Part shown: positions 1 to 64,000 of the stretch, piece by piece
Layout: every line of letters begins with the position of its first letter
Position numbering within the stretch: the stretch's first letter is position 1
Assembly (NCBI GenBank): GCA_018648805.1
Contig: JABGQM010000024.1
Span: 1,065 to 65,064, forward strand
Source: Verrucomicrobiota bacterium
GTDB lineage: Bacteria; Verrucomicrobiota; Kiritimatiellia; UBA8416; JABMPJ01
Direction: 5' to 3'
Length of the DNA stretch: 64,000 nt
Translations under genes and position numbers: made by a program
The notes under the pieces: model-generated
The model's input: the letters and a program-made list of their open reading frames with translations, nothing else
The model's database searches: none
Told to the model about the DNA's origin: nothing

Positions 1-1198
1 GGCTGCCAGTGCACTGATCAGGCCGGACAACAGCAGTGCCCCGACTGCTTTTCTCGGACCGGACGCGGCGATCGCCCGGTGAAGCAGGCAGTCGACGCCC
101 CACAGCACAGGGACCACCACCGTGACTAGGGCCAGGTACATGCGATGTTCATTGTAGACATTCAGAGTGGGGGCCAGGCTGGATGATGGGGCCAGCAGCA
201 CGAAGAAGGCAAAGCCAAGGAATCCGAGCGGACGCCGCTTGATCGTACCGATCAGGCTGAACACAAACAGGATCGCCAATGGCAGCGCCGGCAGCAGGAT
301 TTCCTGCCAGCCTTGCGAGATGTGGTTGGTGTAGTCGAGCACGAGTCCGCGCGGCCAGAAGGCGAGCCGGAGGTACTTCAAGATGACCAAGGGCTGTGAA
401 GCGGCGTACCTCAGAACTCCGGTAGTGGATGCGTCGCGCGACATCCCTTCAAACGTCGCCGCCACCAGCAGGATCATGATGATCCAGGTTGAGATAAGCC
501 CGAGGTAGAGACCGCGTCGTTGCCGCCAGAGGTGCGCGGGCTTCTGTCCGCTGAACACGTAGTCGTACAGCATCACCAGTATGGGTGCAGTCACCATGCT
601 CTCCTTGGTTCCCATTCCCAGCGCGCAGGCGATCACGGCGATGGTCGGCCAGAGGCGTGGGCGGGTGGTGCTGGAGGCACGGATCGACGCGTAGAGCGTG
701 AGCAGATAGAACATCCCCATCAGCGAGACGGCGCGCTGCACGGTGTAGGTGACCGCCTCCGTCTGCAGCGGATGTACCGCCCACACCATCGCGGCAACCG
801 CGGCGAACGCCGCTGGAACGGCGTGCGGCCGGGACGCCGGCGGCAGGCCCGCGAGGGTCCGCCTCACGATACCGAACAGCAGGAGCGCCGAGGCCAGGTG
901 CACCAGAATATTGATGAGATGAAAGCCCCACGGCGCATCGCCCGTGAGCTGGTAGTTCAGCGCCAGGGAGAGGGCGAGGACCGGGCGCGTATCGACCGTC
1001 GCGCCCGTGTTCCAGAGCGGCAGGCAGAGCGGCTCGGAGAGCGGCCACAGTCGGCGGATATGGGGATTGTCACGGATCGATTCGACATCATCGACCTCAA
1101 AGAACTCCCCCTGCAGACCGCTGGAGAAGGCCAGAATGACGGGAAGGAGGATAAGGAGGAGGGGGAGGAAGCGGTGAAGTTGATGCTTCTTGGTCATA
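1..1198 (-). CDS. TMTC/PMT-like GT-C membrane glycosyltransferase paralog (N-terminal multi-pass domain; C-terminal TPR part lies beyond window edge), partial
   Basis: Reverse-strand translation from ATG at 1198 (MTKKHQLHRFLPLLLILLPVILAFSSG...SIRDNPHIRRLWPLSEP...HLINILVHLASALLLFG...VHPLQTEAVTYTVQRA) is >90% identical to paralog 2531..4492; single frame to window edge; not in ORF track because no stop in window. Confidence 0.7.
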
Positions 1199-1235
1199 CT
1201 TTCTCGTCCGTGCTCATCCACCCATCTCGATTCTG

Positions 1236-1330
1236 ATCAGAGATTAAGGCGAAAGACCAGGGAACCCAAGCACGGATACCTTAATCTTTCGCCTTAATCT
1301 TTTGCCCTGATCTTCTGCCCTGATTTTCTG
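1236..1330. repeat. GATTAAGGCGAAAG hairpin element (family D) + 12-nt tandem (ccctgatcttctg) upstream of paralog 1
   Basis: gattaaggcgaaagaccaggg aacccaagcacggatac cttaatctttcgccttaatc: arms reverse-complementary. Confidence 0.7.
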
Positions 1331-2400
1331 CGCGCCAGATGGTCTGCGATCCAGCGGGCAATCTGACGATTCGCGGGTGCGTTCCAATGTCCATCCGGTG
1401 CCAGCCACTCGCCGCCGTGCGCCAGGTACCCGCGTTCGAGGGGACCATAGAGGTCGAGCAGATCCACACCGGTCTCCTCGAAGGCCTGCCGCATCATCCC
1501 GTAAACGGGCGCATACGGTGCGTTGCGGCGCACATCGTTGATCCCCCGCGCCACGGGCATGGTCACCACGGTCAGTCCGATGTCGTGTTTCTCACACGTG
1601 GCTCTCACCCGAGCCAGTATCAGCCGACTGACCTCAATGGTTTCGTCCGCCTGGACCGGCCTGTCAAGCGTGTCCGGGAGTCGGCCGAAAAGGATGGCGG
1701 CAAGAAAGCAATGGCGGAAGATCCACGGCTGATGAGTGGCCGTCGGCACCGGAACGTTACGGACCGCCAATCCGGCATCGTCCACGTCGAAGTACGGCTT
1801 GGGATGCGTATAGAGGTCAGTCCGGTCACGGACGACGTCCGACGGCAGCATCACCACGAACACCGCGTGATCGGGGTTGAAACCGACCCCCTGCTGCTCC
1901 AGCCGGAGCATCATCTGACCGAAACCGTACGAATTCTCCCCGAAGTTAAGTGCTTCGGTGCCGGGCAGACATGTTTCCAAGAAGGCCGGTACCGTTTGGT
2001 CGTTGTCAACCCACTGCCCCCAGACGCAGGAGTCGCCAAACACGGCAATGCGCGTGATTCCCGAAGCAGGAGAAGGTGCGTAATCGCGAGTGGCGCGCAA
2101 CCCCTGGTTGTTAATTGTCAGCTTGAAGGGAAACAAGGCATCGCCGCGGAGCCCTGGGAGACTGGTCCACCCCAACACCCGGTGATACGTCTCGCCGTTG
2201 GAACGAAAAGCATCGCGCCCCCCGGACTCGGATATCCATTGAGCCACGCCGGTGATGCGCTCGATCTTCCTGTACCGCCAACGCAGGACAAGCTCGGCAC
2301 CAACCAGCACCACTAGCACGGCGAGCAGCACGGTGAGCAGGGCAAACACGCGCCGCTTTCCGCGCGTCGGCGCGTCACTAATGGAGTCGGCTTGTTTCAT
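1294..2400 (-). CDS. SGNH/GDSL-family hydrolase with N-terminal membrane anchor
   Basis: N-terminal TM helix (FALLTVLLAVLVVLVGAELVL); block I IAVFGDSCVWGQ (GDS), block V DGHWNAPAN (DxxH); C-terminal 12 codons read into hairpin repeat D. Confidence 0.65.
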   Translation of the reverse strand: MKQADSISDAPTRGKRRVFALLTVLLAVLVVLVGAELVLRWRYRKIERITGVAQWISESGGRDAFRSNGETYHRVLGWTSLPGLRGDALFPFKLTINNQGLRATRDYAPSPASGITRIAVFGDSCVWGQWVDNDQTVPAFLETCLPGTEALNFGENSYGFGQMMLRLEQQGVGFNPDHAVFVVMLPSDVVRDRTDLYTHPKPYFDVDDAGLAVRNVPVPTATHQPWIFRHCFLAAILFGRLPDTLDRPVQADETIEVSRLILARVRATCEKHDIGLTVVTMPVARGINDVRRNAPYAPVYGMMRQAFEETGVDLLDLYGPLERGYLAHGGEWLAPDGHWNAPANRQIARWIADHLARRKSGQKIRAKD

Positions 2401-2530
2401 TGGAGCATCGGCTCGGTCGCACTTCGCAGCTTGGGTACTTCGGGTTTCATCATTCCTTCAGGCTTCGCGCTTCGCTTGCTACGCCTGGACAAGTGGGTAT
2501 TGGGGTACCTTCCTCCAGAGGCGGACCAGC

Positions 2531-4492
2531 CTATGGCTGGGGGTATTGGGGTATTTCCACCCCTCCCTTTCCCATCATCTCCCTTGTCTTGCGCAGATTC
2601 TCACGTGCCGCATTATAATCCGGCTTCAGTCGCAACGCCCGCTCGAAATGCCGGATCGCGTCGGGAAGCCGGCCGCCGGCCCGGTAGACAATGCCCAGGT
2701 TGTTGTGAGCTTCAGCGAAGTCCGGCTTGAGCCGGACGGCCTGCCGGTAGTGCTCAATCGCTTCGCGGGGGCGGCCCAGCTTCAGCAGGGCGTTGCCCAG
2801 GTTGTAGTGGGCATCCGCCAGGTTCGGCTTGATCCGCACAGCCTCTTGATAGTGGACAATCGCTTCCTGCGGTCGCCCGAGCGCCTCGAGTGCGATGCCC
2901 CAGTTGAAGTGTGCCTCCGCGTGGTCGGGCTCGAGCCGTAGGGCTTCGCTGTAGAGAGGGATCGCCTCCAGTGGGCGGCTCAACTTCAATAGGACATTGC
3001 CCAGGTTGCTGTGAGCGTCTGCCATGCCGGGCTCGAGCCGCAGCGCTTCCTGCAAGTGCAGAACGGCTTCGCGCGGACGTCCCAGCTCCAGCAGGGCATT
3101 GCCCAGATCGTTGTGGGCGGTTGAAGAGTGGGGCCGTTTCTCGACGTTGTCGGTCCAGAATGCCAATGAAGTGCGCCAATCGCGGTTGCGCACGAAGGTT
3201 CCCGTGGCCAGGGCGACTATCAAGGCCGCCGCCAAGAACGCCTCAACGGCTCTGCGTGGGCCGGCCCTGGCGATCCCCCGACGCAGCAGGAGATCAAGCC
3301 CCGCCAGGGCGGAAATCACAACCGTGGCCAACGCCAGGTACATGCGGTGTTCATTGTAGACGTTCAGCGTGGGGGCAATGCTCGACGACGGAGCCAGCAG
3401 CACGAAGAAGGCGAAGCCCAGAAAAGCGACGGGACGCCGCTTGATGATACCGACTAGGCTGAAAACAAACAGAATGACCAACGGAAGCGCCGGCAGCAGG
3501 ATCTCCAACCAGCCTTGCGAGACGCGATTGGTGTAGTCGAGCACGAGCCCGCGTGGCCAGAAGGCGAGGCGCAGGTATTTCAGGATGACCAGGGGCTGTG
3601 ATCCGGCGTAGTGCAGAACGCCCGTACTGGACGCGTCGTGCGCCATCTTCCCGAATGTCGCCGCCACTAGGAGGATCATAATGACCCAGGTCGAGATCAG
3701 CCCGAGGTAGAGGCCGCGGCGTTGGCGCCAGAGGTGGGCGGGCGCCTGTCTACTTGTCTCTGATCCCCCTATGTGGCCTCGCTCTCGGCGAGAGCGGGCT
3801 ACACCCATTGTGCGTCCCTGTAGCCCGCGCTCGCCGAGCGCGAGGCCGCCCCTAAACACGTAGTCATACAGCATCACCAACAAAGGCGCAGTCACCATGC
3901 TCTCCTTGGTTCCCATTCCCAGCGCACAGGCGACGATGGCAATGGCGGTCCAGCGGCATGGGCGGGTGCTGGTGAAGGCGCGAATCGACGCATAGAGCGT
4001 GAGGAGGTAGAACATCCCCATCAGGGAGACGGCGCGCTGCACGGTGTAGGTGACCGCCTCGGTCTGCAGCGGGTGCACCGCCCAGACGGTCGCCGCGACG
4101 GCGGCGAACACCGTCGGCCCGGCGCGCGGCCGGGATGCCTCCGGCAGGGCGGCGAGGGTCCGCCGTGCGATACCGAACAGCAATAGCGCCGAGGCCAGGT
4201 GCACCAGCAGGTTGACCAGATGGAAGCCCCAGGGCGCATCGCCCGTGAGCTGGTAGTTCAGCGCCAAGGAGAGGGCGAGGACCGGTCGCGTATCGACCGT
4301 GGCGCCCGTGTTCCAGAGCGGCAGGCAGAGCGGCTCGGAGAGAGGCCACAGCCGGCGGATATGGGGATTGTCGCGGATCGATTCGACATCATCGACCTCA
4401 AAGAACTCGCCCTGCAGACCGCTGGAAAAGGCCAGAATGACGGGAAGGACGATCAGGAGGAGGGGGAGGAGACGTTTGAGTGGATGTTTCAT
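2531..4492 (-). CDS. TMTC/PMT-like GT-C membrane domain + TPR-repeat protein (paralog 2), with in-frame REP/BIME insertion
   Basis: Conserved N-term YDDxxSIRDNPHIR, HLVNLLVHLA, VHPLQTE(A/S)VTY, MGxK; C-terminal TPR units (AEAHxNLGxAL...). Insertion RGGLALGERGLQGRTMGVARSRRERGHIGGSETS absent from copy 1. Confidence 0.7.
   Translation of the reverse strand: MKHPLKRLLPLLLIVLPVILAFSSGLQGEFFEVDDVESIRDNPHIRRLWPLSEPLCLPLWNTGATVDTRPVLALSLALNYQLTGDAPWGFHLVNLLVHLASALLLFGIARRTLAALPEASRPRAGPTVFAAVAATVWAVHPLQTEAVTYTVQRAVSLMGMFYLLTLYASIRAFTSTRPCRWTAIAIVACALGMGTKESMVTAPLLVMLYDYVFRGGLALGERGLQGRTMGVARSRRERGHIGGSETSRQAPAHLWRQRRGLYLGLISTWVIMILLVAATFGKMAHDASSTGVLHYAGSQPLVILKYLRLAFWPRGLVLDYTNRVSQGWLEILLPALPLVILFVFSLVGIIKRRPVAFLGFAFFVLLAPSSSIAPTLNVYNEHRMYLALATVVISALAGLDLLLRRGIARAGPRRAVEAFLAAALIVALATGTFVRNRDWRTSLAFWTDNVEKRPHSSTAHNDLGNALLELGRPREAVLHLQEALRLEPGMADAHSNLGNVLLKLSRPLEAIPLYSEALRLEPDHAEAHFNWGIALEALGRPQEAIVHYQEAVRIKPNLADAHYNLGNALLKLGRPREAIEHYRQAVRLKPDFAEAHNNLGIVYRAGGRLPDAIRHFERALRLKPDYNAARENLRKTREMMGKGGVEIPQYPQP
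3775..3848. repeat. REP pair (BIME-like) inside CDS 2531..4492, in frame
   Basis: ggcctcgctctcggcgagagcgggctaca...ctgtagcccgcgctcgccgagcgcgaggcc; each REP = GTAG tail + 7-bp stem CGCGCTC/GAGCGCG with 3-nt loop. Confidence 0.85.
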
Positions 4493-4495
4493 CCT

Positions 4496-6460
4496 TCAGC
4501 CTTCATCCTTCATCCCTCTCTTCATCGTCGCCCTCGTCTCCCGCAGATTCCTCTGCGCCGCAGTATAATCCGGCTTCAGTCGCAACGCCCGCTCGAAATG
4601 CCGGATCGCGTCGGGAAGCCGGCCGCCGGCCCGGTAGACAATGCCCAGGTTGTTGTGAGCTTCAGCGAAGTCCGGCTTGAGCCGGACGGCCTGCCGGTAG
4701 TGCTCAATCGCTTCGCGGGGGCGGCCCAGCGCGACCACGGCATTGCCCAGGTTGTAGTGGGCCTCCGGCAGGCCCGGGCTGAGCCGCAGCGCTTCCCGGC
4801 AGTGCTCAGCCGCTTCCCGGGAGCGGCCCAAAGCGTGTAGCGTACTGCCCAGGTTGTTGTGGGCGTCGGCAAAGTCAGGCTTGTGCTGAAGGGCCTCCTC
4901 ATAGTGCAGAATCGCCTGAGCGATGTGCCCCAACGCCTGCAGGGCATTGCCCAGGTTGTGGTGGGCGCGGGCGAAGTCGGGATCGAGCGCCACGGCTGCC
5001 TTAAGATGCTGGGCCGCTTCCGCGTATCGTCCATCCTTCAGCAGGCACCAGCCCACGCCGTTCCGGGCAAACGAACTCTCCGGACGATGGGCGACATTGT
5101 CCTGCCAGATCCGCAGTTCACTGTGATAGTCCCTGTTGCGGGCGTGTGTGAGGCACCCGAGCGCGGCTACGACGGTCAGCGTCAGGCAGCCGCCCAGCAC
5201 GGCCCGCCGTTTCGGATGCGGGGCGAGCTTCCGAATAGCGTATTCAGCGCCAAGAACGGCAAGCATGACGACGGCAGCCAGCGACAGGTACATGCGGTGC
5301 TCAAAGATCGCCTGCCGCATGGGCGCGATGCTCGAGGTCGGCGCCAGGATCAGGAAGAACCACGCGAGCACAAACCCATACCACTTGCGGCGCCACAGGC
5401 CGCGGAACATCACGGCCAGCATGCCCAGGACGGCCAGCCCCGGGAACACGATGCGCGGCCATTGATCCTCCAGCGTCCAGCCGTAGGAGAGCACCAGCGG
5501 CGCGGGCCAGACCGCCAGACGCAGGTACTGCAGCAGAACGAGGGGCTGGGTCAGGGCATAGCGCAGCGGGCTGATGTTGACGAAATCGATCGTTGATTCC
5601 TGCCAGGTGGCGACGATGATCCCGAAGACGATCAGCCAGGTGGAACACAGGGCCGCGTAGAACCGGCCTCGCCCCGGACGTCCGGGGCGGGCTACATGGC
5701 CGCCTCTCTGTAGCCCGCGCTCGCCGAGCGCGAGGCCACCAGGTTTGAGGCCACCAGTGAATACGTAGTCATAGAGAATCACGAGCAGCGGCGCGCTGAA
5801 CATGGTTTGCTTGACCCCCATTCCGATGGCACAGGCGATGACGGCGGCCACGTACCAGCGTCCACCCTTGTCGCTCGTGAACCCACGGATGGAGCAGTAC
5901 ATCGTCAGGAGGAACAGCATGCCCATCAGTGATTCGGCACGTTGCACGATGTAGGTGACGCTCTCGGTCTGCAGCGGGTGCACCAGCCAGATCAGGGCGG
6001 TGGACAGGGCGAGCCAGGTTCCCCTCCTGCGCCAAGGCTCCGGCGGGCAGGCGCTGGATGCATACCGCTCCCGAAACTGCGGCAGGTCCAGCGTGCGCCT
6101 GACGATGCCAAACAGGAGCAGGCCGGCCGCGAGGTGGATCAGCAGGTTGACCAGGTGGTAGCCCCACGGCTCTGGACCGAAGAGCCAGTGGTTTAGGGCA
6201 AAGGAGAGGCTGAGCAGCGGCCGGCCATCCACGGTGACACCGGTGTTCCACAGCGGCAGCGACATGGATTCGCTGAGCGGCCACAGCGCCCGGATATGGG
6301 GATTGTCGCGAATGGAGTCGATATCGTCGAAGAGGAACACGCCGTCGAAACTGTTCCAGTACGCCAGCACCCCCACTAGGATGAGGAGCATGGGAGGGAG
6401 GAGGCGACTCAGCAGTATGTGAGTGTGTGGGTGTGTGGGTGTGTGGGTGTTGCTTTGCAT
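4496..6460 (-). CDS. TMTC/PMT-like GT-C + TPR protein (paralog 3), in-frame REP insertion
   Basis: Same architecture; stop 4 nt from start of paralog 2; loop insertion GGLALGERGLQRGGHVARPGRPGRGRF encoded by REP pair 5666..5737. Confidence 0.7.
   Translation of the reverse strand: MQSNTHTPTHPHTHILLSRLLPPMLLILVGVLAYWNSFDGVFLFDDIDSIRDNPHIRALWPLSESMSLPLWNTGVTVDGRPLLSLSFALNHWLFGPEPWGYHLVNLLIHLAAGLLLFGIVRRTLDLPQFRERYASSACPPEPWRRRGTWLALSTALIWLVHPLQTESVTYIVQRAESLMGMLFLLTMYCSIRGFTSDKGGRWYVAAVIACAIGMGVKQTMFSAPLLVILYDYVFTGGLKPGGLALGERGLQRGGHVARPGRPGRGRFYAALCSTWLIVFGIIVATWQESTIDFVNISPLRYALTQPLVLLQYLRLAVWPAPLVLSYGWTLEDQWPRIVFPGLAVLGMLAVMFRGLWRRKWYGFVLAWFFLILAPTSSIAPMRQAIFEHRMYLSLAAVVMLAVLGAEYAIRKLAPHPKRRAVLGGCLTLTVVAALGCLTHARNRDYHSELRIWQDNVAHRPESSFARNGVGWCLLKDGRYAEAAQHLKAAVALDPDFARAHHNLGNALQALGHIAQAILHYEEALQHKPDFADAHNNLGSTLHALGRSREAAEHCREALRLSPGLPEAHYNLGNAVVALGRPREAIEHYRQAVRLKPDFAEAHNNLGIVYRAGGRLPDAIRHFERALRLKPDYTAAQRNLRETRATMKRGMKDEG
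5666..5737. repeat. REP pair inside CDS 4496..6460, in frame
   Basis: gggctacatgg...ctgtagcccgcgctcgccgagcgcgaggcc. Confidence 0.85.
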
Positions 6461-6545
6461 GACAAACGATTAAGGTGAAAGATTAGGGCGAAAGATTAGG
6501 AAACCCAAGCACGGATACCTTAATCTTTCGCCTTAATCTTTTGCC
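6461..6545. repeat. Family D hairpin element, occupies whole 5' leader of paralog 3
   Basis: gattaaggtgaaagattagggcgaaagattagg aaacccaagcacggatac cttaatctttcgccttaatcttttgccctaatc; ends 5 nt before ATG (minus strand). Confidence 0.75.
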
Positions 6546-8606
6546 CTAATCCTCCACTCTCCCTTCCCCCTCCCCAATCATCTCCCTATCGATCATGCCC
6601 AAGTCTCGCAAAGCGATGCTCAGGTTGTTGTGGGCTTCGGCGTGGTCCGGCTTGAGCTGTAAGGCATGCCGGTAGTGCTCGACAGCCTCCCGCGGTTGCC
6701 CCAGTGCCAGCAGGGCGTTGCCCAGGTTGAAGGACGCTTCCGCCATATCAGGCTTGATCCGCAGCGCTTCCCGGCAGTGCGGGATGGCTGCCTGCAGGTG
6801 ACCCAGCGTCAGCAAGGCGTTGCCCAGGTTGTTGTGGGCTTCGGCGTGGTCGGGCTTGAGCTGCACGGCCTGCTGATAGTGGGGTATGGCTTCCTGCAGG
6901 CGCCCTGCCGCTGCCAGTGCCACCCCCAGGTTGTAGTGGGCCTCTACCCGGCCCGGATCGAGCTGCAAGGCCTGTTGATAATGTGATATCGCATCCTGTG
7001 GCCGCCCTGTCGCGTAAAGAGCCATACCCCAGTTGTTGTGGGCCTCCGCGTAGTCGGGTTTGAGCCGCAGCGCTTCCCGGTAGTGCGGGATGGCTTCCAG
7101 GGGCCGGCCCAGCGCATGCAAGGCGTTGCCCAGGTTGTTGTGGGCTTCGACGTGGTCGGGCTGGATCCTCAGGGCGGACCGGAGATGCCTGACCGCTTCC
7201 GCGTATCGTCCCTCATTCCGCAGGGAACAGGCCAGATTGTTGCGGGCAAAATGGCTCTCGGGGCAATGGGCGACATTGTCCTGCCAGATCCTCATCGCAC
7301 TGTGATAGTCCCGGTTGCGGTCGTGCGTGCGGTATCCCAACACGATCACGCTTGCCAGCGCCAGACAGCCGCCCACTGCGGCCCGTCGTTTCGGATGCGT
7401 GGCCAACTTTCGAACAGCGTATTCAGCGCCAAGAACGGCAAGCATGACGACGGCAGCCAGCGACAGGTACATGCGGTGCTCAAAGATCGCCTGCCGCATG
7501 GGCGCGATGCTGGAGGTCGGCGCCAGGATCAGGAAGAACCACGCGAGCACAAACCCGTACCACTTGCGGCGCCACAGGCCGCGGAACATCACGGCCAGCA
7601 TACCCAGGATGGCGATAGCCGGAAACACGATGCGCGGCCATTGATCCTCCAGTGTCCAGCCGTAGCTCAGCGCCAACGGCCAGGGCCAGATCGCTAAACG
7701 CAGGTAGGTTAGAAGTACGAGCGGCTGGGTGAGGGCATAGCGCAGCGGGCTGATTGTGACGAAATCGCTCGTCGACTCTTTCCAGGTGAGCCCGATGATC
7801 CCGAATACGATCAGCCAGGTGGAGCACAGGGCCGCGTAGAACCGGCCTCGCGCTCGGCGAGCGCGGGCTACAGGGGCCGCTCTCTGTAGCCCGCGCTCGC
7901 CGAGCGCGAGGCCACCAGGTTCGAGGCCACCAGTGAATACGTAGTCATAGAGAATCACGAGCAGCGGCACGCTGAACATCGTCTGCTTGACCCCCATGCC
8001 GATGGCGCAGGCGAGGACCGCCGCCACGTGCCAGCGTCCGCCCTTGTCGCTCGTGAACCCACGGATAGAGCAGTACATGGTCAACAGAAACAGCATGCCC
8101 ATCAGTGATTCAGCACGTTGCACGATATAGGTGACGCTCTCGGTTTGCAGCGGGTGCACGATCCAGATCAGGGCGGTGGCCAGGGCAAGCCAGGTCCCCC
8201 TGCTGCGCCAAGGCTCCGAAGGGCAAGCACTGCGTGCAAACCGCTCACGAAAGCGGGGCAGCGCAAGTGTGCGCCTGATCACCCCGAACAGCAGCAACCC
8301 GGCCCCGATGTGAATCAGCAGATTGACAAGATGGTAGCCCCACGGTTCCGGGCCAAAGAGCCAGTGGTTCAGGGCGAAAGAGAGGCTGAGCAGTGGCCGC
8401 CCGTCCACGGTCAACGCCGAGCTCCACAGCGGTAGCGACATGGCCTCGCTCAGCGGCCAGAGCTGGCGGATGTGGGGGTTATCGCGAATGGAGGCCAGGT
8501 CGTCGTAAACGAACACGCCGTCAAAGCTGCTCCAATAGACCAGCACACCCGCCAGGATGAGGAGGAGGGGGGGAAGGAGACGTCTTGTTTGCTGGAGGTC
8601 TTTCAT
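6546..8606 (-). CDS. TMTC/PMT-like GT-C + TPR protein (paralog 4), in-frame REP insertion
   Basis: Same motifs; insertion GGLALGERGLQRAAPVARARRARGRF encoded by REP pair 7855..7922. Confidence 0.7.
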   Translation of the reverse strand: MKDLQQTRRLLPPLLLILAGVLVYWSSFDGVFVYDDLASIRDNPHIRQLWPLSEAMSLPLWSSALTVDGRPLLSLSFALNHWLFGPEPWGYHLVNLLIHIGAGLLLFGVIRRTLALPRFRERFARSACPSEPWRSRGTWLALATALIWIVHPLQTESVTYIVQRAESLMGMLFLLTMYCSIRGFTSDKGGRWHVAAVLACAIGMGVKQTMFSVPLLVILYDYVFTGGLEPGGLALGERGLQRAAPVARARRARGRFYAALCSTWLIVFGIIGLTWKESTSDFVTISPLRYALTQPLVLLTYLRLAIWPWPLALSYGWTLEDQWPRIVFPAIAILGMLAVMFRGLWRRKWYGFVLAWFFLILAPTSSIAPMRQAIFEHRMYLSLAAVVMLAVLGAEYAVRKLATHPKRRAAVGGCLALASVIVLGYRTHDRNRDYHSAMRIWQDNVAHCPESHFARNNLACSLRNEGRYAEAVRHLRSALRIQPDHVEAHNNLGNALHALGRPLEAIPHYREALRLKPDYAEAHNNWGMALYATGRPQDAISHYQQALQLDPGRVEAHYNLGVALAAAGRLQEAIPHYQQAVQLKPDHAEAHNNLGNALLTLGHLQAAIPHCREALRIKPDMAEASFNLGNALLALGQPREAVEHYRHALQLKPDHAEAHNNLSIALRDLGMIDREMIGEGEGRVED
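7855..7922. repeat. REP pair inside CDS 6546..8606, in frame
   Basis: ggcctcgcgctcggcgagcgcgggctacag/ctgtagcccgcgctcgccgagcgcgaggcc, two inverted copies. Confidence 0.85.
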
Positions 8607-10145
8607 CTATAAAAGGGCCGCAGCCTTGGCCTCCTTTTCTATGGCCTCAGCCTGACGGTCCAGCTTCCGCAGGATGACTCCCCACGTCTGCCACACAGTC
8701 GCCTTTTCCGGTTCGAGGGCCGCGGCCTCCCGGCAGAGCGGCAGTGCTTCCTCGTCCCTCCCCAGCGTCGACAAGATCGTGGCAGCACTTATCCTGTACC
8801 CGGCCTTGTCGGGCGCCAATTCGGCCGCTTTCCGAAAGCCCGCCAATGCCGCCTGCAGATCGCCGGTTGCCGCCTGCATGACAGCCAACTCAGCCAACAG
8901 ATCGGGATCGTCCGGCCGCAGGCGCACCGCGTCCTGCAGGTGCTGAAGGCTTTTCTCGGGGTAAGAAGCCTGCAGACACCGCGCCTCACCGATGAGCGCG
9001 TCACTCATATCCTGCCAGCGCGCGTTCGTGCGCTGTGCGACGAACTCGGCCGCCGCAACGGCATCCTCGGTGAACGGTCCAGCGGCCGATGGAACGGCTC
9101 GCTCACCGCCCACCGCCGCCACCACCTCTTTGAGGGCCAGGGCCGCCACGGTACTCCCGGTTTCGTTGGGGTGCCACCCGTCGCCCACCGTGTAGGCGAG
9201 TTTCGGCCCGTTGCCAAGCTTTGTCGCGGCATAGTGTTGACGAAACGCGGGGGCAAGCCGGAAACACGGGATCCCCACCGCGCGGGCAAGCGGTTCAACG
9301 ATCAGGGTGGTGCCGTCCGGCATGAAAGGTATTTCGGTGATCGCGTCGTCCTCGAAGACGGGCCAAACAGCAACGGCCGGCCGAAACCCGTAGATGTCCG
9401 CGAGTCGCCGCAGCAGGGCCAGGCCCTGCACGACGTTGTTCGATCCGATCGCGGTCTTATTCCGCACTACCGGATCGCGCCGCATGCCGAAACTCGTCCA
9501 TCCGGCACTCACCAGCGTGGCGCGGAACAGGTGCGAACGGGCGAACAATGCCCGGAAGGCTGGCGAGGGCACGTCCTTGTCGGCAAGGGCCTCGACAATG
9601 GACGAATTAAAGTTCTCAAAATCGTTCCAAAAGAAGACGACGATCACGATGTCGGGTTCGAATTTCAGCCCTTTAACGCGCAGCAGTTCGACTTCGGCCA
9701 AGGTACAGTAGCCTCCGACGCCGAAGTTCAGTACCTCGGTCTTGCCGTCCGGGTAGAGCTTCTCGAGTTCACGATTCATGACATCGTTGACGTCGGAAAT
9801 CTCGGTGCTCTCGACGATAGAGTCGCCCAGCAGAATCACCCGGCGCACCCCCGGCGGCTTTGCGATGGTGCGCTCGATGTCGCGCTGCCCGTGGGCATTG
9901 ATCCTTTCGCAAGTAAAGTCGTGATCCGGACTCGGGTTGTAGTAGTCAGGCTTCAGCTCGTAGCCGAGGATGGGATTGTCCGAACGCCGGTAGATGGACT
10001 CGTGATCCTCGAAGGACACGGTGATACGCCGGAACGGCGGGGCGAGCTTGAGCGCCATGGCCAGGATCTCCCCCGCTCCGAGGGCCACTACAACCGCGAG
10101 GATCAGCAGCAGGAGGCGAAAGAGGAGGCGCGCGTTCTTGGTCAT
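8607..10145 (-). CDS. SGNH/GDSL hydrolase domain + C-terminal TPR protein, membrane anchored
   Basis: TM anchor LLFRLLLLILAVVVAL; ILLGDSIVES (GDS), GDGWHPNETG (DxxH); C-terminal TPR-like repeats; stop abuts start of paralog 4. Confidence 0.65.
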   Translation of the reverse strand: MTKNARLLFRLLLLILAVVVALGAGEILAMALKLAPPFRRITVSFEDHESIYRRSDNPILGYELKPDYYNPSPDHDFTCERINAHGQRDIERTIAKPPGVRRVILLGDSIVESTEISDVNDVMNRELEKLYPDGKTEVLNFGVGGYCTLAEVELLRVKGLKFEPDIVIVVFFWNDFENFNSSIVEALADKDVPSPAFRALFARSHLFRATLVSAGWTSFGMRRDPVVRNKTAIGSNNVVQGLALLRRLADIYGFRPAVAVWPVFEDDAITEIPFMPDGTTLIVEPLARAVGIPCFRLAPAFRQHYAATKLGNGPKLAYTVGDGWHPNETGSTVAALALKEVVAAVGGERAVPSAAGPFTEDAVAAAEFVAQRTNARWQDMSDALIGEARCLQASYPEKSLQHLQDAVRLRPDDPDLLAELAVMQAATGDLQAALAGFRKAAELAPDKAGYRISAATILSTLGRDEEALPLCREAAALEPEKATVWQTWGVILRKLDRQAEAIEKEAKAAALL

Positions 10146-12409
10146 TTCTGTATCTCCCCTCTCATCTCCCTCGTCTCCCGCAGATTCTCGACCGCTACAG
10201 CATAATCCGGATTCAATCGCACAGCCTCTTCGAAATGCCTGATCGCGTCCGTAAGCCGGCCGCTTTGCTGGTAGAGAGCACCCAGATTGTTGTGGGCCGA
10301 GGCGTCGGCCGGATTGATGCGCACCGCCTGCCGGCCGCGGGCGATGCCCTCATCGGTAAGGCCGAGATGGTGTAGAGCAACGCCCCAGTTCTTGTGGGCG
10401 CCAGCGTAATCCGGCTTGAGCTGCACGACCTGCCGGTAATGCTCGATGGCTTCCCGGGAGCGTCCCAATGCCAGCAGGGCATTGCCCAGGTTGTAGTGGG
10501 CGTCCACCAACGCCGGTTCGATCCGCACGGCCACTTGATAATGAGCAAGCGCGTCCTGCAACCGTCCTGCCGTCTGCAGTGCGATCCCCCAGTTGAAGTG
10601 GGTCTTTGCATCGCCGGGGTTAAGACGTAGCGCCTCCCGGTAGTGCCGAATGGCTTCCAGGGGTTGGCCCATCGCCAGTAGGGCATTGCCCAGGTTGAGA
10701 TGGGCCTCCCCCAGGCCCGGCTTGATCCGTAACGCTTCCCGGGAGTGCTCCGCAGCTTCCCGGGAGCGCCCCATCACCTGCAGAGCGTGACTCAGATTGC
10801 TGTGGGCTTCAGCGTAATTCGGCTGGATCCGCAGGGCCTGCTGATAGTGGACAATCGCCTCTTGCGGCCGCCCCAGGGCGTTAAGCGCAATCCCCAGGTT
10901 GTAGTGCGCCTCTGCGTAGTCCGGGCTGATCCGCAGCGCTTCGCGACAGTGCTCGAGCGCTTCCCGGGAGCGCCCCGAAGCCAGCAGGGCATTACCCAGG
11001 TTGTTGTGGGCCACATGACTCCCGGGACGATAGGTGACATTGTCCTGCCAGATCCCGATTTCGCTGTGATAGGTCCTGTTGCGACCGTGCGTCAGGACGC
11101 CCAACACGATCATGACCGCCATCGTCAGGCAGGCGCCCAGCGCCACACGTTGTTTCGGGATTTTGACGAGCTTTCGAATGGCAACGTCACCCAGCATGAC
11201 CGCCAACGTGACAACGGCAGCCAGCGAGAGATACATGCGATGTTCGAAGATCGCCTGGCGCGTGGGCGCAACGCTGGAGGTCGGGGCCAGGATCAGGAAG
11301 AACCATGCGAGCACAAACCCGTACCACTTGCGGCGCCGGATGCCGCGGCACATCACGGCCAGCAGGCCCAGGATGGCCAACGCAGGGAACACGATGCGAT
11401 ACCATTGATCCTCCATCCCCCATCCATAAGTGAGCACCAGCGGCGAGGGCCAGACCGCCAGACGAAGGTAATGAAGCAGGACAAGGGGTTGGGTAAGGAG
11501 ATAGCGCAGTGGGCTGATGTTGACGAAATCGCTCGTTGATTCCTGCCAGGTGAGCCCAATGATCCCGAAGACGATCAGCCAGGTCGAACAAAGGGCCGCG
11601 TAGAATCGGCCTCGCGCTCGGCCCATCCTTCGCGCTTCGCTGGCTACGGAGGGCAAGCGAGCGCGGGCTACAGAGAGTGGGCCTTGTAGCCCGCGCCCCG
11701 CAGAGCGGGGTAAACTCGCCGCTTGCCCCGCCTTGGCGGGGAGCGCGAGGCCACCAGGTTCGAGGCCACCAGTGAATATGTAATCGTAGAGAATCACGAG
11801 TAGCGGCGCGCTGAACATGGTCTGCTTGACCCCCATGCCGATGGCGCAGGCGAGGACCGCCGCCACGTGCCAGCGTCCACCCTTGTCGCTCGTAAACCCC
11901 CGAATCGAACAGTACATGGTCAGGAGAAACAGCATCCCCATGAGCGACTCGGCGCGTTGCACGATGTAGGTCACGCTCTCGGTCTGCAGCGGATGCACCA
12001 GCCAGATCAAGGCGACGGCAAGCGATAACCAGGTCGGGTTGCCCGGGCATCGCTCGCGAAGGCGCGGCAGGGCCAGTGTACGCCTGACCACCCCGAACAG
12101 CAGCAACCCGGCCCCGATGTGGATCAGCAGGTTGACTAGGTGATAGCCCCACGGTTCCGGGCCGAAGAGCCAGTGGTTCAGGGAGAAAGAGAGGCTGAGC
12201 AGTGGCCGCCCGTCCACGGTCAATGCCGAGCTCCACAGCGGTAGCGACATGGACTCGCTAAGCGGCCAGAGCAGGCGGATGTGGGGGTTATCGCGAATGG
12301 AGGCCAGGTCGTCGTAAACGAACACGCCATCGAAACTGTTCCAGTACGCAAGCACTCCTGCCAAGATGAGCAGGAGGAAGGGAAGCCAGCGCTTGAGTGG
12401 ATGTTTCAT
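10142..12409 (-). CDS. TMTC/PMT-like GT-C + TPR protein (paralog 5), long in-frame REP/BIME insertion
   Basis: Same architecture; ~57-aa insertion LALPAKAGQAASLPRSAGRGLQGPLSVARARLPSVASEARRMGRARGRF encoded by REP cluster 11608..11752. Confidence 0.7.
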   Translation of the reverse strand: MKHPLKRWLPFLLLILAGVLAYWNSFDGVFVYDDLASIRDNPHIRLLWPLSESMSLPLWSSALTVDGRPLLSLSFSLNHWLFGPEPWGYHLVNLLIHIGAGLLLFGVVRRTLALPRLRERCPGNPTWLSLAVALIWLVHPLQTESVTYIVQRAESLMGMLFLLTMYCSIRGFTSDKGGRWHVAAVLACAIGMGVKQTMFSAPLLVILYDYIFTGGLEPGGLALPAKAGQAASLPRSAGRGLQGPLSVARARLPSVASEARRMGRARGRFYAALCSTWLIVFGIIGLTWQESTSDFVNISPLRYLLTQPLVLLHYLRLAVWPSPLVLTYGWGMEDQWYRIVFPALAILGLLAVMCRGIRRRKWYGFVLAWFFLILAPTSSVAPTRQAIFEHRMYLSLAAVVTLAVMLGDVAIRKLVKIPKQRVALGACLTMAVMIVLGVLTHGRNRTYHSEIGIWQDNVTYRPGSHVAHNNLGNALLASGRSREALEHCREALRISPDYAEAHYNLGIALNALGRPQEAIVHYQQALRIQPNYAEAHSNLSHALQVMGRSREAAEHSREALRIKPGLGEAHLNLGNALLAMGQPLEAIRHYREALRLNPGDAKTHFNWGIALQTAGRLQDALAHYQVAVRIEPALVDAHYNLGNALLALGRSREAIEHYRQVVQLKPDYAGAHKNWGVALHHLGLTDEGIARGRQAVRINPADASAHNNLGALYQQSGRLTDAIRHFEEAVRLNPDYAVAVENLRETREMRGEIQK
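11608..11752. repeat. REP/BIME cluster (3-4 units) inside CDS 10142..12409, in frame
   Basis: contains gcgggctacagagagtgggccttgtagcccgcgccccgcagagcggggtaaactcgccgcttgccccgccttggcggggagcgcgaggcc. Confidence 0.8.
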
Positions 12410-12412
12410 CCT

Positions 12413-14455
12413 TCAGCCCTCATCCTTCATCCTTCTCGTCTCCCGCAAATTCTCTCGCGCCACACTGTACTCCGGTTTCAGTCGCAGCGCCTCTTCAAAA
12501 TGCCTGATCGCATCCGGGAGCCGGCCGCTTTCCTGATAGATGGCACCCAGGTTGTTGTGGGCCGAGGCGTCGGCGGGATTGATGCGCACCGCCTGCAGGC
12601 CGTGGACGATGGCCTCATCGTTGCGGCCCAGGTAGAGCAGCGCGACGCCCCAGTTTTTGTGGGCACCGGCGTAGTCCGGCTCACGCAGCAAGACCTGCCG
12701 GTACTGCTCGATCGCTTCCTGTGGTTGCCCCAGCGCCAGCAGGCGATTGCCCAGGTTGTAACGGGCGTCTACCAGGTCCGGGTCGATCCGCACGGCCTTC
12801 CGATAGTGAGACAGTGCGTCCCCCGGCTGCCCTCCCGCCTCAAGTGCGACCCCGTAGTTGTAAAGGGCCTCCGCGTGGCGGGGGTTTAGTCGCACAGCTT
12901 CGCGGTAGTGTTGCATGGCTTCGCGGAGGTCGCCCAGCGCCTGTAGGGCATTGCCCAGGTTGTTGTGGGCATCCGCGTCCATCGGGTCGATACGTAGCGC
13001 TTCCCGGCAGTGTTCGGCCGCTTCGCGGGAACGCCCCAGCGCCTGCAACGCATGGCCCAGGTTATTGTGGGCAACATGGCTCTCGGGTCGATGGGTGACA
13101 TTGTCCTGCCAGATCCGCAGTTGACTGTGATAGTCCCGGTTGCGATCGTGAGTGCGGTATCCCAACACGATCACGCTTGCCAGCGCCAGGCAGCCGCCCA
13201 CTGCGGCACGTCGTTTCGGGTCCGTGGCGAACTTTCGAACAGCGTACTCAGCGCCAAGAACGGCAAGCATGACAGCTGCCGCCAGCGACAGGTACATGCG
13301 ATGCTCGAAGATGGCCTGGCGCATGGGTGCGATGCTGGAGGTCGGGGCCAAGATCAGGAAGAACCACGCGAGAACGAATCCGTACCATTTGCGGCGGACT
13401 ATGCCGCGGAACATCACGGCGAGCATACCCAGGATGGCCAGAGCAGGAAACACGATGCGGGGCCATTGATCCTCCAGCGTCCAGCCGTAGGACAATACCA
13501 GCGGCGAAGGCCAGACCGCCAGGCGCAGGTACTGCAGCAGAACGAGGGGCTGGGTCAGGAGATAGCGCAGCGGGCTGATGCTGACGAAATCGCTCGTCGA
13601 TTCCTGCCAGGTGGCGACGATGATCGCAAAGACGATCAGCCAGGTCGAGCAAAGGGCCGCGTAGAACCGGCCTCGCGCTCGGCCCATCCTTCGCGCTTCG
13701 CTGGCTACGGAGGGCAGGCGAGCGCGGGCTACAGAGAGCGGGTCCTGTAGCCCGCGCCCCGCGGAGCGGGGTAAACTCGCCGCTTGCCCCGCCTTGGCGG
13801 GGAGCGCGAGGCCATCGGTGAATATGTAATCGTAGAGAATCACGAGTAGCGGCGCGCTGAACATGGTCTGCTTGACCCCCATCCCACAGGCACAGGCGAG
13901 GACGGTGGCCGCGTACCAGCGGCCACTCTTCTCGCCTCTGAGTCCCCGAATCGCGCAGTACATCGTCAGCAGGAAGAGCAGCCCCATCAGCGATTCGGCG
14001 CGCTGTACGATGTAGGTTACGCTCTCGGTCTGCAGGGGGTGGACCAGCCAGATCGCTGCCGTGGCCATGGCAATCCAACAGCCACTGCCCTCATACCGCT
14101 CGCGAAACTGTGGAAGATCAAGCGTGCGCCGGACCACTCCGAAGAGCAGCAGCCCGGCCGCGATATGAATCAGAAGGTTGACCAGATGGTAGCCCCGGGG
14201 CTCCGGACCGAGCAGGGCGTGGTTCAGGGCAAAGGAGAGGCTGAGCAGCGGCCGGCCATCCACGGTCATCCCCGTGCTCCACAGCGGCAGCGACATGGAT
14301 TCGCTCAGCGGCCACAGTCTACAGATGTGTGGGTTATCCCGGATGGAGTGGACGTCGTCGTACAGGAACACACCATCGAAGCTGTTCCAATACGCCGCCA
14401 CCCCCACCAGGATAAGGAGGAGGAAGGGAAGCCAGCTCTTGAGCGGATGTTTCAT
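12413..14455 (-). CDS. TMTC/PMT-like GT-C + TPR protein (paralog 6), in-frame REP/BIME insertion
   Basis: Same motifs; insertion identical in type to paralog 5 (REP cluster 13669..13813). Confidence 0.7.
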   Translation of the reverse strand: MKHPLKSWLPFLLLILVGVAAYWNSFDGVFLYDDVHSIRDNPHICRLWPLSESMSLPLWSTGMTVDGRPLLSLSFALNHALLGPEPRGYHLVNLLIHIAAGLLLFGVVRRTLDLPQFRERYEGSGCWIAMATAAIWLVHPLQTESVTYIVQRAESLMGLLFLLTMYCAIRGLRGEKSGRWYAATVLACACGMGVKQTMFSAPLLVILYDYIFTDGLALPAKAGQAASLPRSAGRGLQDPLSVARARLPSVASEARRMGRARGRFYAALCSTWLIVFAIIVATWQESTSDFVSISPLRYLLTQPLVLLQYLRLAVWPSPLVLSYGWTLEDQWPRIVFPALAILGMLAVMFRGIVRRKWYGFVLAWFFLILAPTSSIAPMRQAIFEHRMYLSLAAAVMLAVLGAEYAVRKFATDPKRRAAVGGCLALASVIVLGYRTHDRNRDYHSQLRIWQDNVTHRPESHVAHNNLGHALQALGRSREAAEHCREALRIDPMDADAHNNLGNALQALGDLREAMQHYREAVRLNPRHAEALYNYGVALEAGGQPGDALSHYRKAVRIDPDLVDARYNLGNRLLALGQPQEAIEQYRQVLLREPDYAGAHKNWGVALLYLGRNDEAIVHGLQAVRINPADASAHNNLGAIYQESGRLPDAIRHFEEALRLKPEYSVARENLRETRRMKDEG
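13669..13813. repeat. REP/BIME cluster inside CDS 12413..14455, in frame
   Basis: near-duplicate of 11608..11752 cluster. Confidence 0.8.
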
Positions 14456-14500
14456 CCTTCAGCTTTCATCCTTCATCCCTCATCCCTCATCCCTCATCCC
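14452..14500. repeat. Heptanucleotide tandem repeat (GAGGGAT)4-GAAGGAT spanning stop codon of paralog 7 and RBS/start of paralog 6
   Basis: minus-strand reading: agagggatgagggatgagggatgagggatgaaggatgaaagctgaaggATG; 2-3-unit versions at 4488..4520 and 12405..12440. Confidence 0.75.
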
Positions 14501-16699
14501 TCTCTTCATCATTTTCCTCGCCTTGCGCAGATTATCTCGCGCCGCAGTATAGTCCGGTTTCAATCGCAGCGCCTCTTCAAAATGCCGGATCGCCTCGGCG
14601 AGTCGGCCGCTTTTCTGGTAGGTCATGCCCAGCTTGTAGTGGGCTGGTGCGAACTCCGGTTCGAAACGCAGGGCGTCTCGATAGCAGTCCATCGCCTCCC
14701 CGGGCTTCCCGGCCGCTTCCAGTGCAATCCCCAGGTTGTACTTGACCTCGGGGGAGTGCGGCTTGAGACGGGCTGCTTCACGGTGGTGCCTGACCCCTTC
14801 CCGGGGCTGTCCCTGCGCCAATAGCGCGTTGCCCAGGTTGATGTGAGCTTCCGCGTGATTCGGGTCGAGCTGTATGGCCTCTCGGTAGCGGGCAATCGCT
14901 TGCCGCGGCTCACCGGCTGCCTCCAGGGCAACCCCCATATTGTAGTTGATTCCGACGGAGTCCGGCTTGAGCCTGAGCGCATCCCGGTAATGCACAATCG
15001 CCTCCCGTGGATGCCCGCCTCTCAGCAGGGCATCACCCAGATTGCCCTGGGCGTCTTCCAGGTCCGGCTTGATCCGTACGGCCTCTCGATAGTGATCTAT
15101 CGCCTCCCCCCGCTGTCCCGACACCTCCAGGGCGATACCCAGGTTGTAGTTGACATCGGCGTCGTCCGGTTTGAGCCGAAGCGCCGCCCGGTAGTGCCGT
15201 ATGGCTTCACGGGTCTGCTTCAGAGCTAGCAGGGCATTGCCCAGGTTGTTGTGAGCATCTGCATACTCCGGGTCGATCCGCAGCGCTTCCCGGCAATGCG
15301 GAAGCGCTTCCCGGGCGCGACCCGACGCCAGCAGGGCCTCGCCGAGATTGACGTGGGCCAGCTGGCTCTCCGGCCGATGCGCAACATTGTCCTGCCACAA
15401 CCCGATGGTGCTGTGATAGTCACGGTTGCGAGCATAGGTGAGGGCCCCGAGGACAACCACGACTACCGCTGCCAGGGCGCCACGCGCCATTGCACGCGTT
15501 GAAACCGTGCGAACGCATCGGACCACGCGCGAGACGCCGATCACCGCGAGGACCACGACCGCCGCGAGCGACAGGTACATGCGGTGCTCGACCATCGCCT
15601 GCCGTGTGGGTGCGATGCTGGAGGTCGGTGCGAGGATCAGGAGGAACCACGCCAGGACGAACCCATACCAGCGGCGGCGCCACAGGCCCCGAATCATCAC
15701 GGCCAGCATGCCCAGAATAACCAGGGCCGGAAACACGATGGGTGGCCACTGAGTTGTAAATGGCCACTCGTAAGACAGAACCAGTGGCGACGGCCAGACC
15801 GCCAGGCGCAGATACTGCAGTAGAACGAGGGGCTGGGTAAGGGCGTAGCGCAGCGGACTGATCTCGACAAAATCGATCGTCGATTCCTTCCAGGTTAACC
15901 CGATGATGCCGAGAACGATCAGCCAGGTGGCAAAGAGGCCCGCGTAGAACCGGCCTCGCGCTCGGCGAGCGCGGGCTACATGGCCCGATCTCTGTAGCCC
16001 GCGCTCGCCGAGCGCGAGGCCATCGGTGAATACGTAGTCATAGAGAATCACCAGCAGCGGTGCACTGAACATCGTCTGCTTGACTCCCATGCCGATGGCG
16101 CAGGCGACGACGGCGGCCACGTACCAGCGTCCACCCTTGTCGCTCGTGAACCCCCTAATCGCACAATACATCGTCAACAGAAACAACATCCCCATCAGTG
16201 ACTCGGCGCGTTGCACGATGTAGGTGACGCTCTCGGTCTGCAGCGGATGCACCAGCCAGATCAAGGCGACGGCAAGCGACAACCAGGTCGGGTTGCCCGG
16301 GCATCGCTCGCGAAAGCGCGGCAGGTCCAGTGTACGCCTGACCACCCCGAAGAGGAGCAACCCGGCCACGAGGTGAATCAGCAGGTTGACCAGGTGGTAG
16401 CCCCACGGTTCCGGGCCGAACAAGAAATGATTCAGAGCAAATGACAGACTGAGCAACGGCCGCCCGTCCACGGTCGTAGCCGTGCTCCACAGCGGCAGCG
16501 ACATAGCCTCACTGAGCGGCCACAGCGTGCGGATATGTGGGTTATCCCGAATGGAGGTTAGATCGTCGTACAGGAACACGCCGTCGAAGCTGTTCCAGTA
16601 CGCCAGCACACCCGCCAAGATCAGGAGCAAGGGGGGGAGGAAACGACTCAGCAGTATGTGAGTGTGTGGGTGTCTGGGTATGTTGGTGTTGCGTTGCAT
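14480..16699 (-). CDS. TMTC/PMT-like GT-C + TPR protein (paralog 7), in-frame REP insertion
   Basis: N-term MQRNTNIPRHPHTHILLSRFLPPLLLIL then conserved core; insertion DGLALGERGLQRSGHVARARRARGRF from REP pair 15952..16021. Confidence 0.7.
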   Translation of the reverse strand: MQRNTNIPRHPHTHILLSRFLPPLLLILAGVLAYWNSFDGVFLYDDLTSIRDNPHIRTLWPLSEAMSLPLWSTATTVDGRPLLSLSFALNHFLFGPEPWGYHLVNLLIHLVAGLLLFGVVRRTLDLPRFRERCPGNPTWLSLAVALIWLVHPLQTESVTYIVQRAESLMGMLFLLTMYCAIRGFTSDKGGRWYVAAVVACAIGMGVKQTMFSAPLLVILYDYVFTDGLALGERGLQRSGHVARARRARGRFYAGLFATWLIVLGIIGLTWKESTIDFVEISPLRYALTQPLVLLQYLRLAVWPSPLVLSYEWPFTTQWPPIVFPALVILGMLAVMIRGLWRRRWYGFVLAWFLLILAPTSSIAPTRQAMVEHRMYLSLAAVVVLAVIGVSRVVRCVRTVSTRAMARGALAAVVVVVLGALTYARNRDYHSTIGLWQDNVAHRPESQLAHVNLGEALLASGRAREALPHCREALRIDPEYADAHNNLGNALLALKQTREAIRHYRAALRLKPDDADVNYNLGIALEVSGQRGEAIDHYREAVRIKPDLEDAQGNLGDALLRGGHPREAIVHYRDALRLKPDSVGINYNMGVALEAAGEPRQAIARYREAIQLDPNHAEAHINLGNALLAQGQPREGVRHHREAARLKPHSPEVKYNLGIALEAAGKPGEAMDCYRDALRFEPEFAPAHYKLGMTYQKSGRLAEAIRHFEEALRLKPDYTAARDNLRKARKMMKRGMRDEG
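15952..16021. repeat. REP pair inside CDS 14480..16699, in frame
   Basis: ggcctcgcgctcggcgagcgcgggctaca...ctgtagcccgcgctcgccgagcgcgaggcc. Confidence 0.85.
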
Positions 16700-16775
16700 G
16701 ACAAACGATTAAGGCGAGAGATTAAGGCGAAAGAGTGGAAAACCCAAGCCGGAAACCCTAGTCCTTCGCCCTGAT
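16700..16775. repeat. Family D hairpin element (degenerate copy) in 5' leader of paralog 7
   Basis: gattaaggcgagagattaaggcgaaagagtgg aaaacccaagccggaaacc ctagtccttcgccctgatc. Confidence 0.6.
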
Positions 16776-17025
16776 CGTCCGGGGGCCTCGCCCGGACTTC
16801 CGACGCGGGCGAGAAAGGGAGGGCGGGGTCGAAAGGCGGGGGCATTGAGTGAGGCAGGGCCAGACCTAGAAACTGGAAAGTAGAGTGACGTTCGGGCGTG
16901 GCAGTCTTTCTGCATGCCGAGACCGTGGCGAGTACGATATCCTGGGCGAAGTACCATGTGACCAGCAGAGGCAATGGGCGAGCGCGTATCTTTCTGTGCC
17001 GGTCAGACAACCTGCGATTCCTCGA

Positions 17026-18357
17026 TCAGCTCGCGGCAGCGCTGGAGGCCGACAGCAGCCACTTCCAGGCGGGGATCACTTCAACGGTGACACCGTCGAT
17101 GTTCGTCGTTTCTTCGCTGTTGAACGTGATGATGCAGTTCCGGGTCGTTTTCAGGTGGGCGGCCGCCGGTGGAATGGCTCGGAGTTCACGCTCGCGCACC
17201 GAGGCGGTATCCATTGCATAGCACACCTGGTAGAGCTCCCTGTCTGAGGACCTTCCGCGCTTTCGAACCGCCACGAAATCCACTTCATGTCCCTGGCGTG
17301 TGCGGTAGTATGAAATCTTGTATCCCCGTCTCCGAAGCTCCAGGTAGATGAGATTCTCAAACTGCCGGGTTGGATCAACTCCCTCCGCTGGTACTATCGC
17401 GTCGGCTAAGGCCCAGTCCACTGCGTAGACCTTTCGGTAGTTCTGGCTTCGTACCTTCTCTGAACTGGAGAAGAACTCGACGGAAAACAGCATGTAGGCT
17501 TCCTGGAGATAGTGCATATATCTGTACAGGGTCTCCGCCGAGAACCTGACGCCATCCCGCCGCAGGTTGACGATGATCTTGTTTATCGTGACAGGACACG
17601 ACGTCCTGGACAGCAGGGCGTGCGAGAATCGCGAGAAGGCCACGATGTTGATGTTGTCGTCAGGATGGGCTTCAATGATGTCCCGCAGCACCATCGTATC
17701 CCAGTAGCTCTCCAGAAGGTCGCGATGCAGCTCAGGGGGTAGGTCCAGTAGCCCAGGGAAGCCGCCCTGTCGAATATAGCGTTGCAGCAGCTTTATGAGG
17801 CGCGTCGCACCGCCTGTTGAGACTGTATCCGGTTCGACCTCGTAGTGTCTTGCGAACTCACCAAACGAAAAGGGGAGGAGTTCGCGTGAAAAATTCTTGC
17901 CGCGCAACCCCGACGCAATATCTCCCTTGAGCAGCTTCGATGTAGACCCTGTGATCAGCACCTTGTTCCTGTGCCCGTCGAGAAGGTGAAGGACGTAATC
18001 TTCCCATCCCTCGATTCGATGGATTTCATCGAATATAAAGAAGATGTCTTCCTTACCTTGTTTCTCCGGATACAGCGCGAAGTAAGCGGTGTCGATCTGG
18101 GTCAGGTCGTCCACGGAGAGTGTTCTCAACCTTGGATCGTGAAACTGAATGCGGCAGATATTCTCCCGTGCCACCCCACGCTCAATCAGTTCGCTTGCAT
18201 ATTGGTAGGTCCTGAACGTCTTGCCGGCACGCCTGGAGCCAACGACGGCGAAAGACATGTTTGCGATGGGCGTTATCTCCAGATCCCGGCGGGTGAGGGG
18301 GGGGAACTCTGACTTCTGGAAATCGAGAATAATTCGCTGTAAAACCTCGATATTCAT
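17026..18357 (-). CDS. AAA+ superfamily ATPase (COG1373 / DUF4143-type)
   Basis: Walker A VVGSRRAGKT, Walker B IFFIFDEIH; start set at MNIEVLQ where GGGAG RBS precedes ATG (18357); the longer ORF-track start 18435 lacks an RBS. Confidence 0.7.
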   Translation of the reverse strand: MNIEVLQRIILDFQKSEFPPLTRRDLEITPIANMSFAVVGSRRAGKTFRTYQYASELIERGVARENICRIQFHDPRLRTLSVDDLTQIDTAYFALYPEKQGKEDIFFIFDEIHRIEGWEDYVLHLLDGHRNKVLITGSTSKLLKGDIASGLRGKNFSRELLPFSFGEFARHYEVEPDTVSTGGATRLIKLLQRYIRQGGFPGLLDLPPELHRDLLESYWDTMVLRDIIEAHPDDNINIVAFSRFSHALLSRTSCPVTINKIIVNLRRDGVRFSAETLYRYMHYLQEAYMLFSVEFFSSSEKVRSQNYRKVYAVDWALADAIVPAEGVDPTRQFENLIYLELRRRGYKISYYRTRQGHEVDFVAVRKRGRSSDRELYQVCYAMDTASVRERELRAIPPAAAHLKTTRNCIITFNSEETTNIDGVTVEVIPAWKWLLSASSAAAS

Positions 18358-18574
18358 GATCTGTAACTCCCTTTTTTTTTTGCGCGGCGATCTGGTATTG
18401 CGCGGTTGAGTTGTTGTCTTGTGAACAGAAGACATAGCATAAATAGTCTTCTTCTCGCAAGAAGATTGTCAAAAGGAAGAGGAGGATGAGAAGACCAAAG
18501 CGCTTAGGGCCAGGCCGGTGAAGCATTCGCCAAGGCCCTGGCCCCATCGCTCCAATCCAGCGTCAGTTAGCGCC

Positions 18575-18720
18575 CTGTAGCCCGTCCCGATTGCGAAACG
18601 CATCGGGACCAAGCGCGAGGCCCTCCCTGTAGCCCGCTCTCGCCGAGAGCGAGGCCGCTCTGTAGGTGGGCAGAGCTCTTGAGCATCCTGCCTCGCGCTC
18701 GGCGAGCGCGGGCTACAGGA
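18575..18720. repeat. Intergenic REP cluster
   Basis: four GTAGCCCG/CGGGCTAC units in alternating orientation. Confidence 0.8.
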
Positions 18721-18782
18721 CTCAGAGTGAAGGTGGCCCTCCCTGTGGTGTAGCGCGAGATCCGAGCTGGCACGGGGCCGGG

Positions 18783-18947
18783 TTAGAACAGCGTGTAGAT
18801 GAAGGGCGCGGCCGACTGACCCACGACCAGCAGCGCCGCCAGCAACAGCAGGACCAGCACGATGGGGATAATCCACCACGCCTTGTTATGCCAGGCGAAC
18901 TCGCCGAATTCCTTGAGCAGCCGCCCTATATGTTTAAGAAATAGCAT
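18783..18947 (-). CDS. SxtK-like small membrane protein (54 aa) of the kind associated with O-carbamoyltransferases
   Basis: MLFLKHIGRLLKEFGEFAWHNKAWWIIPIVLVLLLLAALLVVGQSAAPFIYTLF: single TM helix, C-terminal APFIYTLF signature recalled from sxtK-type proteins. Confidence 0.5.
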   Translation of the reverse strand: MLFLKHIGRLLKEFGEFAWHNKAWWIIPIVLVLLLLAALLVVGQSAAPFIYTLF

Positions 18948-19084
18948 GGAAGCGCATCTCCTCTTGTCCCATCCACCGCACCGATGTTCCAAACCCCAAT
19001 ATTAGCCTGATCTATTCATAAAATCCACTACGAATGCATATCTCCCGCCATCTCAAGGACTTTGCGACGAATGCCGATCTCAAC

Positions 19085-19545
19085 GTGTGCTAGCCGATCT
19101 GTTCATCACCTCTATGGCAACTCGACCAGACAGGAGAAGTTGCCCGCAGATCCCGCAGATGGACGCAGAAGAGAGTAGAGAGAGGGAGAATGTTGCGGGA
19201 ATCCGTCGGCGATGGAATACCATCGCCATAGGATTCCCGCAACGTGGCTCCCCGGCTGCTAATCGCAGCCGGTTGGGGCACTGGGAGCGCCGGAACGCTG
19301 GGCGTGAAGTACAGACGGGCGACACGTGCAGGCTCCCTATCGATGGGTCCTGACACGGGTCTTCCCGGGCGCGATTAGCGCCCGGCGGATAACGTTGCGG
19401 AAATTGAGTGGGGCCGGCATACCGCGCCGTAGCCTTGGCGAAGGCGGGTATTCCGGCCACGCCAATTCCCGCAACATTTCCCATCTCCCGATCTGCGTCC
19501 ATCTGCGTAATCTGCGGGCAGTCTCTCCCGTGAGTTGGTGAACAA
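19085..19545. repeat. Complex nested inverted-repeat region (MITE or structured RNA) between carbamoyltransferase and sxtK-like gene
   Basis: outer arms cccgcagatcccgcagatggacgcag (19137-19162) vs ctgcgtccatctgcgtaatctgcggg (19494-19519); inner hairpins gttgcgggaatcc...ggattcccgcaac and ccggcataccgcgcc...ggcgggtattccggcc. Confidence 0.6.
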
Positions 19546-19551
19546 TTCTGT

Positions 19552-21381
19552 CTAGTCCAGAACCCGCTCTTCGCGCCAGTCCTTTTCCTCGCTCCAGGGC
19601 GGTTGGTCCGGTTTGGCCACGAGGTAGGATCCCAGGACCAGGTAGTCCATCTCGGTGCGCATGAAGCAGGTGTAGGCATCCTCGGGCGTGCAGACAATCG
19701 GTTCCCCGCGCACGTTGAACGAGGTATTGATCAGAATGCCGTACTCCGTACGGTCTTCGAAGGACTTGATCAGGTCGTAATAACGGCCATTGGTTTCGTG
19801 ATTGACGGTCTGTACGCGGGCGGAGTAGTCCACGTGGGTGATCGCGGGCACATCCGAGCGCACCATGTTGACGCGCTCTGTCATCGGCACGTCTCCCGCA
19901 TCATCGCGGCGCACACAGCGCTCTTCGCGTAGCGGAGCGACCAGGAGCATATACGGCGATGGCTTATCCAGCTCGAAGAAGTCGCTCACGCGCTCTTCCA
20001 GACAGCTCGGCGCGAAGGGTCTGAAAGACTCCCGGTACTTGATTTTCAGGTTCATGACCGACTGCATCTTCGGTGAACGGGCATCGCCCACGATCGACCG
20101 GTTGCCCAGCGCCCGCGGTCCGAATTCCATGCGTCCGAGACAGAGCCCCACGACGTTCTCCTCGTCGATCAGCGCGGCGATGGTCGCGGCCCATTCCTCG
20201 TCCGCCAGCTTGCGCGCCGGATAGCCCCGCGCTTCCAGGAACGCCCCGATCTCGTCGTCGGAAAACTCCGGCCCCAGGTAAGAGCCCTTCATCGTGTCGT
20301 GCACACCGTCGGCTTTCCGGGGGTTGCCCTGAATGCCGTGCCAGGTGAACAGTGCCGCGCCCAGCGCCCCGCCGGCATCACCCGCCGCCGGCTGGATCCA
20401 CACGTTCTCGAAAGGCCCTTCGCGCAGTAGGCGGCCGTTCGCCACGCAATTGAGTGCCACCCCACCGGCCAGGCAGAGGTTCTTCTCGCCTGTGATCTCG
20501 TGCGCATGCCGCGCCATGCGCAAGACGATCTCCTCGGTGACGACCTGGATCGATTTGGCCATGTCCATCTCCCGCCGGGTGATGTCGCTTTCTTTCTTGC
20601 GCGCGGGCCCTTCAAACAGTTCCTCGAACTTCTTGTTGGTCATGCGCAGTTCGTCCAGATAACCGAAGTAGTCCATGTTCAAGCGGAACGAACCGTCTTC
20701 GCGCAGATCGACGAGGTTGTCGAGGATGAGGTCCACGTAGCGCGGCTCGCCGTAAGGGGCCAACCCCATCAGCTTGTATTCGCCCGAATTGACCCTGAAC
20801 CCCGCAAAGTAGGTAAAGGCGGAGTAGAGCAGCCCCAGTGAATGCGGAAAACGGATCTCCTTGATAATTTCGATCGTGTTGTCCTTGCCCCGGCCCACGG
20901 TGGTGGTGTCCCATTCGCCGACCCCGTCCAGGGTCAGGATCGCCGCGCTCTGGAACGGCGACGGCAGGAATGCGCTGGCGGCATGCGATTCATGGTGCTC
21001 GGGGAAGAAGAGGTCCTTCGGCATACGGAAACCGCTCTTCTCCACGGCCGATTCGATATGGTAAGGGATCCAGAGTTTCTCCTTCATGCAGACCGGCATG
21101 GCCATGAGGAACGAACGCAACCCCTTGGGTGCTACGGAGAAATACGTTTCCAGGATGCGGACGAACTTCGATATTGGCTTGTCATAGAAGGCCACGGCGT
21201 CCAACCCGTCGGCGGCCACCTCGCCCTTCGCCAGACAGTAATTGACGGCATTCACCGGGAAGCCGGCGTCCTGTTTCTTGCGGGTGAACCGCTCTTCCTG
21301 CGCCGCGGCGATGATGTCGCCGTCGCGGACCAGGACCGCTGCCGAATCATGGTAGAAAGCGCTAATGCCGAGAATGTTCAT
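19552..21381 (-). CDS. NodU/CmcH-family carbamoyltransferase
   Basis: MNILGISAFYHDSAAVLVRDGDIIAAAQEERFTRKK... and C-terminal YgjD-like and carbamoyltransferase blocks (GGVALNC, ITHVDYSARVQTV, LINTSFNVRGEPIV); start ATG 21381 overlaps stop of upstream gene (TGATG). Confidence 0.9.
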   Translation of the reverse strand: MNILGISAFYHDSAAVLVRDGDIIAAAQEERFTRKKQDAGFPVNAVNYCLAKGEVAADGLDAVAFYDKPISKFVRILETYFSVAPKGLRSFLMAMPVCMKEKLWIPYHIESAVEKSGFRMPKDLFFPEHHESHAASAFLPSPFQSAAILTLDGVGEWDTTTVGRGKDNTIEIIKEIRFPHSLGLLYSAFTYFAGFRVNSGEYKLMGLAPYGEPRYVDLILDNLVDLREDGSFRLNMDYFGYLDELRMTNKKFEELFEGPARKKESDITRREMDMAKSIQVVTEEIVLRMARHAHEITGEKNLCLAGGVALNCVANGRLLREGPFENVWIQPAAGDAGGALGAALFTWHGIQGNPRKADGVHDTMKGSYLGPEFSDDEIGAFLEARGYPARKLADEEWAATIAALIDEENVVGLCLGRMEFGPRALGNRSIVGDARSPKMQSVMNLKIKYRESFRPFAPSCLEERVSDFFELDKPSPYMLLVAPLREERCVRRDDAGDVPMTERVNMVRSDVPAITHVDYSARVQTVNHETNGRYYDLIKSFEDRTEYGILINTSFNVRGEPIVCTPEDAYTCFMRTEMDYLVLGSYLVAKPDQPPWSEEKDWREERVLD

Positions 21382-21899
21382 CAATACTGTTTCCGGTAAT
21401 AGTCGGGGGTTGAACGGCGCGGCGTCGATGTCCAGTATGTCTTCGTGTCCTTGTTCAGCTTGCGCTGCATGGGGTCCACCCCCCGCACAGCGAGAATGAG
21501 CCGACCCGGGATGAAGCAGAGCACGAAGAAGGGCACCAGCAAGATCCAGGTCAGTGCCAGACCTACTGCCTTCCCCAACCACGCCCCGAACCGTTCGATG
21601 GCCGCAAAGACCGGCGGCACGAACAGGCCGCTGAGCAATACCACGGTCGCCAGAACGCAAACCACGACCGCCATAGCCGGGTGTTTGACGACAAAAGCCA
21701 TCACGGCGGCAATGGCCGTCATCACGCAAGCCTGGATAAGCGCCTGGCGTCGTCGCGCACCGCCAGCGGCTGCCCCGGTCTGCCCCGCCGCGGTAACCCA
21801 GGGCCATATCGTCGCCGAGACACTGCTCTGCCGGTAGGGCGTTGCCGTATCTTCCGCCGCGTTAACCTGTTCGTTCATCATGGTCTCCCTCTCCCGCAC
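21381..21899 (-). CDS. SxtJ-like polytopic membrane protein translationally coupled to carbamoyltransferase (start may be the internal MMNEQ)
   Basis: Three to four predicted TM helices (AIAAVMAFVV, VVVCVLATVVLLSGLFV, ALTWILLVPFFVLCF); stop overlaps carbamoyltransferase start; size and context match sxtJ-type partners. Confidence 0.5.
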   Translation of the reverse strand: MRERETMMNEQVNAAEDTATPYRQSSVSATIWPWVTAAGQTGAAAGGARRRQALIQACVMTAIAAVMAFVVKHPAMAVVVCVLATVVLLSGLFVPPVFAAIERFGAWLGKAVGLALTWILLVPFFVLCFIPGRLILAVRGVDPMQRKLNKDTKTYWTSTPRRSTPDYYRKQY

Positions 21900-21929
21900 T
21901 GGTTTCTATCAAACCCACGCACGCCTGGC

Positions 21930-22223
21930 CAGCGCGGGCTACGTAGCCCAGAGTGAAGTTGGCCGGTCCGCATCCCGCATGGCCCTCCCAGTAGCCCGCT
22001 CTCGCCTGCCCTCCGTCTTGTCCTCCAAAGCTCGCAGAGCGACGGAGGAAGCCAGCGAAGCGCGAAGGATGGGCCGAGAGCGAGGCCGCTCTATGATGGT
22101 GCAGAGCTCTTAAGCATCCTGCCTCGCGCTTGGCAAGCGCGGGCTACATAGCCCAGAGTGAAGTCACCCGGTCCGCATCCTGCATGGCCCTCCCTGTAGC
22201 CCGCGCTCGCCGAGCGCGAGGCC
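21930..22223. repeat. Intergenic REP/BIME array (about six units with a ~90-bp composite unit duplicated at 21932 and 22138)
   Basis: gcgcgggctac(g/a)tagcccagagtgaagt...ctgtagcccgcgctcgccgagcgcgaggcc. Confidence 0.8.
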
Positions 22224-22345
22224 TCCCGGAAGATTACCTCGGAAGAATACGCAAACGCTCTGGGATGCTCTGGGACTGAAACACCCATTGCGTAGCGACA
22301 GGAACAGTGTTAGAGTTACAACCAATGGGTACGAGGTCGGGTGAC

Positions 22346-22639
22346 ATGATGCAATACGATTTCGAGTGGGACCCCGAGAAGGCTAGTCAGAACAGGGGGA
22401 AGCACGGCGTCACCTTCGACCAGGCCGCTGGAGTTTTTCATGACCCCAGGGCAGCATCGCTCTATGACACGGAACACAGCGAGACGGAAGACCGCTGGAT
22501 AACCATGGGTCTCTCGGCAGCAGGAGGCCTGCTGGTGGTGCACCACACATACTAGGAAATCGATGACAGCCGTGTGCGGATCAGAGTATTCTCCAGTCGC
22601 AAGGCGACACCTGAAGAGATCAGGCAATATACGGAATAG
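22346..22639 (+). pseudogene. brnT: BrnT-family (DUF497) toxin interrupted by an in-frame amber stop at 22553-22555
   Basis: MMQYDFEWDPEKASQNRGKHGVTFDQAAGVFHDPRA...LVVHHTY*EIDDSRVRIRVFSSRKATPEEIRQYTE: same frame on both sides of TAG; the downstream part is the canonical BrnT C-terminus. Confidence 0.7.
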
Positions 22640-22642
22640 GCC

Positions 22643-22843
22643 ATGAAGAAACAGTATGACTTTTCTACAGCGACGCGTGGTAAATTCTATCATCCGGATG
22701 CCCGGTTGAACCTTCCGGTATACCTGGAGGAAGAGGTGCGGCAGTTTGTTGCAGTGATTGCCGAGCGTAAGCACTCCGACGTGAATGAGGTCGTGAACGC
22801 CCTGCTTCGGTCCGATATTGGCTTGGCCAAGGCCATGCAGTAA
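22643..22843 (+). CDS. brnA: BrnA-family antitoxin
   Basis: MKKQYDFSTATRGKFYHP... 66 aa, directly after brnT remnant, typical BrnA N-terminus. Confidence 0.65.
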   Translation: MKKQYDFSTATRGKFYHPDARLNLPVYLEEEVRQFVAVIAERKHSDVNEVVNALLRSDIGLAKAMQ

Positions 22844-22860
22844 CGGATTCCGCCCGCTCC

Positions 22861-23030
22861 CTGTAGCCCGCCCCGCAGATGCAGGGCTTAACGTCGCCCA
22901 TTGGCCTCGCGCTTGGCAAGCGCGGGCAACATGCATCAGCTCCCCTGTAGCCCGCTCTCGCCGAGAGCGAGGCCGACTCCAGGTGGAAGCCTTGCCCTCC
23001 ATCATCCTGCCTCACGCTCGCCGAGCGCGG
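22861..23030. repeat. Intergenic REP cluster
   Basis: ctgtagcccgccccgcag...ctgtagcccgctctcgccgagagcgaggcc...cctcacgctcgccgagcgcgg. Confidence 0.75.
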
Positions 23031-23444
23031 GGTGTGCCCTGGCATCTTATCGATACGCTTAGCAGAGAAGTCCAGCCTGGGCGAGGTAGGCTACAGAAGA
23101 CCCCGAGACTGTCCGTTGACAGATGGTCTCTTCCTTTGACCTTTTCCAGGCGCACGGACGGCGTGGAAGCCGTCCCTCCAGCCCGATCGGCCAGCTCTGG
23201 TGTCCTGGAGGGTCGGGTTCCATCCCGACCGGGCCACTATCGGGCCAATCTGTCGTGGCGCATGGATGCGTTGCGCACTTTTGCGCCATAGACTCTGTCG
23301 CCCGTCATAAATCCGTTCGTTTTCGGAAAGATCGTAAAGTATGACTTCTCTACAGCGATCCTTTTGCCGCTTGGCGAAAGACCTCTGCCGCCTAACTCTG
23401 GTGACCCGAGGTCGCTCGTGAGAGGAGTCCCTGTCCCGATCTGC

Positions 23445-23681
23445 CTATTTTGCATCATGTGGATCAGCGGGAACGTCAGGAACTCTGGACATGATGTCAC
23501 GGAACTCCTTGCGCGAACCCGTGGCGGCACGTTTGGCAAGGTAGGTTTCTGTCATGAGTGCTGAAATCTTCTCGGCGACAGCCGTGGAGATTAGCTGATT
23601 GACAGAAATATGCTCTTCTCGGGCAAGGGCACGCGCCGTTTCATGAAGAGAGTCAGGCAGTCTTAGGCTGAGTGTGCTCAT
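23445..23681 (-). CDS. Ribbon-helix-helix type antitoxin
   Basis: 78 aa, ...HISVNQLISTAVAEKIS... (RHH/HicB-like C-terminal motif); overlaps PIN gene by 4 nt. Confidence 0.6.
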   Translation of the reverse strand: MSTLSLRLPDSLHETARALAREEHISVNQLISTAVAEKISALMTETYLAKRAATGSRKEFRDIMSRVPDVPADPHDAK

Positions 23682-24106
23682 TTCTCTTTCCCTTTCTCTT
23701 TCAGGAAGTCACCCGGGGTGATGGCAACAATCCCGAACTTTCCAATATCTCTGAAATCTCGAAGATTGAAGGTGACAATATACTCACATCGTCCGCTGAC
23801 AGCGGCCTCTAGGACCATGTCATCTTTCGGGTCCCGAAGAAACGGTCGCCACAGAAAGTGCACCTTGCGGCAGTCACTGACAGAGCAGACAAAACTCAAG
23901 TATCTTTCGATATCGATAGCACTGAAGGGCACTTCGGTTCGTGGGTCACACAGTGACTTTTCGTACTCCACCACCAGGGGCACCGTCACCACCGGGCGGT
24001 ACAACCGGCCCCCCAGAAATGACAGCATGCGGTAAGACATACCCCGTCTGGAGCGCAGGCCCGACACAAGGACGTTAGTGTCAATTACGACTCTGACCAA
24101 GCTCAT
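23678..24106 (-). CDS. PIN-domain toxin
   Basis: VVIDTNVLVSGL at N-terminus, acidic residues spaced as in PIN; 142 aa. Confidence 0.65.
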   Translation of the reverse strand: MSLVRVVIDTNVLVSGLRSRRGMSYRMLSFLGGRLYRPVVTVPLVVEYEKSLCDPRTEVPFSAIDIERYLSFVCSVSDCRKVHFLWRPFLRDPKDDMVLEAAVSGRCEYIVTFNLRDFRDIGKFGIVAITPGDFLKEKGKEK

Positions 24107-24509
24107 GGTGATACCGTATACGGTATTCCTCTGACTGTCAACTCATCCAGCAGAATGTGTCCGTATGGTCTTTCCCTATGGCCCGACAGTGCCCCGGTCG
24201 GGGTGGAACCCGACCCTCCACAGCACCACAATGGGCCGATGTCCAGTTGGAGGGCCGGCTTTTGTCCGCGCGCCTGGAAAAACCAAGGGAAAAGCCCATG
24301 TTTTGTCTCCTTCTTCGCAATCCCCGCTCGAATTCACTCGACAGGGGGGGGGGGATGGTATTTTTGACGGAGAGTTGAGCCAATATTATGTCTAAAAGCG
24401 TCAGTCTACATCCGAAAATAGAATTCAACGCGATGTCCCGTGGGGGGGATCGCGCGAGGCAGGGGAACCAACAAGTCAACAAACAAGTCAACAATATGGA
24501 GGACAGGCA

Positions 24510-25280
24510 GTGATGAAGAAACAATGGATAACAACAGTGGTCATGATCGCGATGGTGTTGGGTTTAGTGTCAGGAACGGTGTTGGGGGCTGACCTGTTCA
24601 GTGAACTCGGTATACTGGATCTGGATGCCAACGGCGGGATCAATCCAGCAACCGGCAACCCCTGGCAGGCTGGCGATACGTATCGGTTCGTCTTTTCATC
24701 CAGCGAGGTTTACCCCAGCGATATAACCAGTTCGGACACGATTGCCACGTACAACAACTGGATCCAGGGGCTCGCCGATGCCAGCAGCCTGCGTATTGGC
24801 ACCGCCGAAGGTGTCACATGGAACGCGCTCGTCTCTACAGCATCCGTCAACGCACGCGACAACACCTCAACCAATCCCAATACAGACGGGGATGGCGAAG
24901 GGATTTTCCTGTTGAATGGCACTACACGGGTTGTGGATGATTACGTTGAAGTCTGGAATGTTGGTGGTGTGAATGCCAGTCAGAATAGCGGTATCGTTAT
25001 AGACGAGAATGGGGATCCGTGGAATAACACTGACGCGACAATATGGGCAAACGCGAGCTACGGAGGCACATGGACAGGTACCAAGAACGACGGAACGGTT
25101 GGCTCTCCTCTGGCGACCGATGCCGATGTCACCTGGGGCGGGACGCCCTGGACCGACTACAACCACTGGATCTATCGGTCCAATGCGGACCCCTCCGCCA
25201 ATGCGGGGTTGATGTACGGCCTCTCCGAGACCCTGACGGTGTGGACCCCGCCCGCCGGAACGCTTGTGACAATCAGGTAG
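24510..25280 (+). CDS. Secreted hypothetical protein (signal peptide; Gly/Asn/Thr/Trp-rich)
   Basis: N-terminal signal MMKKQWITTVVMIAMVLGLVSGTVLGA; no recognised catalytic motif; 3' end lies inside a ~160-bp direct repeat. Confidence 0.5.
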   Translation: MMKKQWITTVVMIAMVLGLVSGTVLGADLFSELGILDLDANGGINPATGNPWQAGDTYRFVFSSSEVYPSDITSSDTIATYNNWIQGLADASSLRIGTAEGVTWNALVSTASVNARDNTSTNPNTDGDGEGIFLLNGTTRVVDDYVEVWNVGGVNASQNSGIVIDENGDPWNNTDATIWANASYGGTWTGTKNDGTVGSPLATDADVTWGGTPWTDYNHWIYRSNADPSANAGLMYGLSETLTVWTPPAGTLVTIR

Positions 25281-25420
25281 GACGCAAGACTCCCTGAGAC
25301 AGGGGTGAAGTGAATCACGAATGGGGTGGGGCATCTGTTGCCCCACCCCTCGTGTTATAGGTCCCCAATCGGACGCTAGCTCGACCGCCGCCCTGTCTCT
25401 CCCGCTCCCTGTAGCCCACT
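25262..25420. repeat. Direct repeat copy 1 (~160 bp; partner 28013..28178; fragment near 46270..46300)
   Basis: ...cgcttgtgacaatcaggtag...gggtgaagtgaatcacgaatggggtggggcatctgttgccccacccctcgtgttataggtccccaatcggacgctagctcgaccgccgccctgtctctcccgctccctgtagccc. Confidence 0.75.
25285..25370 (+). terminator. Probable intrinsic terminator hairpin after secreted-protein gene (inside direct repeat)
   Basis: ggggtggggcatctgttgccccacccc stem-loop followed by tcgtgttat. Confidence 0.45.
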
Positions 25421-25632
25421 CATTTGAGCGCAGTTCGCATCGCATTCTGAGGTGTGGCCAGATATGGCCGGATTTGCCAGCATAGCGACGATAGGTCGTC
25501 CCGTAATTCGCAACTGATTGTACTCCAGATGGATAGCAAACAACGACGCCCCAGGTCAGTCGCCACAGTGAAGCGTTTGCTCCCCCAAGAAGAATGATGT
25601 CCGGATTTGGCCGGATTTGGCCGGATTTTCGA

Positions 25633-27015
25633 TCACCGAGGCCCCCCTTGCACCCGGCGGTAGAGCGTGGCTCGTCCCTTTCCATGGCGCTCAATGATGC
25701 CGCGATCTTCCATGTCGGCCAGGTCACGCCGCGCTTGCCGTTCGCTGACGCCGGTGGCAGTCAGATAGTCCGCTGTCTTGAACTCCGCGCCGGGCTTGAG
25801 CGATTCGACGAACTCAGCCTGGCGGCCAGTCAGGGCCTCCTCCGCGGCCGGCTCGGGTGCCCGAAAGAGCGTTACGGACACGATCCCTCCTTCGGCACGC
25901 CACCTCGGCGTTTTTGCGCCAAGCTCCTTACATTCCCAGATCATCCTCTGCGTACCTATGCCGAGCTGGTCCATGAGTCTTCGCAGGTAGAAGACACGGG
26001 CAATGTCCGGGTTTACGGGAATTGAGCGGTGTTCCGTTCTGAGGCTGCCTGGCGTCAGATCACCCGGTAGGCTGCCCGGGTTGGTAACCACCAGTCGATC
26101 CGGGTAGATCTCTACCCGGATGCATCCCCCCACGGTCTCGTAGGATCGATGCGTAATGGCATTCACCAGGGATTCCCTGAGCGCGTAAACGGCGTAGGCA
26201 GGCCGGTCAACTCGCTCCAACTGATCCTTCTTGAAGCGTCCGGAGAACCCGGTGCGTTGCTGTATGATGGAGACGGCCTCACGCAGTGTGCTAACCGCGG
26301 GTCCATCCAGGATAACATCGTTGGCAATGGGGCCGGACTTGTTCCCTGCATATGAAATGACCCGCATGTATATGCTGGGGGACCATCTCCGCGTCTCAGC
26401 AGCGAAAAGGACCAAGGCCGCATTGGTAAGGACGCCGCCACGTCGCAGGTAGAGCTGCTCAAAAAGCGCGCCATCTTCAGCCGGAATGTTCCCACCGAAG
26501 CGCCCGGCCTCAGCTATGTCCGTGCGGGTCTTGGCCAGTTCATCCGTTCTGCAGTCCTCGATGCCGAAGCCGGGCATAGGGTCCCGCTCCCAGCGCTCAA
26601 GATCCGCTGCCGCCCGTTCGACGAGATCAGCACTGCGTTCTTCGCCTGCGCGCATCGTTGCGCTGCCAATGCGCACCCAAATCTGGCGATTGACGGAGTA
26701 GGGTTTGTCGGAGCCCGGGGGGACCCGAATGACGATGACGTCGATCCCATGGGCCTCCTGAACGGAAACAGAAAGGAAAGGACGCGGATTGATTCTGGAC
26801 ATGAAGAGTCGGTTCAGTTCCTCTGCCACGTCTGTTGCGTGTTGGATGCCCGTGGGCTCGCCCTGATCGTTCACACCCCATAGCAGAAAACCGCCTTGCT
26901 GGTTCAGCAAACCACAGACCGCACGTGAAAGCGTGTCTGGGGAACTCCGAGGCCCCTTGAACTCAACCGTTTCGGACTCACCCAGCTTGATCAACTGAAG
27001 GACACGTGAATTCAT
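25633..27015 (-). CDS. Schlafen/AlbA_2-like DNA-binding domain + HATPase-like + C-terminal wHTH protein (often annotated RecG-like regulator)
   Basis: N-term ESETVEFKGPRSSPDTLSRAVCGLLNQQGGFLLWGV (AlbA_2 signature); C-terminal HTH ...ADYLTATGVSERQARRDLADMEDRGII. Confidence 0.55.
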   Translation of the reverse strand: MNSRVLQLIKLGESETVEFKGPRSSPDTLSRAVCGLLNQQGGFLLWGVNDQGEPTGIQHATDVAEELNRLFMSRINPRPFLSVSVQEAHGIDVIVIRVPPGSDKPYSVNRQIWVRIGSATMRAGEERSADLVERAAADLERWERDPMPGFGIEDCRTDELAKTRTDIAEAGRFGGNIPAEDGALFEQLYLRRGGVLTNAALVLFAAETRRWSPSIYMRVISYAGNKSGPIANDVILDGPAVSTLREAVSIIQQRTGFSGRFKKDQLERVDRPAYAVYALRESLVNAITHRSYETVGGCIRVEIYPDRLVVTNPGSLPGDLTPGSLRTEHRSIPVNPDIARVFYLRRLMDQLGIGTQRMIWECKELGAKTPRWRAEGGIVSVTLFRAPEPAAEEALTGRQAEFVESLKPGAEFKTADYLTATGVSERQARRDLADMEDRGIIERHGKGRATLYRRVQGGPR

Positions 27016-27656
27016 GCCGGTCCTCCCTTGACGCGATTGCGAATTGCTTTTGTGTCTTTCAAGCGAGGCAGGTATTTCTCTGCAAGCTCACGATATCGAC
27101 GGAACTGAGCCGTGGCGAACAGTCTGGCGTCATCGTCCGGACCGAATGGCTGTACCCAGTTGGCTCGTCTGTGTTTGACCTCGGCAGCATCCAGGTTCAT
27201 AGCCTTCTCATAGAGGTCCAGAATGCGAAGATCTTCGAGAATAGGCGTGGCCTGGAATTCGATACCCGGCTTCAAACGGAATGTCGTCTCGTGATCGGGA
27301 TCTCGGTACGGTTTGAGGAGATGCCGGGCAATAGCGACGTTCTCGTGCACCAGGAACCAGCGAGGTTTGTTCAACTCGATGGCCCGAAGGGCCTCCCGGT
27401 GCGTGATGGAAAGCGAGTCCTTCTCTTCTCTGCCGGACCCATAGCGAGGCAGGATCATCCCAAGGAAGACGTCACACTTCTCTACGGCTTCAAGGCAGCT
27501 CGTCATGGCCGAGAGTTCGGGATCGATGGGCACGGTTCCCTTGTGGGACATCAGTACATCATACTGGTACTCGTCGAGCAAGGAGTAGATGCTTTCCAGC
27601 AGATCTTCGTAGCCATAGACAACAGATGACACAAGTATCTTCAGCTTTGTGCTCAT
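27012..27656 (-). CDS. DUF4062-domain protein
   Basis: MSTKLKILVSSVVYGYEDLLESIYSLLDE matches DUF4062 N-terminal pattern; start ATG 27656 with GGAGAG RBS; ATGA overlap with downstream gene. Confidence 0.5.
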   Translation of the reverse strand: MSTKLKILVSSVVYGYEDLLESIYSLLDEYQYDVLMSHKGTVPIDPELSAMTSCLEAVEKCDVFLGMILPRYGSGREEKDSLSITHREALRAIELNKPRWFLVHENVAIARHLLKPYRDPDHETTFRLKPGIEFQATPILEDLRILDLYEKAMNLDAAEVKHRRANWVQPFGPDDDARLFATAQFRRYRELAEKYLPRLKDTKAIRNRVKGGPA

Positions 27657-28012
27657 GAGAATGCTCTCTCCAGTAATCCGTCCTGCACAGCTATGGGTGT
27701 CGCGTATCGGTCGAGTTTGAGACGCGCTGGAAAGACGACCGTTGGTCGTCCCCCACTGATGAACAGGATGGGCATATGCCCTTGGAAACCAGCCTGAAAC
27801 AGCGTCGTCATGTGAAGAGAGCATGCCGCATAGGTGCTGGACGGTCAAGGCCGGGGATAAACGGCGTATGGGAGGCAGCGTGGCGGAGATGTCACCGCCA
27901 GGGTCAGACTGGAATAGCCCTGTCCTGCATAATGATGAACCCCACCTCGCCTGGCAATCCGATAGCCGTTGACTGAAGGCGGCCCCTACCTGTGCGCAAG
28001 CACGCGGTCCGC

Positions 28013-28178
28013 GCCCCCTCCGGCACGCTCGTGACGATCAGGTAAGGCGCAAGAATCCCTGAGAAAAGGGTGAAGTGAATCACGAATGGGGTGGGGCATC
28101 TGATGCACCACCCCTCGTGTTATAGGTCCCCAAAATCGGACGCTAGCTCGACCGCCGCCCTGTCTCTCCCGCTCCCTG
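28013..28178. repeat. Direct repeat copy 2 (~90% identical to 25262..25420)
   Basis: ...cgctcgtgacgatcaggtaag...gggtgaagtgaatcacgaatggggtggggcatctgatgcaccacccctcgtgttataggtccccaaaatcggacgctagctcgacc...ctccctgtagccc. Confidence 0.75.
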
Positions 28179-28243
28179 TAGCCCGCTCCCCGCGGAGCGG
28201 GGTAAACTCGCCGCTTGCCCCGCCTTGGCGGGGAGAGCGAGGC
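28176..28243. repeat. Intergenic REP units
   Basis: ctgtagcccgctccccgcggagcggggtaaactcgccgcttgccccgccttggcggggagagcgaggc. Confidence 0.75.
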
Positions 28244-28661
28244 TGGCTCTGCAGGTGGAGTAGAGCTCTTGAGTATCCCGACGTGACCCCGGCCTCAACC
28301 GGCCTTGTCCCGCGGCACTCGGGATACCCCCTGCAGCCCCAGAATTCGCCCCGGGTGGAGCTGCGCTTTTGCATGGGCTTTGCGCACTGCGGGCAGGTCG
28401 GGGCATTCAACCGGGAAAGAGCAGTTGGCCGAGAAGACAAGGGCAAAGATTAGGGTAAAGACGAGGGGACTGGATCTCTCCCTTAATCTCTCCAAAAGCG
28501 GCGGCGCTACCGAAGTACACCCAGCGGGTGCAAGCTCGGAGAACCGGATCGTCAATGCCGACAGGCTATTCCGGTGTTTCGCGCAGTTGAACTGCCGACT
28601 ATAAACTCAACCGGCGCCAGCATGATCGAGAGGGATATCCTCTGACCTGTGCCTTTGGCCC

Positions 28662-29120
28662 CTATTTCTTGGCCCAGTTTTCCACCTTCAGGCCCTGGAC
28701 GCGCTTGAATTCGGCTTCGTTGTTCGTCACAAGCGTCGCACCTTGCGCCTGGGCATGCGCGGCAATCATGAGGTCCATCGCCCCAATGGGGACGCCGGCC
28801 TTCTCTAGCATGCAGCGTATCTCGCCGTAGTGACGAGGAACATGAACGGCGTCGCAATCCAACAGGGCAAATGGCGCCAGAAGCTTCGATACGGCCCGTC
28901 GCTCCTTTTCTGGATGTGCGGACTTCCCGGCACCATACTCAAGTTCACAGACGGTCACCATGGACACACCCACAGTGGCACCGGCAGTGAGGTGACGCTG
29001 TATACGTCGCCGGATACGTTGCGCCTTTGTGTGGCGGGCAGACGTGTGGTCGGGATCCTTCAGTCCCCGGATCATGAAGATCAGAATATCCGTGTCGAGC
29101 ATGTAGAGGCCGGCAGCCAT
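28662..29120 (-). CDS. vapC: VapC-type PIN toxin
   Basis: MLDTDILIFMIRG...; conserved acidic residues; true start probably Met at 29102. Confidence 0.7.
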   Translation of the reverse strand: MAAGLYMLDTDILIFMIRGLKDPDHTSARHTKAQRIRRRIQRHLTAGATVGVSMVTVCELEYGAGKSAHPEKERRAVSKLLAPFALLDCDAVHVPRHYGEIRCMLEKAGVPIGAMDLMIAAHAQAQGATLVTNNEAEFKRVQGLKVENWAKK

Positions 29121-29123
29121 AAC

Positions 29124-29345
29124 TCAAAAGCCCCTGTCTTCAAGCGGCGGCTGATTCCGCTCTGCCAGGAAATCAGCCGGCAGCTCGGACACGCCCTCGT
29201 CAAACAGCGTCCACGGCTCCTTTTCTGTGAGAAGCAATCCATCAGCGGTGGGCTGGACGTTGACCTCCCGCGAATGGAAGCGATAACGCTTGGGCAACCT
29301 GACGGCCTGGCTGCGGCCCGATGTAAATACCTTGGCTGTGATCAT
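29124..29345 (-). CDS. vapB: AbrB/MazE/SpoVT-family antitoxin (VapB-like)
   Basis: MITAKVFTSGRSQAVRLPKRYRF (SpoVT/AbrB swapped-hairpin motif); 3 nt upstream of vapC. Confidence 0.7.
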   Translation of the reverse strand: MITAKVFTSGRSQAVRLPKRYRFHSREVNVQPTADGLLLTEKEPWTLFDEGVSELPADFLAERNQPPLEDRGF

Positions 29346-29460
29346 AGGGCACCGATCCTTTCTTTCCGTGATACCTACCAATGGGTATATACCATATGCG
29401 CCGGAATGTCAAGTCGAACGGGCTCCCATGATTATGCATCCGTCTCCCTTGCAGCCCTCC

Positions 29461-29658
29461 CTGTAGCCTTCCCTGTAGCCCGCGCTCGGCTCCCCCTGAG
29501 CTTGCCGAAGGGCCGAGCGCGAGGCAATCCTGCCACATGATTCTGCTCAGGTCCGATTTTGCCACGTTTGCCACACCACGCCGCCCGTCCCGCGTCGCTA
29601 CATCTTTCTTCCCCTGCAGCCCTCTTCCCTGTAGCCCGCGCTCGCCGAGCGCGAGGCC
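29461..29658. repeat. REP cluster flanking RAYT (downstream side)
   Basis: ctgtagcc...ctgtagcccgcgctcggc...ctgtagcccgcgctcgccgagcgcgaggcc. Confidence 0.8.
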
Positions 29659-29681
29659 AAAACTCGCAGAGTCTTACGCCA

Positions 29682-30332
29682 TCACAGCACGCGTCCTCCC
29701 CACGACCCATACGGCCACGCCTCGGCATCATCTACCAGGCCTGCTCGAACGGGGTTCTGCCTGATATAGTGGGCGATGCGGTCGGTCTCGTCGGCGGACC
29801 TCGACCAGTGATCGAACCATTCGTCCTGCCAGAACCGTTGGCCGGTGCGTCCGAGAAGCTGGTTCGCCTGTCGAGCGGTCCAGCGCTTGAAATCGGTCAG
29901 CAGCTCTCTCATGCCCACTTGGCCACCGATGTAGAGAATGTGGAGGTGACTCGGCATGACAACCCAGTGCAGAGGACGCCAGACACCGTTTGCGGCCCGT
30001 TTGGCGATGGCTTCACCCAGCATGCGGGCCACCTCCGGATTGCCCAGCCACTGCACGCGCTCGGTGTGGTCGAGCCATTCCTCCATCTGCTTGAAGATAA
30101 GCTTCAGCCTGCGGGTGTAGTCCCTGTCGCCCCGGTGGCAGAGCGATGCCGCATCCGCACGGATGCGCTGCATCGCCTCCTTGGGAATAGCACCACGCAG
30201 ATGCAGCGTCAGAAAGATCGGGCGGCCCAGCACATCCCAGTGCGGCAGGTTGCCACCCCAGAACGCGCGTGTCTGTGGCTGGCCGTCGTAGACAACCGGA
30301 GGATAGCCATCATGCGGGCGGGCAGATTGCAT
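29682..30332 (-). CDS. REP-associated tyrosine transposase (RAYT, IS200/IS605 Y1 family)
   Basis: HUH-like motif MPSHLHILY, C-terminal ...WQDEWFDHWSRS...IAHYIRQNPVRAGLV typical of Y1 transposases; flanked on both sides by REP clusters (29461..29658 and 30352..30509); start set at second Met because the first 12 codons are REP sequence. Confidence 0.7.
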   Translation of the reverse strand: MQSARPHDGYPPVVYDGQPQTRAFWGGNLPHWDVLGRPIFLTLHLRGAIPKEAMQRIRADAASLCHRGDRDYTRRLKLIFKQMEEWLDHTERVQWLGNPEVARMLGEAIAKRAANGVWRPLHWVVMPSHLHILYIGGQVGMRELLTDFKRWTARQANQLLGRTGQRFWQDEWFDHWSRSADETDRIAHYIRQNPVRAGLVDDAEAWPYGSWGGRVL

Positions 30333-30351
30333 AGGCGCAGTGTGGCAGATG

Positions 30352-30509
30352 GGCCTCGCGCTTGGCAAGCGCGGGCTACAGGAAACCCATCCAGCCTCCC
30401 CGCATCACTTCTCCGCCATGTAGCCCGCGCTCGCCGAGCGCGAGGCAAGATGCTCGATGGCATTACTCCCAATGAAACCAGCCACGCTCTCGCCGAGAGC
30501 GGGCTACAG
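30352..30509. repeat. REP cluster flanking RAYT (upstream side)
   Basis: ggcctcgcgcttggcaagcgcgggctacagg...tgtagcccgcgctcgccgagcgcgaggc...ctctcgccgagagcgggctacag. Confidence 0.8.
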
Positions 30510-31568
30510 AGAAAGTCTCTCCCGTGCCGACAGGTTGCCGGTCAACGCCGCGACGAGACCGCCGGGCAGCGCGCTCAACAGTGTCATGGCGCGCACCAGC
30601 ACGGCGAGGGTGAGGACCAGGCTCGGATTGCCCGCCGCGACGAAGTAGAGCAGGTAGAGCTCTTCCATCACACCGATTCCGCCGGGGGTGATGGGCAGGG
30701 CCGAGATGATCAGGATCAGCGGAACATGCAGGAAGTAGTGCGGCCAGGGCACATCCAGCCCGAGCGCCACGCCCAGCAGGAAGACGAAAGCGCTGCCGAG
30801 AAACTGGGCCAGCAGGGAGATGAGGAATGCCCGCACCAGTGTGCCCGGGGCCGCGCGGTAGCCATCCGCGGCGTCACCTGCTGCCGCGAGGTGTTTCGCG
30901 ATCGGCAGGCGGGCATAGAGCTTCTGGAGACCGCACAGGCGCCGCAGGCGTGGACTCAGCAACAACGCCAGAACGGCGCAGGCAGCGGTAAACACAACGG
31001 CCACGGATGGTGCGCTGACATGGAGTAGATCGCGGTCGCGCACTCCCATGGCCAGGAGAAGCGCCAACATGACGGCGGCCGTAAAGACCATGGCGCAGAC
31101 CCCCAGCAGGCGGTCCACAAAAACACTGACAAGCACGTGCGCCTTGTGCGTCGTCTTTCGCATCACGCAATAGGCCTTTACGACATCCCCGCCAACCATC
31201 CCGGGAATCACGGTATTGAAGAACTCACCCATGAACTGCAGCTTGACCATCTCGCCGATGGAGATGTGGACGCCCTGTACGGCAAGCAGGAGACGCCATC
31301 GCAACGCGGCGACCCCCAGCGAGGCGATCGAAACGGCGAATGCTGCCGCCAGCCACCGCGGGTCCGCGCCGGACATGCTGGAGAGGATTCCCGGGCAGCT
31401 AACCGTAAGGCCGGCCTCATCCGTCACCGGGTAGTCACGCCAGTGCACTTGCGAGATCACGAATCCCAGGAGGGCGAGCGCGATGATGATTTGCAGAGCC
31501 CGGAACAGCGGGTGGCGTGCCTTACGGGATGCGAAGTGCGCGAGGCGGGTCAGGGCATGCAAGGGCAT
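30504..31568 (-). CDS. Lysylphosphatidylglycerol-synthase-TM-like (UPF0104) flippase-like membrane protein
   Basis: 8 predicted TM helices, motif FMGEFFNTVIPGMVGGDVVKAY typical of LPG_synthase_TM family. Confidence 0.65.
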   Translation of the reverse strand: MPLHALTRLAHFASRKARHPLFRALQIIIALALLGFVISQVHWRDYPVTDEAGLTVSCPGILSSMSGADPRWLAAAFAVSIASLGVAALRWRLLLAVQGVHISIGEMVKLQFMGEFFNTVIPGMVGGDVVKAYCVMRKTTHKAHVLVSVFVDRLLGVCAMVFTAAVMLALLLAMGVRDRDLLHVSAPSVAVVFTAACAVLALLLSPRLRRLCGLQKLYARLPIAKHLAAAGDAADGYRAAPGTLVRAFLISLLAQFLGSAFVFLLGVALGLDVPWPHYFLHVPLILIISALPITPGGIGVMEELYLLYFVAAGNPSLVLTLAVLVRAMTLLSALPGGLVAALTGNLSARERLSL

Positions 31569-31577
31569 TGGCGCGCC

Positions 31578-32243
31578 TTACTCAAAATAGATGAAGGAGT
31601 AATCACCGCTGTAGCCGAAGTGCCCGTACAACCACACCCACTCTTCCGGCGTAAAGAAACACTCGCACGTGAGCTGCCAGTACAGGAGATTGGCCTTCTC
31701 TTTTTCGGACCGGTAGGACTCGACCACAAGGTAGCTGTTGGTGCGCGTGACGCGTTCGATCTCGGTGAGGGCCGACGCCAGTCCATCGATGGTGAGGTTG
31801 TGCAGGGTATTCAGGGAAATCACCAGGTCAAAGCTGTTGTCTTCGTAGGGCAGGTCGCGCGCGTTGCCCTCATCCAGAAAGGGTCGGACCTCTTCTTTGG
31901 CGTGCTCGATGGCGTAGGGCGAGACGTCCAGCCCGCGGATCTCGATGCCGGGCGCTGCCACCTGGAGTTCGTACAGCAGGTGCGCCTTGCCACAGCCGAC
32001 ATCCAGTACGCGGCTGCCCTCGCGCAGACCATAGTGTTCGATCAACGCCTTGGCGATCGGGGCCCACCGCCCATCGTACGTGTACCCGCCATACCCGTGG
32101 CGGCGGTCACCGTCCCAGTAGTCGCGACCGAACTGCTTGGCCACGGCGGCGCACGCCGCCTTGTCGTGTTCGGCGACGCGTTCGAGATAGTTTCGCTGTG
32201 TGCTTGTGTGTAGCGGCGCAAGAAAGTCTACGTATTCCATCAC
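31578..32243 (-). CDS. Class I SAM-dependent methyltransferase
   Basis: Motif I VLDVGCGKAHLL, motif II/post-I DLVISLNTLHNL. Confidence 0.75.
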   Translation of the reverse strand: MMEYVDFLAPLHTSTQRNYLERVAEHDKAACAAVAKQFGRDYWDGDRRHGYGGYTYDGRWAPIAKALIEHYGLREGSRVLDVGCGKAHLLYELQVAAPGIEIRGLDVSPYAIEHAKEEVRPFLDEGNARDLPYEDNSFDLVISLNTLHNLTIDGLASALTEIERVTRTNSYLVVESYRSEKEKANLLYWQLTCECFFTPEEWVWLYGHFGYSGDYSFIYFE

Positions 32244-32278
32244 TCTTCTCCTGGTTGTGCCTCTGATCTCCCGGGGTG

Positions 32279-32347
32279 GCCTCGCTCTCGGCGAGAGCGG
32301 GCTACAGGGAGGTGCATCATGTAGCCCGCGCTCGCCGAGCGCGAGGC
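32279..32347. repeat. Intergenic REP pair
   Basis: ggcctcgctctcggcgagagcgggctacaggg...tgtagcccgcgctcgccgagcgcgaggcc. Confidence 0.85.
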
Positions 32348-32372
32348 CATTCCTGATAGCCCAAAATCATCA

Positions 32373-33452
32373 TCAAACAAAATCCATGTGCTCCTGGTCG
32401 GCCTCGAAGAAGTCGATCAGCGCAAGGTTCTTTCCGTGGGAGACGCAGTGGTGGCGACACTCCCGGCTTGGGTCCAGGTTCTGCAGCCGCTCGCGCAGCT
32501 CTGTGCTGGACCACAGGTCCGCGAAGCTGCGCTCGCGAATCGACCCCAGCAGCCCATCTGTCGTGTAGGCTTTGTCCTGGCAGGTGTAGACATTCTGGTC
32601 GGCGGCGATGATCGTCAGGCAGCGCGTCATGGGGCACCACGTGTACTCCCGCACGTAATTTTCGCGCATCGAGTCGGGGAAGTGGACCTTATCGATGACC
32701 GAGAAGTGCTCGTTGGCCAGCGTGGTCTCTGCCTCCCTGATCTGCGCCTTGACCTCGTCGTAGAATGCGGCCATGTAACGGCGATTCTCCTCCGGTTCGG
32801 TCGACGTGACCACTCCGGATACCTTGACGTGATCGACGCCGATCTCCCGGGCCATTTCCAGGAAGTGGAGCACCTGGGCGCTGTTCTCCTGCGTCACGAT
32901 AAAGTTCACCCCCAGCACGCACGTGCGGCCGGGCATGGCCGCGAAAGCCCGCATGTTGTTGCAGACGCGATCGAATTCCCCGAGCCCCACCGAGCGTACG
33001 CGTGCATAGGATTCGGGGTCGACTGCACCGATCGACACGCGGACCCACGTGGCGCGTTGCGCCAGCAGCTCGGCGGCCTCGCCGTCGAGCCGGGCGCCGT
33101 TGGTCAGCATGGCAACCTTGATTCCGCCGTCCATCAAAGCGTTCGCCGTCTCCACGATGTGCGGATAGCAGAGCGGCTCACCGCCCCCGCTGAACGTCAC
33201 TGCGCGCACGCCCATGTCAACCAGGTCGGCCACAATCTCGCGCATCTTGGCCGGTGGGATCTGGTCGCGCTCCTGCATGTGCTCGCCAAGCTGGAGGTCC
33301 GGGTTGCGGTAGCAGCAGTAGGCGCAGTTGTGATTGCACCGGTTGGTCGGCTTGAGCCGTATATGGATCGGCGGGGGGATCTCCTTTGCCGCGATCTTTT
33401 GGAGTCGGTCCGGGAAATGAAAAATCTTACTGCTGGAATAGACATTACCCAT
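32373..33452 (-). CDS. Radical SAM / SPASM-type enzyme
   Basis: CNHNCAYCC (CxxxCxxC), GGGEPL; C-terminal Cys cluster CPMTRC...CQDK...CRHHC. Confidence 0.85.
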   Translation of the reverse strand: MGNVYSSSKIFHFPDRLQKIAAKEIPPPIHIRLKPTNRCNHNCAYCCYRNPDLQLGEHMQERDQIPPAKMREIVADLVDMGVRAVTFSGGGEPLCYPHIVETANALMDGGIKVAMLTNGARLDGEAAELLAQRATWVRVSIGAVDPESYARVRSVGLGEFDRVCNNMRAFAAMPGRTCVLGVNFIVTQENSAQVLHFLEMAREIGVDHVKVSGVVTSTEPEENRRYMAAFYDEVKAQIREAETTLANEHFSVIDKVHFPDSMRENYVREYTWCPMTRCLTIIAADQNVYTCQDKAYTTDGLLGSIRERSFADLWSSTELRERLQNLDPSRECRHHCVSHGKNLALIDFFEADQEHMDFV

Positions 33453-34362
33453 GATTCAGGATCCTCCCGGCGATATCGCCTGCCGTCAATCCGTAGGCTG
33501 CCCGCAGGTACGCCTGGCTACCGGCCTCGCACGCGTAGGCGTCGGGCAGAGCGAACCGTAACATCCGCACGCCGGCACCGGCCGCCAGGATGGTGTCGCC
33601 CACCGCGCTGCCCAGCCCGCCCCGTGCCACATGCTCTTCGATGGTCGCGATCGTTCCACAACGGCGCGCGACGTCGAGAACCAGCTCCTCATCCAGCGGC
33701 TTCACGGTGTGCATGCTGATGACTTCCGGTTCGAGTCCACTTTCGGCGAGAATCTCGGCGGCGGCGACGGCCGTCGGCAGCATGCTGCCGGACGCGATCA
33801 ACGCCACGCCGCGCCCCTCGCGCAAGCGGATGCCGCGGCCAATGCGGAAATCGGCGGGCTCGTCTTGATGCACGACCGGTTCGCCGCTCTTGCCCAGCCT
33901 GAGGTAGCAGGGACCCGGTAGCGACATGATCTCCCTGGTGGCGGCGCCGGCCTCTACCGGATCGCCCGGGCAGACAACGGTCATGTTGGGCAGAGCGCTC
34001 AGCACCGCGACGTCTTCGATCGTGTGATGGGTCACCCCGGCCGGTCCGTAGGTCAGCCCGGCCCCGACCCCGACGATCGTCACAGGCAGATTGGCGTAGC
34101 AGAGATCGACACGAATCTGCTCAAAGCAGCGGAAGGTCACAAAGGGGGCAATTCCGTAGACGAATACCCGTTTACCGGCCACGGCCAGTCCGGCGGCCAT
34201 GCCGACCATGGCGGCCTCGCAGAGGCCCGTGTTGAGGTAACGGTCACGGAACGTCTCCTGAAAATCGTCGAAGACGTGGAAACCCGTATCGCCCACCAAG
34301 AGATAGACGGAAGGATCCTGCTCCATGCTACGCGTCAGTTCTTTCAGAAACGCCTGTCTCAT
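33445..34362 (-). CDS. Transketolase, C-terminal (pyrimidine-binding) subunit of split transketolase
   Basis: ...FHVFDDFQETFRDRYLNTGLCEAAMVGMAAGLA..., typical TK C-terminal half; overlaps N-subunit gene. Confidence 0.85.
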   Translation of the reverse strand: MRQAFLKELTRSMEQDPSVYLLVGDTGFHVFDDFQETFRDRYLNTGLCEAAMVGMAAGLAVAGKRVFVYGIAPFVTFRCFEQIRVDLCYANLPVTIVGVGAGLTYGPAGVTHHTIEDVAVLSALPNMTVVCPGDPVEAGAATREIMSLPGPCYLRLGKSGEPVVHQDEPADFRIGRGIRLREGRGVALIASGSMLPTAVAAAEILAESGLEPEVISMHTVKPLDEELVLDVARRCGTIATIEEHVARGGLGSAVGDTILAAGAGVRMLRFALPDAYACEAGSQAYLRAAYGLTAGDIAGRILNHG

Positions 34363-35171
34363 GGGGTCTCCCCATCAATCTCACTCACAAACGCGTCCAC
34401 CTTATCTTCGGGTACGGAGAAGTAGTGCCACCCCAGCCTGTCTTCCATTTCGGCGACGCCCTTGCCCAGCACCGTCCGTGCGATCAGAACCGAGGGCTTG
34501 CCCGGCTCAAAGGGCGTCCGGGCGAAGGTCTCCGAGAGCTGCGTCAGGTCGTGTCCGTCGACCTCGGCCGTCGCCCAGCCAAAAGCGTCAAACCGGCGCG
34601 CCAGTGTCTCAACAGGCTGGATCTCCCCCACGCGGCCGTAGCCCTGCAAGTCGTTGGCGTCGATCACCGCCGTAATGGAGTCGAGCCCCAGGCGTGCTGC
34701 CTGGATCGCGGCTTCCCACACGGTTCCCTCCTGCAGCTCGCCGTCCCCCATCAGGACGAAGAAGCGGTGCGTCTCGTCGTCGTGGGCGGCGGCCAGAGCC
34801 ATGCCCACGGTAAGCGCCAGTCCGTGTCCCAGTGAACCGGTCGAGAGCTCCACCCCCGGGACCAAGCCGGCGCAGGGGTGGCCCATCAACGGGCTGCCGT
34901 CGGCCAGGAACTGCGTGAGGGTCGATCGATCGATGAACCCCTTCTGCGCCAACGTCGCGTAGAGGGCCGCCGCCGCGTGGCCCTTGCTGAGAATGAAGCG
35001 GTCCCGCGCGGGATCGTCGGGGGAGGGCAGATGCATCCGGTCGAAGTAGAGCGCGGTCAGGATGTCGACGGCCGACATCGCCGATCCCACGTTCGATCCC
35101 CGGCGATGCATGCGCACCACGTCTTTCCGAATCTCACGGGCTATGGAATCGAGTGTCATGTCAGTCACCAC
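34359..35171 (-). CDS. Transketolase, N-terminal (TPP-binding) subunit
   Basis: SKGHAAAALYA, GSLGHGL, MGDGELQEG TPP-binding motif. Confidence 0.85.
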   Translation of the reverse strand: MVTDMTLDSIAREIRKDVVRMHRRGSNVGSAMSAVDILTALYFDRMHLPSPDDPARDRFILSKGHAAAALYATLAQKGFIDRSTLTQFLADGSPLMGHPCAGLVPGVELSTGSLGHGLALTVGMALAAAHDDETHRFFVLMGDGELQEGTVWEAAIQAARLGLDSITAVIDANDLQGYGRVGEIQPVETLARRFDAFGWATAEVDGHDLTQLSETFARTPFEPGKPSVLIARTVLGKGVAEMEDRLGWHYFSVPEDKVDAFVSEIDGETP

Positions 35172-35204
35172 CCAACCTGTGCTGTGGTATGCGGTTTGTG
35201 CAAC

Positions 35205-35296
35205 ATGTAGCCCGCGCTCGCCGAGCGCGAGGCCGACTCCATGTAGAAGCCCTGCCCTTGACTATCCTGCCTCGCGCTTGGCAAGCGCGGGCTACA
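35205..35296. repeat. Intergenic REP pair
   Basis: tgtagcccgcgctcgccgagcgcgaggcc...cctcgcgcttggcaagcgcgggctaca. Confidence 0.85.
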
Positions 35297-35324
35297 TTCG
35301 GATGGACCCTCTGCGTAACAGAAA

Positions 35325-36386
35325 CTAAATAAAATCATCATGATCCATCGGATTCTTGAGGCGGTCGAGGTAGCAGTTGCATTCGTCCATGCGGCAGATG
35401 TCGCGGCATTCCTTTGCGATGTCGAGGTCGTGGTCGATGAAATCCAGGACGGCCTGCCGTCGCGGCCCACGCCAGATGGCCCCCAGACTCTCTTCGCGCG
35501 CATTGCCCGTCAGGAACCGGGGGTCTCCGTCGAACACGTTACATTCGCACACGTTGCCATTGGCCGAGACGAAACTGATAAAATGCGTGCCGTGGCATTT
35601 CTCGTACCGCTTTTCGCTGTTCACCCGATCGATCGACCGGGCACGGTAAATGACCTTGAACGACTCGTCCTGCAGGGCTTCCAGTGCGTCCTCAAGATGC
35701 GCTTGCGCGGCATAATCCGGCTTCAATTGACACTCGCTCAGCGGATGCTGTGAAAAGGGCTTCACGCTAAAATAGTCCACGCCTACCGCTTTCAGGCGAC
35801 GCGCGAAGTCGACCAGTTCTCCTGCATTTTCGTCGAGCAGCACGAGCTGAACACCGATCACGACACCCAGTTTGCGGCTTCGCTTGCGTTCAACCGCCCG
35901 CTCAAGGTTCGTCATCACTTGGTCGAAGGCGGCTTCGGGGACACGGTGCACGGCGGCATAGTTGGCGGCATCGCACCCGTTGATCGAGAAGCGAATCCAT
36001 TTCAGTCCGTCGATCAGCGGCAACTTGGCGTCGTCAAGCGGGTAGCCATTCGTCGTGACCGAGGTACTCATCTTGGCTGATGCGTGCGAAATGATCTCCA
36101 ACGCGTCGGTGTGCAGAAGTGATTCCCCGTGCCCGGCGAACATGACCGCGCGGTTGCCGAGGCCGTGCAGCTCGTCGATGATGCGCTTCGCGTCGGCCGT
36201 CTCGATATCGTCATGCGTCTTGTTGACAAGGTAATCAACGCCGCAGAAAACGCAGCGGCAATTGCAGCGTGTCGACAGCGCCATCTCCGTATAGAGCGGG
36301 CCACGCGACTGTCCGTGCTCGAGCCAGTGGGCCACCTCGCCGGGATGGAACATTAGACGTTGCATATCGAAATTGCTGTCGTACAT
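35325..36386 (-). CDS. Radical SAM / SPASM-type enzyme
   Basis: CNCRCVFCG; C-terminal CxxC/CxC cluster (CHGTHF...CECNVF...CRDICRMDECNC). Confidence 0.85.
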   Translation of the reverse strand: MYDSNFDMQRLMFHPGEVAHWLEHGQSRGPLYTEMALSTRCNCRCVFCGVDYLVNKTHDDIETADAKRIIDELHGLGNRAVMFAGHGESLLHTDALEIISHASAKMSTSVTTNGYPLDDAKLPLIDGLKWIRFSINGCDAANYAAVHRVPEAAFDQVMTNLERAVERKRSRKLGVVIGVQLVLLDENAGELVDFARRLKAVGVDYFSVKPFSQHPLSECQLKPDYAAQAHLEDALEALQDESFKVIYRARSIDRVNSEKRYEKCHGTHFISFVSANGNVCECNVFDGDPRFLTGNAREESLGAIWRGPRRQAVLDFIDHDLDIAKECRDICRMDECNCYLDRLKNPMDHDDFI

Positions 36387-37315
36387 CAGACTAGTATCCT
36401 CTCAACGTGTTCGAATATCAATGCGGGACTGATCCCGCGCATGCAGGTCTCATCCAAAACGCAGTCGGTGGCATAGCATGGACGGCAGGCGCAGGGCGTG
36501 GGCGAGCTGGCGATGTGCAGGTTATCCCAGTGGCCCAGGTCAGACGACGTGGTCGGCCCGAACAGGGCAAGGACCTGTTTGCCGAGGGCCAGCCCCAGGT
36601 GCAGCCCGAGCGAGTCGTTGGTGACCAGGAGTCGACAGCTGTTAATCCAGTCCATGTAGCCGTCAAGATCCTGCAGGCATTGTTGATAGGACGTCCGGTA
36701 CTTCCCCGCGACGCGCGCATTCAAATCGTCCCAGCAATCCGCGGGCCAGGCCTTGAGAGGACAGAGCGTGCCAACATTCACGTTGAAGCCAATATCGTAG
36801 CACTCGCTGGTTTTCGGCTGATAGCCGAGAAGATAGCCCTCGCCCTGCCAGGTGGCGCCGAGCATATCGTACACCAGCTCGACCCAGGATCGCGTCAAGC
36901 GCTGCGCATCTTCATGTGTGCGGATGACAAGGGATTCGTAGGCCTCTTCACAGGCCGCGGCTTTTCCGGTTCGGGGGTCCAGCGTGAACCCGTACCGCTT
37001 CCAGGCCTGGATTCGGTCCGCCATCCCGCAAAGCTCGGGCACCTTCTCCAGGTTGACCACCTTGTCAAAACGTTCACCCTCTATCTCAAGCACCTTCAGA
37101 TCGCCGAACGTGACCAACCGGTCGATGCGTGAATTGCCCTGCAACAGCGGGACGGCCGCTTCATCCGTCAGCCATGTCACGTGGTGGTCCTTGAAAAGAT
37201 GCAGAATCGGCGTGGTACGCAGCACGTCACCCAGGCTGCAAACGGCACGCACATGCGGCACGAACGTCTCGGAGTAGCCGGGCTTGATAATCAGGACGGT
37301 GTGCTGGCGGCTCAT
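36386..37315 (-). CDS. Glycosyltransferase family 9 (heptosyltransferase-like)
   Basis: N-term LIIKPGYSETF...LGDVLRTTPIL matches GT9 N-terminal signature; C-terminal LVTNDSLGLHLGLALG. Confidence 0.7.
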   Translation of the reverse strand: MSRQHTVLIIKPGYSETFVPHVRAVCSLGDVLRTTPILHLFKDHHVTWLTDEAAVPLLQGNSRIDRLVTFGDLKVLEIEGERFDKVVNLEKVPELCGMADRIQAWKRYGFTLDPRTGKAAACEEAYESLVIRTHEDAQRLTRSWVELVYDMLGATWQGEGYLLGYQPKTSECYDIGFNVNVGTLCPLKAWPADCWDDLNARVAGKYRTSYQQCLQDLDGYMDWINSCRLLVTNDSLGLHLGLALGKQVLALFGPTTSSDLGHWDNLHIASSPTPCACRPCYATDCVLDETCMRGISPALIFEHVERILV

Positions 37316-37321
37316 CTGATC

Positions 37322-38188
37322 CTATGCCCCCGCTTCCCGCGCACCGCGAATGTCGACGGAGGTGTGGCCGAACTGCTGAAAACGGTTTGTCTTGATCTTA
37401 ATATCACAGGGGTTGCAGAAACCAAAGGACGTGCAGGGCCGGAAGTCGGTGTCGATGTCAAAATCCTCGTGACAGAGATGCCCAATGCCCGGTCGCCCCT
37501 CGTACAGGTCACCGTGGCAGCGGAAGATGTCACCGGAAGGACCGACGATCAATTCGGTCGTCCGGCAGTCTACGGATGGATGCTGGCGGCGACTCAACCC
37601 GTCGGGATACTTGTACGATCCGTATAAGCGTCCCTCGTGATCGCCCAGAAACTCCTTCAGGCGGAAGTCAATGCCGCGCTCCGTGCAGACCCGCCGGGCT
37701 TCATCGATGGCCGGCCCGTTGCCGGGGTGGTCAACCGCCCACACGCCGATCGAATAGCCGCGCTCAAGCATCCGGCTGACCTTGGCCACCGTTGCTTCAA
37801 GCGCCATCTCGCCGGGGTGATACGAAACGCGAATGGAGGCGTAGGGCGCATCGCGGCTGACGCGTTCGGGCGGTACCGACGCCATGAAGGCCTCGATATC
37901 GAACTGCAGGTTCGTCAGGATATCGATTCTGAGGTCACTGCGCAGGCCGTTGACGATGCTGAAGAAGTCGGGGTGCAGGCTCGGTTCGCCGCCCTGCAAC
38001 GTAATCGGCAGGTTGGGTCGGGACACAATACGATTGAGACCGGCAAGCCACTGATCGCCGCTCATCATGGGGTAACGCTGGTCGGCATCGCCGTAGCGGT
38101 TGATACAGAACGGGCAGCGCAGATTGCATCCCAGCGTGAGAAACACAGCGATGTAGTTGTAGTCTTCTGGTATGGTTAACGCATTCAT
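37322..38188 (-). CDS. Radical SAM enzyme
   Basis: CNLRCPFC, LQGGEPSL. Confidence 0.8.
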   Translation of the reverse strand: MNALTIPEDYNYIAVFLTLGCNLRCPFCINRYGDADQRYPMMSGDQWLAGLNRIVSRPNLPITLQGGEPSLHPDFFSIVNGLRSDLRIDILTNLQFDIEAFMASVPPERVSRDAPYASIRVSYHPGEMALEATVAKVSRMLERGYSIGVWAVDHPGNGPAIDEARRVCTERGIDFRLKEFLGDHEGRLYGSYKYPDGLSRRQHPSVDCRTTELIVGPSGDIFRCHGDLYEGRPGIGHLCHEDFDIDTDFRPCTSFGFCNPCDIKIKTNRFQQFGHTSVDIRGAREAGA

Positions 38189-38243
38189 GTCTGACAAACA
38201 CATAGTCTAGTTTCTGCCACGGAAAGGGCCTGCCATCGCGCTC

Positions 38244-38337
38244 CCTGTAGCCCGCTCTCGCCGAGAGCGAGGCCAGATGCTCGAGGGCAATACGCCAACA
38301 TGGTGCCGGCCTCGCGCTCGGCGAGCGCGGGCTACAA
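38244..38337. repeat. Intergenic REP pair
   Basis: ctgtagcccgctctcgccgagagcgaggcc...ggcctcgcgctcggcgagcgcgggctaca. Confidence 0.85.
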
Positions 38338-38640
38338 CCATGAACAGTCCTTATACACAACAAGAGACAGTCTAACATCCATGGCGCTTGAATAGGCACA
38401 CTTTTTTCCAGCAAACTTGTCTGAGGGCGCATCTACGATCTGTTGCATAGAGAGGCGCAGTAGGCACATATCTCCGAGATGTGCCCATGGTGAGGGAGTG
38501 CGTCTCGGAGATACGCACGTACAGTCCACTACTTCGCCATGTGCACCACATCACTCATGGCACATTGCACTATTGCGGTCGGAGTGCCTCTGCGGCTAGA
38601 CTATCCATTCGCCGCTTTGTTGAAAGGACTGAACAACACT

Positions 38641-39765
38641 ATGAAATCGAGCGAGGCGATAGCAACACCAGCCGCTAGGTCTGACGTTCCGTGGTGGTGG
38701 GTAGACATCGGTGATGATGAGGCCCGCGCTATCGTTGCCGCTATCCGGGATCACCGCATTCAATGCGGCCCGATCTGTCGCGAGCTGGAATCGCGCCTGG
38801 CCGAGGAGCTCCAGGTGGCCCACGTGGTCATGATGTCCTCCGGCAGTGCCGCGCTGGCGGCCGCGCTGATGGCGTGCGGGATCGGACCCGGCGACGAGGT
38901 CATCATTCCCGCCGCGTCGTACATTGCCACCGCGCATGCCTGCCTGCTGATCGGCGCCAAGGTCGTCCTGGTCGATATCGGCCCCGACCGACCGGTCATC
39001 GATCCGGCCGGCATCGAGGCGGCTGTCACGGACAAGACCCGCGCGATCATGCCCGTGCACCTGAATGGCGCTGCCTGTGATATGGGCGCTATCGGGGCTA
39101 TCGCCAAACGCCACGGACTGCGCGTCGTCGAGGATGCCGCCCAGGCGTTCTGCTCCCGCACATCAGACCGTTTTCTCGGAACACAGGGCGACGTCGGTGC
39201 ATTCTCGATGTCGATCGCCAAGCTGGTCACCACCGGCGAAGGCGGGTTTGCCGTCACGAACGATGATGATCTGGCCGACCGGCTGCACAAGGCGCGCAAC
39301 CAGGGCGTGCAGGCGGTGGCGAACAACCTTTTCGATGCTCTGGGCTTCAATTTCCGCCTGACAGACATGCTCGCGGCCATGGGCGTAGCCCAGCTCGGCA
39401 AACTGGAAGAGAAGGTCGATACGACGCGACGGGTGTACGCATTCTACAAGGAGGCGCTGGCCGACCTGCCGACCATCGATCTCCTGCCGTGCCGGATTGA
39501 CGAAGGGGAACTGCCGCTGTGGCCCGTGGCGCTCTGCCGCGATCGCGAGCGCGTCGTGGAGCTGCTGGCGGCCCGCGGCATTCAGACCCGCCCGGTCAAC
39601 CCGTGCCTGGCCGAGTCTCCCCAGGTGCACTGCGCGGGTCGCTTCGAGAATGCGCAGCGGTTCGCGGCCGCCGGCCTGCGCCTGCCCGGCGGACCCGACC
39701 AGCCGCGTGAAAACCTCGAACGGACCGCAGAGGCACTGCACGACATTGGAAACAGTGAACCGTGA
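38641..39765 (+). CDS. DegT/DnrJ/EryC1/StrS-family PLP-dependent sugar aminotransferase
   Basis: GDEVIIPAASYIATAHA, MPVHLNGAACDM, SMSIAKLVTTGEGG (active-site Lys). Confidence 0.85.
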   Translation: MKSSEAIATPAARSDVPWWWVDIGDDEARAIVAAIRDHRIQCGPICRELESRLAEELQVAHVVMMSSGSAALAAALMACGIGPGDEVIIPAASYIATAHACLLIGAKVVLVDIGPDRPVIDPAGIEAAVTDKTRAIMPVHLNGAACDMGAIGAIAKRHGLRVVEDAAQAFCSRTSDRFLGTQGDVGAFSMSIAKLVTTGEGGFAVTNDDDLADRLHKARNQGVQAVANNLFDALGFNFRLTDMLAAMGVAQLGKLEEKVDTTRRVYAFYKEALADLPTIDLLPCRIDEGELPLWPVALCRDRERVVELLAARGIQTRPVNPCLAESPQVHCAGRFENAQRFAAAGLRLPGGPDQPRENLERTAEALHDIGNSEP

Positions 39766-40493
39766 CTGACACCCACCCTATACAAGCCAACACACTATCG
39801 GTCGCTGTCCCGGCGCGGGACGAGGAAGCCAACCTTGAAGAGGCCGTGGCCGTGATGATTCCGGTCATCGAGCGCCATTTCAGCGACTACGAGATCTTCA
39901 TCTACGATGACGGCAGCTCGGACCGCACCGGTGAGATTGCCGAGCAGCTGGCCGCACAATACGAGCATGTCAGCGCGTTCCACAACCGGCCCTCAATCGG
40001 ACTGGGCGGTGTCGTTCGCGAAGGGCTTAAGCGGGCCGGCATGGAGTATTTCATGTATATTGACGGCAAAGCGGCCACAACAGCCGCGGCCCTCGATCTG
40101 ATCTTCGCGGCACGCACGGAGGCCGATCTCGTCGTGCCGTATATGGCCAACCGTGGGGAACGCTCCCTGGGACGGCGTGTGGTCTCCCGGCTGTTCGTGG
40201 CGATCCTCAACACCACGTTCAGACTCGACCTGCAGTACTACAACCACCTCCTGCTGTGCCGCACGGAAGTCGCCCGGCGCGCGAACGTGCGGACCGCGTC
40301 CTACGCCTTCCAGGCGGAACGCACCATCAAGCTGATCAAGTCGGGTTGCAGCTACGTGCAGGTTGGTGTCGAGGATCGCTACGACCTTCCCGGGCGGCGA
40401 ACCAAGGCCTTCCATCTGCGCAACGTGCTGGGCGTGGCCGCTTTCTATATTCACGTCCTGCGGGATGTGCGTGCCATGCGAGGGCGTCAATGA
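39762..40493 (+). CDS. GT2 glycosyltransferase, DPM1-like (polyprenol-phosphate sugar synthase type), paralog A
   Basis: LSVAVPARDEEANLE, IFIYDDGSSDRTGEIA, DLVVPY; GTG start overlaps degT stop. Confidence 0.8.
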   Translation: MTDTHPIQANTLSVAVPARDEEANLEEAVAVMIPVIERHFSDYEIFIYDDGSSDRTGEIAEQLAAQYEHVSAFHNRPSIGLGGVVREGLKRAGMEYFMYIDGKAATTAAALDLIFAARTEADLVVPYMANRGERSLGRRVVSRLFVAILNTTFRLDLQYYNHLLLCRTEVARRANVRTASYAFQAERTIKLIKSGCSYVQVGVEDRYDLPGRRTKAFHLRNVLGVAAFYIHVLRDVRAMRGRQ

Positions 40494-41875
40494 AACGGGT
40501 CCTGCTCCTTAATCCCCCCGCCGATCCGCCTGTTTCGCGTGACTACTATTGCGGGCACTTCACCAAGGGGCGCTACTACTGGCCCCAGATTGACCTGCTG
40601 GTGATGAGCGGCATGCTGGCCGGGCACTACGAGGTGCAGGTGCTTGACGCCGTGGTCGAGGACCTTACCCCGGACGAGACCCACGCCCGGATCGCGGCGC
40701 TCAGCCCCGATGCCGTGGTAGCCGTAACGGCCTCGGTCTCGTGGTCGGGCGACATGGCATTCCTCTCCCGACTCAAAGAAACACACCCGTTGCCGATTCT
40801 CGTCAGCGGCGATTACCCCAGGGCAGAGCCGCAAGCCGTGCTGGCGCACCACCCGGCTATCGACGCGGTTGTCCTTGATTTCACGGAGAACGACGCCGTC
40901 GCATTCATCGGCGGGAAACGCGGGCCGGGGCTGCGCAATCTCTACACGCGCACGGATTCCGGTGAACCCCAGATTGAAGGCTCCAGCGTCTTCTGCTATC
41001 CGACACCGCGCCATGAGCTCTTTCCCCTCAAGCGTTACTACATGCCACAGAGCCTGCACCATCCGGCCGTCCCGATTCTGACGGACTTCGGATGCCCTTT
41101 CGCCTGCGACTTCTGTTTCATGGAGCGCGTCCAATACAGGCTGCGCGATATGGCCGATGTGACCGCCGAGCTGGCGGCACTACGCAAGCTGGGTGTCAGG
41201 GAACTGTTCCTGGCCGACCAGAGTTTCGGCTCGCATGCGACCCACGCCCGCGAGGTCTGTCAGACCATCCGCGATGTGGGACGGGGACGTTTCACGTGGG
41301 CGGCCTCCATGCGGGTCGATGCCGCTACCCCGGAACTCTTGCAGGTCATGCGGGATGCCGGCTGCCACACGCTGATGTTTGGTGTAGAGACGCCTTCGCA
41401 GGAAGTTCTGGATGCCCATCACAAGCGTACAACGGTAGACCAAATACAGGTCGCCTTTGCCCTCGCAAGGAAAATGGGATTCCGCAGGTTGGCCCATTTC
41501 ATTATCGGGCTGACCGGTGAAGATGAAGCGTCGTTGGAGCGTCTGGTCGAGTTTGCGATTGCGCTGGATCCCGATATTGCCTCTTTCAATGTCGCCGCCC
41601 CGGCATGGAATACCTCTTTTGGCGACCACATCCGGGACGAAAGCTGGCAGCTCGGTGAAGGCGTGGAGATCGCCGGACCCGACGCGGCACCGGTATGGGA
41701 ACAGCCCGGGTTGCCCATCCAGACGATTCTGCGGCTGCGGGACCAGGCCGTCCGCCGTTTCTACATGCGGCCCGGCTACATCCTGAAACAGCTCACGCGC
41801 GTCCGCTCAACTTACCAGTTGCGTACCCTCTTCCGTGAAGGCATCGGTATGCTTAGAGATCGCATGGGGAGCTAG
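40490..41875 (+). CDS. B12-binding radical SAM enzyme (probable C- or N-methyltransferase type)
   Basis: N-terminal B12-binding-like region then DFGCPFACDFC; ATGA overlap with upstream GT2. Confidence 0.8.
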   Translation: MKRVLLLNPPADPPVSRDYYCGHFTKGRYYWPQIDLLVMSGMLAGHYEVQVLDAVVEDLTPDETHARIAALSPDAVVAVTASVSWSGDMAFLSRLKETHPLPILVSGDYPRAEPQAVLAHHPAIDAVVLDFTENDAVAFIGGKRGPGLRNLYTRTDSGEPQIEGSSVFCYPTPRHELFPLKRYYMPQSLHHPAVPILTDFGCPFACDFCFMERVQYRLRDMADVTAELAALRKLGVRELFLADQSFGSHATHAREVCQTIRDVGRGRFTWAASMRVDAATPELLQVMRDAGCHTLMFGVETPSQEVLDAHHKRTTVDQIQVAFALARKMGFRRLAHFIIGLTGEDEASLERLVEFAIALDPDIASFNVAAPAWNTSFGDHIRDESWQLGEGVEIAGPDAAPVWEQPGLPIQTILRLRDQAVRRFYMRPGYILKQLTRVRSTYQLRTLFREGIGMLRDRMGS

Positions 41876-42122
41876 CGGGTAGTGCTCAGGCTTATGACAA
41901 TGGGAAATCGGTTGACGATGTCGGCGACGAGAGCGGATAACGAGGGGAGAGCAACCAATCAGCCTGCCCTCCATAGCGCGAAGCGCGACGGAGGGTCCAC
42001 CGCTATCGTCGCCGCTATCGTCCACCGGAATGGCAGGAAAATGAGGAGCAGACAGAGATGCTGCTGATTTCGTATGCTGTCAGTTGTGACAGCACGAGTC
42101 AGCCGAAGAGGAATACACAATT

Positions 42123-43154
42123 ATGACCATTGCCATCAATAGCCACGCCGAATGGCACCCGCTGAAGGACGTCGTCGTGGGAATCGCCACCGGCGCGCGC
42201 AACCCCACTGTCAAGGACGAGTCGCTGCACAGTATCTGCTACGGCGATCTTTCCGACGAGGCCTTTGCCGCCGCCAGCTCGGGGCCCTTTCCTGATCGCA
42301 TTATCAAGGAGACCAACGAGGATCTCGATGGCTTTGCCGACAAACTGCGCAACCTGGGCATCACGGTCCATCGCCCGCGTGAGGTGGACTTCGGTCAACT
42401 GTATAGTACCGATGACTGGACCGTTGACGGGTATTACGGTTACTGTCCGCGCGATACGGTGCTGACGGTCGCCAATGAGGCGATCGCCGCCCCCATGGTC
42501 CTGCGCCATCGCCAGAACGAAGCCGACCGGATTTTTGATGGGCTGTTCGACATGACATCGGCCCCCGTACCGCGCCTGCTCGACAGCATGTACGACCGCA
42601 GCCACCTGGGGAAGCCGACCCTGATGAACCATGAGCCCGCTTTTGACGCGGCGAACTGCCTGAAAATCGGTGAGGACATTCTCTACCTGGTCTCCAACAC
42701 CGGCAACCATGCCGGTGCCGACTGGCTCCAGGATCACCTCGGTAGCGGCTATCGCGTTCATCGCGTCGAGGATGTCTATGTCTTCATTCACATTGACTCC
42801 ACGTTCACGGTGCTGCGGCCCGGCCTGGTGCTGCTCTGCCCCGACCGCGTCAACGAAAAGAACCTGCCCGACCTGTTCCGCGGGTGGGACAAGATCTATG
42901 CGCCCGAGCCGGATCCGATCTCGTGCCTGGAAGGGTGGGGCGGCGCGTCGAAATGGATCGCGATGAACCTGCTCAGTCTGGGCCCCGACCTCGTGGCCGT
43001 TGAAGAGAACCAGGTCGCCTTGATGCGCGTCCTCGCCGGCTACGGCATCGACTCTCTGCCCATCCGCCTTCGGCACACGCGCACGCTCGGCGGCGGCCCA
43101 CACTGCACCACCCTTGACCTCGTGCGGGAAGGAGAACTGGAGGACTACCGGTGA
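42123..43154 (+). CDS. Amidinotransferase (glycine/inosamine-phosphate amidinotransferase superfamily, StrB1-like)
   Basis: Overall architecture plus C-terminal catalytic Cys motif RTLGGGPHCTTLDL (GGGxHCxT). Confidence 0.75.
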   Translation: MTIAINSHAEWHPLKDVVVGIATGARNPTVKDESLHSICYGDLSDEAFAAASSGPFPDRIIKETNEDLDGFADKLRNLGITVHRPREVDFGQLYSTDDWTVDGYYGYCPRDTVLTVANEAIAAPMVLRHRQNEADRIFDGLFDMTSAPVPRLLDSMYDRSHLGKPTLMNHEPAFDAANCLKIGEDILYLVSNTGNHAGADWLQDHLGSGYRVHRVEDVYVFIHIDSTFTVLRPGLVLLCPDRVNEKNLPDLFRGWDKIYAPEPDPISCLEGWGGASKWIAMNLLSLGPDLVAVEENQVALMRVLAGYGIDSLPIRLRHTRTLGGGPHCTTLDLVREGELEDYR

Positions 43155-44251
43155 CGAATACAGCCATCAGCTCCGATACCGGACCGGCCACCCCGCGCGC
43201 TATTTTCAACCAGGATCGCGTCTGTGTCGTCGATGCGGCGCTGATTGAGAAGCTGAAGACGGAGGCACTGCGCTCCCCGCTGGGGCGCTATCGGCTCTGC
43301 ATGCATCACTCCACCGGCGACCCCGCCCAGGACATGGTCGTCGCGCATCGGTGCGGCACCTACACGCAGCCGCACTGCCACCCTGCTGCGGCCACGTCGT
43401 TCGCGATGATCGAAGGGCGATTGGATGTCCTGATCTTCGACGACACCGGTGCCTTGACGCGGCGAGTTCGCATGGGACGTTTGGGTGACCGCTACGCCGA
43501 CACCGTCAGCCTGCATCTCTCCACCGGTGTAATACACATGGAAGACTGCCTGACCGAGACCGCCGTGTTCCACGAAACCCTGTCGGCGCCCAACCAGGAT
43601 GGCGGGGCGACGCGCTACGCCGCGTGGAGCCCCCCCGAGGACGACCCCGATCGCGCGGCGGCATTTCGCCGCCGGCTGGGACAGGAACGTCAGTCAAACG
43701 AGAGCGATGAAACGCTTCGACCGCGTGTCGCTGCCGACCAGCCTTCGGGGCCCGGTGCCTTTTTTAACCGGGATCGCGTCTGTGCGGTCGATGCGACGTT
43801 GATTGAAAGGCTGAAGACGGAGGCGTTGCGCTCCCCGCTCGGCCGCTTCCGGCTGTGCATGCATCACTCCACGAGTGACCCGATGCAGGACATGATTATC
43901 GTGCATCGGCGCGGCAACTACTCCCGGCCGCACTACCACCCGAACGCGGCCATGTCCTATACGATGATCGAAGGACGCATGGATATACTGCTTTTTGACG
44001 ATGCCGGCTCCGTGACGGAGCGCGTTCGCATGGGGTGTCACGGAGACCCCGAATCCGATGCCGTTGGCATCCGCCTCGCTGCCGGGACCGTCTACACGCC
44101 GGTTTGCCTCACGGAGGCCGCCGTCTTCCACGAAACTCTATCTGCGCCGAACCCGGATGGCGAAGCGACGCACTACGCCGCGTGGAGTCCCGCTGACGAT
44201 GAACCGGACCGCATCGCGGCATTTCACCGCGGGCTGGGCATTGGAGTGTAA
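43151..44251 (+). CDS. Tandem double WbuC-family cupin protein
   Basis: Two ~170-aa halves each with LRSPLGR(Y/F)RLCMHHST(G/S)DP(A/M)QDM..H..G.Y..PH.HP; DNA 43190-43690 and 43750-44240 ~85% identical. Confidence 0.7.
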   Translation: MTNTAISSDTGPATPRAIFNQDRVCVVDAALIEKLKTEALRSPLGRYRLCMHHSTGDPAQDMVVAHRCGTYTQPHCHPAAATSFAMIEGRLDVLIFDDTGALTRRVRMGRLGDRYADTVSLHLSTGVIHMEDCLTETAVFHETLSAPNQDGGATRYAAWSPPEDDPDRAAAFRRRLGQERQSNESDETLRPRVAADQPSGPGAFFNRDRVCAVDATLIERLKTEALRSPLGRFRLCMHHSTSDPMQDMIIVHRRGNYSRPHYHPNAAMSYTMIEGRMDILLFDDAGSVTERVRMGCHGDPESDAVGIRLAAGTVYTPVCLTEAAVFHETLSAPNPDGEATHYAAWSPADDEPDRIAAFHRGLGIGV

Positions 44252-44260
44252 ATCGACCGT

Positions 44261-44390
44261 GTAGCCCGCTCTCGCCGAGAGCGAGGCTCCCCGTGGATAT
44301 GGGCATTGGCGCCATCTCTGCCTCGCGCTCGGCGAGCGCGGGCTACATGATGCACGTTCCCTGTAGCCCGCGCTTGCCAAGCGCGAGGCC
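44261..44390. repeat. Intergenic REP cluster (3 units)
   Basis: tgtagcccgctctcgccgagagcgaggc...cctcgcgctcggcgagcgcgggctaca...ctgtagcccgcgcttgccaagcgcgaggcc. Confidence 0.85.
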
Positions 44391-44401
44391 ATCCCGGAAG
44401 A

Positions 44402-45166
44402 CTAGGGCAAAAGATTCGGGTCGGACCGATCTCTCACGGCTTTCCGTCCTCGAACGCGCAGATCCCAGAGCAGCCGGAACAGGCATGCGATCACGGCGAC
44501 ACTGTTCCGCCACCGATAAGATCGCGTGCGCCCACCATCTTCGAACGCATCCGTTACCCCTACCTCGCAATAGCTGCAGCCGCCACGAATCAGCTTGCAC
44601 AAGGCCTCGGCTTGAAAGGCATAGCTGCAGGTCCGAATCTCTATGCCGTTGAGATCCTCCCGCCTGTACAGGGGCAAGTGCATGTAGTACTTCAACTTCA
44701 GGCCGGCCACGAGCCCTATGGCGCTTGTCAGGCCATGCGAAATGAGTCGCCGTAGCACAGGCCGCTCGTGGCTATTCAGAGTATAGGGCACGATGATGTC
44801 GGCGCTTCCGGCCCGTTCCCATATCCGGCTCATCTCCTCGGCCGTGTTGCCGCCCTTGCCGTGGTAAAGCGTAACAAAGTCCATCCCGGCGCGGGTCAGC
44901 CCGCTCTTGAACGCGCCGCCAAGGTTGTGTGGCCGGTCGTGATGGATGACACTGATCCGCCCGTCCGCGGCGGCCAGCTCGTCCGCGATGCGGCCCGTGC
45001 CGTCCGTGCTGCCGTCATCGACGATAATGATCTCGTAGTCCCGGAAATGGCGTGGCGCGGCATCTGCCACGACACCGACCGAACGCCTGAGAAAACGCTC
45101 CTCGTTCAATGCCGGGATGATCACCGATACCGTTTTGCGGTGCGATGCACCGTCGTCCTGTTGCAT
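44402..45166 (-). CDS. GT2 glycosyltransferase, DPM1-like, paralog B
   Basis: VSVIIPALNEERFL, IIIVDDGSTDGTGRIA, DIIVPY. Confidence 0.8.
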   Translation of the reverse strand: MQQDDGASHRKTVSVIIPALNEERFLRRSVGVVADAAPRHFRDYEIIIVDDGSTDGTGRIADELAAADGRISVIHHDRPHNLGGAFKSGLTRAGMDFVTLYHGKGGNTAEEMSRIWERAGSADIIVPYTLNSHERPVLRRLISHGLTSAIGLVAGLKLKYYMHLPLYRREDLNGIEIRTCSYAFQAEALCKLIRGGCSYCEVGVTDAFEDGGRTRSYRWRNSVAVIACLFRLLWDLRVRGRKAVRDRSDPNLLP

Positions 45167-45172
45167 GGCTGC

Positions 45173-46102
45173 TCAGCTTTGCTTTGTTCCGGTTCCGTCG
45201 GTGGCGTGCTTGTTTTCGTTCCAGGTCATGCACCCGTCGCACAGCTCGATAGTGTGACGCTGATGGTTCAGGTGCAGCTCGCGTATGCGGGTCATCTCGG
45301 GTCCCTGCCATATCTCGGCCAGAGAGTGCGTGCGCGTGTCGCCCACCACGATGTCGCCATTCGTGTCGTTGCAGCACATGTGTACCTTGCCATCCGCGTA
45401 GATGTCCATCGATCCCCACAAGGTGATGCACGGAATGGCGTTGGCGGCCGCGCTCCTGGGCTCCAGGTCCCGGATGCGCCCCCAGCCGAACACACGTTGA
45501 ATCACGACTTGATCGTGCGACATCAGATGTTCGGTCCAGTGCCGCATAAAGTCCTCTTGCTCGCCCGCGTTCAGGTCCTGGGCCACCATCTGGATCCGTA
45601 TCTGTGTTTCCGGTCGCAGCGCGTCCCGCGCCCAAATGAAGTTCCGTAGGTTGCGATAGACGTCGTCAAAATTCAACCCGATGCGAATCGCTTCAAACGT
45701 AGCCTTGTCGAGCGAGTCCAGTGAGATGCCGACATAGTCGATCCCGGCACGAAGCAGCCCCTCGGCTCTCGCTTCGGTCAGCAAGCTGGCGTTTGTGGTG
45801 ACATGCACGCGCCGGATGCCGGCCTGCTTGAGGCGCGCGACCTTATCCTCGAGCCCGGAATCCGCCAGGGCCTCACCGTTCCCCCCCAGCGACACCCACC
45901 GGACGTGTTCGGCGTTCTCCGCAAGCTCGCCAAGCAGCTTGTCGAAGATCTCCGGCGGCAGCTTCTGACGGCTTCGCCTGTCCGGGTCGACGCCGCACAT
46001 GACACAGCGGGCATTGCAGAAATCGATCACCTCAATGCTGACATATTTCGGATAGCGCACCAGCTCGTGCAAGGGCAAGCCTTGCCGCCGTTCAACATGC
46101 AC
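45173..46102 (-). CDS. Radical SAM enzyme (SPASM/twitch-like C-terminus)
   Basis: CNARCVMC, SLGGNGEAL; C-terminal CCNDTNG...CDGC. Confidence 0.8.
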   Translation of the reverse strand: MHVERRQGLPLHELVRYPKYVSIEVIDFCNARCVMCGVDPDRRSRQKLPPEIFDKLLGELAENAEHVRWVSLGGNGEALADSGLEDKVARLKQAGIRRVHVTTNASLLTEARAEGLLRAGIDYVGISLDSLDKATFEAIRIGLNFDDVYRNLRNFIWARDALRPETQIRIQMVAQDLNAGEQEDFMRHWTEHLMSHDQVVIQRVFGWGRIRDLEPRSAAANAIPCITLWGSMDIYADGKVHMCCNDTNGDIVVGDTRTHSLAEIWQGPEMTRIRELHLNHQRHTIELCDGCMTWNENKHATDGTGTKQS

Positions 46103-46500
46103 CCGTGCCTCTTCTTCGCTGTCGATCGTACACCCCTTTTCCCGCTAGCGGCTCGTACTCTGCCTGGCGCCTATTGTTAAGTCTCTTGTCTTATTCTAAA
46201 GGCTCTGGCAAATTGAGTGCATAACACAGATGCATTTCCCGCGCAATAGAATCGTAGCTGCAGAGACTCACCGTGTTGTAGGGCCCCAATCGGATGTTAC
46301 TCTCTTGCCGTGTGCATTGCCTCCAGCGGCCACGCAGACCAGATTGGCTCGCCTGCGCTGGGTCGGCCCGAACGCGTTGCGCAGCAACGTGTCTGGGGAC
46401 TCCGTGGAAACCGTCTCGGGTGACCACCGCCCTACGTGTCATCATTTGCAGTGAGCCTGAACCCCATGTGTTCCTTGCGGCACGAGCGCTTGCATCCTTT

Positions 46501-47538
46501 CTACCCCGTGATGGTTGCCAGTATGCCGGCGATGTCCCGTTCAAAGATGGGGAGATAGGCTTCTGCGACGTAGTTCCTGTCGTCCGTGATGTCGAATTCG
46601 ATTCCGCTAGCGTGCAAGTCGTCTCGGGCCTCCCGCATAGCTGATCGCATCTTTGACGAAACAATATACTCGTCTGCGCGCGACTCATCCAGGCCATATG
46701 CTTCACGCCAAACTGCTGTCAGACCACGGACAAGCGGTCGCCAATTCACCCAGCGCGGAGGGCAAGTCTGATCTGGCAGCATGACGGGGTTCCATCGGTC
46801 CCGATCAATCCGGTATTGCTTGGCTTTCCCCTCGGTACGGACAACGATGAACCCGGCATCTGCCAGCGCCGTCAGAACACTCTGCACTCGCATATGGTTG
46901 AAGCCGAGAAGCTCCGCAATACGTCGCGCATGTCCGCCTTCTGTTGTCAGCAGATAGGCTACAACATCTGCACGGATGTTGATGCCGAACAGGGCACGGG
47001 AGCGAAAGATGATGTTTGCCGCATCACTCATGTTTACGGGCTGGGTCATGCCGCGCGTTTGTACCACTTCACGTATCAGGCCATACTGCTCGAAATGCGG
47101 GTCCGGTTGCTCGACCACCAACATGGGACCGGTCGGCGCGGATCGGAACAGAACCTCTGTCGGGGGCGGTACATCGGTCTTATGTCGTTTCGCGATACCC
47201 CTCCATTTCATCGACTTGTCGCGGGCACACATCCACGCCGCCATCGCACCGACTGCCTTTGGGCAACCGATCCGATCCCGTTTCATGATGGCCGTCAGGC
47301 GTTGTGTGTTGATCCACGCGCCGTTCTTGGCGAGCCAGTCGAGTACTTCATCAAACAGGCGTGCATCGTACCGACCTACTTCGCTTGTGAACGCCAGCAG
47401 CGCTTCCGGGTCAATCACCCAGTTGTTGCCCATCCGTGAGGAGCCAGATACACCCAGCCTACACCATTGCTGCCAGACAAAATCGAGCAGCCGCTCCTTC
47501 AGCTCATTCCGGAATGTCATTGCTGATATTGTCATAGT
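46501..47538 (-). CDS. Hypothetical protein with winged-HTH (partner of NTase gene)
   Basis: HARRIAELLGFNHMRVQSVLTALADAGFIV helix-turn-helix; start uncertain (47520-47553). Confidence 0.45.
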   Translation of the reverse strand, partial: TMTISAMTFRNELKERLLDFVWQQWCRLGVSGSSRMGNNWVIDPEALLAFTSEVGRYDARLFDEVLDWLAKNGAWINTQRLTAIMKRDRIGCPKAVGAMAAWMCARDKSMKWRGIAKRHKTDVPPPTEVLFRSAPTGPMLVVEQPDPHFEQYGLIREVVQTRGMTQPVNMSDAANIIFRSRALFGINIRADVVAYLLTTEGGHARRIAELLGFNHMRVQSVLTALADAGFIVVRTEGKAKQYRIDRDRWNPVMLPDQTCPPRWVNWRPLVRGLTAVWREAYGLDESRADEYIVSSKMRSAMREARDDLHASGIEFDITDDRNYVAEAYLPIFERDIAGILATITG

Positions 47539-48118
47539 CCAATGCTCCCACAACCGTCCTCATGTTGTTTCGAAATTGAGGAGATGTCTCTCTGTTCAGC
47601 AGCCACTCAACAGCAGCGCGCACTTCCTCCTCAGATGGCTTGATACGGTACACCAAATCCTCCAAGTGTCTCGCACGGGCCTTGGGGTCCATCGCTGCCA
47701 GCAGTTTGAAATGCACCTGGTCCAAGCGGCTGATGAAGAACGCTTTCAGCGACGGTCCATAGTCGCGCACCTCCCACCGTTTCATCATCCCTTCCGGTGC
47801 ACCGTAGACAGCCAGCACGTCCTTCGGCCCCATGTTCAGCCAGTCCTCCTCCAACTGCAGATCCTGTGCAACCCAGGCAACTACTTCCCGGAAGTCGTCC
47901 GGCAACGTCTTGTCAGGCCGAAGCACAACTCCAGACTCCGTTTCCTCCACAATCGCCAGCACATCAACGTCTTTGGTTGTCCGGTGGGCCACATTCAGAA
48001 CATTCAATGCACTGCCGCCGCAGATTACCAAGGCGATCGGATCCGTGTATTCATACACCAAACGCGACCCAAGCCGCTGCAAAGCACCGTCAATTTGATC
48101 TGGACTGTCAAAACTCAT
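47504..48118 (-). CDS. Minimal nucleotidyltransferase-fold protein (possible AbiEii/MNT-like toxin)
   Basis: ICGGSALNV...TKDVDVL = hG[GS]...DhD pol-beta NTase signature. Confidence 0.45.
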   Translation of the reverse strand: MSFDSPDQIDGALQRLGSRLVYEYTDPIALVICGGSALNVLNVAHRTTKDVDVLAIVEETESGVVLRPDKTLPDDFREVVAWVAQDLQLEEDWLNMGPKDVLAVYGAPEGMMKRWEVRDYGPSLKAFFISRLDQVHFKLLAAMDPKARARHLEDLVYRIKPSEEEVRAAVEWLLNRETSPQFRNNMRTVVGALDYDNISNDIPE

Positions 48119-48356
48119 GACTGCACTGTAGCATACAATGCGGCTGCTACAATGCAAAAAAACTGTACGACGCTGGAGGCACTAGTTTAGCGGTCTCAAC
48201 CGACTTTCAAGCGCTTCGGGCGCACCGCCCGTCTTTCGCGGACCCCTACAAGGCGGGGAACTTACTGGGGCTGGAGTAATGGGAAGGATTTGACGTAAGG
48301 TCTGTAATATCGTACGTTATGGTGTTTACTGGTCAGTTTCATAGGATTTATGAATC

Positions 48357-48710
48357 ATGAGTGCGCGAGATAACAAGCTGCCGATTCCCGTCCGTAGGGC
48401 CTTGGTCAAGCTGGGCGAGGACATTCGTGATGCGCGGCGGCGGCGGCGCATACAAGTCAAAGTAATGGCTGAGCGGGCCTCAATCACGCGTTCCACACTT
48501 CACCGCGTCGAAAAGGGCGATTCAGGGGTCTCACTGGGCATCTACGCATCGGTGCTGTTCGTCTTGGGGATGCTTGATCGCCTGGTTGATATTGCCGACG
48601 TGGCGCACGATCAGCTCGGCCTGTCCCTTGAGGCAGAAGCCCTTCCCAAACGGATTCGGCATTCCGCGCCACGTGTCGTAGGTCAGAGAGGCGGTCAGCG
48701 GCTGGCGTGA
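48357..48710 (+). CDS. XRE-family HTH transcriptional regulator
   Basis: IQVKVMAERASITRSTLHRVEKGDSGVSLGIYASVL Cro/C1-type HTH. Confidence 0.65.
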   Translation: MSARDNKLPIPVRRALVKLGEDIRDARRRRRIQVKVMAERASITRSTLHRVEKGDSGVSLGIYASVLFVLGMLDRLVDIADVAHDQLGLSLEAEALPKRIRHSAPRVVGQRGGQRLA

Positions 48711-48812
48711 TGTGGCGGCAGGTCTGGATATTTCTCCCCGCCAGATCGATCGAATGGCCTCCGCCTTCTGGGAGTAGCATGCCATAGAGATGGCGACTGT
48801 GAGTGTATAGAG

Positions 48813-51170
48813 ATGAACGACAGGATAGACAAACAAGAGCCCCACACACCCACACACTCACACGCTCATGCTCTGCTCCCCCGTCTCCTCCCCTTCCTCC
48901 TCATCATCCTGGCCGGCGTGCTGGCCTACTGGAACAGCTTCGACGGTGTGTTCGTCTATGACGACCTGGACTCCATTCGCGATAACCTGCACATCCGCAA
49001 GCTCTGGCCGCTCAAGGAGTCCCTCTCGCTGCCGCTGCTGAGCAGTGCAACCACCGTGGACGGGCGGCCGTTGCTGAGTCTCTCACTGGCGTTGAACCAC
49101 TCGCTTTTCGGTCCGGAGCCGTGGGGCTACCACCTGGTCAACCTGCTAATCCACCTCGCGGCCGGACTGCTCCTGTTTGGCGTCGTCAGGCGTACGCTGC
49201 ACCTGCCGCAGTTTCGTGAGCGCTACGCGCGAAGTGCTTGCCCTTCGGAGCCTTGGCGCAGTAGGGGACGCTGGCTCGCCCTGGCCACCGCCCTGATCTG
49301 GCTGGTCCATCCCCTGCAGACCGAGAGCGTCACCTATATCGTGCAACGCGCCGAATCACTGATGGGCATGCTGTTTCTGCTGACGATGTATTGTGCGATT
49401 CGCGGGTTTACGAGTGGGGAGAGTCGGGAGGAAGACGGGTCGCACGGTGCCCAGGAACATGCAAAGGTCCCGGCCGAGAGGAACTACAGCGAGAACTTTG
49501 TCGTGAACCATTCCGATTCTAACTATTCCGTGAACTTTGCCGAGAACTACTTCGGACTAGTTTACGGCAAAGTTTACGGGATAGTCCGGCGATGTAGTTT
49601 ACGACAAAGTTCACGATGTAGCTGCAGGTCAGGCACAAAGAACCCATCCCTTTGGTACGTGGCGGCGATCATCGCCTGCGCCATCGGGATGGGGGTCAAG
49701 CAAACCATGTTCAGCGTGCCGCTACTGGTCTTGCTCTACGACGCCCTGTTCATCTCCGACTCGTTTCGTGCCGCGCTGACGAAGCGGTGGCGGCTCTACG
49801 CGGCCCTCTGTTCGACCTGGCTGATCATTTTCGGGATCATGGCGCTCTCATGGCAGGAATCGACGATCGACTTCGTCAAGATCAGTCCGCTGCGCTACGC
49901 CCTCACTCAGCCGCTTGTGATTCTGTACTACCTGCGCTTGGTGTTCTGGCCCTCGCCGCTGGTGCTGGAGTACGGCTGGGCATTGGAGGATCAATGGCAT
50001 CGCATCGTGTTCCCGGCTCTCGCCATCCTGGGCATGCTTGCCGCAATGTTCCGCGGCATAGTCCGCCGCAAGTGGTACGGGTTCGTGGCCGCGTGGTTCT
50101 TCCTGATCCTGGCCCCGACGTCAAGCATTGCGCCCACACGGCAGGCCATCTTCGAACACCGCATGTACCTGTCGCTGGCAGCGGTTGTCATGCTCGTGGT
50201 CGTTGGTGGTGAGGCCGCGCTGCGCAAGCTGGTCACGGAGCGGAAACGACGTGTCGTGCTCGGTGGCTGCATGGTGACGGCAATCATGATTGTACTCGGA
50301 TGCCTGACACACAACCGCAACACGGATTATCATAGTGAGATCGGGATTTGGCAGGATGATGTCGCCCATCGCCCCGGGAACGCGCTCGCGCATCTCAACC
50401 TGGGCAATGCCGTGCAGGGGGTGGGACGTCCGCGGGATGCGGTCGCACATTACCGCGAAGCGCTGCGATTGAAACCGGACTACGCGGAGGCTCACTACAA
50501 TTGGGGGGTTGCACTGGAGGCGGCGGGTCAGACGCAGGAGGCGATGGTCCACTATCAACAGGCCCTGCAGCTCAAGCCGGACTATGCCGAAGCCCACAAC
50601 AACATGGCCCACGCGCTGGAGGCCTCGGGACGCCCCCGGGAAGCTGTTGAGCACTGCCGCAAGGCCCTGCAAATCAGGCCTGGACTGCCGGACGTCCACT
50701 TCAACCTGGGCAACGCCCTGCAGGCGCTGGGCCGTTCCGGGGAAGCTATTCAGCACTACCGTGAGGCGCTACGGCTGAGACCCGACTACGCCGAAGCCCA
50801 TCTTGGCTGGGGCAACGTGCTGTTGGTGTCGGGCCGGCTGGAGGAAGCGGTCGGGCAGTACCGGGAAGCGCTGCGACTGAAACCGGACTACGCGGAGGCC
50901 CACTATCACTGGGGGATGGCACTGGACGCGGCACGGCGGCCGCAGGAATCGATGACGCACTATCAACAGGCCGTGCGGATCAAGCCGACTATGGCGGCCG
51001 CGCACCTTAACCTGGGCAATGCCGTGCTGGCGCTGGGCCGCCCCCGCGAAGCAATTCCACATTACCGGCAGGCCCTGCGGATCAGGCCGGACTACGTCCA
51101 CGCCCGCGACAACCTGCGTCAAGTCCAGGCGATGCTGCGGGAGGGCAGGGGGACGAACATCGAACACTGA
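48813..51170 (+). CDS. TMTC/PMT-like GT-C + TPR protein (paralog 8, plus strand) with in-frame insertion of GTGAAC-type repeat
   Basis: Same conserved core as array paralogs; ~70-aa low-complexity insertion (NYSENFVVNHSDSNYSVNFAENYFGLVYGKVYG...) encoded by repeat 49480..49626; no REP insertion. Confidence 0.7.
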   Translation: MNDRIDKQEPHTPTHSHAHALLPRLLPFLLIILAGVLAYWNSFDGVFVYDDLDSIRDNLHIRKLWPLKESLSLPLLSSATTVDGRPLLSLSLALNHSLFGPEPWGYHLVNLLIHLAAGLLLFGVVRRTLHLPQFRERYARSACPSEPWRSRGRWLALATALIWLVHPLQTESVTYIVQRAESLMGMLFLLTMYCAIRGFTSGESREEDGSHGAQEHAKVPAERNYSENFVVNHSDSNYSVNFAENYFGLVYGKVYGIVRRCSLRQSSRCSCRSGTKNPSLWYVAAIIACAIGMGVKQTMFSVPLLVLLYDALFISDSFRAALTKRWRLYAALCSTWLIIFGIMALSWQESTIDFVKISPLRYALTQPLVILYYLRLVFWPSPLVLEYGWALEDQWHRIVFPALAILGMLAAMFRGIVRRKWYGFVAAWFFLILAPTSSIAPTRQAIFEHRMYLSLAAVVMLVVVGGEAALRKLVTERKRRVVLGGCMVTAIMIVLGCLTHNRNTDYHSEIGIWQDDVAHRPGNALAHLNLGNAVQGVGRPRDAVAHYREALRLKPDYAEAHYNWGVALEAAGQTQEAMVHYQQALQLKPDYAEAHNNMAHALEASGRPREAVEHCRKALQIRPGLPDVHFNLGNALQALGRSGEAIQHYREALRLRPDYAEAHLGWGNVLLVSGRLEEAVGQYREALRLKPDYAEAHYHWGMALDAARRPQESMTHYQQAVRIKPTMAAAHLNLGNAVLALGRPREAIPHYRQALRIRPDYVHARDNLRQVQAMLREGRGTNIEH
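49480..49626. repeat. GTGAAC-type palindromic element (family B) inside CDS 48813..51170, in frame
   Basis: gagaactttgtcgtgaacca...ccgtgaactttgccgagaactac...gtagtttacgacaaagttcacgatgtag; arms are reverse complements. Confidence 0.75.
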
Positions 51171-51254
51171 ACACTGAACATCGAAGGGCGCATGGCAGTT
51201 GCGTAGGTTCCTCCTACATCATGCAGGACGGAAATATGAGGTTAGTCGCAGCCG

Positions 51255-51455
51255 ACGTAGTTCACGACAAAGTCCACGGGCTGGTTTTTCGAGGTAGTTC
51301 ACGACAATGTTCACGATGTAGTGTTCAGCTCCATCGCATGGGGCGCGAAGCCACTGTTGTCCATAGTCCTGTTAGAGCACTCACCTCGTGAACTTTGTCG
51401 TGAACTACCCCGCAATAACTACAGCGTTGAACTTTGTCGTCAACTATTTCGATCC
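51255..51455. repeat. Family B palindromic element, intergenic
   Basis: gtagttcacgacaaagtccacggg/gtagttcacgacaatgttcacgatgtag ... cgtgaactttgtcgtgaactacc/gttgaactttgtcgtcaactatttc. Confidence 0.75.
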
Positions 51456-51617
51456 ACCAGGCACTCCGCCCACCTCAGATGTTCGAATTATCCACACAGC
51501 TGCCATGCGCCCAACATCGAACATCCCCGTTTTCCTCCGTGACTTCGCGTTCCCGGGGCGAGTACTCTCGGGAGCACTGGAAAACGAGAATCGAGAGAGT
51601 ACGGTAACCTGACTATC

Positions 51618-52634
51618 ATGACGTCCGATGTAGCACCACAGACGGCCATCGATCTGCTCCGGCGTATGGAGCGTATACGCCTCCTCGAGGAGGCGATTGC
51701 GGAGCGCTATCCCGAGGAGAAGATGCGCTGTCCCACGCATCTCTCGACCGGGCAGGAGACGGTGCCATCGGCCATTGGCGTTGCCCTCCGCCGGGACGAC
51801 CAGGTTTTCAGCACCCACCGCTCGCATGCACACTACGTCGGGAAAGGCGGCGACCTGGGCGCGTTGGTCGCCGAGCTGTACGGCAAGGCCGGCGGCTGCT
51901 GCGGCGGGCGCGGCGGGTCGATGCACCTGTCGGACCGGTCGGTCGGCTTCGTGGCCAGCACGGCCATCGTGGCCAACTCGATCCCGCTGGCCGTAGGCGC
52001 GGCCCTGGCGAATCGCCTGCTTGGCAACGGGCGGGTCGGCTGCGCACTCTTCGGCGATGCGGCGGTTGAGGAAGGCGTTTTCAGCGAATCGGTCAACTTC
52101 GCGGCCCTGCGCGCGCTGCCCGTCCTCTTCGTCTGCGAGAACAACCAGTATTCCGTCTTCACGCATCTGCGTGACCGGCAGCCCGCGGGGCGCCGCATTC
52201 ACGAGATGGTGGCGGCGATGGGGGTGCGGACGGTGGTGGGCGACGGGAACGATGCCCTCGCGGTGCTGGCGGCCGTGGAGGATGCCGCGGCCCATGCCCG
52301 CAACAGGAAGGGCCCCGTTTTCCTCGAGTTTGCGACGTATCGCTGGCGGGAGCATTGCGGGCCGTTCTACGACAACGACCTGGGCTACCGGACGGCCGGG
52401 GAGTTCGAGGCGTGGCGCGCGCGTGATCCGGTGGCCCGGCTGGAGGGCGAGCTGGTGTCGCGCGGCGACCTGGACGCGGCCGGGCTGCGCTCGCTGCAGG
52501 AATCGGTGCGCGCGGAAGTCGCCGCCGCGTTCGACGTTGCGGAGGCCTCGCCGTTCCCGCCGGCGGCGGACGCCTACCGGGAACTGTTCGTGGCGCAAGA
52601 CGGCATGCCGTCGCAAGGGAGCCACACGGAGTAG
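51618..52634 (+). CDS. TPP-dependent dehydrogenase E1 component alpha subunit
   Basis: GQE, HRSHAHY, GGCCGGRGGSMH, CENNQY motifs. Confidence 0.85.
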   Translation: MTSDVAPQTAIDLLRRMERIRLLEEAIAERYPEEKMRCPTHLSTGQETVPSAIGVALRRDDQVFSTHRSHAHYVGKGGDLGALVAELYGKAGGCCGGRGGSMHLSDRSVGFVASTAIVANSIPLAVGAALANRLLGNGRVGCALFGDAAVEEGVFSESVNFAALRALPVLFVCENNQYSVFTHLRDRQPAGRRIHEMVAAMGVRTVVGDGNDALAVLAAVEDAAAHARNRKGPVFLEFATYRWREHCGPFYDNDLGYRTAGEFEAWRARDPVARLEGELVSRGDLDAAGLRSLQESVRAEVAAAFDVAEASPFPPAADAYRELFVAQDGMPSQGSHTE

Positions 52635-52635
52635 T

Positions 52636-53697
52636 ATGACTGCGCGATCCATCACATATGCCGCCGCGATCCATGAGGCCATCCAGACGGCGATGACGCT
52701 CGATGAGCGGGTGATCTGCTACGGGCTCGGCGTTCCGGATCCCAAGGGCGTCTTCGGAACGACACTCGGCCTCCAGGAGCAGTTCGGGGCCGAGCGCGTG
52801 TTCGATATGCCTACCTCCGAGAACGCGATGACCGGGGTGGCGGTCGGCGCGGCGTTGGCCGGGTTGCGTCCCGTGGTCACACACCAGCGTGTCGATTTTT
52901 TCCTCCTGGCCATGGACCAGTTGGTCAACAGCGCGGCGAAATGGCGCTACATCTTCCGCGGGGAGATGGCCGTGCCGCTGACGATCCGACTCGTGATCGG
53001 GCGCGGGTGGGGCCAGGGCCCGACCCACTCACAGAGCCTGCAGGCCTGGTTTGCGCATGTGCCGGGGCTGAAGGTGGTCATGCCGTCCCTTGCGGCTGAC
53101 GCGAAGGGCCTGCTGCTCGCCAGCATCGCCGACAACAACCCCGTCGTGTTTCTCGAACACCGCTGGCTGCACAACCAGGCGGGGGCTGTTCCCGAGGGGG
53201 ACTACCGCGTGCCACTTGGCAAGGCCGCCGTGCTGCGCGAGGGGGCGGATGTCACGCTGGTCGGGATGTCCTTTATGACGATGGAGGCGCTGCGGGCGGC
53301 GGAGCACCTGGCCGGCCGCGGTGTGACGTGTGACGTGGTGGACCTGCGCACGATCGCCCCTCTGGACTGGGACACCGTGCTGGGCTCGGTTTCGAAAACG
53401 GGCCGTCTGCTCGCACTCGACACGAGCTGGATCACCGGTTCGGTTGCCGGCGAGATCGTGGCCCGTGCCGCCACCGAGTGCTGGGAGGCTCTCAAGTGCG
53501 CGCCGCAGCGGCTGGGCCTGCCGGACTTCCCTGTCCCCGCCGGCTACTCTCTCACGCGCGGGTTCTATCCCACCGCCTGCGACGTGGTGCGCAAGGTTGA
53601 GCAGATGCTGGGGCGCGAGCTGGGGGCGGAGGCACTTGCGATTCCGGCCGACGAGCACCATGACGTCCCCGGGGAGTGGTTCAAGGGGCCTTTTTGA
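52636..53697 (+). CDS. TPP-dependent dehydrogenase E1 component beta subunit
   Basis: FDMPTSENAMTGVAVGAALAG, transketolase-like C-terminal domain; ATG 2 nt after alpha stop. Confidence 0.85.
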   Translation: MTARSITYAAAIHEAIQTAMTLDERVICYGLGVPDPKGVFGTTLGLQEQFGAERVFDMPTSENAMTGVAVGAALAGLRPVVTHQRVDFFLLAMDQLVNSAAKWRYIFRGEMAVPLTIRLVIGRGWGQGPTHSQSLQAWFAHVPGLKVVMPSLAADAKGLLLASIADNNPVVFLEHRWLHNQAGAVPEGDYRVPLGKAAVLREGADVTLVGMSFMTMEALRAAEHLAGRGVTCDVVDLRTIAPLDWDTVLGSVSKTGRLLALDTSWITGSVAGEIVARAATECWEALKCAPQRLGLPDFPVPAGYSLTRGFYPTACDVVRKVEQMLGRELGAEALAIPADEHHDVPGEWFKGPF

Positions 53698-53814
53698 GTG
53701 AACCGGCCGCGGCTCGTCGCTGGGACAGACGCATGCAACGTCGCAGGACTATCCCCAGTTCTTGAGTAGTGTTTCTCGTCAGTCATTGCAGATGAATAAG
53801 CTGAGCCACAGGGC

Positions 53815-53965
53815 ATCTGAATATCCAATATCCAACACTCAAATCCAATGTCCAAGGATGGGCGCCCCGCAGGGGCGCAATTGCCTTGGACATTGGATAT
53901 TCCTTGTTGGCTGTTGGACATTGAACCGGGCTGGGGCTTTGAAACTGGGGAATGTCCAAATTCAA
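53815..53965. repeat. CCAATATCCAACAAGG-type MITE-like inverted-repeat element (family C)
   Basis: atccaatatccaacactcaaatccaatgtccaagg...ccttggacattggatattccttgttggctgttggacattg with central gggcgccccgcaggggcgc hairpin. Confidence 0.7.
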
Positions 53966-54048
53966 CGTCGTGCTTGACTCGCCCCCTCACCTTCTGGCTA
54001 CCCTTATTCAGTTGGCCGCACCGTTCCGCAGCTGCCTGAGGATCGTCC

Positions 54049-55140
54049 ATGAGTAACGAACACCTGCATGCAAAGCACGAGGCCATGACCAACGTGATCT
54101 ATGCCACCCCGGGCATGCTCCCCAACCGGTACGTGTTTGTGGTCACCAACCTGTGCAATCTGAAATGCCGTTTCTGTTTCCAGGCCCGTGACAAGAGGGC
54201 AGACGCCATGCGCTTGGAGGACTGGCTCAACGTGGCCCGTCAGCTGCCTTCCTACGCCCGCGTGACCCTCACGGGGGGCGAACCACTCATGTTCCCCGGC
54301 TTCAAGGAGCTCTTCGTCCATGTCGCCGAACGGTTTGACTGCAACATGATCACCAACGGCCTGCTGCTTGACGAGCAGACCATTGACCTCCTGCTCGAAC
54401 ACCCGAAGTTTCGCGTCCTGTCGATCTCGATGGACGGTCTGAACAACAAGAGCAGGGGCGTGAGCGAAGGACAGTGGCAGCGTGTGGAAGCCATGCTGCG
54501 GTACTTCGTAGAGCGTAAGGCTGCAACCGGGAGCAACTGCGTTCTGGACATCAAGGCTCTGATCCTGGACGAAAACGCGGAGTCCCTGTTCGAGCTGTAC
54601 CGGCACTGCGTCGAGGAGATAGGGTGCAATTCCTTTGCATTCCAGCTGCTGAAGGGCTCATCGATGCAGCACGCCGACGTGATGTACCCCTTCGACGATA
54701 TCTTCAAGGAATCTCCCGCGCCGGTCTATAAGAACTTCCCGGAGATCCTGAGGCAGCTCAAAAGGGTCCGCGAGTATAGCCTGAAGACAGGAACCAAGGC
54801 GTTCCTGCATCCCAAAGTCGCGTCCCTGATGTCGGATGCCGACATCGGGGATATTGACTACATCAACCGACGCACCTTTCCGCAAGAGCGCTTCCTGCCC
54901 TGTCGGGCGCCGTGGTCCAGTATCCATATCAATGTCGACGGAGACGTCTTCCCGTGTCTGGCCGTGCCGATGGGAAACGTCAAGACCATGCCGCTTGAGA
55001 AAATCATCCATGGAGAGGCGTTCTCGAGGTTCAAAGAAACCATCCGTGAGCGCGGGGAAGTGGCGGCATGCAACCGTTGCGGCTGGCTCAAGCCGGCACC
55101 GCCCGACGCTACCGTGCTCCCAAGATCGGATGTCGTCTAG
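54049..55140 (+). CDS. Radical SAM / SPASM-type enzyme
   Basis: CNLKCRFC, LTGGEPLM; C-terminal CRAPW...CLAVPMG...CNRCGW. Confidence 0.85.
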   Translation: MSNEHLHAKHEAMTNVIYATPGMLPNRYVFVVTNLCNLKCRFCFQARDKRADAMRLEDWLNVARQLPSYARVTLTGGEPLMFPGFKELFVHVAERFDCNMITNGLLLDEQTIDLLLEHPKFRVLSISMDGLNNKSRGVSEGQWQRVEAMLRYFVERKAATGSNCVLDIKALILDENAESLFELYRHCVEEIGCNSFAFQLLKGSSMQHADVMYPFDDIFKESPAPVYKNFPEILRQLKRVREYSLKTGTKAFLHPKVASLMSDADIGDIDYINRRTFPQERFLPCRAPWSSIHINVDGDVFPCLAVPMGNVKTMPLEKIIHGEAFSRFKETIRERGEVAACNRCGWLKPAPPDATVLPRSDVV

Positions 55141-55857
55141 ATGCCGGCCCCCACTATCTCCATAGTCATACCGGCGTTCAATGAAGAACAACACCTTGAG
55201 CAGACGGTCCTTGGTGTCATAGGCCTCCTCGACAGTAGCGTCGGGCGTGACTCCGAAATACTCATCTTCGATGATGGCAGCACGGACGGGACGGGCGTGA
55301 TCGCCGAGGAGCTGTCGCAACGATATCCGTTCATAAGGTCCTTCCATTTCAAGCAGAACCAGGGACTGGGTCACGTGGCACGCCGTGCGATAAAGGAGGC
55401 GGGCAAGGACTACATCATGTGGCATACGGGAGACGGCTCCGTTGACAGCCGGTCACTGGTCCCCGCCATGCGCTCGATTGGCAAGGCCGACATCATCGTC
55501 GCCTACCTGGAGAATCAGAACGACCGCATATGGATCAGGAGCGCCCTCTCCCGATCATTCGTGGCGCTCTATAACGTGCTGTTTCATTTGAAGCTCAGGT
55601 ACTACAGCGGACCGTCCATCTTCCCCTGTGAGGTCCTGAGGAGCCTGTCCATCAAGTCCGGCCGGTATGAGTTCTGGGCGGAGATCATGGTCCGATGCCT
55701 GAAGCTGGGACTGACGCATATCGAAATGCCTTTTGTCCACAACCCGCCCGCTGACAATTCCCTGGCAACCGTCAGACCGAAGAACGTGGGCAATGCGCTG
55801 AGGATCGCGCTCATCCTGATGAACGACCTGTACCTCAGGAAGAATGTACGGGGCTAG
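55141..55857 (+). CDS. GT2 glycosyltransferase, DPM1-like, paralog C
   Basis: ISIVIPAFNEEQHLE, ILIFDDGSTDGTGVIA, DIIVAY; ATG immediately after radical-SAM stop. Confidence 0.8.
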   Translation: MPAPTISIVIPAFNEEQHLEQTVLGVIGLLDSSVGRDSEILIFDDGSTDGTGVIAEELSQRYPFIRSFHFKQNQGLGHVARRAIKEAGKDYIMWHTGDGSVDSRSLVPAMRSIGKADIIVAYLENQNDRIWIRSALSRSFVALYNVLFHLKLRYYSGPSIFPCEVLRSLSIKSGRYEFWAEIMVRCLKLGLTHIEMPFVHNPPADNSLATVRPKNVGNALRIALILMNDLYLRKNVRG

Positions 55858-55892
55858 GGGGGAATGGCGCTTAGTTAAGCCACTTCTCCCAC

Positions 55893-56027
55893 TATTTCGT
55901 AAACTTTGTCGTGAACTATCTCGATCCCTACTACTCCGTGAACCTTGTCGTAAACTACTCCGGAATAGTTCACGACAAGGTTTGCGAGGTAGTTATTCGG
56001 TTATAGTTCACGACAAAGTTCACGATC
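55893..56027. repeat. Family B palindromic element, intergenic
   Basis: cgtaaactttgtcgtgaactatc...ccgtgaaccttgtcgtaaactac...tagttcacgacaaggtttgcgagg...tagttcacgacaaagttcacgatc. Confidence 0.75.
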
Positions 56028-56044
56028 CAGTCCAGCCCCCTCAC

Positions 56045-56140
56045 AGTCCCAAACTCTCTTATCTAAGTGCCATTCCAGGCTAGTACGGAATTCTCACCAA
56101 TGAACGCCTTATCTAAGCGCCATTCCAGGCTAGTAGGCCT
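56045..56140. repeat. Tandem direct repeat (2 x ~50 bp) related to family C
   Basis: cttatctaagtgccattccaggctagta(cggaattctcaccaatgaacgc)cttatctaagcgccattccaggctagta. Confidence 0.7.
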
Positions 56141-56582
56141 GCTGCACGAAGTGCTCGTTGATGTAGGTCACCGCCTCTTCGAGGGATGGCAGGATCTTGG
56201 TGCAGAACTTCACCATCCAGGGGTTGCACTCCTTGAAGTCGAACGGACTGAAGCCGACCACGAACTTGCCCAGGTCGTGCGAGGCATAGAAGACCTCCAT
56301 CGCGGTGCCGATGGAGGGCTTGTTGTAGTTCACCAGGATGATATCGGCGTCGCGTACGTCCTGCAGATCGAACTCGACGATCTCGTTGGCGCTGTCGACC
56401 TCGCGGTCCTTGAAATTGCGGCGCATCGGGTCGAGCATCACGAAGCGGCGGCCCAGTCCCTCATGCGCGGCCTCGCGCCACTCGCGGGCAGTGCCTGCAT
56501 GCTCGTCCATAATCGGACCACACAGATAAATTTTACGTAGGCTGTTGCTCACGGCTGTTTCTCCTGGTTTAGACCCCTGCAC
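56130..56582 (-). CDS. Nucleoside 2-deoxyribosyltransferase-like (flavodoxin-like fold) protein
   Basis: KIYLCGPIMDEH...DADIILVNYNKPSIGTAMEVFYA pattern; probable GTG start at 56541 with AGGAG RBS. Confidence 0.5.
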   Translation of the reverse strand: MQGSKPGETAVSNSLRKIYLCGPIMDEHAGTAREWREAAHEGLGRRFVMLDPMRRNFKDREVDSANEIVEFDLQDVRDADIILVNYNKPSIGTAMEVFYASHDLGKFVVGFSPFDFKECNPWMVKFCTKILPSLEEAVTYINEHFVQQAY

Positions 56583-57664
56583 AGTGACAGCAGAAAGTCC
56601 CGGTTGTCGGCGCAGGCATACCGCATGGCGCCCCCCATTCTGTTAAAGGTCTTGCAGTATCGCAGATAATAAGCCGGGTTGTCCATGGGCGGCTCGCCAT
56701 GGGCCTGCCAGTCCCACGTGGCCGCGGCCAGGTCGACCACGGCAATGAAGTGGTCATCAATGGGACCGCCCGCCTGGCGGGCCAGGTTCTGGGCCATCGC
56801 GAACGCCTTCTCGAAGATCATGGGCGACATGACGGCCGAGCCCACCGAGAGATAGACCCCCCCGTCAATCTGCCGTACGGCCTCCGCAAAACGCAGGTAG
56901 TCGCGCTGGGCCGTGCGGCCGATCGCGGCGCCGTGATTCATGGGGTGGTTGTAAATGATGTCGTGCCCGAACATGGGGTGACCGGTGAACGGAATCTCGA
57001 GGCGGCAGGCCGCCGCCTGGGCGCTGTAGGCTTTGGCGGGGTGGGGGATGGCCAGCCAACCGGGGGCCAGGTCAAAGTCGCGCATGCCGGCCAGCAGGTC
57101 GGCCGCCGCGGCGGCATGCTCCGGATCTTCGTTGGCCGCGGCACAGGCGGCGAGGAGGACCTCGGGTGTGGGCAGGTCCAGGCCGTCGTTGGCGATCATG
57201 TGGCCGACCGACTCGCCGTAGCCCCGTCCCTCCCAGGCCCCCACGCGCAGGGCCAGGTTAAGGTAGCGGCCGGTCTCCTCCCAGATGCCAAACTGACCCG
57301 TATGGACGTAGGCCTCCACGTCCTCGCTGGTCTGCCCCTGAAAGGCGAATTCCCAGTCGTGGATGATGCCGGCCCCGTTGGTGGCCAGGTGCGTTACCCA
57401 GCCGCGCTCCATCAGGTCGATCAGGACCGGGCCCAGCCCGTTTTTGATCGTGTGCGCCCCGAAGGCCAGGATCACGGATGCCCCGCGGGCGCGGGCGCGG
57501 CGGATGCGCCCGACTGTTTCGGTCACGACCGCCGTCGTGGCGTCTGAGAGGACACCCGGCTGCGCCGTGGGTGCAACATGGTCGCGCTCAATCTCCAGCT
57601 TGCTCGTGCGTTCGGCCAGTGGACGAATATGCAGCCGATGGCGATCAAACTCGGGATGGGTCAT
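56549..57664 (-). CDS. Conserved hypothetical protein (371 aa), function unrecognised
   Basis: ATG 57664 with GGAGGA RBS; ORF-track extension to 58141 has no RBS and overlaps upstream gene; no motif I can assign. Confidence 0.45.
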   Translation of the reverse strand: MTHPEFDRHRLHIRPLAERTSKLEIERDHVAPTAQPGVLSDATTAVVTETVGRIRRARARGASVILAFGAHTIKNGLGPVLIDLMERGWVTHLATNGAGIIHDWEFAFQGQTSEDVEAYVHTGQFGIWEETGRYLNLALRVGAWEGRGYGESVGHMIANDGLDLPTPEVLLAACAAANEDPEHAAAAADLLAGMRDFDLAPGWLAIPHPAKAYSAQAAACRLEIPFTGHPMFGHDIIYNHPMNHGAAIGRTAQRDYLRFAEAVRQIDGGVYLSVGSAVMSPMIFEKAFAMAQNLARQAGGPIDDHFIAVVDLAAATWDWQAHGEPPMDNPAYYLRYCKTFNRMGGAMRYACADNRDFLLSLCRGLNQEKQP

Positions 57665-57687
57665 GGGTCGTCCTCCAGCACGTCCAG

Positions 57688-58047
57688 TTAGGAGGAGTCT
57701 GTCATATACGCCTCGACCTTGGCAATCTTGCGGTCGGCATAGGCGCTTGCCGCTTCCGCCAGGCCGCGACGGGTAATGACGTCGTGACAACGCTGGCGGA
57801 TCGTGGCCACCAAGTGATCCAGGTTGTCGAAGTTGTCGACCTCCACCCCGTCGAGGATCTCGACAAAATGCTGTACCCCCAGCGCCTCGTTGCGCAGCGT
57901 GGCCACGTTTTCGAGGCAGACCCGCTCGCTCTCCTCGTGCGCCTCCTGTCGGCGGTAATTCTCTGCGACCAGGAACTCGAGGTCGGCCTCGAGGTCTTCC
58001 ATCTCTATGCGCAGTACCTTGACAAATTTCACCATCGCCATTCGCAT
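57688..58047 (-). CDS. Small acidic hypothetical protein (~119 aa)
   Basis: Start chosen at MRMAMVKFV; coding-like composition; no recognisable domain. Confidence 0.35.
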   Translation of the reverse strand: MRMAMVKFVKVLRIEMEDLEADLEFLVAENYRRQEAHEESERVCLENVATLRNEALGVQHFVEILDGVEVDNFDNLDHLVATIRQRCHDVITRRGLAEAASAYADRKIAKVEAYMTDSS

Positions 58048-58140
58048 CACATGCCCCTCTCGTGTACCAGGGGCAGTGTGAAACGATCGGATGACGATTG
58101 CAATGGGATTGTGCACTTCCCCCTCTACCCTCGAATGGCA

Positions 58141-58340
58141 CCTAGATAAGCACGGGTCTGCCCATTTCAATATCCAATATCCAACAAGGAACTCCCAATA
58201 TCCAAGTGAGCGCTATCAGCGAATGGTGTGTCATGTGACTGGACATTCGCCCTTCGCACGCACTTGGGAGTTGGGAGTTCCTTGTTGGATATTGGGTGTT
58301 CAATTTCCTCCAATGAGCGCCTTATCCAAGTGCTATTTTC
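58141..58340. repeat. Family C MITE-like element
   Basis: atccaatatccaacaaggaactcccaatatccaagtg...cacttgggagttgggagttccttgttggatattgggtg (≈38-bp terminal inverted repeats). Confidence 0.75.
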
Positions 58341-58342
58341 CA

Positions 58343-59143
58343 CTATCCCCTGATGGTGCCATCCACCCCGACGACGACCTCCTCGAAGACGAGATCGCTT
58401 CGTCCGCACTGGGCCACCGCCTCCTGAACGATGTGTGTCAGGCCGCCACAACAGGGCACTTCCATGCGTAGCACGATCACTTTCGGAATCGTGGTGTCCT
58501 GCAGGATACCCGCCAGCTTCTCGACGTAGGGTTCGGTGCGATCCAGCTTGGGGCAGGCCACCACCACGCCACGTCCACGCATATAGCGCCAGTGCACATC
58601 CGCTGAAGCGATGGGTGAACAGGTGCTCAGCACCACCAGCTCCTTGTTCTGGAAGAACGGCGCGCCCGGCTGCACGAGATGCAGCTGTACCGGCCATTGC
58701 TGCAGGGCGGAAGGGTTAACCTGGCCCGGCAGTCCGGCCGCGGTGGCCGTTGCCGCCGGAGCGTTCGCCGGCTGGGCCGTGCGCATGCGTGAACCCGGAC
58801 AGCCGCCGCCGGTTGGGGCCGCTAGCGGTGCCGGTGCCTCTACAGGCGGTGCGGCGTGACGGGCCGCGGCGGCCTTCATGCGGTCCACGGCGGCCTGACC
58901 GCTGCTCTCGAGGAGATGCTCCTCCACCGCCTTGGGGTCGAAGGGATCGCATTCGCGATCTTCAATCGTCAGCGCACCCGTGGGGCACTCGCCCATGCAG
59001 TCGCCAAATCCGTCGCAGAGCAGGTCTTTCACAATCTTGGCTTTGCCGTCAATCAGCGCCAAAGCGCCTTCGGCACAGGCCGTGATGCAATTTCCACAGC
59101 CATTGCAGAGCTCCTCGTCGATCTTGATGATCTTGCGTTTCAT
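58343..59143 (-). CDS. 4Fe-4S ferredoxin-domain protein (hcp-associated type)
   Basis: MKRKIIKIDEELCNGCGNCITAC...CDGFGDCMGECP: two CxxCxxCxxxCP clusters. Confidence 0.75.
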   Translation of the reverse strand: MKRKIIKIDEELCNGCGNCITACAEGALALIDGKAKIVKDLLCDGFGDCMGECPTGALTIEDRECDPFDPKAVEEHLLESSGQAAVDRMKAAAARHAAPPVEAPAPLAAPTGGGCPGSRMRTAQPANAPAATATAAGLPGQVNPSALQQWPVQLHLVQPGAPFFQNKELVVLSTCSPIASADVHWRYMRGRGVVVACPKLDRTEPYVEKLAGILQDTTIPKVIVLRMEVPCCGGLTHIVQEAVAQCGRSDLVFEEVVVGVDGTIRG

Positions 59144-59157
59144 TTCACTTCTCCTAT

Positions 59158-59305
59158 GTTCAACACCCAATATCCAACAAGGAATGTCCAACGTCCAAGT
59201 GCGCGAGGATTGAGAATGTCCGGTGTAGCACCATCCATTCTCGCCCCTCGCTCACCTTCTTCATTGGATATTGAGTGTTGGCTGTTGGATATTCAGCTTC
59301 CCTGT
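59158..59305. repeat. Family C MITE-like element between ferredoxin gene and hcp
   Basis: caacacccaatatccaacaaggaatgtccaacgtccaagtgcgc...cattggatattgagtgttggctgttggatattcag. Confidence 0.7.
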
Positions 59306-59329
59306 TCTCTTAGCCTCTTCGACCTTACC

Positions 59330-60979
59330 CTATCCCAGGATCGCCTTCAGGTCATCTTCGGCTGTGGTGATCGGCTTGATGCCGAACGTGTCAACCAGCA
59401 CCTGCAGCACGGCCGGTGTTACAAAGGCCGGCAGGCTCGGTCCGAGACGGATGTCTTTGATGCCGAGGTGCAGCAGCGACAGGAGGATACACACCGCCTT
59501 CTGTTCGTACCACGACAGCACCATCGAAAGCGGCAGGCTATTCACATCCGTGTCGAAGGCGTCGGCCAGGGCCACCGCAATCTGGATCGCCGAGTAGGCG
59601 TCGTTGCACTGTCCGCAGTCGAGCAGGCGTGGAATGCCGCCGATGTCACCGAAGTCGAGCTTGTTGAAGCGGTACTTACCGCAGGCCAGTGTCAGAATCA
59701 CGCAATCCTCCGGCACCCCTTCAGCCAGCTCGGTGTAGTAGTTGCGGCCGCTCTTGGCGCCGTCACAGCCGCCGATGAGGAAGAAGTGACGGATGTCACC
59801 CCCCTTGACCGCATCGATGACCTTATCGGCCACGCCCATCACCGCGTTGTGGGCGAACCCGACCATAATGGTCTTGTCCGATCCATCCTTGGTGAAGCCT
59901 TCGGCGGCCAGGGCCGCATCAATCACCGGCGCGAAGTCGTTGTTCTCGATATGGGTCACGCCCGGCCAGGCGACCAATCCGCTCGTGAAGAGTCGGCCCT
60001 GGTAGCTGTCGTGCGGACGCTGGATGCAGTTGGTGGTCATCAGGATCGAGCCCGGGAAGGCCTCGAACTCTTTCTGCTGATCCTGCCAGGCCCCGCCGTA
60101 GTTACCGGCCAGGTGGCTGTACCGCTTCAGCTCCGGGTAGCCGTGTGCGGGCAGCATCTCACCGTGCGTGTAGATGTTGATGTCTTCGCCCTCGGTCTGC
60201 TTGAGCAGCTCTTCGAGATCCTTCAGCTCATGCCCCGATACGAGAATCGCATTGCCCTTGATCGGTTCAATGCGCACAGATGTCGGAACGGGATGGCCGT
60301 AGGTGTCCGTGTTGGCGCTGTCCAACAGCCCCATCACCTTGAGATTGACCTCGCCGCAGCGCAGGTTCATGCCCAGCAGACCATCCACGGTCGGCGCATC
60401 CTGCGTCAGGAAGTCGAGGGCCTCGTGGAAGAACATGTAGACCGCACGGTCTTCCTTGCCGAGGATATAGGCGTGGTCGGCATAGGCGGCCGTGCCCTTG
60501 AGACCGTAAGTCAACAGCTCCATGAGGGCCGTAATATCCTCGCCGAGGGCTTCCTTGCGCGCCGGGATACCCACTTCGAGTCCTTCGGTCACCAGGCCCT
60601 GGCGGTCAGCGGCAGGCTGCCACATGGCCGGTCCTGAGAGCTCTTCTTCGATGTTTCCGGCCTTGATCGCGGCGTCATGGTAGAGCGTCTTGGCTGTGGC
60701 CTTGATCTCGGCGGCCTGGCGCACCAGTCCTTCGAGGCGCGCGGCATCAAAGTTGACGTTCGTGACCGTCGTGAAGAGGGCCTCCACCACGAAAAGGTCC
60801 ACATCGTGGTCGTGTGCGCCCAACAGCCCGGCGCGGTGCGCATACATCGAAATGCCCTTGGCCGCATGTACCAGGAGGTCCTGCAGCGCGGAGACCTCGG
60901 GATCCTTACCGCACACCCCGAACTTCGTACATCCCTCACCCTTGGCGGTCTGCTCACACTGATAACAAAACATGCTCAT
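59330..60979 (-). CDS. hcp: Hybrid-cluster protein / hydroxylamine reductase
   Basis: MSMFCYQCEQT..CTKFGVCGK N-terminal cluster motif and Hcp-length conserved body; GGAGAG RBS. Confidence 0.9.
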   Translation of the reverse strand: MSMFCYQCEQTAKGEGCTKFGVCGKDPEVSALQDLLVHAAKGISMYAHRAGLLGAHDHDVDLFVVEALFTTVTNVNFDAARLEGLVRQAAEIKATAKTLYHDAAIKAGNIEEELSGPAMWQPAADRQGLVTEGLEVGIPARKEALGEDITALMELLTYGLKGTAAYADHAYILGKEDRAVYMFFHEALDFLTQDAPTVDGLLGMNLRCGEVNLKVMGLLDSANTDTYGHPVPTSVRIEPIKGNAILVSGHELKDLEELLKQTEGEDINIYTHGEMLPAHGYPELKRYSHLAGNYGGAWQDQQKEFEAFPGSILMTTNCIQRPHDSYQGRLFTSGLVAWPGVTHIENNDFAPVIDAALAAEGFTKDGSDKTIMVGFAHNAVMGVADKVIDAVKGGDIRHFFLIGGCDGAKSGRNYYTELAEGVPEDCVILTLACGKYRFNKLDFGDIGGIPRLLDCGQCNDAYSAIQIAVALADAFDTDVNSLPLSMVLSWYEQKAVCILLSLLHLGIKDIRLGPSLPAFVTPAVLQVLVDTFGIKPITTAEDDLKAILG

Positions 60980-61094
60980 TGTCACTCTCCTATTTGAGTT
61001 GGTTCCCGTTCATCTATGGGCGTATGATCACACACGTCAGATTTTAGTTCCTTGATCCGGATCAAGAAAGACCATAATTAAGCAAAACATCACC

Positions 61095-61490
61095 ATGAAG
61101 GACATGAAGAACATGAAGAGGGAGTTCAGTGAATTGTCAAATTGTGTCATAGGGTGTGCAATCGAGGTGCACAAGGTTCTTGGTCCCGGGTTGTTGGAGT
61201 CTACATACCAGCACTGCTTGGCACATGAGTTAGATTTACGGGGAGTGCGGTACAAGACAGAGCATCCGTTGCCTGTTGAGTACAAAGATACTCGGCTGGA
61301 TTGCGGGTATCGTATCGATCTGCTGGTTGAAGATTGCATCATTCTTGAGCTTAAGAGTGTGAACGCACTTAAAGGCATCCATGAAGCTCAGCTGCTGACC
61401 TATATGAGGCTGGCCAACATCCAACAAGGATTTCTGATCAATTTCAACGTACGACTGCTGAAAGAAGGTTTGAAGAGTTTTGTGCTCTGA
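61095..61490 (+). CDS. GxxExxY-family protein (PD-(D/E)XK-like)
   Basis: CAIEVHKVLGPGLLESTYQHCLAHEL...YRIDLLVEDCIILELKSV...AQLLTYMRLANIQQGFLINFN. Confidence 0.8.
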   Translation: MKDMKNMKREFSELSNCVIGCAIEVHKVLGPGLLESTYQHCLAHELDLRGVRYKTEHPLPVEYKDTRLDCGYRIDLLVEDCIILELKSVNALKGIHEAQLLTYMRLANIQQGFLINFNVRLLKEGLKSFVL

Positions 61491-61542
61491 GCCGGCCCCG
61501 GCTCCCCTTCATGTCCTTCATGTCCTTCATGGTGAGATTCTA

Positions 61543-62187
61543 ATGAATGCTGAACAATTGCAGGCAGAGACCCTCCTTAGGCGAGCGGAATTCTTTGCGG
61601 GGCTTCCCGCTGCCGGCCTGCGCGCCCTGGCGCAGGTGGCGCGCCTGCAAGATCACCCCAAAGGCGAGGTGCTGTTCCATGAGGGACAGACCGGCAGCTC
61701 CATGTATCTTGTCGCCGCCGGCAAGGTCCAACTCTACCGCACAACGCCCGACGGGCGTGATGTCACGATCCGCGTGATTGGTGCCAATGAGGTCTTCGCC
61801 GAAGTGATCCTCTTCGAAAGCGATGAATACCCCGTCACGGCCGAATGTATCGCCGAGACACGCCTGATCGCGCTGCCACGCCGTGAGATCTACCGCCTCC
61901 TGGCCGATCCCGATTTTCGGGCCGCCTTTATCGGGCATCTCATGACCAAGATGCGCTACCTGACCGGACGCATCCGTGAGCTCACGCTGCACGATGTCGA
62001 AACCCGCTTCTTCACCTTCCTCGATGAGCACTATGGGGCGTGCGCCGAGATCACACTGGATATCTCTAAGAAGGATCTCGCCGCCGCCATCAGCACTACC
62101 CCCGAATCGCTCTCACGCCTCATTACCCGTCTCACCCGGGATGGTGTCATCACGTGGCAAGGCAAGGTGCTGCACCGACTTGGCTGA
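61543..62187 (+). CDS. Crp/Fnr-family transcriptional regulator (HcpR-like, divergent from hcp)
   Basis: cNMP-binding-like domain (GEVLFHEGQTGSSMYLVAAGKVQL) and C-terminal HTH (KKDLAAAISTTPESLSRLITRL). Confidence 0.75.
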   Translation: MNAEQLQAETLLRRAEFFAGLPAAGLRALAQVARLQDHPKGEVLFHEGQTGSSMYLVAAGKVQLYRTTPDGRDVTIRVIGANEVFAEVILFESDEYPVTAECIAETRLIALPRREIYRLLADPDFRAAFIGHLMTKMRYLTGRIRELTLHDVETRFFTFLDEHYGACAEITLDISKKDLAAAISTTPESLSRLITRLTRDGVITWQGKVLHRLG

Positions 62188-62313
62188 CAGCTCCGCCTTG
62201 GACATTGGGTGTTGAGCGTTCGATCGGTGGAAAATCGCGAAAATGCGGTTGGGAGATCCGGATTGAGCCATAAATGAGGTGATTCGGAAACAGCTTTCTG
62301 CAACCGGCACGAC

Positions 62314-63738
62314 CTACGGTTCGAGCAGACGCGAGAAGGGAACAAGAAAATCGAAGAACCCCTCTGTCTCGATGCGGGAGTCAAGGTTGCCCTCGTAGAC
62401 CAGAGCTGTTCTTACGGATTGGTGGCGGGCGACCGACAGGCGATGAACCTTCTCGCGCACCTCGTCGATCACGGAGAACCCGATCTTCCTGCGGCTCTTG
62501 ACTTCAACTACATAGAGCGAGTGCTTACTCCGCATCAACAAGTCGATCTGGCAGGCTTTCCGGCGGGCCGCGGCGCGCTGGATATAGGGGCCGGCGGCGA
62601 GCAACGGTGTGCGCCCAAGGCCAAGGATCCTCGCCACGGGCAACACGTTGCTCAGCACCAGGTTTTCGAACTGTAGCCCCATGGCAGCTTCCCATTCGGG
62701 AAGCTGGTCCACGGCCACGTCGTGCAGGAGCCCCTTTTCGATGCTCTCCCGTCGAGGCACAATGTATCGCAGATAGAAGCGGGAGTAGTTGTCACGCAGG
62801 CGATAGACCTCTTTGCGGCTCACGCGCCCCGTCGCGGGGTCGAATACGGCATCCTTTGCTACGAACCCGGCAAGAACCAAGTCGCGCATGTATTCGGTCA
62901 TATGGCCGCTGCGCGCCTTTCCAAGCGCCGCGCTGATCTCTGAAAGTGTCCGGCTCCCATGGGTAAGCGTCCCGAGGATTAACCGGTAGCCCTCCGAGCG
63001 TTTGCCAAAGACATCACTGAAGATCTGTCCGAAATCCCTAAACAGAATGCCGCCTCGCTGAAAGCAGAGCCGCCGGATATTCTCCTCGGCCGACAGCCCG
63101 GGATCCACTTCCTCAAGGTATTTCGGAATACCACCGGTAACGGACAGCAACCTGAATTTCTCCCTTGGACTGATACGCTCGCCCGCATCCCCCCAAAACC
63201 GATTGCAGTCGTGCAGCGGGAGCTCATCAAGAACGATATCCCAGGAATCGCGCCCCACGAAGCCGGTGTTCTCGAGGATGTTATCCACAATCCATGCCGA
63301 CACGGACCCGCATAGAACGAGAATGAGTTTCGGGTGCGCCTTGAACACCGTGTCCCAGGCCGCCTTCAAGTGCCCGGCAAAATCAGGATCGTACCCTCCC
63401 ATCCAGGAGATCTCATCCAACATCACGACCGTTGATTCGTCTCGAATGGTGCTGGCGAGAAGCTGAAATGCCTGCGGCCAGTTGTCCGGCGTAAGTGGAG
63501 GAAGTTCCGTCTGTTCGGCAAGCAGACGACCGAATTCGTGAAGTTGATCCCGGTTCGATAAGCCGGGGCGTGGGGGAAGTCCTTCGAGGGACATGAACCG
63601 TGCCGCCCGCTTCCCAAACTCGCGAATCAGCGTACTCTTGCCAATGCGGCGCCGTCCTCGGCAAGTAACGAGGGATGCGGTCTGTTTCCGCAACAGGGCT
63701 GACAGGTCAGCCAGCTCTTGCTCTCGGCCGAAAAACAT
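62314..63738 (-). CDS. AAA+ ATPase (PF01637-type ATPase domain + DUF234)
   Basis: MFFGREQELADL..., Walker A GRRRIGKST, Walker B VVMLDE; start 63738 has AGGAGG RBS. Confidence 0.7.
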   Translation of the reverse strand: MFFGREQELADLSALLRKQTASLVTCRGRRRIGKSTLIREFGKRAARFMSLEGLPPRPGLSNRDQLHEFGRLLAEQTELPPLTPDNWPQAFQLLASTIRDESTVVMLDEISWMGGYDPDFAGHLKAAWDTVFKAHPKLILVLCGSVSAWIVDNILENTGFVGRDSWDIVLDELPLHDCNRFWGDAGERISPREKFRLLSVTGGIPKYLEEVDPGLSAEENIRRLCFQRGGILFRDFGQIFSDVFGKRSEGYRLILGTLTHGSRTLSEISAALGKARSGHMTEYMRDLVLAGFVAKDAVFDPATGRVSRKEVYRLRDNYSRFYLRYIVPRRESIEKGLLHDVAVDQLPEWEAAMGLQFENLVLSNVLPVARILGLGRTPLLAAGPYIQRAAARRKACQIDLLMRSKHSLYVVEVKSRRKIGFSVIDEVREKVHRLSVARHQSVRTALVYEGNLDSRIETEGFFDFLVPFSRLLEP

Positions 63739-64000
63739 GGTCAACTCCTCCTTGGTTAACGCCCCGTCTGCCATCACACGGGGATCAATCCGGGCTCCAA
63801 ACAATCAATATGTTCGTCTGGTGCCCAAATGTCAAGGCTCAGATCGGGCACGAAATCGACATGTCGTCGCGATTGGAGCCCGGAATCCAGTGCCTTTTTC
63901 GGGCACGAACGATCGAACAGGGACCGGCCCCAGCGCCCCCAGCGCCCCAAGTAGTGACCCACAAATAGGCACACAAAGAGTGCGGGTGCAAGGCAGGGCG

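What the first reader, a model, noticed from the sequence alone, without database searches (positions are those of the whole stretch)
1..16699. Tandem array of seven TMTC/PMT-like GT-C + TPR paralogs interleaved with SGNH hydrolases
Seven same-strand genes, with gaps of 3 to 90 nt, encode proteins built from a conserved ~450-aa multi-pass domain and a variable block of TPR repeats. The membrane domain carries YDD/SIRDNPHI, HLVNLL.H, VHPLQTE.VTY and a GMG.K loop. Two interleaved genes encode membrane-anchored SGNH/GDSL hydrolases, one itself TPR-tagged. The architecture resembles eukaryotic TMTC O-mannosyltransferases, which have GT-C fold, use polyprenol-P-sugar donors, and carry a TPR substrate-recognition arm. 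Such a large recent paralog expansion with divergent N-termini and TPR arms suggests diversification of acceptor specificity or a contingency family.
Basis: inference. Interest (0 to 1): 0.7.

Follow-up and report, generated by a model that had tools for sequence, protein, structure and literature searches.

The report
Tandem array of TMTC-like glycosyltransferases
A Verrucomicrobia genome fragment carries seven back-to-back copies (plus an eighth further on) of a membrane sugar-transferase with a repeat "arm", a bacterial cousin of the human TMTC enzymes; the protein family is very large and already labelled this way, so this is a large, well-preserved example of a known kind whose substrates are still unknown.

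Summary
Window 1-16699 (minus strand) carries seven paralogs, one cut by the window edge. Each has a ~430-aa multipass domain followed by 5-8 TPRs. Two membrane-anchored SGNH genes are interleaved, one of them TPR-fused. The "eighth copy" is at 48813-51170 (+).

The GT-C reading is supported:
- The AlphaFold2 model has pLDDT 92.
- The topology is 11 TM, N-terminus in, with the invariant Asp loop and the TPR arm periplasmic.
- Counterparts of TMTC motifs M1-M7 are present, although Pfam DUF1736 does not hit.

The "recent expansion / positive selection / contingency" part is not supported. dS is 0.4-0.8 within the main clade and above 1 between clades. dN/dS is about 0.2 in the membrane domain and 0.3-0.47 in the TPR arm. 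The copies are gene-conversion mosaics (PHI p<0.001).

The family is very large (10,422 50%-identity clusters at E<=1e-30), and JGI already labels these proteins "protein O-mannosyl-transferase". Arrays of up to 6 copies recur in Verrucomicrobiota, Planctomycetota and Acidobacteriota.

Most likely function: periplasmic polyprenyl-phosphate-sugar-dependent glycosyltransferases, probably acting on proteins. Donor and acceptors remain inferred.

Side finding: six copies carry an in-frame GTAG-REP hairpin in a cytoplasmic loop.

The parts
1..1197 (-). c1: GT-C-like membrane domain, clade A. Partial: the gene runs off the window start, so any TPR part lies outside the window.
   Evidence: Translation. 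PMT_2 31.3 bits. 87% N-domain identity to c2. Keeps K-E (M4) and LVLDY (M5).
1294..2400 (-). SGNH-1: N-terminally membrane-anchored SGNH-fold hydrolase or acyltransferase, 368 aa.
2531..4492 (-). c2: GT-C + about 5 TPR, clade A membrane domain. Its 3' TPR segment is nearly identical to that of c3.
   Evidence: c2-c3 nucleotide identity is 92-100% over the last TPRs.
4496..6460 (-). c3: GT-C + about 5 TPR, clade B.
   Evidence: Octamer CACCCACA x4.1 at 6418-6450, just after the start codon.
6546..8606 (-). c4: GT-C + about 6 TPR, clade B.
8607..10145 (-). SGNH-2: membrane-anchored canonical SGNH hydrolase fused to a C-terminal TPR block, 512 aa.
   Evidence: Lipase_GDSL_2 30.1 bits plus TPR_2, TPR_17 and others at residues ~390-500. 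Blocks GDS (LLGDSIV), LNFGVGG, FWNDF and DGWHPN are visible in the translation.
10142..12409 (-). c5: GT-C + about 8 TPR, clade B.
12413..14455 (-). c6: GT-C + about 6 TPR, clade B.
14480..16699 (-). c7: GT-C + about 8 TPR, clade B. This is the copy whose membrane domain was modelled.
48813..51170 (+). c8: eighth paralog, clade B, 785 aa. It has a 243-nt in-frame insertion (49410-49652) in the TM4-TM5 cytoplasmic loop.
   Evidence: tblastn, alignment, insertion and its intergenic relatives.
15950..16027 (-). Example of the in-frame GTAG-REP doublet (REPIN-like hairpin) that encodes the TM6-TM7 cytoplasmic loop. Equivalent elements lie at 3713-3853 (c2), 5663-5758 (c3), 7842-7934 (c4), 11606-11773 (c5) and 13667-13819 (c6).
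14451..14510 (-). Heptanucleotide tract [A/G]GGATGA x~9 at the c7/c6 junction. Shorter versions lie at 12405-12435 (c6/c5) and 4488-4526 (c3/c2). The tract carries the stop codon of one gene and the SD-ATG of the next.
55141..55857 (+). GT2 glycosyltransferase (238 aa), candidate polyprenyl-phosphate-sugar synthase. Two similar GT2 genes lie at 39762-40493 (+) and 44402-45166 (-).
   Evidence: Pfam Glycos_transf_2. Only generic, sub-threshold similarity to ArnC, DPMS, PgfS and AglJ. In a related strain this GT2 lies directly next to the SGNH/GT-C array.
30504..31568 (-). Flippase-like membrane protein (LPG_synthase_TM / TIGR00374), candidate lipid-linked-sugar flippase.
   Evidence: PF03706 142.7 bits. 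TIGR00374 81.4 bits, above its cut-off. The operon GT2 - LPG_synthase_TM - GT-C/TPR - SGNH occurs in the distant relative L003.

Best explanation
The eight genes encode inner-membrane GT-C glycosyltransferases of the bacterial TMTC-like family.

Each protein has 11 transmembrane helices and a cytoplasmic N-terminus. The catalytic loop after TM1 (invariant Asp45 of the Y/V-D-D motif) faces the periplasm, as do the other conserved loops: R80-P81, Q163-R164-x-E166, G203-M-G-x-K207 and E371-H-R373-M-Y375. The C-terminal TPR superhelix is also periplasmic.

By analogy with all GT-C enzymes, they take a sugar from a polyprenyl-phosphate-linked donor that has been made in the cytoplasm and flipped across the membrane. 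Candidates for those two steps in the same island are the ~240-aa GT2 enzymes and the flippase-like protein. The sugar is then transferred to an acceptor held by the TPR arm.

The acceptor is most likely Ser/Thr of secreted or membrane proteins, as for TMTC1-4, PMTs and the Pseudomonas pilin glycosyltransferase TfpW. The paralogs, which differ mainly in the length and sequence of the TPR arm, would divide the acceptor range between them.

The two membrane-anchored periplasmic SGNH enzymes, one using the same kind of TPR arm, add or remove an acyl group on the same substrates.

Shown here: paralogy, GT-C fold, topology, motif conservation, SGNH fold, purifying selection and gene conversion. Inferred: donor lipid and sugar, protein as acceptor, division of labour among paralogs, and the role of the SGNH, GT2 and flippase genes.
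For: Fold:
- AF2 pLDDT 92.2, pTM 0.93.
- In Foldseek, every hit with probability >=0.7 is a GT-C enzyme.
- Pfam PMT_2 and GtrII weak hits.

Topology:
- Helix map plus the positive-inside count, 13 K+R in 49 'inside' residues against 8 in 151 'outside'.

Catalytic motifs:
- D45, R80, P81, H109, H151, P152, Q163, R164, K207, R373 and Y375 are invariant in 66 homologs of 42-80% identity.
- They line up with TMTC motifs M1-M7 and with quoted TMTC peptides: SHKSYRPLCVLTSFRLN against TVDGRPLLSLSFALN, and FAVHPIHT against LVHPLQTE (PMC7801869).

Architecture precedent:
- TfpW has 646 aa, 11 TM, a periplasmic DDx motif and a C-terminal TPR, and is required for pilin O-glycosylation (bioRxiv 10.1101/2020.04.19.049825).

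TPR arm:
- It is of the consensus/OGT type.

Selection:
- All copies are under purifying selection: dN/dS 0.19-0.29 for N-domains within clade B and 0.18 for c1/c2 (0.35-0.46 between clades, where dS is saturated); 0.27-0.59 for TPR arms.

Donor pathway candidates:
- GT2 x3, a TIGR00374 flippase-like protein and sugar-modifying enzymes lie in the same window.
- A tight GT2 - flippase-like - GT-C/TPR - SGNH operon occurs in a 50%-identical relative.
- GT2 - SGNH-TPR - SGNH - GT-C adjacency occurs in a sister strain.

Annotation and neighbourhood:
- JGI names these proteins 'protein O-mannosyl-transferase'.
- No polysaccharide-synthesis partner is conserved next to family members in 80 other species.
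Against: - No member of this bacterial clade has been characterised, as far as the literature searches show.
- No sequence-level match to any solved GT-C, even with a profile.
- Pfam DUF1736 does not hit.
- The GT2 enzymes are generic and lack any specific polyprenyl-phosphate synthase signature.
- GT2, flippase-like and SGNH neighbours are absent from nearly all of the 80 loci from other species.
- The window context is an O-antigen/EPS-like sugar island, with a PseC/LegC-like aminotransferase, a WbuC cupin, a heptosyltransferase-like GT9 and a carbamoyltransferase. SGNH enzymes are typical carbohydrate (de)acetylases. Both points fit a glycan acceptor equally well.
- In c3-c8 the residue after K207 is Gln instead of the family-typical Glu (57 of 66). 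The 'D' of LVLDY is Ser/Thr in c3-c7 and Glu in c8. These are the two positions modelled as metal ligands in TMTC. Catalytic competence of clade B is therefore not guaranteed.
- The AF2 coordinates could not be inspected, so clustering of the motifs was not verified.
Confidence: 0.5

Rival explanations
1. The enzymes modify glycans rather than proteins. Like Gtr-type and other 'three-component' systems, the GT-C paralogs would add side-chain sugars in the periplasm to an O-antigen, capsule or exopolysaccharide. The donor would be an unusual sugar made by the adjacent island. The TPR arms would serve as scaffolds to the export machinery or to one another, and the SGNH enzymes would O-acetylate or de-acetylate the polymer.
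For: - The window is rich in polysaccharide-type sugar genes: DegT/PseC-like aminotransferase, WbuC cupin, GT9, split transketolases, five radical-SAM/SPASM genes, a B12-radical-SAM gene, a carbamoyltransferase and three GT2 genes.
- The GT2 + flippase-like + GT-C operon in L003 is the three-component layout described in PMC11127046.
- SGNH-1 has weak AlgX hits. Its fold neighbours include carbohydrate esterases and PatB.
- From established knowledge: periplasmic TPR domains are common in EPS systems such as AlgK, BcsC, PelB and PgaA. These models gave weak hits.
Against: - Characterised glycan-modifying GT-Cs use carbohydrate-binding modules rather than TPR arms (PMC11127046).
- The two characterised GT-C+TPR types, TMTC and TfpW, are both protein glycosyltransferases.
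- Family members in 80 other species have no conserved polysaccharide neighbours.
- The top structural neighbour of SGNH-1 is a peptide-cleaving SGNH enzyme, CgnD.
Confidence: 0.3
2. Clade B copies (c3-c8) are catalytically impaired pseudo-enzymes. They would act as TPR scaffolds or substrate adaptors for the clade A enzymes (c1/c2), for example as heteromers, much as PMT1/PMT2 work in pairs.
For: - Clade B replaces the family-typical Glu after K207 with Gln in all six copies.
- The Asp of LVLDY is Ser/Thr in c3-c7 and Glu in c8. Clade A keeps both residues.
- These positions correspond to the proposed metal ligands of TMTC motifs M4 and M5.
- PMTs are obligate dimers (PMC7759382 abstract).
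Against: - The catalytic Asp45 and every other invariant residue are retained in all eight copies.
- The membrane domain of clade B is under stronger purifying selection (dN/dS about 0.2) than the TPR arm.
- 8 of the 66 aligned sequences have Gln and 11 have Ser at these positions. Most of these are close relatives of clade B or the window's own proteins, so the variant state persists at least in this lineage.
- The metal site in TMTC is a modelling inference from ArnT, not an experimental result.
Confidence: 0.1
3. The array is a contingency or diversity-generating locus. Slippage at short repeats, together with recombination between paralogs (helped by identical REP hairpins and heptamer junctions), would switch or reshuffle which acceptor-recognition arms are expressed.
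For: - Mosaic structure, with nearest-partner switches and local nucleotide identity of 91-100%.
- PHI 0.415 against 0.510 +/- 0.007 in permutations, p<0.001.
- An octamer x4 lies just after the c3 start codon, and heptamer tracts x4-9 lie at three gene junctions.
- REP arms are identical or nearly so in c2, c3, c4 and c7, while the flanking coding DNA is 75-85% identical.
- A sister strain has an extra copy and a different arrangement.
Against: - Only one in-ORF tract could cause a frameshift, and it has just four units. c7 has a degenerate version at the DNA level, and c8 a related His/Thr/Pro-rich peptide.
- The heptamer tracts end before the next gene's own ATG, so changes in their length would not switch the downstream ORF.
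- All eight ORFs are intact.
- Gene conversion among tandem paralogs is expected without any adaptive switching.
- No variation in tract length was examined across samples.
Confidence: 0.07
4. The array, or its copy number, is an artefact of metagenome assembly of repeated genes.
For: - The window comes from an uncultured Verrucomicrobia population.
- The region beyond the AAA_14 gene differs between the window and the JGI contig.
Against: - An independent 63.3-kb contig shows the same order and the same product lengths: 739-680-755-512-686-654-653.
- An NCBI MAG contig of 66.9 kb holds c2, c4, c5 and a 631-aa form of c3.
- The copies differ by 12-50% in protein sequence, so they are easy to tell apart.
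Confidence: 0.03

Closest known systems
Eukaryotic TMTC1-4 (CAZy GT105), ER protein O-mannosyltransferases for cadherins
   Same: - An N-terminal ~430-aa GT-C domain with 11 TM helices, N-terminus in the cytoplasm.
- A DD motif in the first extracytoplasmic loop, and a C-terminal TPR array on the extracytoplasmic side.
- Counterparts of motifs M1-M7: DD..RPL..L(S/T)F.LN; R-x-(D/E); K-(E/Q)-x-x-x-(S/T); (D)-Y-x-W after a hydrophobic juxtamembrane helix; P....P; E-x-R-x-Y.
- JGI/KEGG-style annotation already calls these proteins 'protein O-mannosyl-transferase'.
- PMC7801869 notes that prokaryotic homologues exist.
   Different: - Pfam DUF1736, which hits all human TMTCs at E<1e-30, does not hit here even at E<=10.
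- M2 lacks the H-K-S-Y residues.
- M7 is E-H-R-M-Y rather than E-R-x-x-Y.
- The location is the bacterial periplasm, and the donor would be an undecaprenyl-type lipid rather than dolichol.
- Sugar and acceptors are unknown.
- No TMTC sequence or structure was available for a direct comparison.
PMT family (GT39): yeast Pmt1/2/4, actinobacterial Pmt
   Different: There is no MIR domain: a TPR arm at the C-terminus takes the place of a luminal beta-trefoil inserted in a loop. Sequence identity is only 9-13%. No phmmer or profile hit to PMT chains was found.
TfpW of Pseudomonas aeruginosa (pilin D-arabinofuranosyl transferase)
   Same: It is the only experimentally studied bacterial GT-C with this architecture that the searches found. 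It has 646 aa, 11 predicted TM helices, a cytoplasmic N-terminus, a periplasmic DDx motif and a periplasmic C-terminal TPR domain. It glycosylates a protein (pilin).
   Different: TfpW is encoded singly, next to its pilin substrate. Here no pilin gene is adjacent and there are 8 or more paralogs. Sequence relatedness could not be tested because no TfpW sequence was available.
Three-component periplasmic glycosylation systems (GtrA/B/C, ArnC/ArnT, CsbB/GtcA/YfhO, GT136 systems)
   Same: The logic is the same: a GT2 polyprenyl-phosphate-sugar synthase, a flippase and a GT-C transferase. A tight operon with this order is seen in relative L003, and all three component types are present in the window.
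   Different: The candidate flippase belongs to the LPG_synthase_TM/TIGR00374 type rather than GtrA, SMR or MATE. The GT2 proteins are ~240 aa, too short for the C-terminal membrane helices of GtrB/ArnC-type synthases (inference from length; hydrophobicity was not examined). The GT-C carries TPRs rather than a carbohydrate-binding module. In the window the three components are not in one operon.
SGNH/GDSL hydrolase superfamily (CgnD; carbohydrate esterases; AlgX/PatB O-acetyltransferases)
   Different: Both have an N-terminal membrane anchor. SGNH-2 has a TPR fusion, and so does SGNH-1 homolog P0124. The SGNH-1 family is small, with 28 hits. No MBOAT partner was found among the window ORFs scanned. 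Esterase versus transferase remains undecided.
GTAG-tagged REP elements / REP doublets, including intragenic ones in Opitutus terrae and Rickettsia RPEs
   Same: The loop insert consists of two inverted ~30-nt units. Each unit carries GTAG next to a short palindrome, and the pair forms a hairpin of about 30 bp. Di Nocera et al. 2013 (PMC3733652) report abundant GTAG REPs in the verrucomicrobium O. terrae and in-frame REP dimers encoding 20-30 aa.
   Different: Here the same element sits at the same loop of six paralogs, sometimes with a second element nested inside it. No RAYT transposase gene was seen in the window.

Membership tests
GT-C superfamily (lipid-phosphate-sugar-dependent membrane glycosyltransferases) | Multi-pass GT-C fold with a conserved membrane module | tested here: met
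   [not shown]
GT-C superfamily | Acidic catalytic motif in the first extracytoplasmic loop | tested here: met
   D45 is invariant (66/66) and D46 is present in 55/66, directly after TM1. The loop is assigned to the periplasm by the positive-inside rule.
GT-C superfamily | Use of a polyprenyl-phosphate-linked sugar donor | not testable with these tools
   Inferred from fold only. Candidate GT2 and flippase-like genes are nearby.
TMTC family (GT105) | Pfam DUF1736 (PF08409) segment between TM7 and TM8 | tested here: not met
   hmmscan of all seven array membrane domains at E<=10 lists PMT_2, GtrII, DUF6962 and a few chance-level families (DUF4271, OppC_N, V-ATPase_su_f), but never DUF1736. The c8 membrane domain, scanned at E<=0.001, gave only PMT_2. 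By eye, the segment PLRYALTQPLVLLQYLRLAVWPSPLVLSY.W occupies the same place and ends in a (D/S)-Y-x-W motif.
TMTC family (GT105) | 11 TM helices, cytoplasmic N-terminus, C-terminal TPR array on the extracytoplasmic side | tested here: met
   Helix map of the model, charge bias and TPR Pfam hits from about residue 430 to the C-terminus.
TMTC family (GT105) | Conserved motifs M1-M7 (DD, SHKSYRP, RxD, KE(T/Q)xxT, DW, PxxP, ERxxY) | tested here: inconclusive
   - M1 is met.
- M2 is met only in its R-P-L..L(S/T)F.LN part.
- M3 is R-A-E.
- M4 is K-E in clade A and in 57/66 relatives, but K-Q in clade B.
- M5 is D-Y-x-(W/N) in clade A and (S/T/E)-Y-x-W in clade B.
- M6 is P-x5-P.
- M7 is E-H-R-M-Y.
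The comparison was made against the motif table and the peptides quoted in PMC7801869, not against aligned TMTC sequences.
TMTC family (GT105) | O-mannosylation of protein acceptors (cadherin-type domains) from Dol-P-Man | not testable with these tools
   No biochemical data. The JGI name 'protein O-mannosyl-transferase' is an automated label.
PMT family (GT39) | Pfam PMT (PF02366) membrane domain and a luminal MIR beta-trefoil domain | tested here: not met
   Only PMT_2 (PF13231) appears at threshold level, with no PMT and no MIR hit. No sequence hit to PMT chains in the PDB.
SGNH/GDSL hydrolases (both interleaved genes) | Blocks I (GDS), II (G), III (N) and V (DxxH) on a flavodoxin-like fold | tested here: met
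   [not shown]
AlgX/PatB-type SGNH O-acetyltransferases | Specific family HMM above threshold and an MBOAT or acyl-donor partner | tested here: not met
   [not shown]
GTAG REP / REP doublet (for the in-frame loop element) | Short palindromic unit tagged by GTAG; many mostly extragenic copies, often paired in inverted orientation | tested here: met
   The unit is (CT)GTAG-CCCGCGCTCGCCGAGCGCGAGGCC. There are 21 matches at <=3 mismatches against 0 expected. Copies outside the paralogs fall between the long ORFs. The inverted pairs fold at -61 to -80 kcal/mol, z -8 to -10. No Rfam family matches.

The most novel reading that the evidence does not exclude
The locus is a self-diversifying periplasmic protein-glycosylation system. 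At least nine GT-C/TPR paralogs in the species pan-genome continually exchange membrane-domain and TPR segments by gene conversion. The identical REP hairpins in mid-gene and the heptamer gene junctions would serve as recombination points. This would generate new acceptor specificities for an unusual sugar made by the adjacent radical-SAM/transketolase island. The 30-bp in-ORF hairpins would additionally set expression post-transcriptionally, for example through RNase III cleavage or ribosome pausing. Clade B would represent a metal-independent catalytic variant of the TMTC-type active site.
Probability: 0.08. Interest if true: 0.75.

Novelty: new member of a known kind. Interest (0 to 1): 0.35.

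Why it matters
Bacterial TMTC-like GT-C/TPR proteins form a very large family: 40,322 clusters at 50% identity with E<=1e-10. No characterised member of this clade turned up in the literature searches. They are concentrated in Verrucomicrobiota, Planctomycetota and Acidobacteriota, phyla whose envelope glycobiology is poorly known.

This locus could help choose experiments. It offers two catalytic-motif variants side by side, graded TPR arm lengths, TPR-tagged SGNH partners, and a candidate donor pathway nearby. It could also shed light on the origin and mechanism of the human TMTC enzymes, which are linked to brain malformation and hearing loss and still lack a solved structure.

As a sequence finding, however, it confirms an existing automated annotation. 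It does not reveal a new type of system.

Tried and rejected
- The 751-aa ORF at 19552-21807 as the eighth copy: rejected, it is a carbamoyltransferase. The real eighth copy was found by tblastn.
- Sequence searches of the membrane domain against PDB chains, both with a single sequence and with a 10-sequence profile: no hits. The link to solved GT-Cs therefore rests on fold only.
- Foldseek against AFDB50, which would have shown TMTC models directly: the library was not available.
- Pfam DUF1736 at a permissive threshold: no hit.
- Specific assignment of the three GT2 proteins as polyprenyl-phosphate-sugar synthases: only generic sub-threshold hits in the PDB and NCBIfam.
- General co-occurrence of SGNH, GT2 and flippase-like genes with the family: tblastn on 80 loci found them only in L003, plus GT2 in 4 loci. 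A Pfam census of 135 neighbouring ORFs found no conserved partner. tblastn sensitivity for SGNH is low.
- Positive selection in the TPR arms: pairwise Nei-Gojobori gives omega below 1 everywhere. Site models were not run and would be confounded by recombination and by TPR register shifts.
- Promoter and terminator scan of 1-19000: no enrichment over shuffles.
- Rfam scan of the window: nothing.
- My regex TPR counter failed. TPR numbers are taken from Pfam stretch counts and from arm length divided by 34.
- Looking up P0004's contig: not on record.
- I first thought the in-frame palindrome might be new. PMC3733652 shows that intragenic GTAG REP dimers are already described in Verrucomicrobia.

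Full report
**What is in the sequence**

All genes of the finding lie on the minus strand. Seven ORFs share a conserved N-terminal region of about 430 aa:
- c1: 1-1197, cut by the window edge, 399 aa visible
- c2: 2531-4492
- c3: 4496-6460
- c4: 6546-8606
- c5: 10142-12409
- c6: 12413-14455
- c7: 14480-16699

In the six complete copies this region is followed by 5-8 TPR repeats. Two other ORFs are interleaved: 1294-2400 (368 aa) and 8607-10145 (512 aa). Gaps between genes run from -4 to 130 nt.

It also finds an eighth copy at 48813-51170 on the plus strand, 785 aa. The long ORF at 19552-21807, an obvious first guess for the eighth copy, is a NodU-type carbamoyltransferase.

The copies form two clades. 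c1/c2 share 87% N-domain identity. c3-c7 share 80-88% (c8 groups with them at 75-79% nucleotide identity). Identity between the clades is about 50%.

The same gene order and identical product lengths occur on an independent 63.3-kb JGI contig, and the exact c7 protein occurs on two ENA contigs. NCBI MAG contigs labelled 'Verrucomicrobia bacterium' hold several of the same proteins.

**Fold and topology**

An AlphaFold2 model of c7 residues 1-440, built on a 66-sequence alignment, is confident (pLDDT 92.2, pTM 0.93).

- PIGU 16.8, AglB 16.3, ArnT 16.2, AftB 15.7, PglB 15.7

By sequence the link is thin. PMT_2 scores 25-31 bits around its 26.1 cut-off in four copies, and GtrII is sub-threshold. 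There are no phmmer or profile hits to any PDB chain.

Assigning the model's helices gives 11 TM segments. The amphipathic helix at 282-301 is treated as a juxtamembrane element, as was argued for TMTC. With the N-terminus inside, the loops contain 13 K+R in 49 'inside' residues against 8 in 151 'outside' residues. This places the D45-D46 loop, the HPLQTE loop, the GMG.K loop, the long 258-318 loop, the EHRMY loop and the TPR arm in the periplasm.

**Relation to TMTC**

Eisenhaber and colleagues (PMC7801869) describe TMTC1-4 as follows: 11 TM helices, a cytoplasmic N-terminus, a luminal TPR, and seven motifs. The motifs are M1 DD, M2 SHKSYRP, M3 RxD, M4 KE(T/Q)xxT, M5 DW in the DUF1736 loop, M6 PxxP and M7 ERxxY.

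In the 66-sequence alignment the invariant or near-invariant residues of the bacterial family fall at the corresponding places:

| TMTC motif | Bacterial counterpart |
|---|---|
| M1 | D45 (66/66), D46 (55/66) |
| M2 | R80-P81 within TVDGRPLLSLSFALN (TMTC1: SHKSYRPLCVLTSFRLN) |
| TM3 peptide | VHPLQTE (TMTC3: FAVHPIHT) |
| M3 | Q163-R164-A-E166 |
| M4 | K207, followed by E in 57/66 |
| M5 | L306-x-x-(D in 41/66)-Y310-x-W312 |
| M6 | P358 ... P364 |
| M7 | E371-H-R373-M-Y375 |

JGI's pipeline already names these proteins 'protein O-mannosyl-transferase', while NCBI calls them 'tetratricopeptide repeat protein'. However, Pfam DUF1736, which hits every human TMTC at E<1e-30, gives no hit here even at E<=10. 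No TMTC sequence or model could be compared directly, because AFDB50 was unavailable.

I therefore describe the proteins as TMTC-like in architecture and motifs. Strict GT105 membership is unproven.

The closest experimentally studied bacterial protein with this architecture is TfpW of P. aeruginosa. It has 646 aa, 11 TM helices, a periplasmic DDx motif and a periplasmic C-terminal TPR, and it is required for pilin O-glycosylation.

**A clade-specific change at the putative metal site**

Clade A (c1, c2) has K-E at M4 and LVLDY at M5, like most of the family. Clade B has K-Q at M4 in all six copies. At M5 it has S/T in c3-c7 and E in c8.

In the TMTC models these two acidic residues hold the divalent ion. 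All other invariant residues, including D45, are kept. The clade B membrane domains are under purifying selection (dN/dS about 0.2). This argues for a functional variant rather than decay, but it leaves room for a pseudo-enzyme or adaptor role.

**The SGNH genes**

SGNH-2 (8607-10145) has an N-terminal membrane helix and the four canonical SGNH blocks: LLGDSIV, LNFGVGG, FWNDF and DGWHPN. It also has about three TPRs at the C-terminus.

SGNH-1 (1294-2400) also starts with a membrane helix. Its family is small, with 28 hits. Some members carry precomputed ALGX and Lipase_GDSL_2 hits, and one (P0124) is fused to TPRs. G122-D123-S124, N152, G154 and H338 are invariant. Its model (pLDDT 88.2) matches the following:

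Both genes are thus periplasm-facing SGNH enzymes. Whether they hydrolyse or transfer acyl groups, and on what substrate, cannot be decided from sequence.

**How old and how dynamic is the array?**

Pairwise Nei-Gojobori estimates:

| Comparison | dS | dN/dS |
|---|---|---|
| N-domains within clade B | 0.42-0.84 | 0.19-0.29 |
| c1 vs c2 (N-domain) | 0.52 | 0.18 |
| N-domains between clades (c2 vs clade B) | above 1 (saturated) | 0.35-0.46 |
| TPR arms | 0.5-1.5 | 0.27-0.59 |

So the expansion is not recent. Every copy is under purifying selection. The TPR arms are less constrained, but there is no gross positive selection.

The genes are mosaics. Along the codon alignment the nearest paralog of each gene keeps changing, with local nucleotide identities of 91-100%. 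Examples:
- c4-c5: 95-98% in two blocks
- c5-c7: 93-97% in another block
- c2-c3: 92-100% over the last TPRs, although their membrane domains belong to different clades

A PHI-type test on 225 informative sites of the clade B N-domains gives 0.415 against 0.510 +/- 0.007 in 1000 permutations.

A sister strain carries a further copy (P0008, 736 aa), preceded by a 363-aa SGNH and a 609-aa SGNH-TPR gene. There the c8-transketolase-radical SAM-GT2 block lies directly upstream of that unit and of the array. The locus therefore differs between strains, or between assemblies.

**How common is this?**

The family is very large:
- More than 7,200 clusters at 90% identity pass E<=1e-5 in a capped search.
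- A profile of the N-domain finds 73,139, 40,322 and 10,422 clusters at 50% identity with E<=1e-3, 1e-10 and 1e-30 respectively.

A scan of GTDB species genomes returned relatives in Verrucomicrobiota, Planctomycetota, Acidobacteriota, Myxococcales, Nitrospinia, Eisenbacteria and Chloroflexi. Of the 80 loci fetched (each up to 21 kb), 17 hold at least two copies, 8 hold at least three, and four hold six. Two of these are uninterrupted same-strand arrays, L044 and L063. Tandem amplification is thus a recurrent habit of the family.

SGNH interleaving is not general. It was found only in the window's own lineage and in L003. A Pfam census of 135 flanking ORFs found no conserved partner.

**Genomic context and a working mechanism**

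The rest of the window is a sugar-biosynthesis island. It contains:
- five radical-SAM/SPASM genes and a B12-radical-SAM gene
- two transketolase gene sets, one of them split into two ORFs
- a PseC/LegC-like aminotransferase and a WbuC cupin
- a methyltransferase, a GT9 and a carbamoyltransferase
- three ~240-aa GT2 enzymes
- a TIGR00374 flippase-like protein

In a 50%-identical relative the order GT2 - flippase-like - GT-C/TPR - SGNH forms a tight operon next to split transketolase, epimerase, SIS and HldE-like genes. This is the layout of a three-component periplasmic glycosylation system (PMC11127046).

My best reading has four steps:
1. A GT2 loads a polyprenyl phosphate with a sugar, possibly an unusual one.
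2. The flippase-like protein exposes that donor to the periplasm.
3. The GT-C paralogs transfer the sugar to acceptors held by their TPR arms.
4. The SGNH enzymes add or remove an acyl group on the same substrates.

Protein acceptors are favoured for three reasons. The only characterised GT-C+TPR enzymes (TMTC, TfpW) act on proteins. The best structural neighbours are PMTs. The TPRs are of the consensus/OGT type. A glycan acceptor remains a serious rival because of the island context and the SGNH partners.

**Things noticed along the way**

The variable loop after LYDYVF (TM6-TM7, cytoplasmic, low pLDDT) in c2-c7 is an in-frame copy of a palindromic repeat.
- Its two ~30-nt arms (GGCCTCGCGCTCGGCGAGCGCGGGCTACAG and its complement) translate as GLALGERGLQ...VARARRARGR.
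- The arm occurs 21 times in the window at <=3 mismatches, against 0 expected. Outside the paralogs the copies fall between the long ORFs.
- The in-ORF copies fold into hairpins of about 30 bp, at -61 to -80 kcal/mol with z -8 to -10.
- c5 and c6 carry a second element nested inside the first.
- c1, c8 and the wider family have a plain 14-aa loop, seen in 48 of 66 parsable homologs. Only the closest relatives carry the insert, in several modular variants.
- The arms are 97-100% identical in c2, c3, c4 and c7, while the surrounding coding DNA is 75-85% identical. This suggests recent insertion, homogenisation, or selection on the element.
- Each arm carries GTAG beside a palindrome, so it is a GTAG REP doublet. 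In-frame REP dimers encoding 20-30 aa are already described in the verrucomicrobium Opitutus terrae and in Rickettsia (PMC3733652). This is therefore a known phenomenon, although its presence at one site in six paralogs is notable.

Other items:
- c8 has a different 243-nt in-frame insertion in the TM4-TM5 loop. It is related to intergenic repeats at about 51.3 and 55.9 kb.
- Three gene junctions are heptamer tracts ([A/G]GGATGA x4-9). They encode the ...MKDEG tail and contain the stop codon of one gene and the SD-ATG of the next.
- c3 has an octamer x4 right after its start codon.
- Inverted 13-nt repeat arrays lie upstream of c3; one such array lies upstream of c7 and two overlapping ones upstream of c1.

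**Verdict**

The evolutionary gloss (recent, positively selected, contingency) is not supported.

The family is very large and automated pipelines already label it this way. Tandem arrays recur in related phyla. This is a new member of a known kind, useful as an experimental entry point into an uncharacterised bacterial enzyme family but not a surprise. Interest 0.35.

Noticed in passing
window 3713-3853, 5663-5758, 7842-7934, 11606-11773, 13667-13819, 15950-16027 (inside c2-c7). Other copies at about 18627-18718, 22194-22223, 22945-22974, 29629-29658, 30352-30447, 32278-32348, 35205-35234, 38245-38337 and 44319-44390.: A GTAG-tagged REP doublet lies in frame in the TM6-TM7 cytoplasmic loop of six paralogs. 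It forms a hairpin of about 30 bp (-61 to -80 kcal/mol) and encodes GLALGERGLQ..VARARRARGR. The same element is scattered between genes across the window (21 arm matches against 0 expected). The arms are 97-100% identical in c2, c3, c4 and c7, while the flanking coding DNA is 75-85% identical. c5 and c6 hold a second nested element. Intragenic GTAG REP dimers are already reported for Opitutus terrae (PMC3733652).
   Followed up: partly
window 49410-49652 (inside c8). Related sequences at 51294-51408 and 55902-56026.: c8 carries a 243-nt in-frame insertion (GC 52%) in the TM4-TM5 cytoplasmic loop. It adds about 74 residues of odd composition and shares segments with intergenic repeats downstream of c8 and of the GT2 gene. 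It probably belongs to a second mobile repeat family.
   Followed up: partly
window 14451-14510, 12405-12435, 4488-4526: Gene junctions c7/c6, c6/c5 and c3/c2 are heptanucleotide tracts [A/G]GGATGA x4-9 on the coding strand. They encode the C-terminal ...GM(K/R)DEG tail, contain the TGA stop, and run into the AAGG-ATG-AAA start of the next gene. Possible explanations are a footprint of unequal crossing-over and a translational coupling device.
   Followed up: partly
window 6418-6450 (c3 codons ~5-15): The octamer CACCCACA is repeated 4.1 times (96% match) immediately after the c3 start codon. Gain or loss of one unit would shift the reading frame. c7 has a degenerate version at the DNA level, and c8 a related His/Thr/Pro-rich peptide. 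This is the only candidate phase-variation tract, and a weak one.
   Followed up: no
window 6468-6551, 16707-16734, 1279-1331: 13-nt repeats (GATTAAGGCGAAA x2.5, and the inverse TTTCGCCTTAATC x2.5) lie in the leaders upstream of c3, c7 and c1. Upstream of c3 the two arrays are inverted relative to each other and could pair. Only a single array was reported upstream of c7, and two overlapping 13-nt arrays with related but different units upstream of c1. Their function is unknown.
   Followed up: no
c3-c8 versus c1/c2: residue after K207 and residue 309 (c7 numbering): Clade B has K-Q in all six copies, and S/T (c3-c7) or E (c8) at residue 309. Clade A and most of the family have K-E (57/66) and D (41/66). 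These two positions are modelled as metal ligands in TMTC. The change is correlated and clade-specific.
   Followed up: partly
window 17026-18435 and beyond, compared with JGI contig 3300072015 and L085-L088: In a sister strain the block c8 - transketolase - radical SAM - GT2 is followed directly by SGNH-TPR (609 aa), SGNH (363 aa), a ninth paralog (P0008, 736 aa), the AAA_14/DUF4143 gene and then c7, c6 and so on. In the window the c8 block is inverted, lies 30 kb away, and the P0008 unit is missing. This is either a strain rearrangement or an assembly difference.
   Followed up: partly
window ~19500-58000: A large sugar-modification island. It holds a NodU-like carbamoyltransferase, five radical-SAM/SPASM genes, a B12-radical-SAM gene, two transketolase gene sets (one split into two ORFs), a PseC/LegC-like aminotransferase, a WbuC cupin, a methyltransferase, a GT9, three small GT2 genes and a TIGR00374 flippase-like protein. 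Together these suggest synthesis of an unusual sugar.
   Followed up: partly
window 25633-29120 and 62314-63804: Genes of a kind often found in defence or mobile contexts interrupt the island: Schlafen AlbA_2/HATPase_c_4 (25633-27015), DUF4062 (27012-27848), a PIN-domain protein (28662-29120), an AAA_14/DUF4143 ATPase (17026-18435) and an ATPase_2/AAA_16 protein (62314-63804).
   Followed up: no
L003 8262-21756 (657-kb metagenome contig): A relative at about 50% identity sits in the operon GT2 - LPG_synthase_TM - GT-C/TPR - SGNH. Three more SGNH genes, a radical-SAM gene and Lcl_C/ankyrin proteins follow. Upstream lie split transketolase, PhyH, epimerase, SIS and HldE-like genes. The module seen in the window is therefore conserved at a distance.
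   Followed up: partly
[not shown]
   Followed up: no

Follow-up and report, generated by a model that had tools for sequence, protein, structure and literature searches.

A paralog array encoding putative glycosyltransferases

The window analysed here, a single stretch of 64,000 nucleotides from an uncultured verrucomicrobial lineage, carries an array of paralogous genes on the minus strand (c0 to c6) and a further paralog on the plus strand (c9; Table 1). The ORF at 8607-10145 lies within the array and was ruled out as a paralog, as it encodes an SGNH/GDSL + TPR protein. The full-length form of c0 is close to P0077 (394 of 399 residues match), and a protein identical to that of c1 (P0048) is present in the NCBI MAG GCA_018692835.1 and in a JGI contig.

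The family has the GT-C membrane fold. Against Pfam PMT_2 (PF13231) c1 scored 25.2 bits, compared with a gathering cutoff of 26.1, and c9 scored 20.0 bits; several homologs carry a precomputed PF13231 assignment and are named protein O-mannosyl-transferase at JGI. A conserved DD, the candidate acidic motif of the first extracytoplasmic loop, is present, and D45 is nearly invariant across the family. We predict that these genes encode GT-C glycosyltransferases of the PMT-like type whose C-terminal part is a TPR domain, periplasmic in the proposed model.

As suggested with the original prediction, the membrane topology of the interrupted loop was predicted. A hydropathy window alone left the TM helices unresolved, and topology was assigned from the helices of an AlphaFold2 model of the c6 protein combined with a charge count. 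The model (pLDDT 94.4) is confident and continuous on either side of the REP-coded loop, which is modelled as coil with a pLDDT of about 57. Helices and charges place this loop, between TM6 and TM7, on the K/R-rich side of the membrane, and it is predicted to be cytoplasmic.

Table 1. Paralogs, REP elements and the RAYT gene in the window.
Feature	Position	Strand	Description
c0	1-1197	-	REP-free paralog, 5′ part, truncated at window edge
c0 empty site	between 548 and 547, inside loop segment 478-570	-	translation reads YDYVF-SGQK-PAHLWRQRRG
c1	2531-4492	-	REP-bearing paralog; ORF of 653 aa; TPR families and weak PMT_2 (Pfam)
c1 insertion	3750-3848	-	99 nt in frame: arm 3820-3847 (+), spacer, arm 3775-3802 (-), 25-nt tail 3750-3774
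c1 REP arms	3775-3802 and 3820-3847	- and +	0 mismatches to GTAGCCCGCKCTCGCCGAGMGCGAGGCC
c2	4496-6460	-	REP-bearing paralog
c2 REP pair	5666-5737		30-nt variant arm 5666-5695 and 27-nt arm 5710-5736
c3	6546-8606	-	REP-bearing paralog
c3 REP pair	7844-7913		arms perfectly complementary (30-nt inverted repeat, 100%)
c4	10142-12409	-	REP-bearing paralog
c4 REP pair	11609-11751		63-nt and 66-nt long forms
c5	12413-14455	-	REP-bearing paralog
c5 REP pair	13670-13812		63-nt and 66-nt long forms
c6	14480-16699	-	REP-bearing paralog; protein used for AlphaFold2 model
c6 REP pair	15952-16021		arms perfect
REP-coded junction peptides			YDYVFTDGLALGER.. and ..ARRARGRFYAG
REPs 3′ of RAYT	29475-29658		51-nt form 29475-29525 and 27-nt form 29631-29657
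RAYT gene	29682-30404	-	REP-associated tyrosine transposase; REPs on both sides
REPs 5′ of RAYT	30352-30507		three, alternating
Intergenic REP dimer	32278-32348		sub-type of the c1 insert; reference copy
c9	48813-51170	+	paralog REP-free at TM6-TM7 loop (49734-49826); site reads YDALFISDSFRAALTKRWR
c9 insert	TM4-TM5 loop; element at 49490-49615	+	219 nt in frame, including a palindromic element of four units that belongs to a second repeat family

The REP family and its RAYT

The REP unit of this genome, GTAGCCCGCKCTCGCCGAGMGCGAGGC, is a GTAG-type REP, that is, an imperfect GC-rich palindrome of 20-40 nt with GTAG at one end, and folds into a bulged stem of 10 bp, of which three compensatory variants occur (GCGCTC/GAGCGC, GCTCTC/GAGAGC and GCGCTT/AAGCGC). 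The window holds 26 matches at ≤3 mismatches where 0 are expected. There are 36 units in the 64 kb, 24 of them between ORFs and a third coding, and about 150 units in 225 kb of related metagenome contigs. Seven forms were seen (27, 30, 45, 51, 63, 66 and 96 nt), every length being divisible by three. Pairs occur at nine intergenic sites and in six paralogs of the window; dimers with GTAG inward have spacers of 12-17 nt (in a few 48-68 nt), and those with GTAG outward have spacers of about 32-35 nt. Triplets at 30352-30507 and 44261-44390 form clusters of alternating orientation. A scan of 185,579 species-representative genomes, a set from which the source species is absent, returned one match, an intergenic dimer in a Victivallales MAG.

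The predicted RAYT is indeed in the window and is flanked by these same REPs. It scores 79.2 bits against NCBIfam REP_Tyr_transpos (cutoff 80, E 2.8e-22) and 22.4 against Pfam Y1_Tnp (cutoff 23), both marginally under the curated cutoffs. The best PDB match is TnpA-REP (4er8_A), with which the HUH motif (HLH) and the Tyr motif (HYIRQNP) align. The RAYT may mobilise the REPs. The last REP of the 5′ triplet supplies, with its GTAG, the TAG stop codon of ORF 30504-31568.

REP pairs inside the coding regions

In each of c1 to c6 two GTAG-tagged REPs form an inverted pair, GTAG ends pointing inward. As originally predicted the position is common to all six; it lies two codons past YDY(V/I)F, and the pairs are in the same frame and free of stops. 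In either orientation a REP dimer has two stop-free frames out of three, and the peptide coded here is Arg-rich, of the type GLALGERGLQ..VARARRARG. The 27 to 57 extra residues first reported shrink to 12 to 42 when counted as net gain over the canonical loop (+33, +18, +17, +42, +37 and +12 from c1 to c6). The arms of c4 and c5 are long forms with hairpin modules added within the REP loop. As RNA, the insert of c1 folds into a hairpin of -60.6 kcal/mol (z -6.2), that of c3 into one of -80.4 kcal/mol (z -10) and that of c4 into one of -94.7 kcal/mol (z -5.4).

These in-gene segments truly belong to the REP family of the genome, since the 27, 30, 45, 63, 66 and 96-nt forms are also found between genes. 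The 30-nt arm form of c2, for example, recurs in an intergenic position on L003 (16046-16075), and homology links the 25-nt tail of the c1 insert to the flank of the intergenic dimer 32279-32347. A 30-nt indel coding ACPSEPWRSR had no intergenic copy in the window, and a 46-aa concatenate of the REP-coded peptide gave no scored match in a protein search.

Across three arrays at least 11 paralogs bear REPs in this loop, and nearly every structural form of the element is found at this one site. Elsewhere in this organism the same REP lies in frame in the linker of a GH2 hydrolase and in a beta-helix protein. In the search for such cases a loose regex on the metagenome loci gave false positives inside unrelated ORFs; matches were retained only if they had a REP-like translation and were checked against Pfam, and of five candidates two proved to be real genes, in which the REP falls between Pfam domains.

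The REP-free loop as the ancestral state

The REP-free paralog c0 was originally described as >90% identical to c1, but the identity is 83% for DNA and 84% for protein. Aligned at the REP site, the two differ by one clean 99-nt gap. Homologs were also examined for empty sites. Of the 120 top-ranking homologs in the database, about 100 have a loop segment of 41 aa (canonical 14-residue loop), and longer segments are confined to close relatives belonging to the same population. A filled site (c1) can thus be set against an empty one (c0 and about 100 homologs), the comparison by which REP mobility is recognised. Because c0, c9 and these homologs share the canonical loop, the REP-free state is ancestral and the in-gene REPs are derived insertions, in agreement with the original reading of the interruption, though c0 itself might in principle have lost an element precisely. 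The c1 junction shows no target duplication.

Number of insertion events

All six copies are filled as predicted, but they do not represent six insertions. In the tree the REP-bearing copies fall into two separate clades, each with REP-free relatives, one (clade A) including c2 to c6 and the other c1 and P0063; an exception is P0015, which bears REPs yet groups among REP-free sequences. The paralogs are strongly mosaic, and for this reason the trees are unreliable and the number of insertions is uncertain; even for c0, c1 and P0063 the identity profile is mosaic, and the sister of c0 could be either c1 or c1 together with P0063. Taken together, the six copies most likely go back to about two insertion events and spread by duplication and gene conversion.

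We consider it likely that REP dimers of this REP-rich, RAYT-bearing uncultured Verrucomicrobium inserted about twice into the TM6-TM7 loop, were tolerated there and then multiplied. Inverted, REPIN-like dimers would have entered the DNA for this short cytoplasmic loop, once in the ancestor of c2 to c6 and their relatives on other contigs, where the dimer would have replaced most of the native 14-residue loop, and once in the ancestor of c1 and P0063, where a 99-nt unit would have been added and the native loop retained. Tandem duplication and frequent gene conversion could then have produced at least three arrays.

The two clades share the codon and the frame of the left junction, which is somewhat unexpected for independent events. 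It would be natural if there had been a single insertion into one ancestral paralog, with all other copies, including c1 and P0063, receiving their REPs by non-allelic gene conversion; in that case neither target choice nor repeated tolerance could be read from the shared junction. Conversion is certainly extensive, with tracts of 92-98% identity that change partner along the genes and a C-terminal TPR block that is identical in c1 and c2. Against this, the dimers of clade A have a different spacer and no tail, whereas the element of c1 and P0063 shares its arm variants with the intergenic dimer 32279-32347, which its tail also matches. Moreover, the REP pair took the place of about 10 native loop residues in c2 to c6 but left the native loop intact in c1 and P0063, and on the right side there is no flanking homology that could guide conversion. 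We therefore regard a single insertion as unlikely. Native loop DNA that was already REP-like was also considered as an explanation for the shared junction and rejected, as local alignment scores were no better than those of shuffles: the score of native loop against REP arm was reached by 304 of 2000 dinucleotide shuffles for c0 and by 921 of 2000 for c9.

Function of the interrupted genes

Between REP-bearing copies dN/dS is 0.16-0.25 at a dS of 0.47-0.79, and it is about 0.2 on each side of the insert. The length variants (+36, +51, +54, +78, +87, +90, +99, +111, +126 and +144 nt) are all in frame, the frame having been kept through at least eight independent length changes, and the genes recur in several independent assemblies. 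Because of the low dN/dS and the in-frame variants, the interrupted genes look functional, as was first suggested; the claim that every insertion preserves the frame and the conserved blocks downstream was correct as well, with no stop in any copy. The REP-coded segments in c1 to c6 are probably translated, judging from frame conservation and purifying selection, and the insert would be neutral or nearly so for the enzyme.

At a G+C content of 61%, as in the window, long spurious ORFs are common, and with a REP dimer open in two frames of three the interrupted paralogs could in principle be pseudogenes or split genes with accidental long ORFs. We consider this extremely improbable given the repeated length changes without a frameshift, the similar constraint on both sides of the insert, the retention of family-invariant residues and the continuity of the structural model across the loop. 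On the two-insertion history, tolerance would rest on an insert length that is a multiple of three, on reading in one of the two stop-free frames, on a site in a surface loop and on the Arg-rich peptide (..VARARRARG) of the frame used, which would suit the positive-inside character of the loop; the interrupted genes would have remained under purifying selection throughout.

Maintenance of the in-gene arms

The arms inside the genes are at the genomic consensus, and structural forms have been swapped among copies. Between c3 and c6 the arms are identical at 56 of 56 positions, as opposed to 80% identity in the flanks and 64% at the third codon positions of those flanks. By a hand count from the alignment, c1 and P0063 differ at about 1 of 78 nt within the element, whereas their flanks are roughly 87% identical. 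All five clade A copies share the same outer clamps. Such conservation may mean that the arms are not neutral passengers. Under the history we favour, the arms would have persisted without decay, exchanging forms with other REP copies and always by multiples of three.

A different reading is that the in-gene REPs have been co-opted, either as a recombination junction that shuffles the N-terminal catalytic and C-terminal TPR halves or as an mRNA element (an RNase III/RNase E site or a pause in translation) by which expression of the array is tuned. Apart from the conservation just described, the arm forms assort independently among paralogs, with c4 turning from c3-like to c5-like at the left clamp, and the mRNA hairpins reach -60 to -95 kcal/mol. 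However, homogenisation by conversion from roughly 130 near-identical genomic copies predicts equal conservation, and the REP is also in frame in genes unrelated to these, a spread that Di Nocera et al. read against a specific function. In P0063 a 21-nt in-frame deletion has removed the hairpin of one arm, apparently without harm. On balance co-option seems quite unlikely to us. More speculative, and in our view very doubtful, is that the coding copies are active members of the REP population, held at consensus, trading modules with intergenic copies and flipping their spacer, while also serving as homology junctions that reshuffle the TM1-6 catalytic half against the TM7-11 + TPR half of the paralogs. 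In that case codon reading would shape the element family itself and would account for the multiple-of-three length of all seven forms.

Relation to known elements

A catalogue of intragenic GTAG REPs, most of them dimers that encode 20-30 aa, was compiled by Di Nocera, De Gregorio and Rocco (2013, BMC Genomics 14:522; PMC3733652), who proposed that the inserts sit in flexible linkers or loops and found the highest count in a member of the Verrucomicrobia, Opitutus terrae. The novelty implied by the original prediction was thus overstated, and the in-frame REPs of c1 to c6 are a further case of the kind described in 2013, most abundant in the same phylum. As in that catalogue, the elements are short GTAG-tagged palindromes, mostly intergenic, with a minority wholly within ORFs and in frame. 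Its supplement includes two TPR_2 proteins of O. terrae, 715 and 790 aa long, whose REPs fall at residues 167-173 and 184-190. The peptides differ, being GLALGERGLQ/VARARRARG here and VAGVADPGPG/MGGTPMPRGTG in O. terrae, a separate sequence family. Unlike the 2013 cases, the present ones concern one loop of one paralog family, with at least 11 copies in nearly all REP forms and an empty paralog adjoining filled ones.

The comparison with Rickettsia palindromic elements made at the outset is apt (Ogata et al. 2000, 2002; PMC10969869, PMC3733652), as these too are palindromes in frame in functional genes, tolerated at the protein surface and preserved over long divergence. The likeness is one of function only, and size, composition and host set the two apart: classic RPE-1 is about 100-150 bp, whereas the element here is a dimer of a 27-nt GC-rich GTAG REP. 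RPE-4 and RPE-6 of Rickettsia are CGTC-type REPs (PMC3733652). No dedicated transposase is known for the Rickettsia elements, in contrast to the RAYT in this window.

With REPIN-RAYT systems (Nunvar 2010, PMC2817692; Bertels and Rainey 2011, PMC3116915; 4ER8) the family shares the GTAG head, the GC-rich hairpin with compensatory stem variants, inverted doublets that fold into a long hairpin and a single RAYT gene between the same REPs. REPINs are described as extragenic, while a third of the units here are coding; in addition, the REP loop takes extra hairpin modules (giving forms of 27, 30, 45, 51, 63, 66 and 96 nt) and the RAYT has a longer segment ahead of the HUH motif than E. coli TnpA-REP. 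In-frame MITE fusions (ERIC, BOX, RUP, Nezha and Anabaena MITEs; Delihas 2007, 2011, PMC3184786) are similar in being small non-autonomous repeats with open frames in or fused to ORFs, but MITEs have terminal inverted repeats, target-site duplications and DDE transposases, unlike the c1 junction with its lack of a visible duplication.

The locus extends the 2013 catalogue to an uncultured verrucomicrobial lineage and to membrane glycosyltransferases, and it is an unusually clear natural experiment in protein tolerance of a mobile palindrome, with an empty copy beside a filled one, several REP forms in one loop and a confident structural model in which the insert occupies a disordered loop. It gives leads on whether in-gene REPs are maintained or merely persistent, whether REPs promote recombination between paralogs and whether translation constrains the evolution of a REP family. 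For annotation, stretches of the type GLALGERGLQ..VARARRARG in proteins of the PVC group should be treated as repeat-derived and not as native motifs.

The plus-strand paralog c9 was said to lack the element, which holds for the TM6-TM7 loop; it does, however, carry a different palindromic repeat in frame in another loop (Table 1), whose predicted hairpin has a free energy of -73.3 kcal/mol (z -11.6).

The paralogs and their REP-bearing loop

The tandem ORF array on the minus strand (1-16699) lies in a window of 61% G+C. Its members share a layout in which a polytopic membrane domain of ~440 aa forms the N-terminal part and 5-9 TPR repeats come after it. Their match to Pfam PMT_2 is slightly under threshold, and the predicted AlphaFold2 fold supports the "glycosyltransferase" label at the fold level. 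In the same population this GT-C + TPR family forms three or more separate arrays (L003 and L062, loci on other contigs, and the window), interleaved with SGNH/GDSL hydrolases, and these suggest a large, diversifying glycosylation gene set. A YfhO-family gene adjoins one of the arrays. A third repeat, GATTAAGGYGAAAGATTAGGG, occurs as inverted pairs in short inter-paralog spacers (1241-1300 and 6468-6551) and downstream of a related gene on another contig (L059 2377-2460).

The original prediction placed REPs at one position, right after YDY(V/I)FT(G/D)GL, in six paralogs, and we found a shared position in c1-c6. All six pairs begin two codons past YDY(V/I)F with their GTAG ends inward, and share one reading frame (G-L-A-L-G-E-R-G-L-Q ... 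V-A-R-A-R-R-A-R-G). The two copies said to lack the element, c0 and c9, are indeed REP-free in translation at the site, reading YDYVF-SGQK-PAHLWRQRRG and YDALFISDSFRAALTKRWR, respectively. Against c1, c0 has a single 99-nt gap at the site (3750-3848), and elsewhere their identity is 83% for DNA and 84% for protein, below the >90% first stated. Besides the REP dimer, the 99-nt insert has a 25-nt tail that matches sequence flanking the intergenic dimer at 32279-32347, and the two dimers carry the same arm-variant combination. No target duplication was visible at the c1 junction. Whichever way the dimer is oriented, two of its three frames are open. Taken as a whole, the predicted observation stood with some numbers corrected, and its interpretation is supported.

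Coordinates of paralogs, transposase gene and repeats in the window
Feature	Position	Strand	Remark
c0	1-1197	-	truncated at window edge
c1	2531-4492	-	array paralog
c2	4496-6460	-	array paralog
c3	6546-8606	-	array paralog
c4	10142-12409	-	array paralog
c5	12413-14455	-	array paralog
c6	14480-16699	-	array paralog
SGNH/GDSL hydrolase + TPR repeats	8607-10145		within array, not a paralog
c9	48813-51170	+	additional paralog, outside array
RAYT	29682-30404	-	profile, PDB and motif matches
REP copy GTAGCCCGCKCTCGCCGAGMGCGAGGCC, perfect	3775-3802	-	inverted relative to 3820-3847 copy
REP copy GTAGCCCGCKCTCGCCGAGMGCGAGGCC, perfect	3820-3847	+	inverted relative to 3775-3802 copy
Intergenic REP units	18577-18716		
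Intergenic REP units	21923-22222		
Intergenic REP units	22904-22973		
Intergenic REP units	28178-28243		
Intergenic REP units	29475-29657		
Intergenic REP units	30353-30507		
Intergenic REP units	32279-32347		
Intergenic REP units	35207-35295		
Intergenic REP units	38247-38335		
Intergenic REP units	44261-44389		
Second repeat family, four-unit element	49490-49615		within c9
Second repeat family cluster	51258-51446		intergenic
Second repeat family cluster	55898-56024		intergenic
ACP(S/P)EPWR(S/R)R indel	6021-6049		c2
ACP(S/P)EPWR(S/R)R indel	8197-8225		c3
ACP(S/P)EPWR(S/R)R indel	49239-49267		c9

The REP family and its transposase

At ≤3 mismatches the REP has 26 matches in the window and 0 in shuffles. 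A broader pattern gives 36 units, with 24 between ORFs and 12 in genes, the latter being the six pairs, one each in c1-c6. Each unit carries GTAG at its head and has a GC stem of 10 bp with a bulge, for which three compensatory variants were found. The units are arranged as inverted dimers, which fall into two spacer classes, and as alternating triplets, as is likewise the case for BIMEs. The in-gene segments are true REPs. The cognate transposase expected in the window was also located, with REPs of the same family on both sides of its gene. The ORF matches NCBIfam REP_Tyr_transpos (E 2.8e-22, 79.2 bits, cutoff 80) and Pfam Y1_Tnp (22.4 bits, cutoff 23), and among PDB entries it best matches TnpA-REP of E. 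coli (4er8_A), with the HUH (HLH) and tyrosine (HYIRQNPV) motifs aligned; it is a REP-associated tyrosine transposase (RAYT).

Seven REP forms (27, 30, 45, 51, 63, 66 and 96 nt) were identified, and the longer ones have the 3-nt loop swapped for extra hairpins. All seven lengths are divisible by three, which amounts to six independent changes and has a chance of ~0.0014 if lengths were free. Intergenic DNA of the window and related contigs has the 66-, 30-, 45- and 96-nt forms as well, the 63-nt form is found only in genes, with the intergenic 96-nt form including it, and the 51-nt form is found only in intergenic DNA. The long arms of c4 and c5 (66 and 63 nt) and the one 30-nt arm of c2 are structural REP forms, not decay.

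A membrane-protein ORF (30504-31568, -) takes its TAG stop from the GTAG head of a REP (30480-30507, -), and stop codons supplied in this way were seen in other REP families by Di Nocera et al. (PMC3733652). A scan of 185,579 species-representative genomes, a set without the source species, returned one REP match, an intergenic dimer with GTAG ends outward (L007 2720-2802) from a MAG with the label Victivallales; in one of its arms the stem shows another compensatory variant (GCTTTC/GAAAGC). The stretch from the array to the RAYT gene has REP dimers interspersed with small ORFs (22307-22843, 23445-24106 and 28662-29120) whose translations resemble toxin-antitoxin pairs by eye: one candidate pair may be BrnT/BrnA-like, and others are PIN-domain-like proteins that have small partners upstream.

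Ancestral state and number of insertions

A search with the c6 membrane domain gave >7000 homologs. Of the 120 best, which were aligned, ~100 have a REP-free segment of 41 residues (few 40-42) running from APLLV..YD to ..TW; a longer segment was found among these only in the closest relatives, every one with REP-coded sequence. The REP-free copy could have been a deleted state, and these homologs instead indicate that the REP-free loop is ancestral. The closest relatives come from 'Verrucomicrobia bacterium' MAGs (GCA_018692835.1 and GCA_018673455.1) and from JGI and ENA metagenome assemblies.

In a neighbour-joining tree of the membrane domain built with the REP loop left out, REP-bearing copies fall into two separate clades. 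Clade A holds c2-c6 and the database homologs P0006 and P0008-P0013, with REP-free sisters c9, P0019 and P0014; clade B holds c1 and P0063 (L003 4900-6933, another contig of the same MAG), with REP-free relatives c0/P0077 and P0053. P0015 has REPs and clusters with REP-free P0016 and P0018, though its placement is uncertain. P0063 has both junctions of the c1 insert in common with c1 and lacks 21 nt, exactly the first-arm hairpin, in frame. Since the clade A element has another spacer, no tail and ~10 native loop residues displaced, two insertions are favoured on the sequences at hand. A single insertion that later spread by conversion seems unlikely to us, and it keeps some weight because the paralogs are strongly mosaic and no branching order was recovered from comparison of the c0/c1/P0063 triplet. 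Across c2-c6 (4496-16699), tracts of 92-98% DNA identity change partner every few hundred bases, and gene conversion is therefore frequent. The left junction is identical in clades A and B, and native loop DNA resembles the REP no better than chance. With two insertions, the simplest reading of the shared junction would be a selective filter, with only ~14 in-frame positions in the short loop.

Preservation and exchange of in-gene REPs

The arms of c3 and c6 are identical at 56/56 positions, and their flanks (≤300 nt each side) are 80% identical, with 64% at third codon positions. By alignment count, c1 and P0063 differ at ~1/78 positions in the element and are ~87% identical in the flanks. 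The likeliest source of preservation is conversion from a large, very homogeneous genomic REP pool, in which only one indel-bearing copy was found among ~150; selection on the hairpin may also play a part. Most REP forms are common to the paralog loop and intergenic DNA (window, L003, L008-L062). As hairpins, the in-gene dimers have folding energies between -60 and -95 kcal/mol (z -5 to -10), and the empty sites of c0 and c9 fold no better than shuffles.

Arm forms assort independently across paralogs. Given as first and second arm in nt, they are (27,27) in c3, c6 and P0006, (27,30) in c2, (66,63) in c4 and c5, (66,27) in P0011, (27,63) in P0010, (66,96) in P0008 and (45,27) in P0015. The inter-arm spacer of c4 (11672-11685) and c5 (13733-13746) is the reverse complement of that of c2, c3 (7872-7885) and c6 (15980-15993), an inversion equal to a hairpin-loop flip/flop that also relates intergenic dimers 32279 and 44320. 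Paralog c4 is c3-like up to the left REP clamp and c5-like beyond.

Function and protein context

Between REP-bearing copies, dS is 0.47-0.79 and dN/dS 0.16-0.25. The net length changes at the loop (+36, +51, +54, +78, +87, +90, +99, +111, +126 and +144 nt) all keep the frame, as predicted. They imply eight or more independent indels, for which the chance of frame retention would be ~1e-4. The same paralog genes were found in several independent assemblies, making chimeric assembly unlikely. From these measures the REP-bearing genes look functional, in line with the original prediction.

The AlphaFold2 model of c6 (79 sequences) has a pLDDT of 94.4 and a pTM of 0.90. Besides the termini, its sole weak stretch is a coil at residues 226-238 (pLDDT ~57), which is the first REP arm plus spacer; in the model, the second arm (HVARARRARGR) lengthens the following helix at its N-terminal end. 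Counting the 11 model helices with the N-terminus taken as inside puts the conserved DD and the TPR domain outside and the REP loop inside. Lys and Arg make up 13/50 residues of inside loops and 8/138 of outside loops. We infer that the REP loop is probably cytoplasmic, and the Arg-rich peptide of the frame in use suits an inside loop.

GTAG and CGTC REPs within ORFs of several species were reported by Di Nocera, De Gregorio and Rocco in 2013 (PMC3733652), who noted that they may be neutral, being in linkers or loops, and whose supplement includes two TPR_2 proteins of O. terrae, 715 and 790 aa long, in which REPs lie near residues 170-190. The present case joins these, and the suggested parallel with Rickettsia palindromic elements holds as the classical functional analogue. 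The merits of the present case are an adjacent empty copy, many filled paralogs, form swapping at one loop and a confident structure; its chief value is in the leads it gives on non-decaying in-gene REPs and on wider in-frame repeats in this organism and family.

Other in-frame repeats

Two metagenome contigs of the same population carry the same REP in frame in genes unrelated to the GT-C paralogs: a GH2 glycoside hydrolase (L034 276-2903, aa 757-778, between DUF4982 and the C5 domain) and a pectate-lyase-like beta-helix protein (L015 2325-4199, aa 221-245). Paralog c9 has a 219-nt in-frame insert in its TM4-TM5 loop, where many homologs also have inserts, that includes a palindromic element built of four units from a second repeat family (unit TAGTTCACGACAAAGTTCACG). 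The 12 units of this family form three clusters, each of two forward and two reverse units, and the cluster in c9 has a folding energy of -73 kcal/mol (z -11.6).

In c2, c3 and c9 the TM2-TM3 loop has a 30-nt indel that encodes ACP(S/P)EPWR(S/R)R; c4, c5 and c6 are without it and P0011 has it doubled. No intergenic copy was found in the window, so the indel is no more than a candidate repeat. Further inverted repeats based on CCAATATCCAACAAGGAA were seen at 58166-58303 and 59161-59280, one pair having 60-nt arms that are 80% complementary.

Follow-up and report, generated by a model that had tools for sequence, protein, structure and literature searches.

A class-wide palindromic repeat family of Kiritimatiellia, built from inverted 13-nt units, at the gene junctions of a paralog array

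Why do some genes of a paralog array stand behind a long hairpin?

The question raised by this locus is what a long hairpin is doing directly ahead of a few members of a family of closely packed genes. The window, meaning the whole stretch of 64,000 nucleotides analyzed here, comes from the genome of a Verrucomicrobiota bacterium. Its leftmost 17 kb are a minus-strand array of tightly packed genes, which holds seven PMT_2 and TPR membrane proteins (P1 to P7) and two SGNH/GDSL-type genes. P3 to P7 are 80–89% identical among themselves, and P1 is 88% identical to P2. A sequence-only reading of the window had reported hairpins of about 80 nt, with inverted arms and a conserved loop, upstream of the starts of P1, P3, and P7. 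All three are present (1236-1330, 6461-6551, and 16700-16793), and they do lie upstream of the ATG codons of these minus-strand genes, at 1197, 6460, and 16699, respectively.

The hairpin observation is thus confirmed. The arms match one another beyond chance, with eight matches to an arm 20-mer in the window at no more than 3 mismatches, where 0 are expected. The loop, AACCCAAGCACGGATAC, is exact in two of the three copies (1263-1279 and 6502-6518, against a chance expectation of 0.1) and has diverged in copy 7. What the earlier reading did not mention is the makeup of the arms, which consist of tandem 13-nt units (GATTARGGCRAAA) inverted around a loop of 14–17 nt. The features of the array are as follows:

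6461..6551: copy 3, the best-preserved hairpin, which fills the entire P4-P3 intergenic gap; on the mRNA (minus) strand its 5' arm is GATTAGGGCAAAA-GATTAAGGCGAAA-GATTAAGG, its loop TATCCGTGCTTGGGTTT, and its 3' arm CCTAATC-TTTCGCCCTAATC-TTTCACCTTAATC
1236..1330: copy 1, with core units at 1242-1312 and two decayed outer units of the 5' arm extending to 1330
16700..16793: copy 7, decayed, with a degraded 5' arm and a diverged loop, ahead of the first array gene, P7
6546..6548, minus strand: TAG stop codon of P4 (6546-8606), which comes from the outermost 13-nt unit of copy 3
6406..6467, minus strand: extension of the repeated module, made of GTTTGTC, ATG (6458-6460), and a CA-rich stretch encoding MQSNTHTPTHPHTHILL
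44386..44447: relic with one arm (GACTAGGGCAAAAGATTCGGG), adjoining three GTAG REP units

The RNA fold of copy 3 is predicted at -46.7 kcal/mol (z = -7.8), and 0 of 200 shuffled sequences fold as well. For copy 1, the minimum free energy is -50.6 kcal/mol over a 146-nt stretch (centroid -42.1; z = -3.5), and for the decayed copy 7, z is only -1.5, although its 3' arm and GTTTGTC-ATG module are well preserved. A profile made from 43 copies of other genomes recovers copies 1, 3, and 7 with E-values of 1e-15, 2e-20, and 2e-11. The same profile also picks out two relics in the window, at 28436-28497 (E = 3e-5) and 44386-44447 (E = 1e-3), and the stop codon of a minus-strand GT2 gene (44402-45166) lies inside the second. 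Copy 1 is identical in the MAG GCA_018673455.1 and in four other assemblies. An assembly artefact is ruled out, since the same copies occur in five independent assemblies.

How do the hairpins shape the genes next to them?

In the junctions that have no hairpin (before P2, P4, P5, and P6), the upstream stop codon lies 0–3 nt from the ATG, and those before P2, P5, and P6 read ...GGATGAAGGCTGAAGG ATG. The same array also has one -4 nt overlap and one 24-nt gap. Copy 3 does sit close to the P3 start with no separate Shine-Dalgarno sequence, as had been noticed. The end of its last 13-nt unit is 7 nt from the ATG. Its predicted helix reaches within about 2 nt of that ATG, and the GAAGG found upstream of the ATG at the hairpin-less paralog junctions is missing here. 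The P1 ATG is 45 nt downstream of copy 1, behind a purine-rich, Shine-Dalgarno-like stretch.

On the upstream side, the element now supplies genes with C-terminal tails and the stop codons that close them. The first SGNH gene, SGNH1 (1294-2400), was rightly described as running into copy 1 with its last 12 codons. The protein ends in ...SGQKIRAKD* (stop codon 1294-1296), and this tail is translated from the two decayed outer units of the 5' arm. In copy 3, the P4 stop is inside the outermost unit, and P4 takes its C-terminal ...VED* from the element.

On the downstream side, the element and its CA-rich extension supply a start codon and a His/Thr-rich N-terminus to P3, to P7, and to an SGNH-TPR gene on another contig of the same genome (L125). 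The CA-rich stretch is microsatellite-like (CACACCCACACAC), lies at 6406-6460, 16645-16699, and L125 4307-4365, and is translated to a His/Thr-rich N-terminal extension (MQSNTHTPTHPHTH). It is common to P3, P7, and the unrelated SGNH-TPR gene (L125:4307). Start calls for P3 conflict: JGI gives 654 aa from the upstream ATG, and NCBI gives 631 aa from Met24. A conserved LSRLLPP upstream of Met24 favors the ATG at 6460 as the likely start.

What does a second array of the same genome reveal?

The second contig, L125, belongs to the same MAG and has a PMT/TPR-SGNH array of its own. Three further intact hairpins and a single relic lie there, each of them at a gene junction. In the roughly 90 kb of the window's genome that were covered, the six intact copies seen are all in such PMT/TPR-SGNH paralog arrays, and the remaining 47 kb of the window hold relics only. 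One loop subfamily in this genome sits at the junctions of PMT_2/TPR-SGNH arrays.

Several features recur between the two arrays. The KIRAKD* tail is found on SGNH1 and on one TPR gene, and the VED* tail on P4 and on another TPR gene. P3 and P7 have the hairpin, GTTTGTC, ATG, and N-terminus in common. The longer module, which comprises the hairpin, GTTTGTC, the ATG, and the CA-rich stretch encoding MQxxTHTxTHPHTHILL, also stands ahead of the SGNH-TPR gene, whose paralogue in the window starts differently. The same module before unrelated genes in two arrays indicates that it has been relocated or recombined separately from its flanking genes. In both arrays the hairpin module separates non-homologous gene pairs, marking off blocks of one to four genes. 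In one L125 copy, the loop contains a nested repeat of another family. The subfamily has been copied and reshuffled both with the array genes and independently of them, and its spread here probably came about mainly by duplication and recombination inside the paralog arrays.

A metagenome scan with a 20-mer of the window loop matched four stretches: copy 1, two contigs 100% identical to L125, and one probable chance match without arms. Through homologues of SGNH1, no orthologous site was recovered in both a filled and an empty state. Contigs with an identical SGNH1 protein represent the same strain and have identical hairpins. Homologues at 43–57% identity are either not syntenic or without a hairpin, and the SGNH homologue at 57% identity has no hairpin downstream.

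How is the family built?

The anatomy of the family was drawn from 119–121 copies. The consensus is A(GATTARGGCRAAA)n GATTARGG, a loop, and CCYTAATC(TTTYGCCYTAATC)n T, with n from 1 to 4. Two units per arm is the commonest arrangement, and the order of the units is invariably forward and then reverse. The inverted repeats of the arms span 21–47 bp, and the element contains no open reading frame. It is flanked by purine-rich sequence on the 5' side and pyrimidine-rich sequence on the 3' side, where T makes up 88% at position +1 and C 45–61% thereafter. The GC content is 44%, compared to 60% for the loci.

The arms are conserved, being near-identical between genomes, and the loops vary freely, although the contrast is partly an effect of ascertainment because the scan pattern itself fixed the arm sequence. 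Loops are mostly 14–16 nt long and fall into at least 40 unrelated types, several of which are multi-copy and common to different genomes.

Compensatory base changes between copies, the mark of a selected RNA structure that the earlier reading had proposed to look for, are absent. Watson-Crick pairing is nearly invariant at 11 of the 13 stem positions, and the position that does vary is preferentially mismatched. At position 6 (R), the pair is G.T or A.C in 85 of 119 innermost half-units and Watson-Crick in only 14. Counted by pairs, position 6 is Watson-Crick in 27 of 91, which is below the expectation for independently varying arms. An AAGG unit consistently lies opposite an AGGG unit; position 10 behaves similarly and has no A-T pairs. 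This pattern is the opposite of compensatory evolution.

Another property of the family is that it acts as a stop in every frame. Stop codons occur in all six frames in 99 of 121 copies (82%), compared to 1 of 121 controls of the same length. This follows from the TAA or TAG that each unit carries on both strands and from the unit length, since 13 is not a multiple of 3.

How far does the family reach, and where do its copies lie?

Species-representative genomes were scanned with the pattern GATTARGGCGARAGA-N10-40-TCYTTCGCC. Among the matches listed, there are more than 111 loci in at least 32 species-level assemblies, with up to at least 18 loci in a single MAG. The listed assemblies are nearly all labeled Kiritimatiellae, Victivallales, Lentisphaerae, or PVC group. 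Every source genome is a MAG, and the few matches that bear non-PVC labels are probably binning errors. Many copies lie at contig ends, as expected of repeats that break assemblies. Viral contigs gave 0 matches to the pattern.

The genes beside the copies are unrelated to each other. At the 111 loci listed, sulfatases, which abound in the class, are the only recurrent neighbor family. A cognate transposase was sought by clustering the neighbor genes of these loci, which returned only sulfatases and housekeeping genes. The proposal of a dedicated leader for the paralogs is not supported by this survey, since copies elsewhere adjoin unrelated genes in at least 32 species.

With genes called by a simple longest-ORF rule, which is crude for the foreign loci, all copies are intergenic. 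By the same rule, the hairpins occur in 38 tandem, 27 convergent, and 7 divergent contexts, and the hairpin-free intergenic regions of the same loci number 255, 83, and 87. Copies are thus over-represented in convergent regions and under-represented in divergent ones (p = 0.0013 by chi-square; the odds ratio for convergent versus divergent is 4.0, with p = 0.0012), so that placement is biased toward the 3' ends of genes. Of 40 copies in tandem contexts, 26 are closer to the upstream stop and 14 are not, a difference that is not significant. For several flanking ORFs, the stop codon is precisely the TAA or TAG in the outermost unit.

Relative to transcription, no strand preference emerges. The sense strand folds better in 20 cases and the antisense strand in 18, and the inner G.U side is the sense strand in 17 versus 17. 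The hairpin is not a canonical intrinsic terminator: no T-run follows the stem at the copies, and a scan for the terminator consensus was empty there. A scan for the sigma-70 promoter consensus likewise found nothing at the copies. When the whole window was searched against Rfam, nothing passed the gathering threshold, and the E-value mode returned only generic long-hairpin microRNA noise far below threshold. Literature searches on the sequence, on palindromic or MITE repeats of Kiritimatiellae, and on REP in Verrucomicrobia yielded no description of the family. It is, in the literature searched, a previously undescribed palindromic repeat family.

Is the hairpin mobile DNA?

The hairpin is physically associated with a true MITE. 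At least five genomes contain a sharply bounded 245-bp element that carries the 13-mer hairpin, intact, as its inner module. The left end of this element is CCTATATCCGGCAGTTCAACTGC..., its interior has a small GCACCC-N4-GGGTGC hairpin followed by the 13-mer hairpin, and its right end is ...CCAACTGCTCTTTCTAGG, with the two ends forming imperfect inverted repeats. It is flanked by 5-bp TTNAN duplications (TTCAA, TTCAG, TTGAC, TTTAC, and TTCAC). Judged by its sequence, the 245-bp element is a classical MITE. A degenerate member is present in the window:

28402..28606, minus strand: degenerate composite MITE of the 245-bp family, flanked by TTGAG and TTGAA
28402..28606, ends and small hairpin: left end ...AGTCGGCAGTTCAACTGC, small hairpin GCACCCGCTGGGTG, right end CCAACTGCTCTTTCCCGG, the inverted ends being of the GGCAGTTCAACTGC type
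28402..28606, interior: decayed 13-mer hairpin at 28436-28497

The free-standing hairpin is another matter. The earlier suggestion that it might be a further MITE family holds insofar as it is a dispersed, multi-copy repeat, but the 113 free-standing copies show no target-site duplication, with no direct repeat of 4 nt or longer at any offset. For this reason, "REP/foldback-like" fits the free-standing hairpin better than "MITE". No transposase or other mobilizing gene was found in the window ORFs searched or adjoining copies elsewhere, and the loci retrieved show no long element with 13-mer arms at its ends.

Hairpins of one loop subfamily, TTGCTTATGCTCCAC, also occur inside at least two further composite repeats that have their own conserved flanks and are sometimes tandem. 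These flanks read GTAACTTCA-N5-TGAAGTCA or are CTTGCCTATAACTT direct repeats. Composites of this kind, with L046-type flanks, occur at loci L018, L030, L035, L042, L053, L066, L060, L079, L081, and L090.

What else does the window contain?

The window is rich in other repeats. A separate, GTAG-tagged REP family (GTAGCCCGCGCTCGCCGAGCGCGAGGC), unrelated in sequence to the 13-mer element, is represented in the window by 25 units, mainly arranged in inverted pairs. They lie at 3776-3846, 5710-5736, 7845-7912, 15953-16020, 18629-18716, 22121-22222, 22904-22973, 29631, 30353-30446, 32279-32347, 35207-35295, 38247-38335, and 44261-44389. Those inside P2, P3, P4, and P7 keep the reading frame and contribute GLALGERGLQ...VARAR to the protein, which makes them intragenic REPs within a loop of the PMT/TPR paralogs.

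A palindromic family of short tandem units, CAATATC/GGATATT, occurs in the window at 58166-58303 and in L125 at 9895-9950, where it is the family nested in the loop of a 13-mer hairpin. At another locus, L037, a similar TTGAATATTGAATATTC motif adjoins a hairpin. A further intergenic family of inverted repeats, with units such as CGTGAACTTTGTCGTGAACTA, is found at 49484-49621, 51287-51415, and 55891-56025, in the glycan-biosynthesis part.

Positions 19552-63804 look like a surface-glycan or secondary-modification island. Its genes include a carbamoyltransferase, several radical SAM/SPASM and B12-radical SAM proteins, GT2 and GT9 glycosyltransferases, a DegT aminotransferase, split transketolase genes, and a TPR paralogue (48813-51170), as well as Schlafen/AlbA_2, DUF4062, and AAA_14/DUF4143 ATPase genes.

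What explains the hairpin best?

The hairpin belongs to a family of short interspersed palindromic repeats that extends across the class. The family is probably REP/foldback-like and selfish in character, and its effects on mRNA are, on the best reading, incidental. As a non-autonomous selfish element, it would require the arms alone in order to propagate. That need would keep the arms across species, and the loop would drift freely and give rise to loop subfamilies. A putative trans-acting enzyme would read the 13-nt units or the imperfect hairpin, fixed mismatch included. Copies would survive where they do the least harm, downstream of genes, and a gene running into one would be terminated within about 35 nt, which would make insertions at gene ends tolerable. 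The distribution of the copies points to a mobile hairpin. Several observations count against the selfish reading. No mobilizing gene was found in the window or next to copies elsewhere, free-standing hairpins show no target-site duplication, and no filled and empty pair of orthologous sites was recovered. In addition, all six intact copies seen in this genome lie in paralog arrays, and a local function would give the same pattern.

On a rival reading, the hairpin would be primarily a selected, cis-acting RNA. It would tune the neighboring cistrons of a polycistronic mRNA by terminating transcription in part, by blocking 3'-exonucleases, by being cut by RNase III, or by attenuating translation. 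Effects of this kind on the expression of neighboring cistrons have been shown for some REP and Correia elements. The very stable helix is consistent with it, and so are the bias to gene 3' ends and convergent regions and the position of tandem copies nearer the upstream stop, which is not significant in itself. In copies 3 and 7 and at L125:4216, the helix abuts a start codon that lacks a Shine-Dalgarno sequence. In copy 3 and at L125:4216, the upstream stop is within the 5' arm, a geometry that would couple the cistrons; no upstream ORF reads into copy 7. In the 3' arm of copy 1, two A-to-G changes retain U.G pairs on the sense strand only.

Against this stand the missing T-run, the lack of a preferred sense strand, the lack of compensatory changes at a variable stem position that is preferentially mismatched, and the decay of copy 7. 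A purely structural RNA would have no need of an arm sequence conserved over 32 species, and a 3'-end bias is equally expected from purifying selection against promoter insertions. A selected RNA is for these reasons unlikely to be the explanation of the family.

Local consequences for the mRNA are a separate matter, and occlusion of the P3 and P7 start regions is a plausible side effect. On a polycistronic mRNA, a helix of about 33 bp would bury the initiation regions of both genes, whose translation would then depend on an upstream ribosome that stops in the 5' arm and opens the base of the helix. In copy 3 and at L125:4216, the upstream stop is at the 5' base of the helix, and folding would bring stop and start side by side. 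Coupling of this sort may explain why an insert of 85 nt is tolerated where the junction spacing is otherwise 3 nt. The same helix might block exonucleases or be cut by RNase III.

Alternatively, the 13-nt units might be a recognition array, in DNA or as a single-stranded DNA hairpin, for a recombinase or DNA-binding protein, and the array copies would be recombination junctions that shuffle gene blocks like cassettes. The conserved 13-mer sequence and the loop that varies in sequence but keeps its length speak for this, as does the fixed transition mismatch across the stem. Stem mismatches are typical of hairpins that are read as folded single strands, such as attC and the ends of IS608. The hairpin also lies between non-homologous gene pairs in two arrays, in blocks of one to four genes. 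Yet no integrase, recombinase, or transposase is found in the window or beside copies elsewhere, most array junctions have no hairpin, and copies in other genomes flank ordinary single genes. Moreover, homologous recombination between repeats accounts for the shuffling. The recognition array is accordingly rated as quite improbable.

In a bolder version, a putative Kiritimatiellia-specific enzyme acting on folded single-stranded DNA would recognize the 13-mer arms by way of features such as the fixed G.T/A.C mismatch and the loop, which is variable in sequence and not in length. Surface-glycan gene blocks would be duplicated and reshuffled via the hairpins, which would supply stop and start codons at the new junctions, in a form of cassette shuffling distinct from integrons. 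This is a speculation to which we give very little weight.

An RNA thermometer, as proposed from the sequence, or a ligand-sensing leader controlling the paralogs would fit the position directly upstream of start codons, but it can practically be set aside: going by known thermometers, a helix of about 33 bp at -46.7 kcal/mol would be much too stable for melting within physiological limits, the loop is not conserved across the family, copies lie downstream of genes and between convergent genes, and there is no Rfam match. The selfish, REP/foldback-like repeat remains the reading carried forward here.

Why does the family matter?

For annotation, the family provides a name and a searchable consensus for a repeat that breaks the MAG assemblies of Kiritimatiellia. 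For gene calling, the element explains odd protein ends (KIRAKD*, VED*), His/Thr-rich N-termini, and conflicts over start codons. It is also a caution, because hairpins like these are easily misread as dedicated riboregulators. Finally, a family that is uniform over many species, with a six-frame stop and a conserved stem mismatch, offers a tractable case for how tag-less palindromic repeats spread, and it bears on whether such repeats promote the expansion of paralog arrays in surface-glycan loci.

How does the family compare with known repeat systems?

A first comparison is with the REPs. A REP is defined as a palindrome of 20–40 bp that bears an unpaired tag, GTAG or CGTC, on one side, and GTAG- and CGTC-tagged superfamilies of REP/BIME are recognized (Di Nocera et al. 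2013, PMC3733652). REPs are high-copy and extragenic, lie preferentially between unidirectional and convergent ORFs, and have a cognate RAYT (Y1 transposase) gene flanked by the repeats (PMC3733652). Like REP/BIME, the 13-mer element is a short, multi-copy, strictly extragenic palindrome with an imperfect stem, enriched between unidirectional or convergent genes and downstream of coding regions. It shares with them the absence of a target-site duplication, and it may be transcribed within operons. Unlike REPs, it is 70–85 bp long and not 20–40 bp, it has no GTAG or CGTC tag and ends in A-GATTA...TAATC-T, and its arms consist of tandem 13-nt units in variable number. Most REPs are species-specific, whereas here one arm sequence is found in at least 32 species. 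A search for a RAYT of the 13-mer element found no transposase domain in the window ORFs and no recurrent neighbor gene at the 111 loci listed.

With MITEs and the Correia elements of Neisseria, the hairpin shares being non-autonomous, about 100 bp long, made up almost entirely of inverted repeat, and often located at gene ends. Terminal inverted repeats on a short, non-coding, multi-copy element, as in MITEs, are found in the hairpin as well. Like Correia elements, whose RNA hairpins are RNase III substrates, it may add stop codons or extend ORFs. It differs from MITEs in that free-standing copies have no target-site duplication and no parent insertion sequence was identified; only the 245-bp composite has inverted ends of the MITE type and a 5-bp duplication.

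Two known RNA classes were tried and rejected. A structured cis-regulatory RNA is not supported, with no compensatory changes, no strand specificity, unrelated loops, and an empty Rfam search. An intrinsic terminator does not fit either, as the stem has a GC content of 44% and is followed by a C-rich flank and no U-tract.

The attC sites of integrons and the Vibrio cholerae repeats resemble the family in being imperfect palindromes with conserved ends and a variable center, in lying exactly between a stop and the next start in same-strand arrays, and in the conservation of mismatches on the folded strand. Identity with attC was rejected: the consensus has no R''/R' core (RYYYAAC/GTTRRRY), the window has no integrase, and most junctions have no copy. 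Unlike attC arrays, the copies are scattered in other genomes. The foldback transposons of eukaryotes offer the last parallel, with long inverted arms of short tandem subrepeats, variable in number, around a short central loop. Those elements are eukaryotic and on the kilobase scale, so the likeness is one of architecture only. Taken with these likenesses and differences, the element is filed as a new family, with unusual features, among the bacterial interspersed palindromic repeats.
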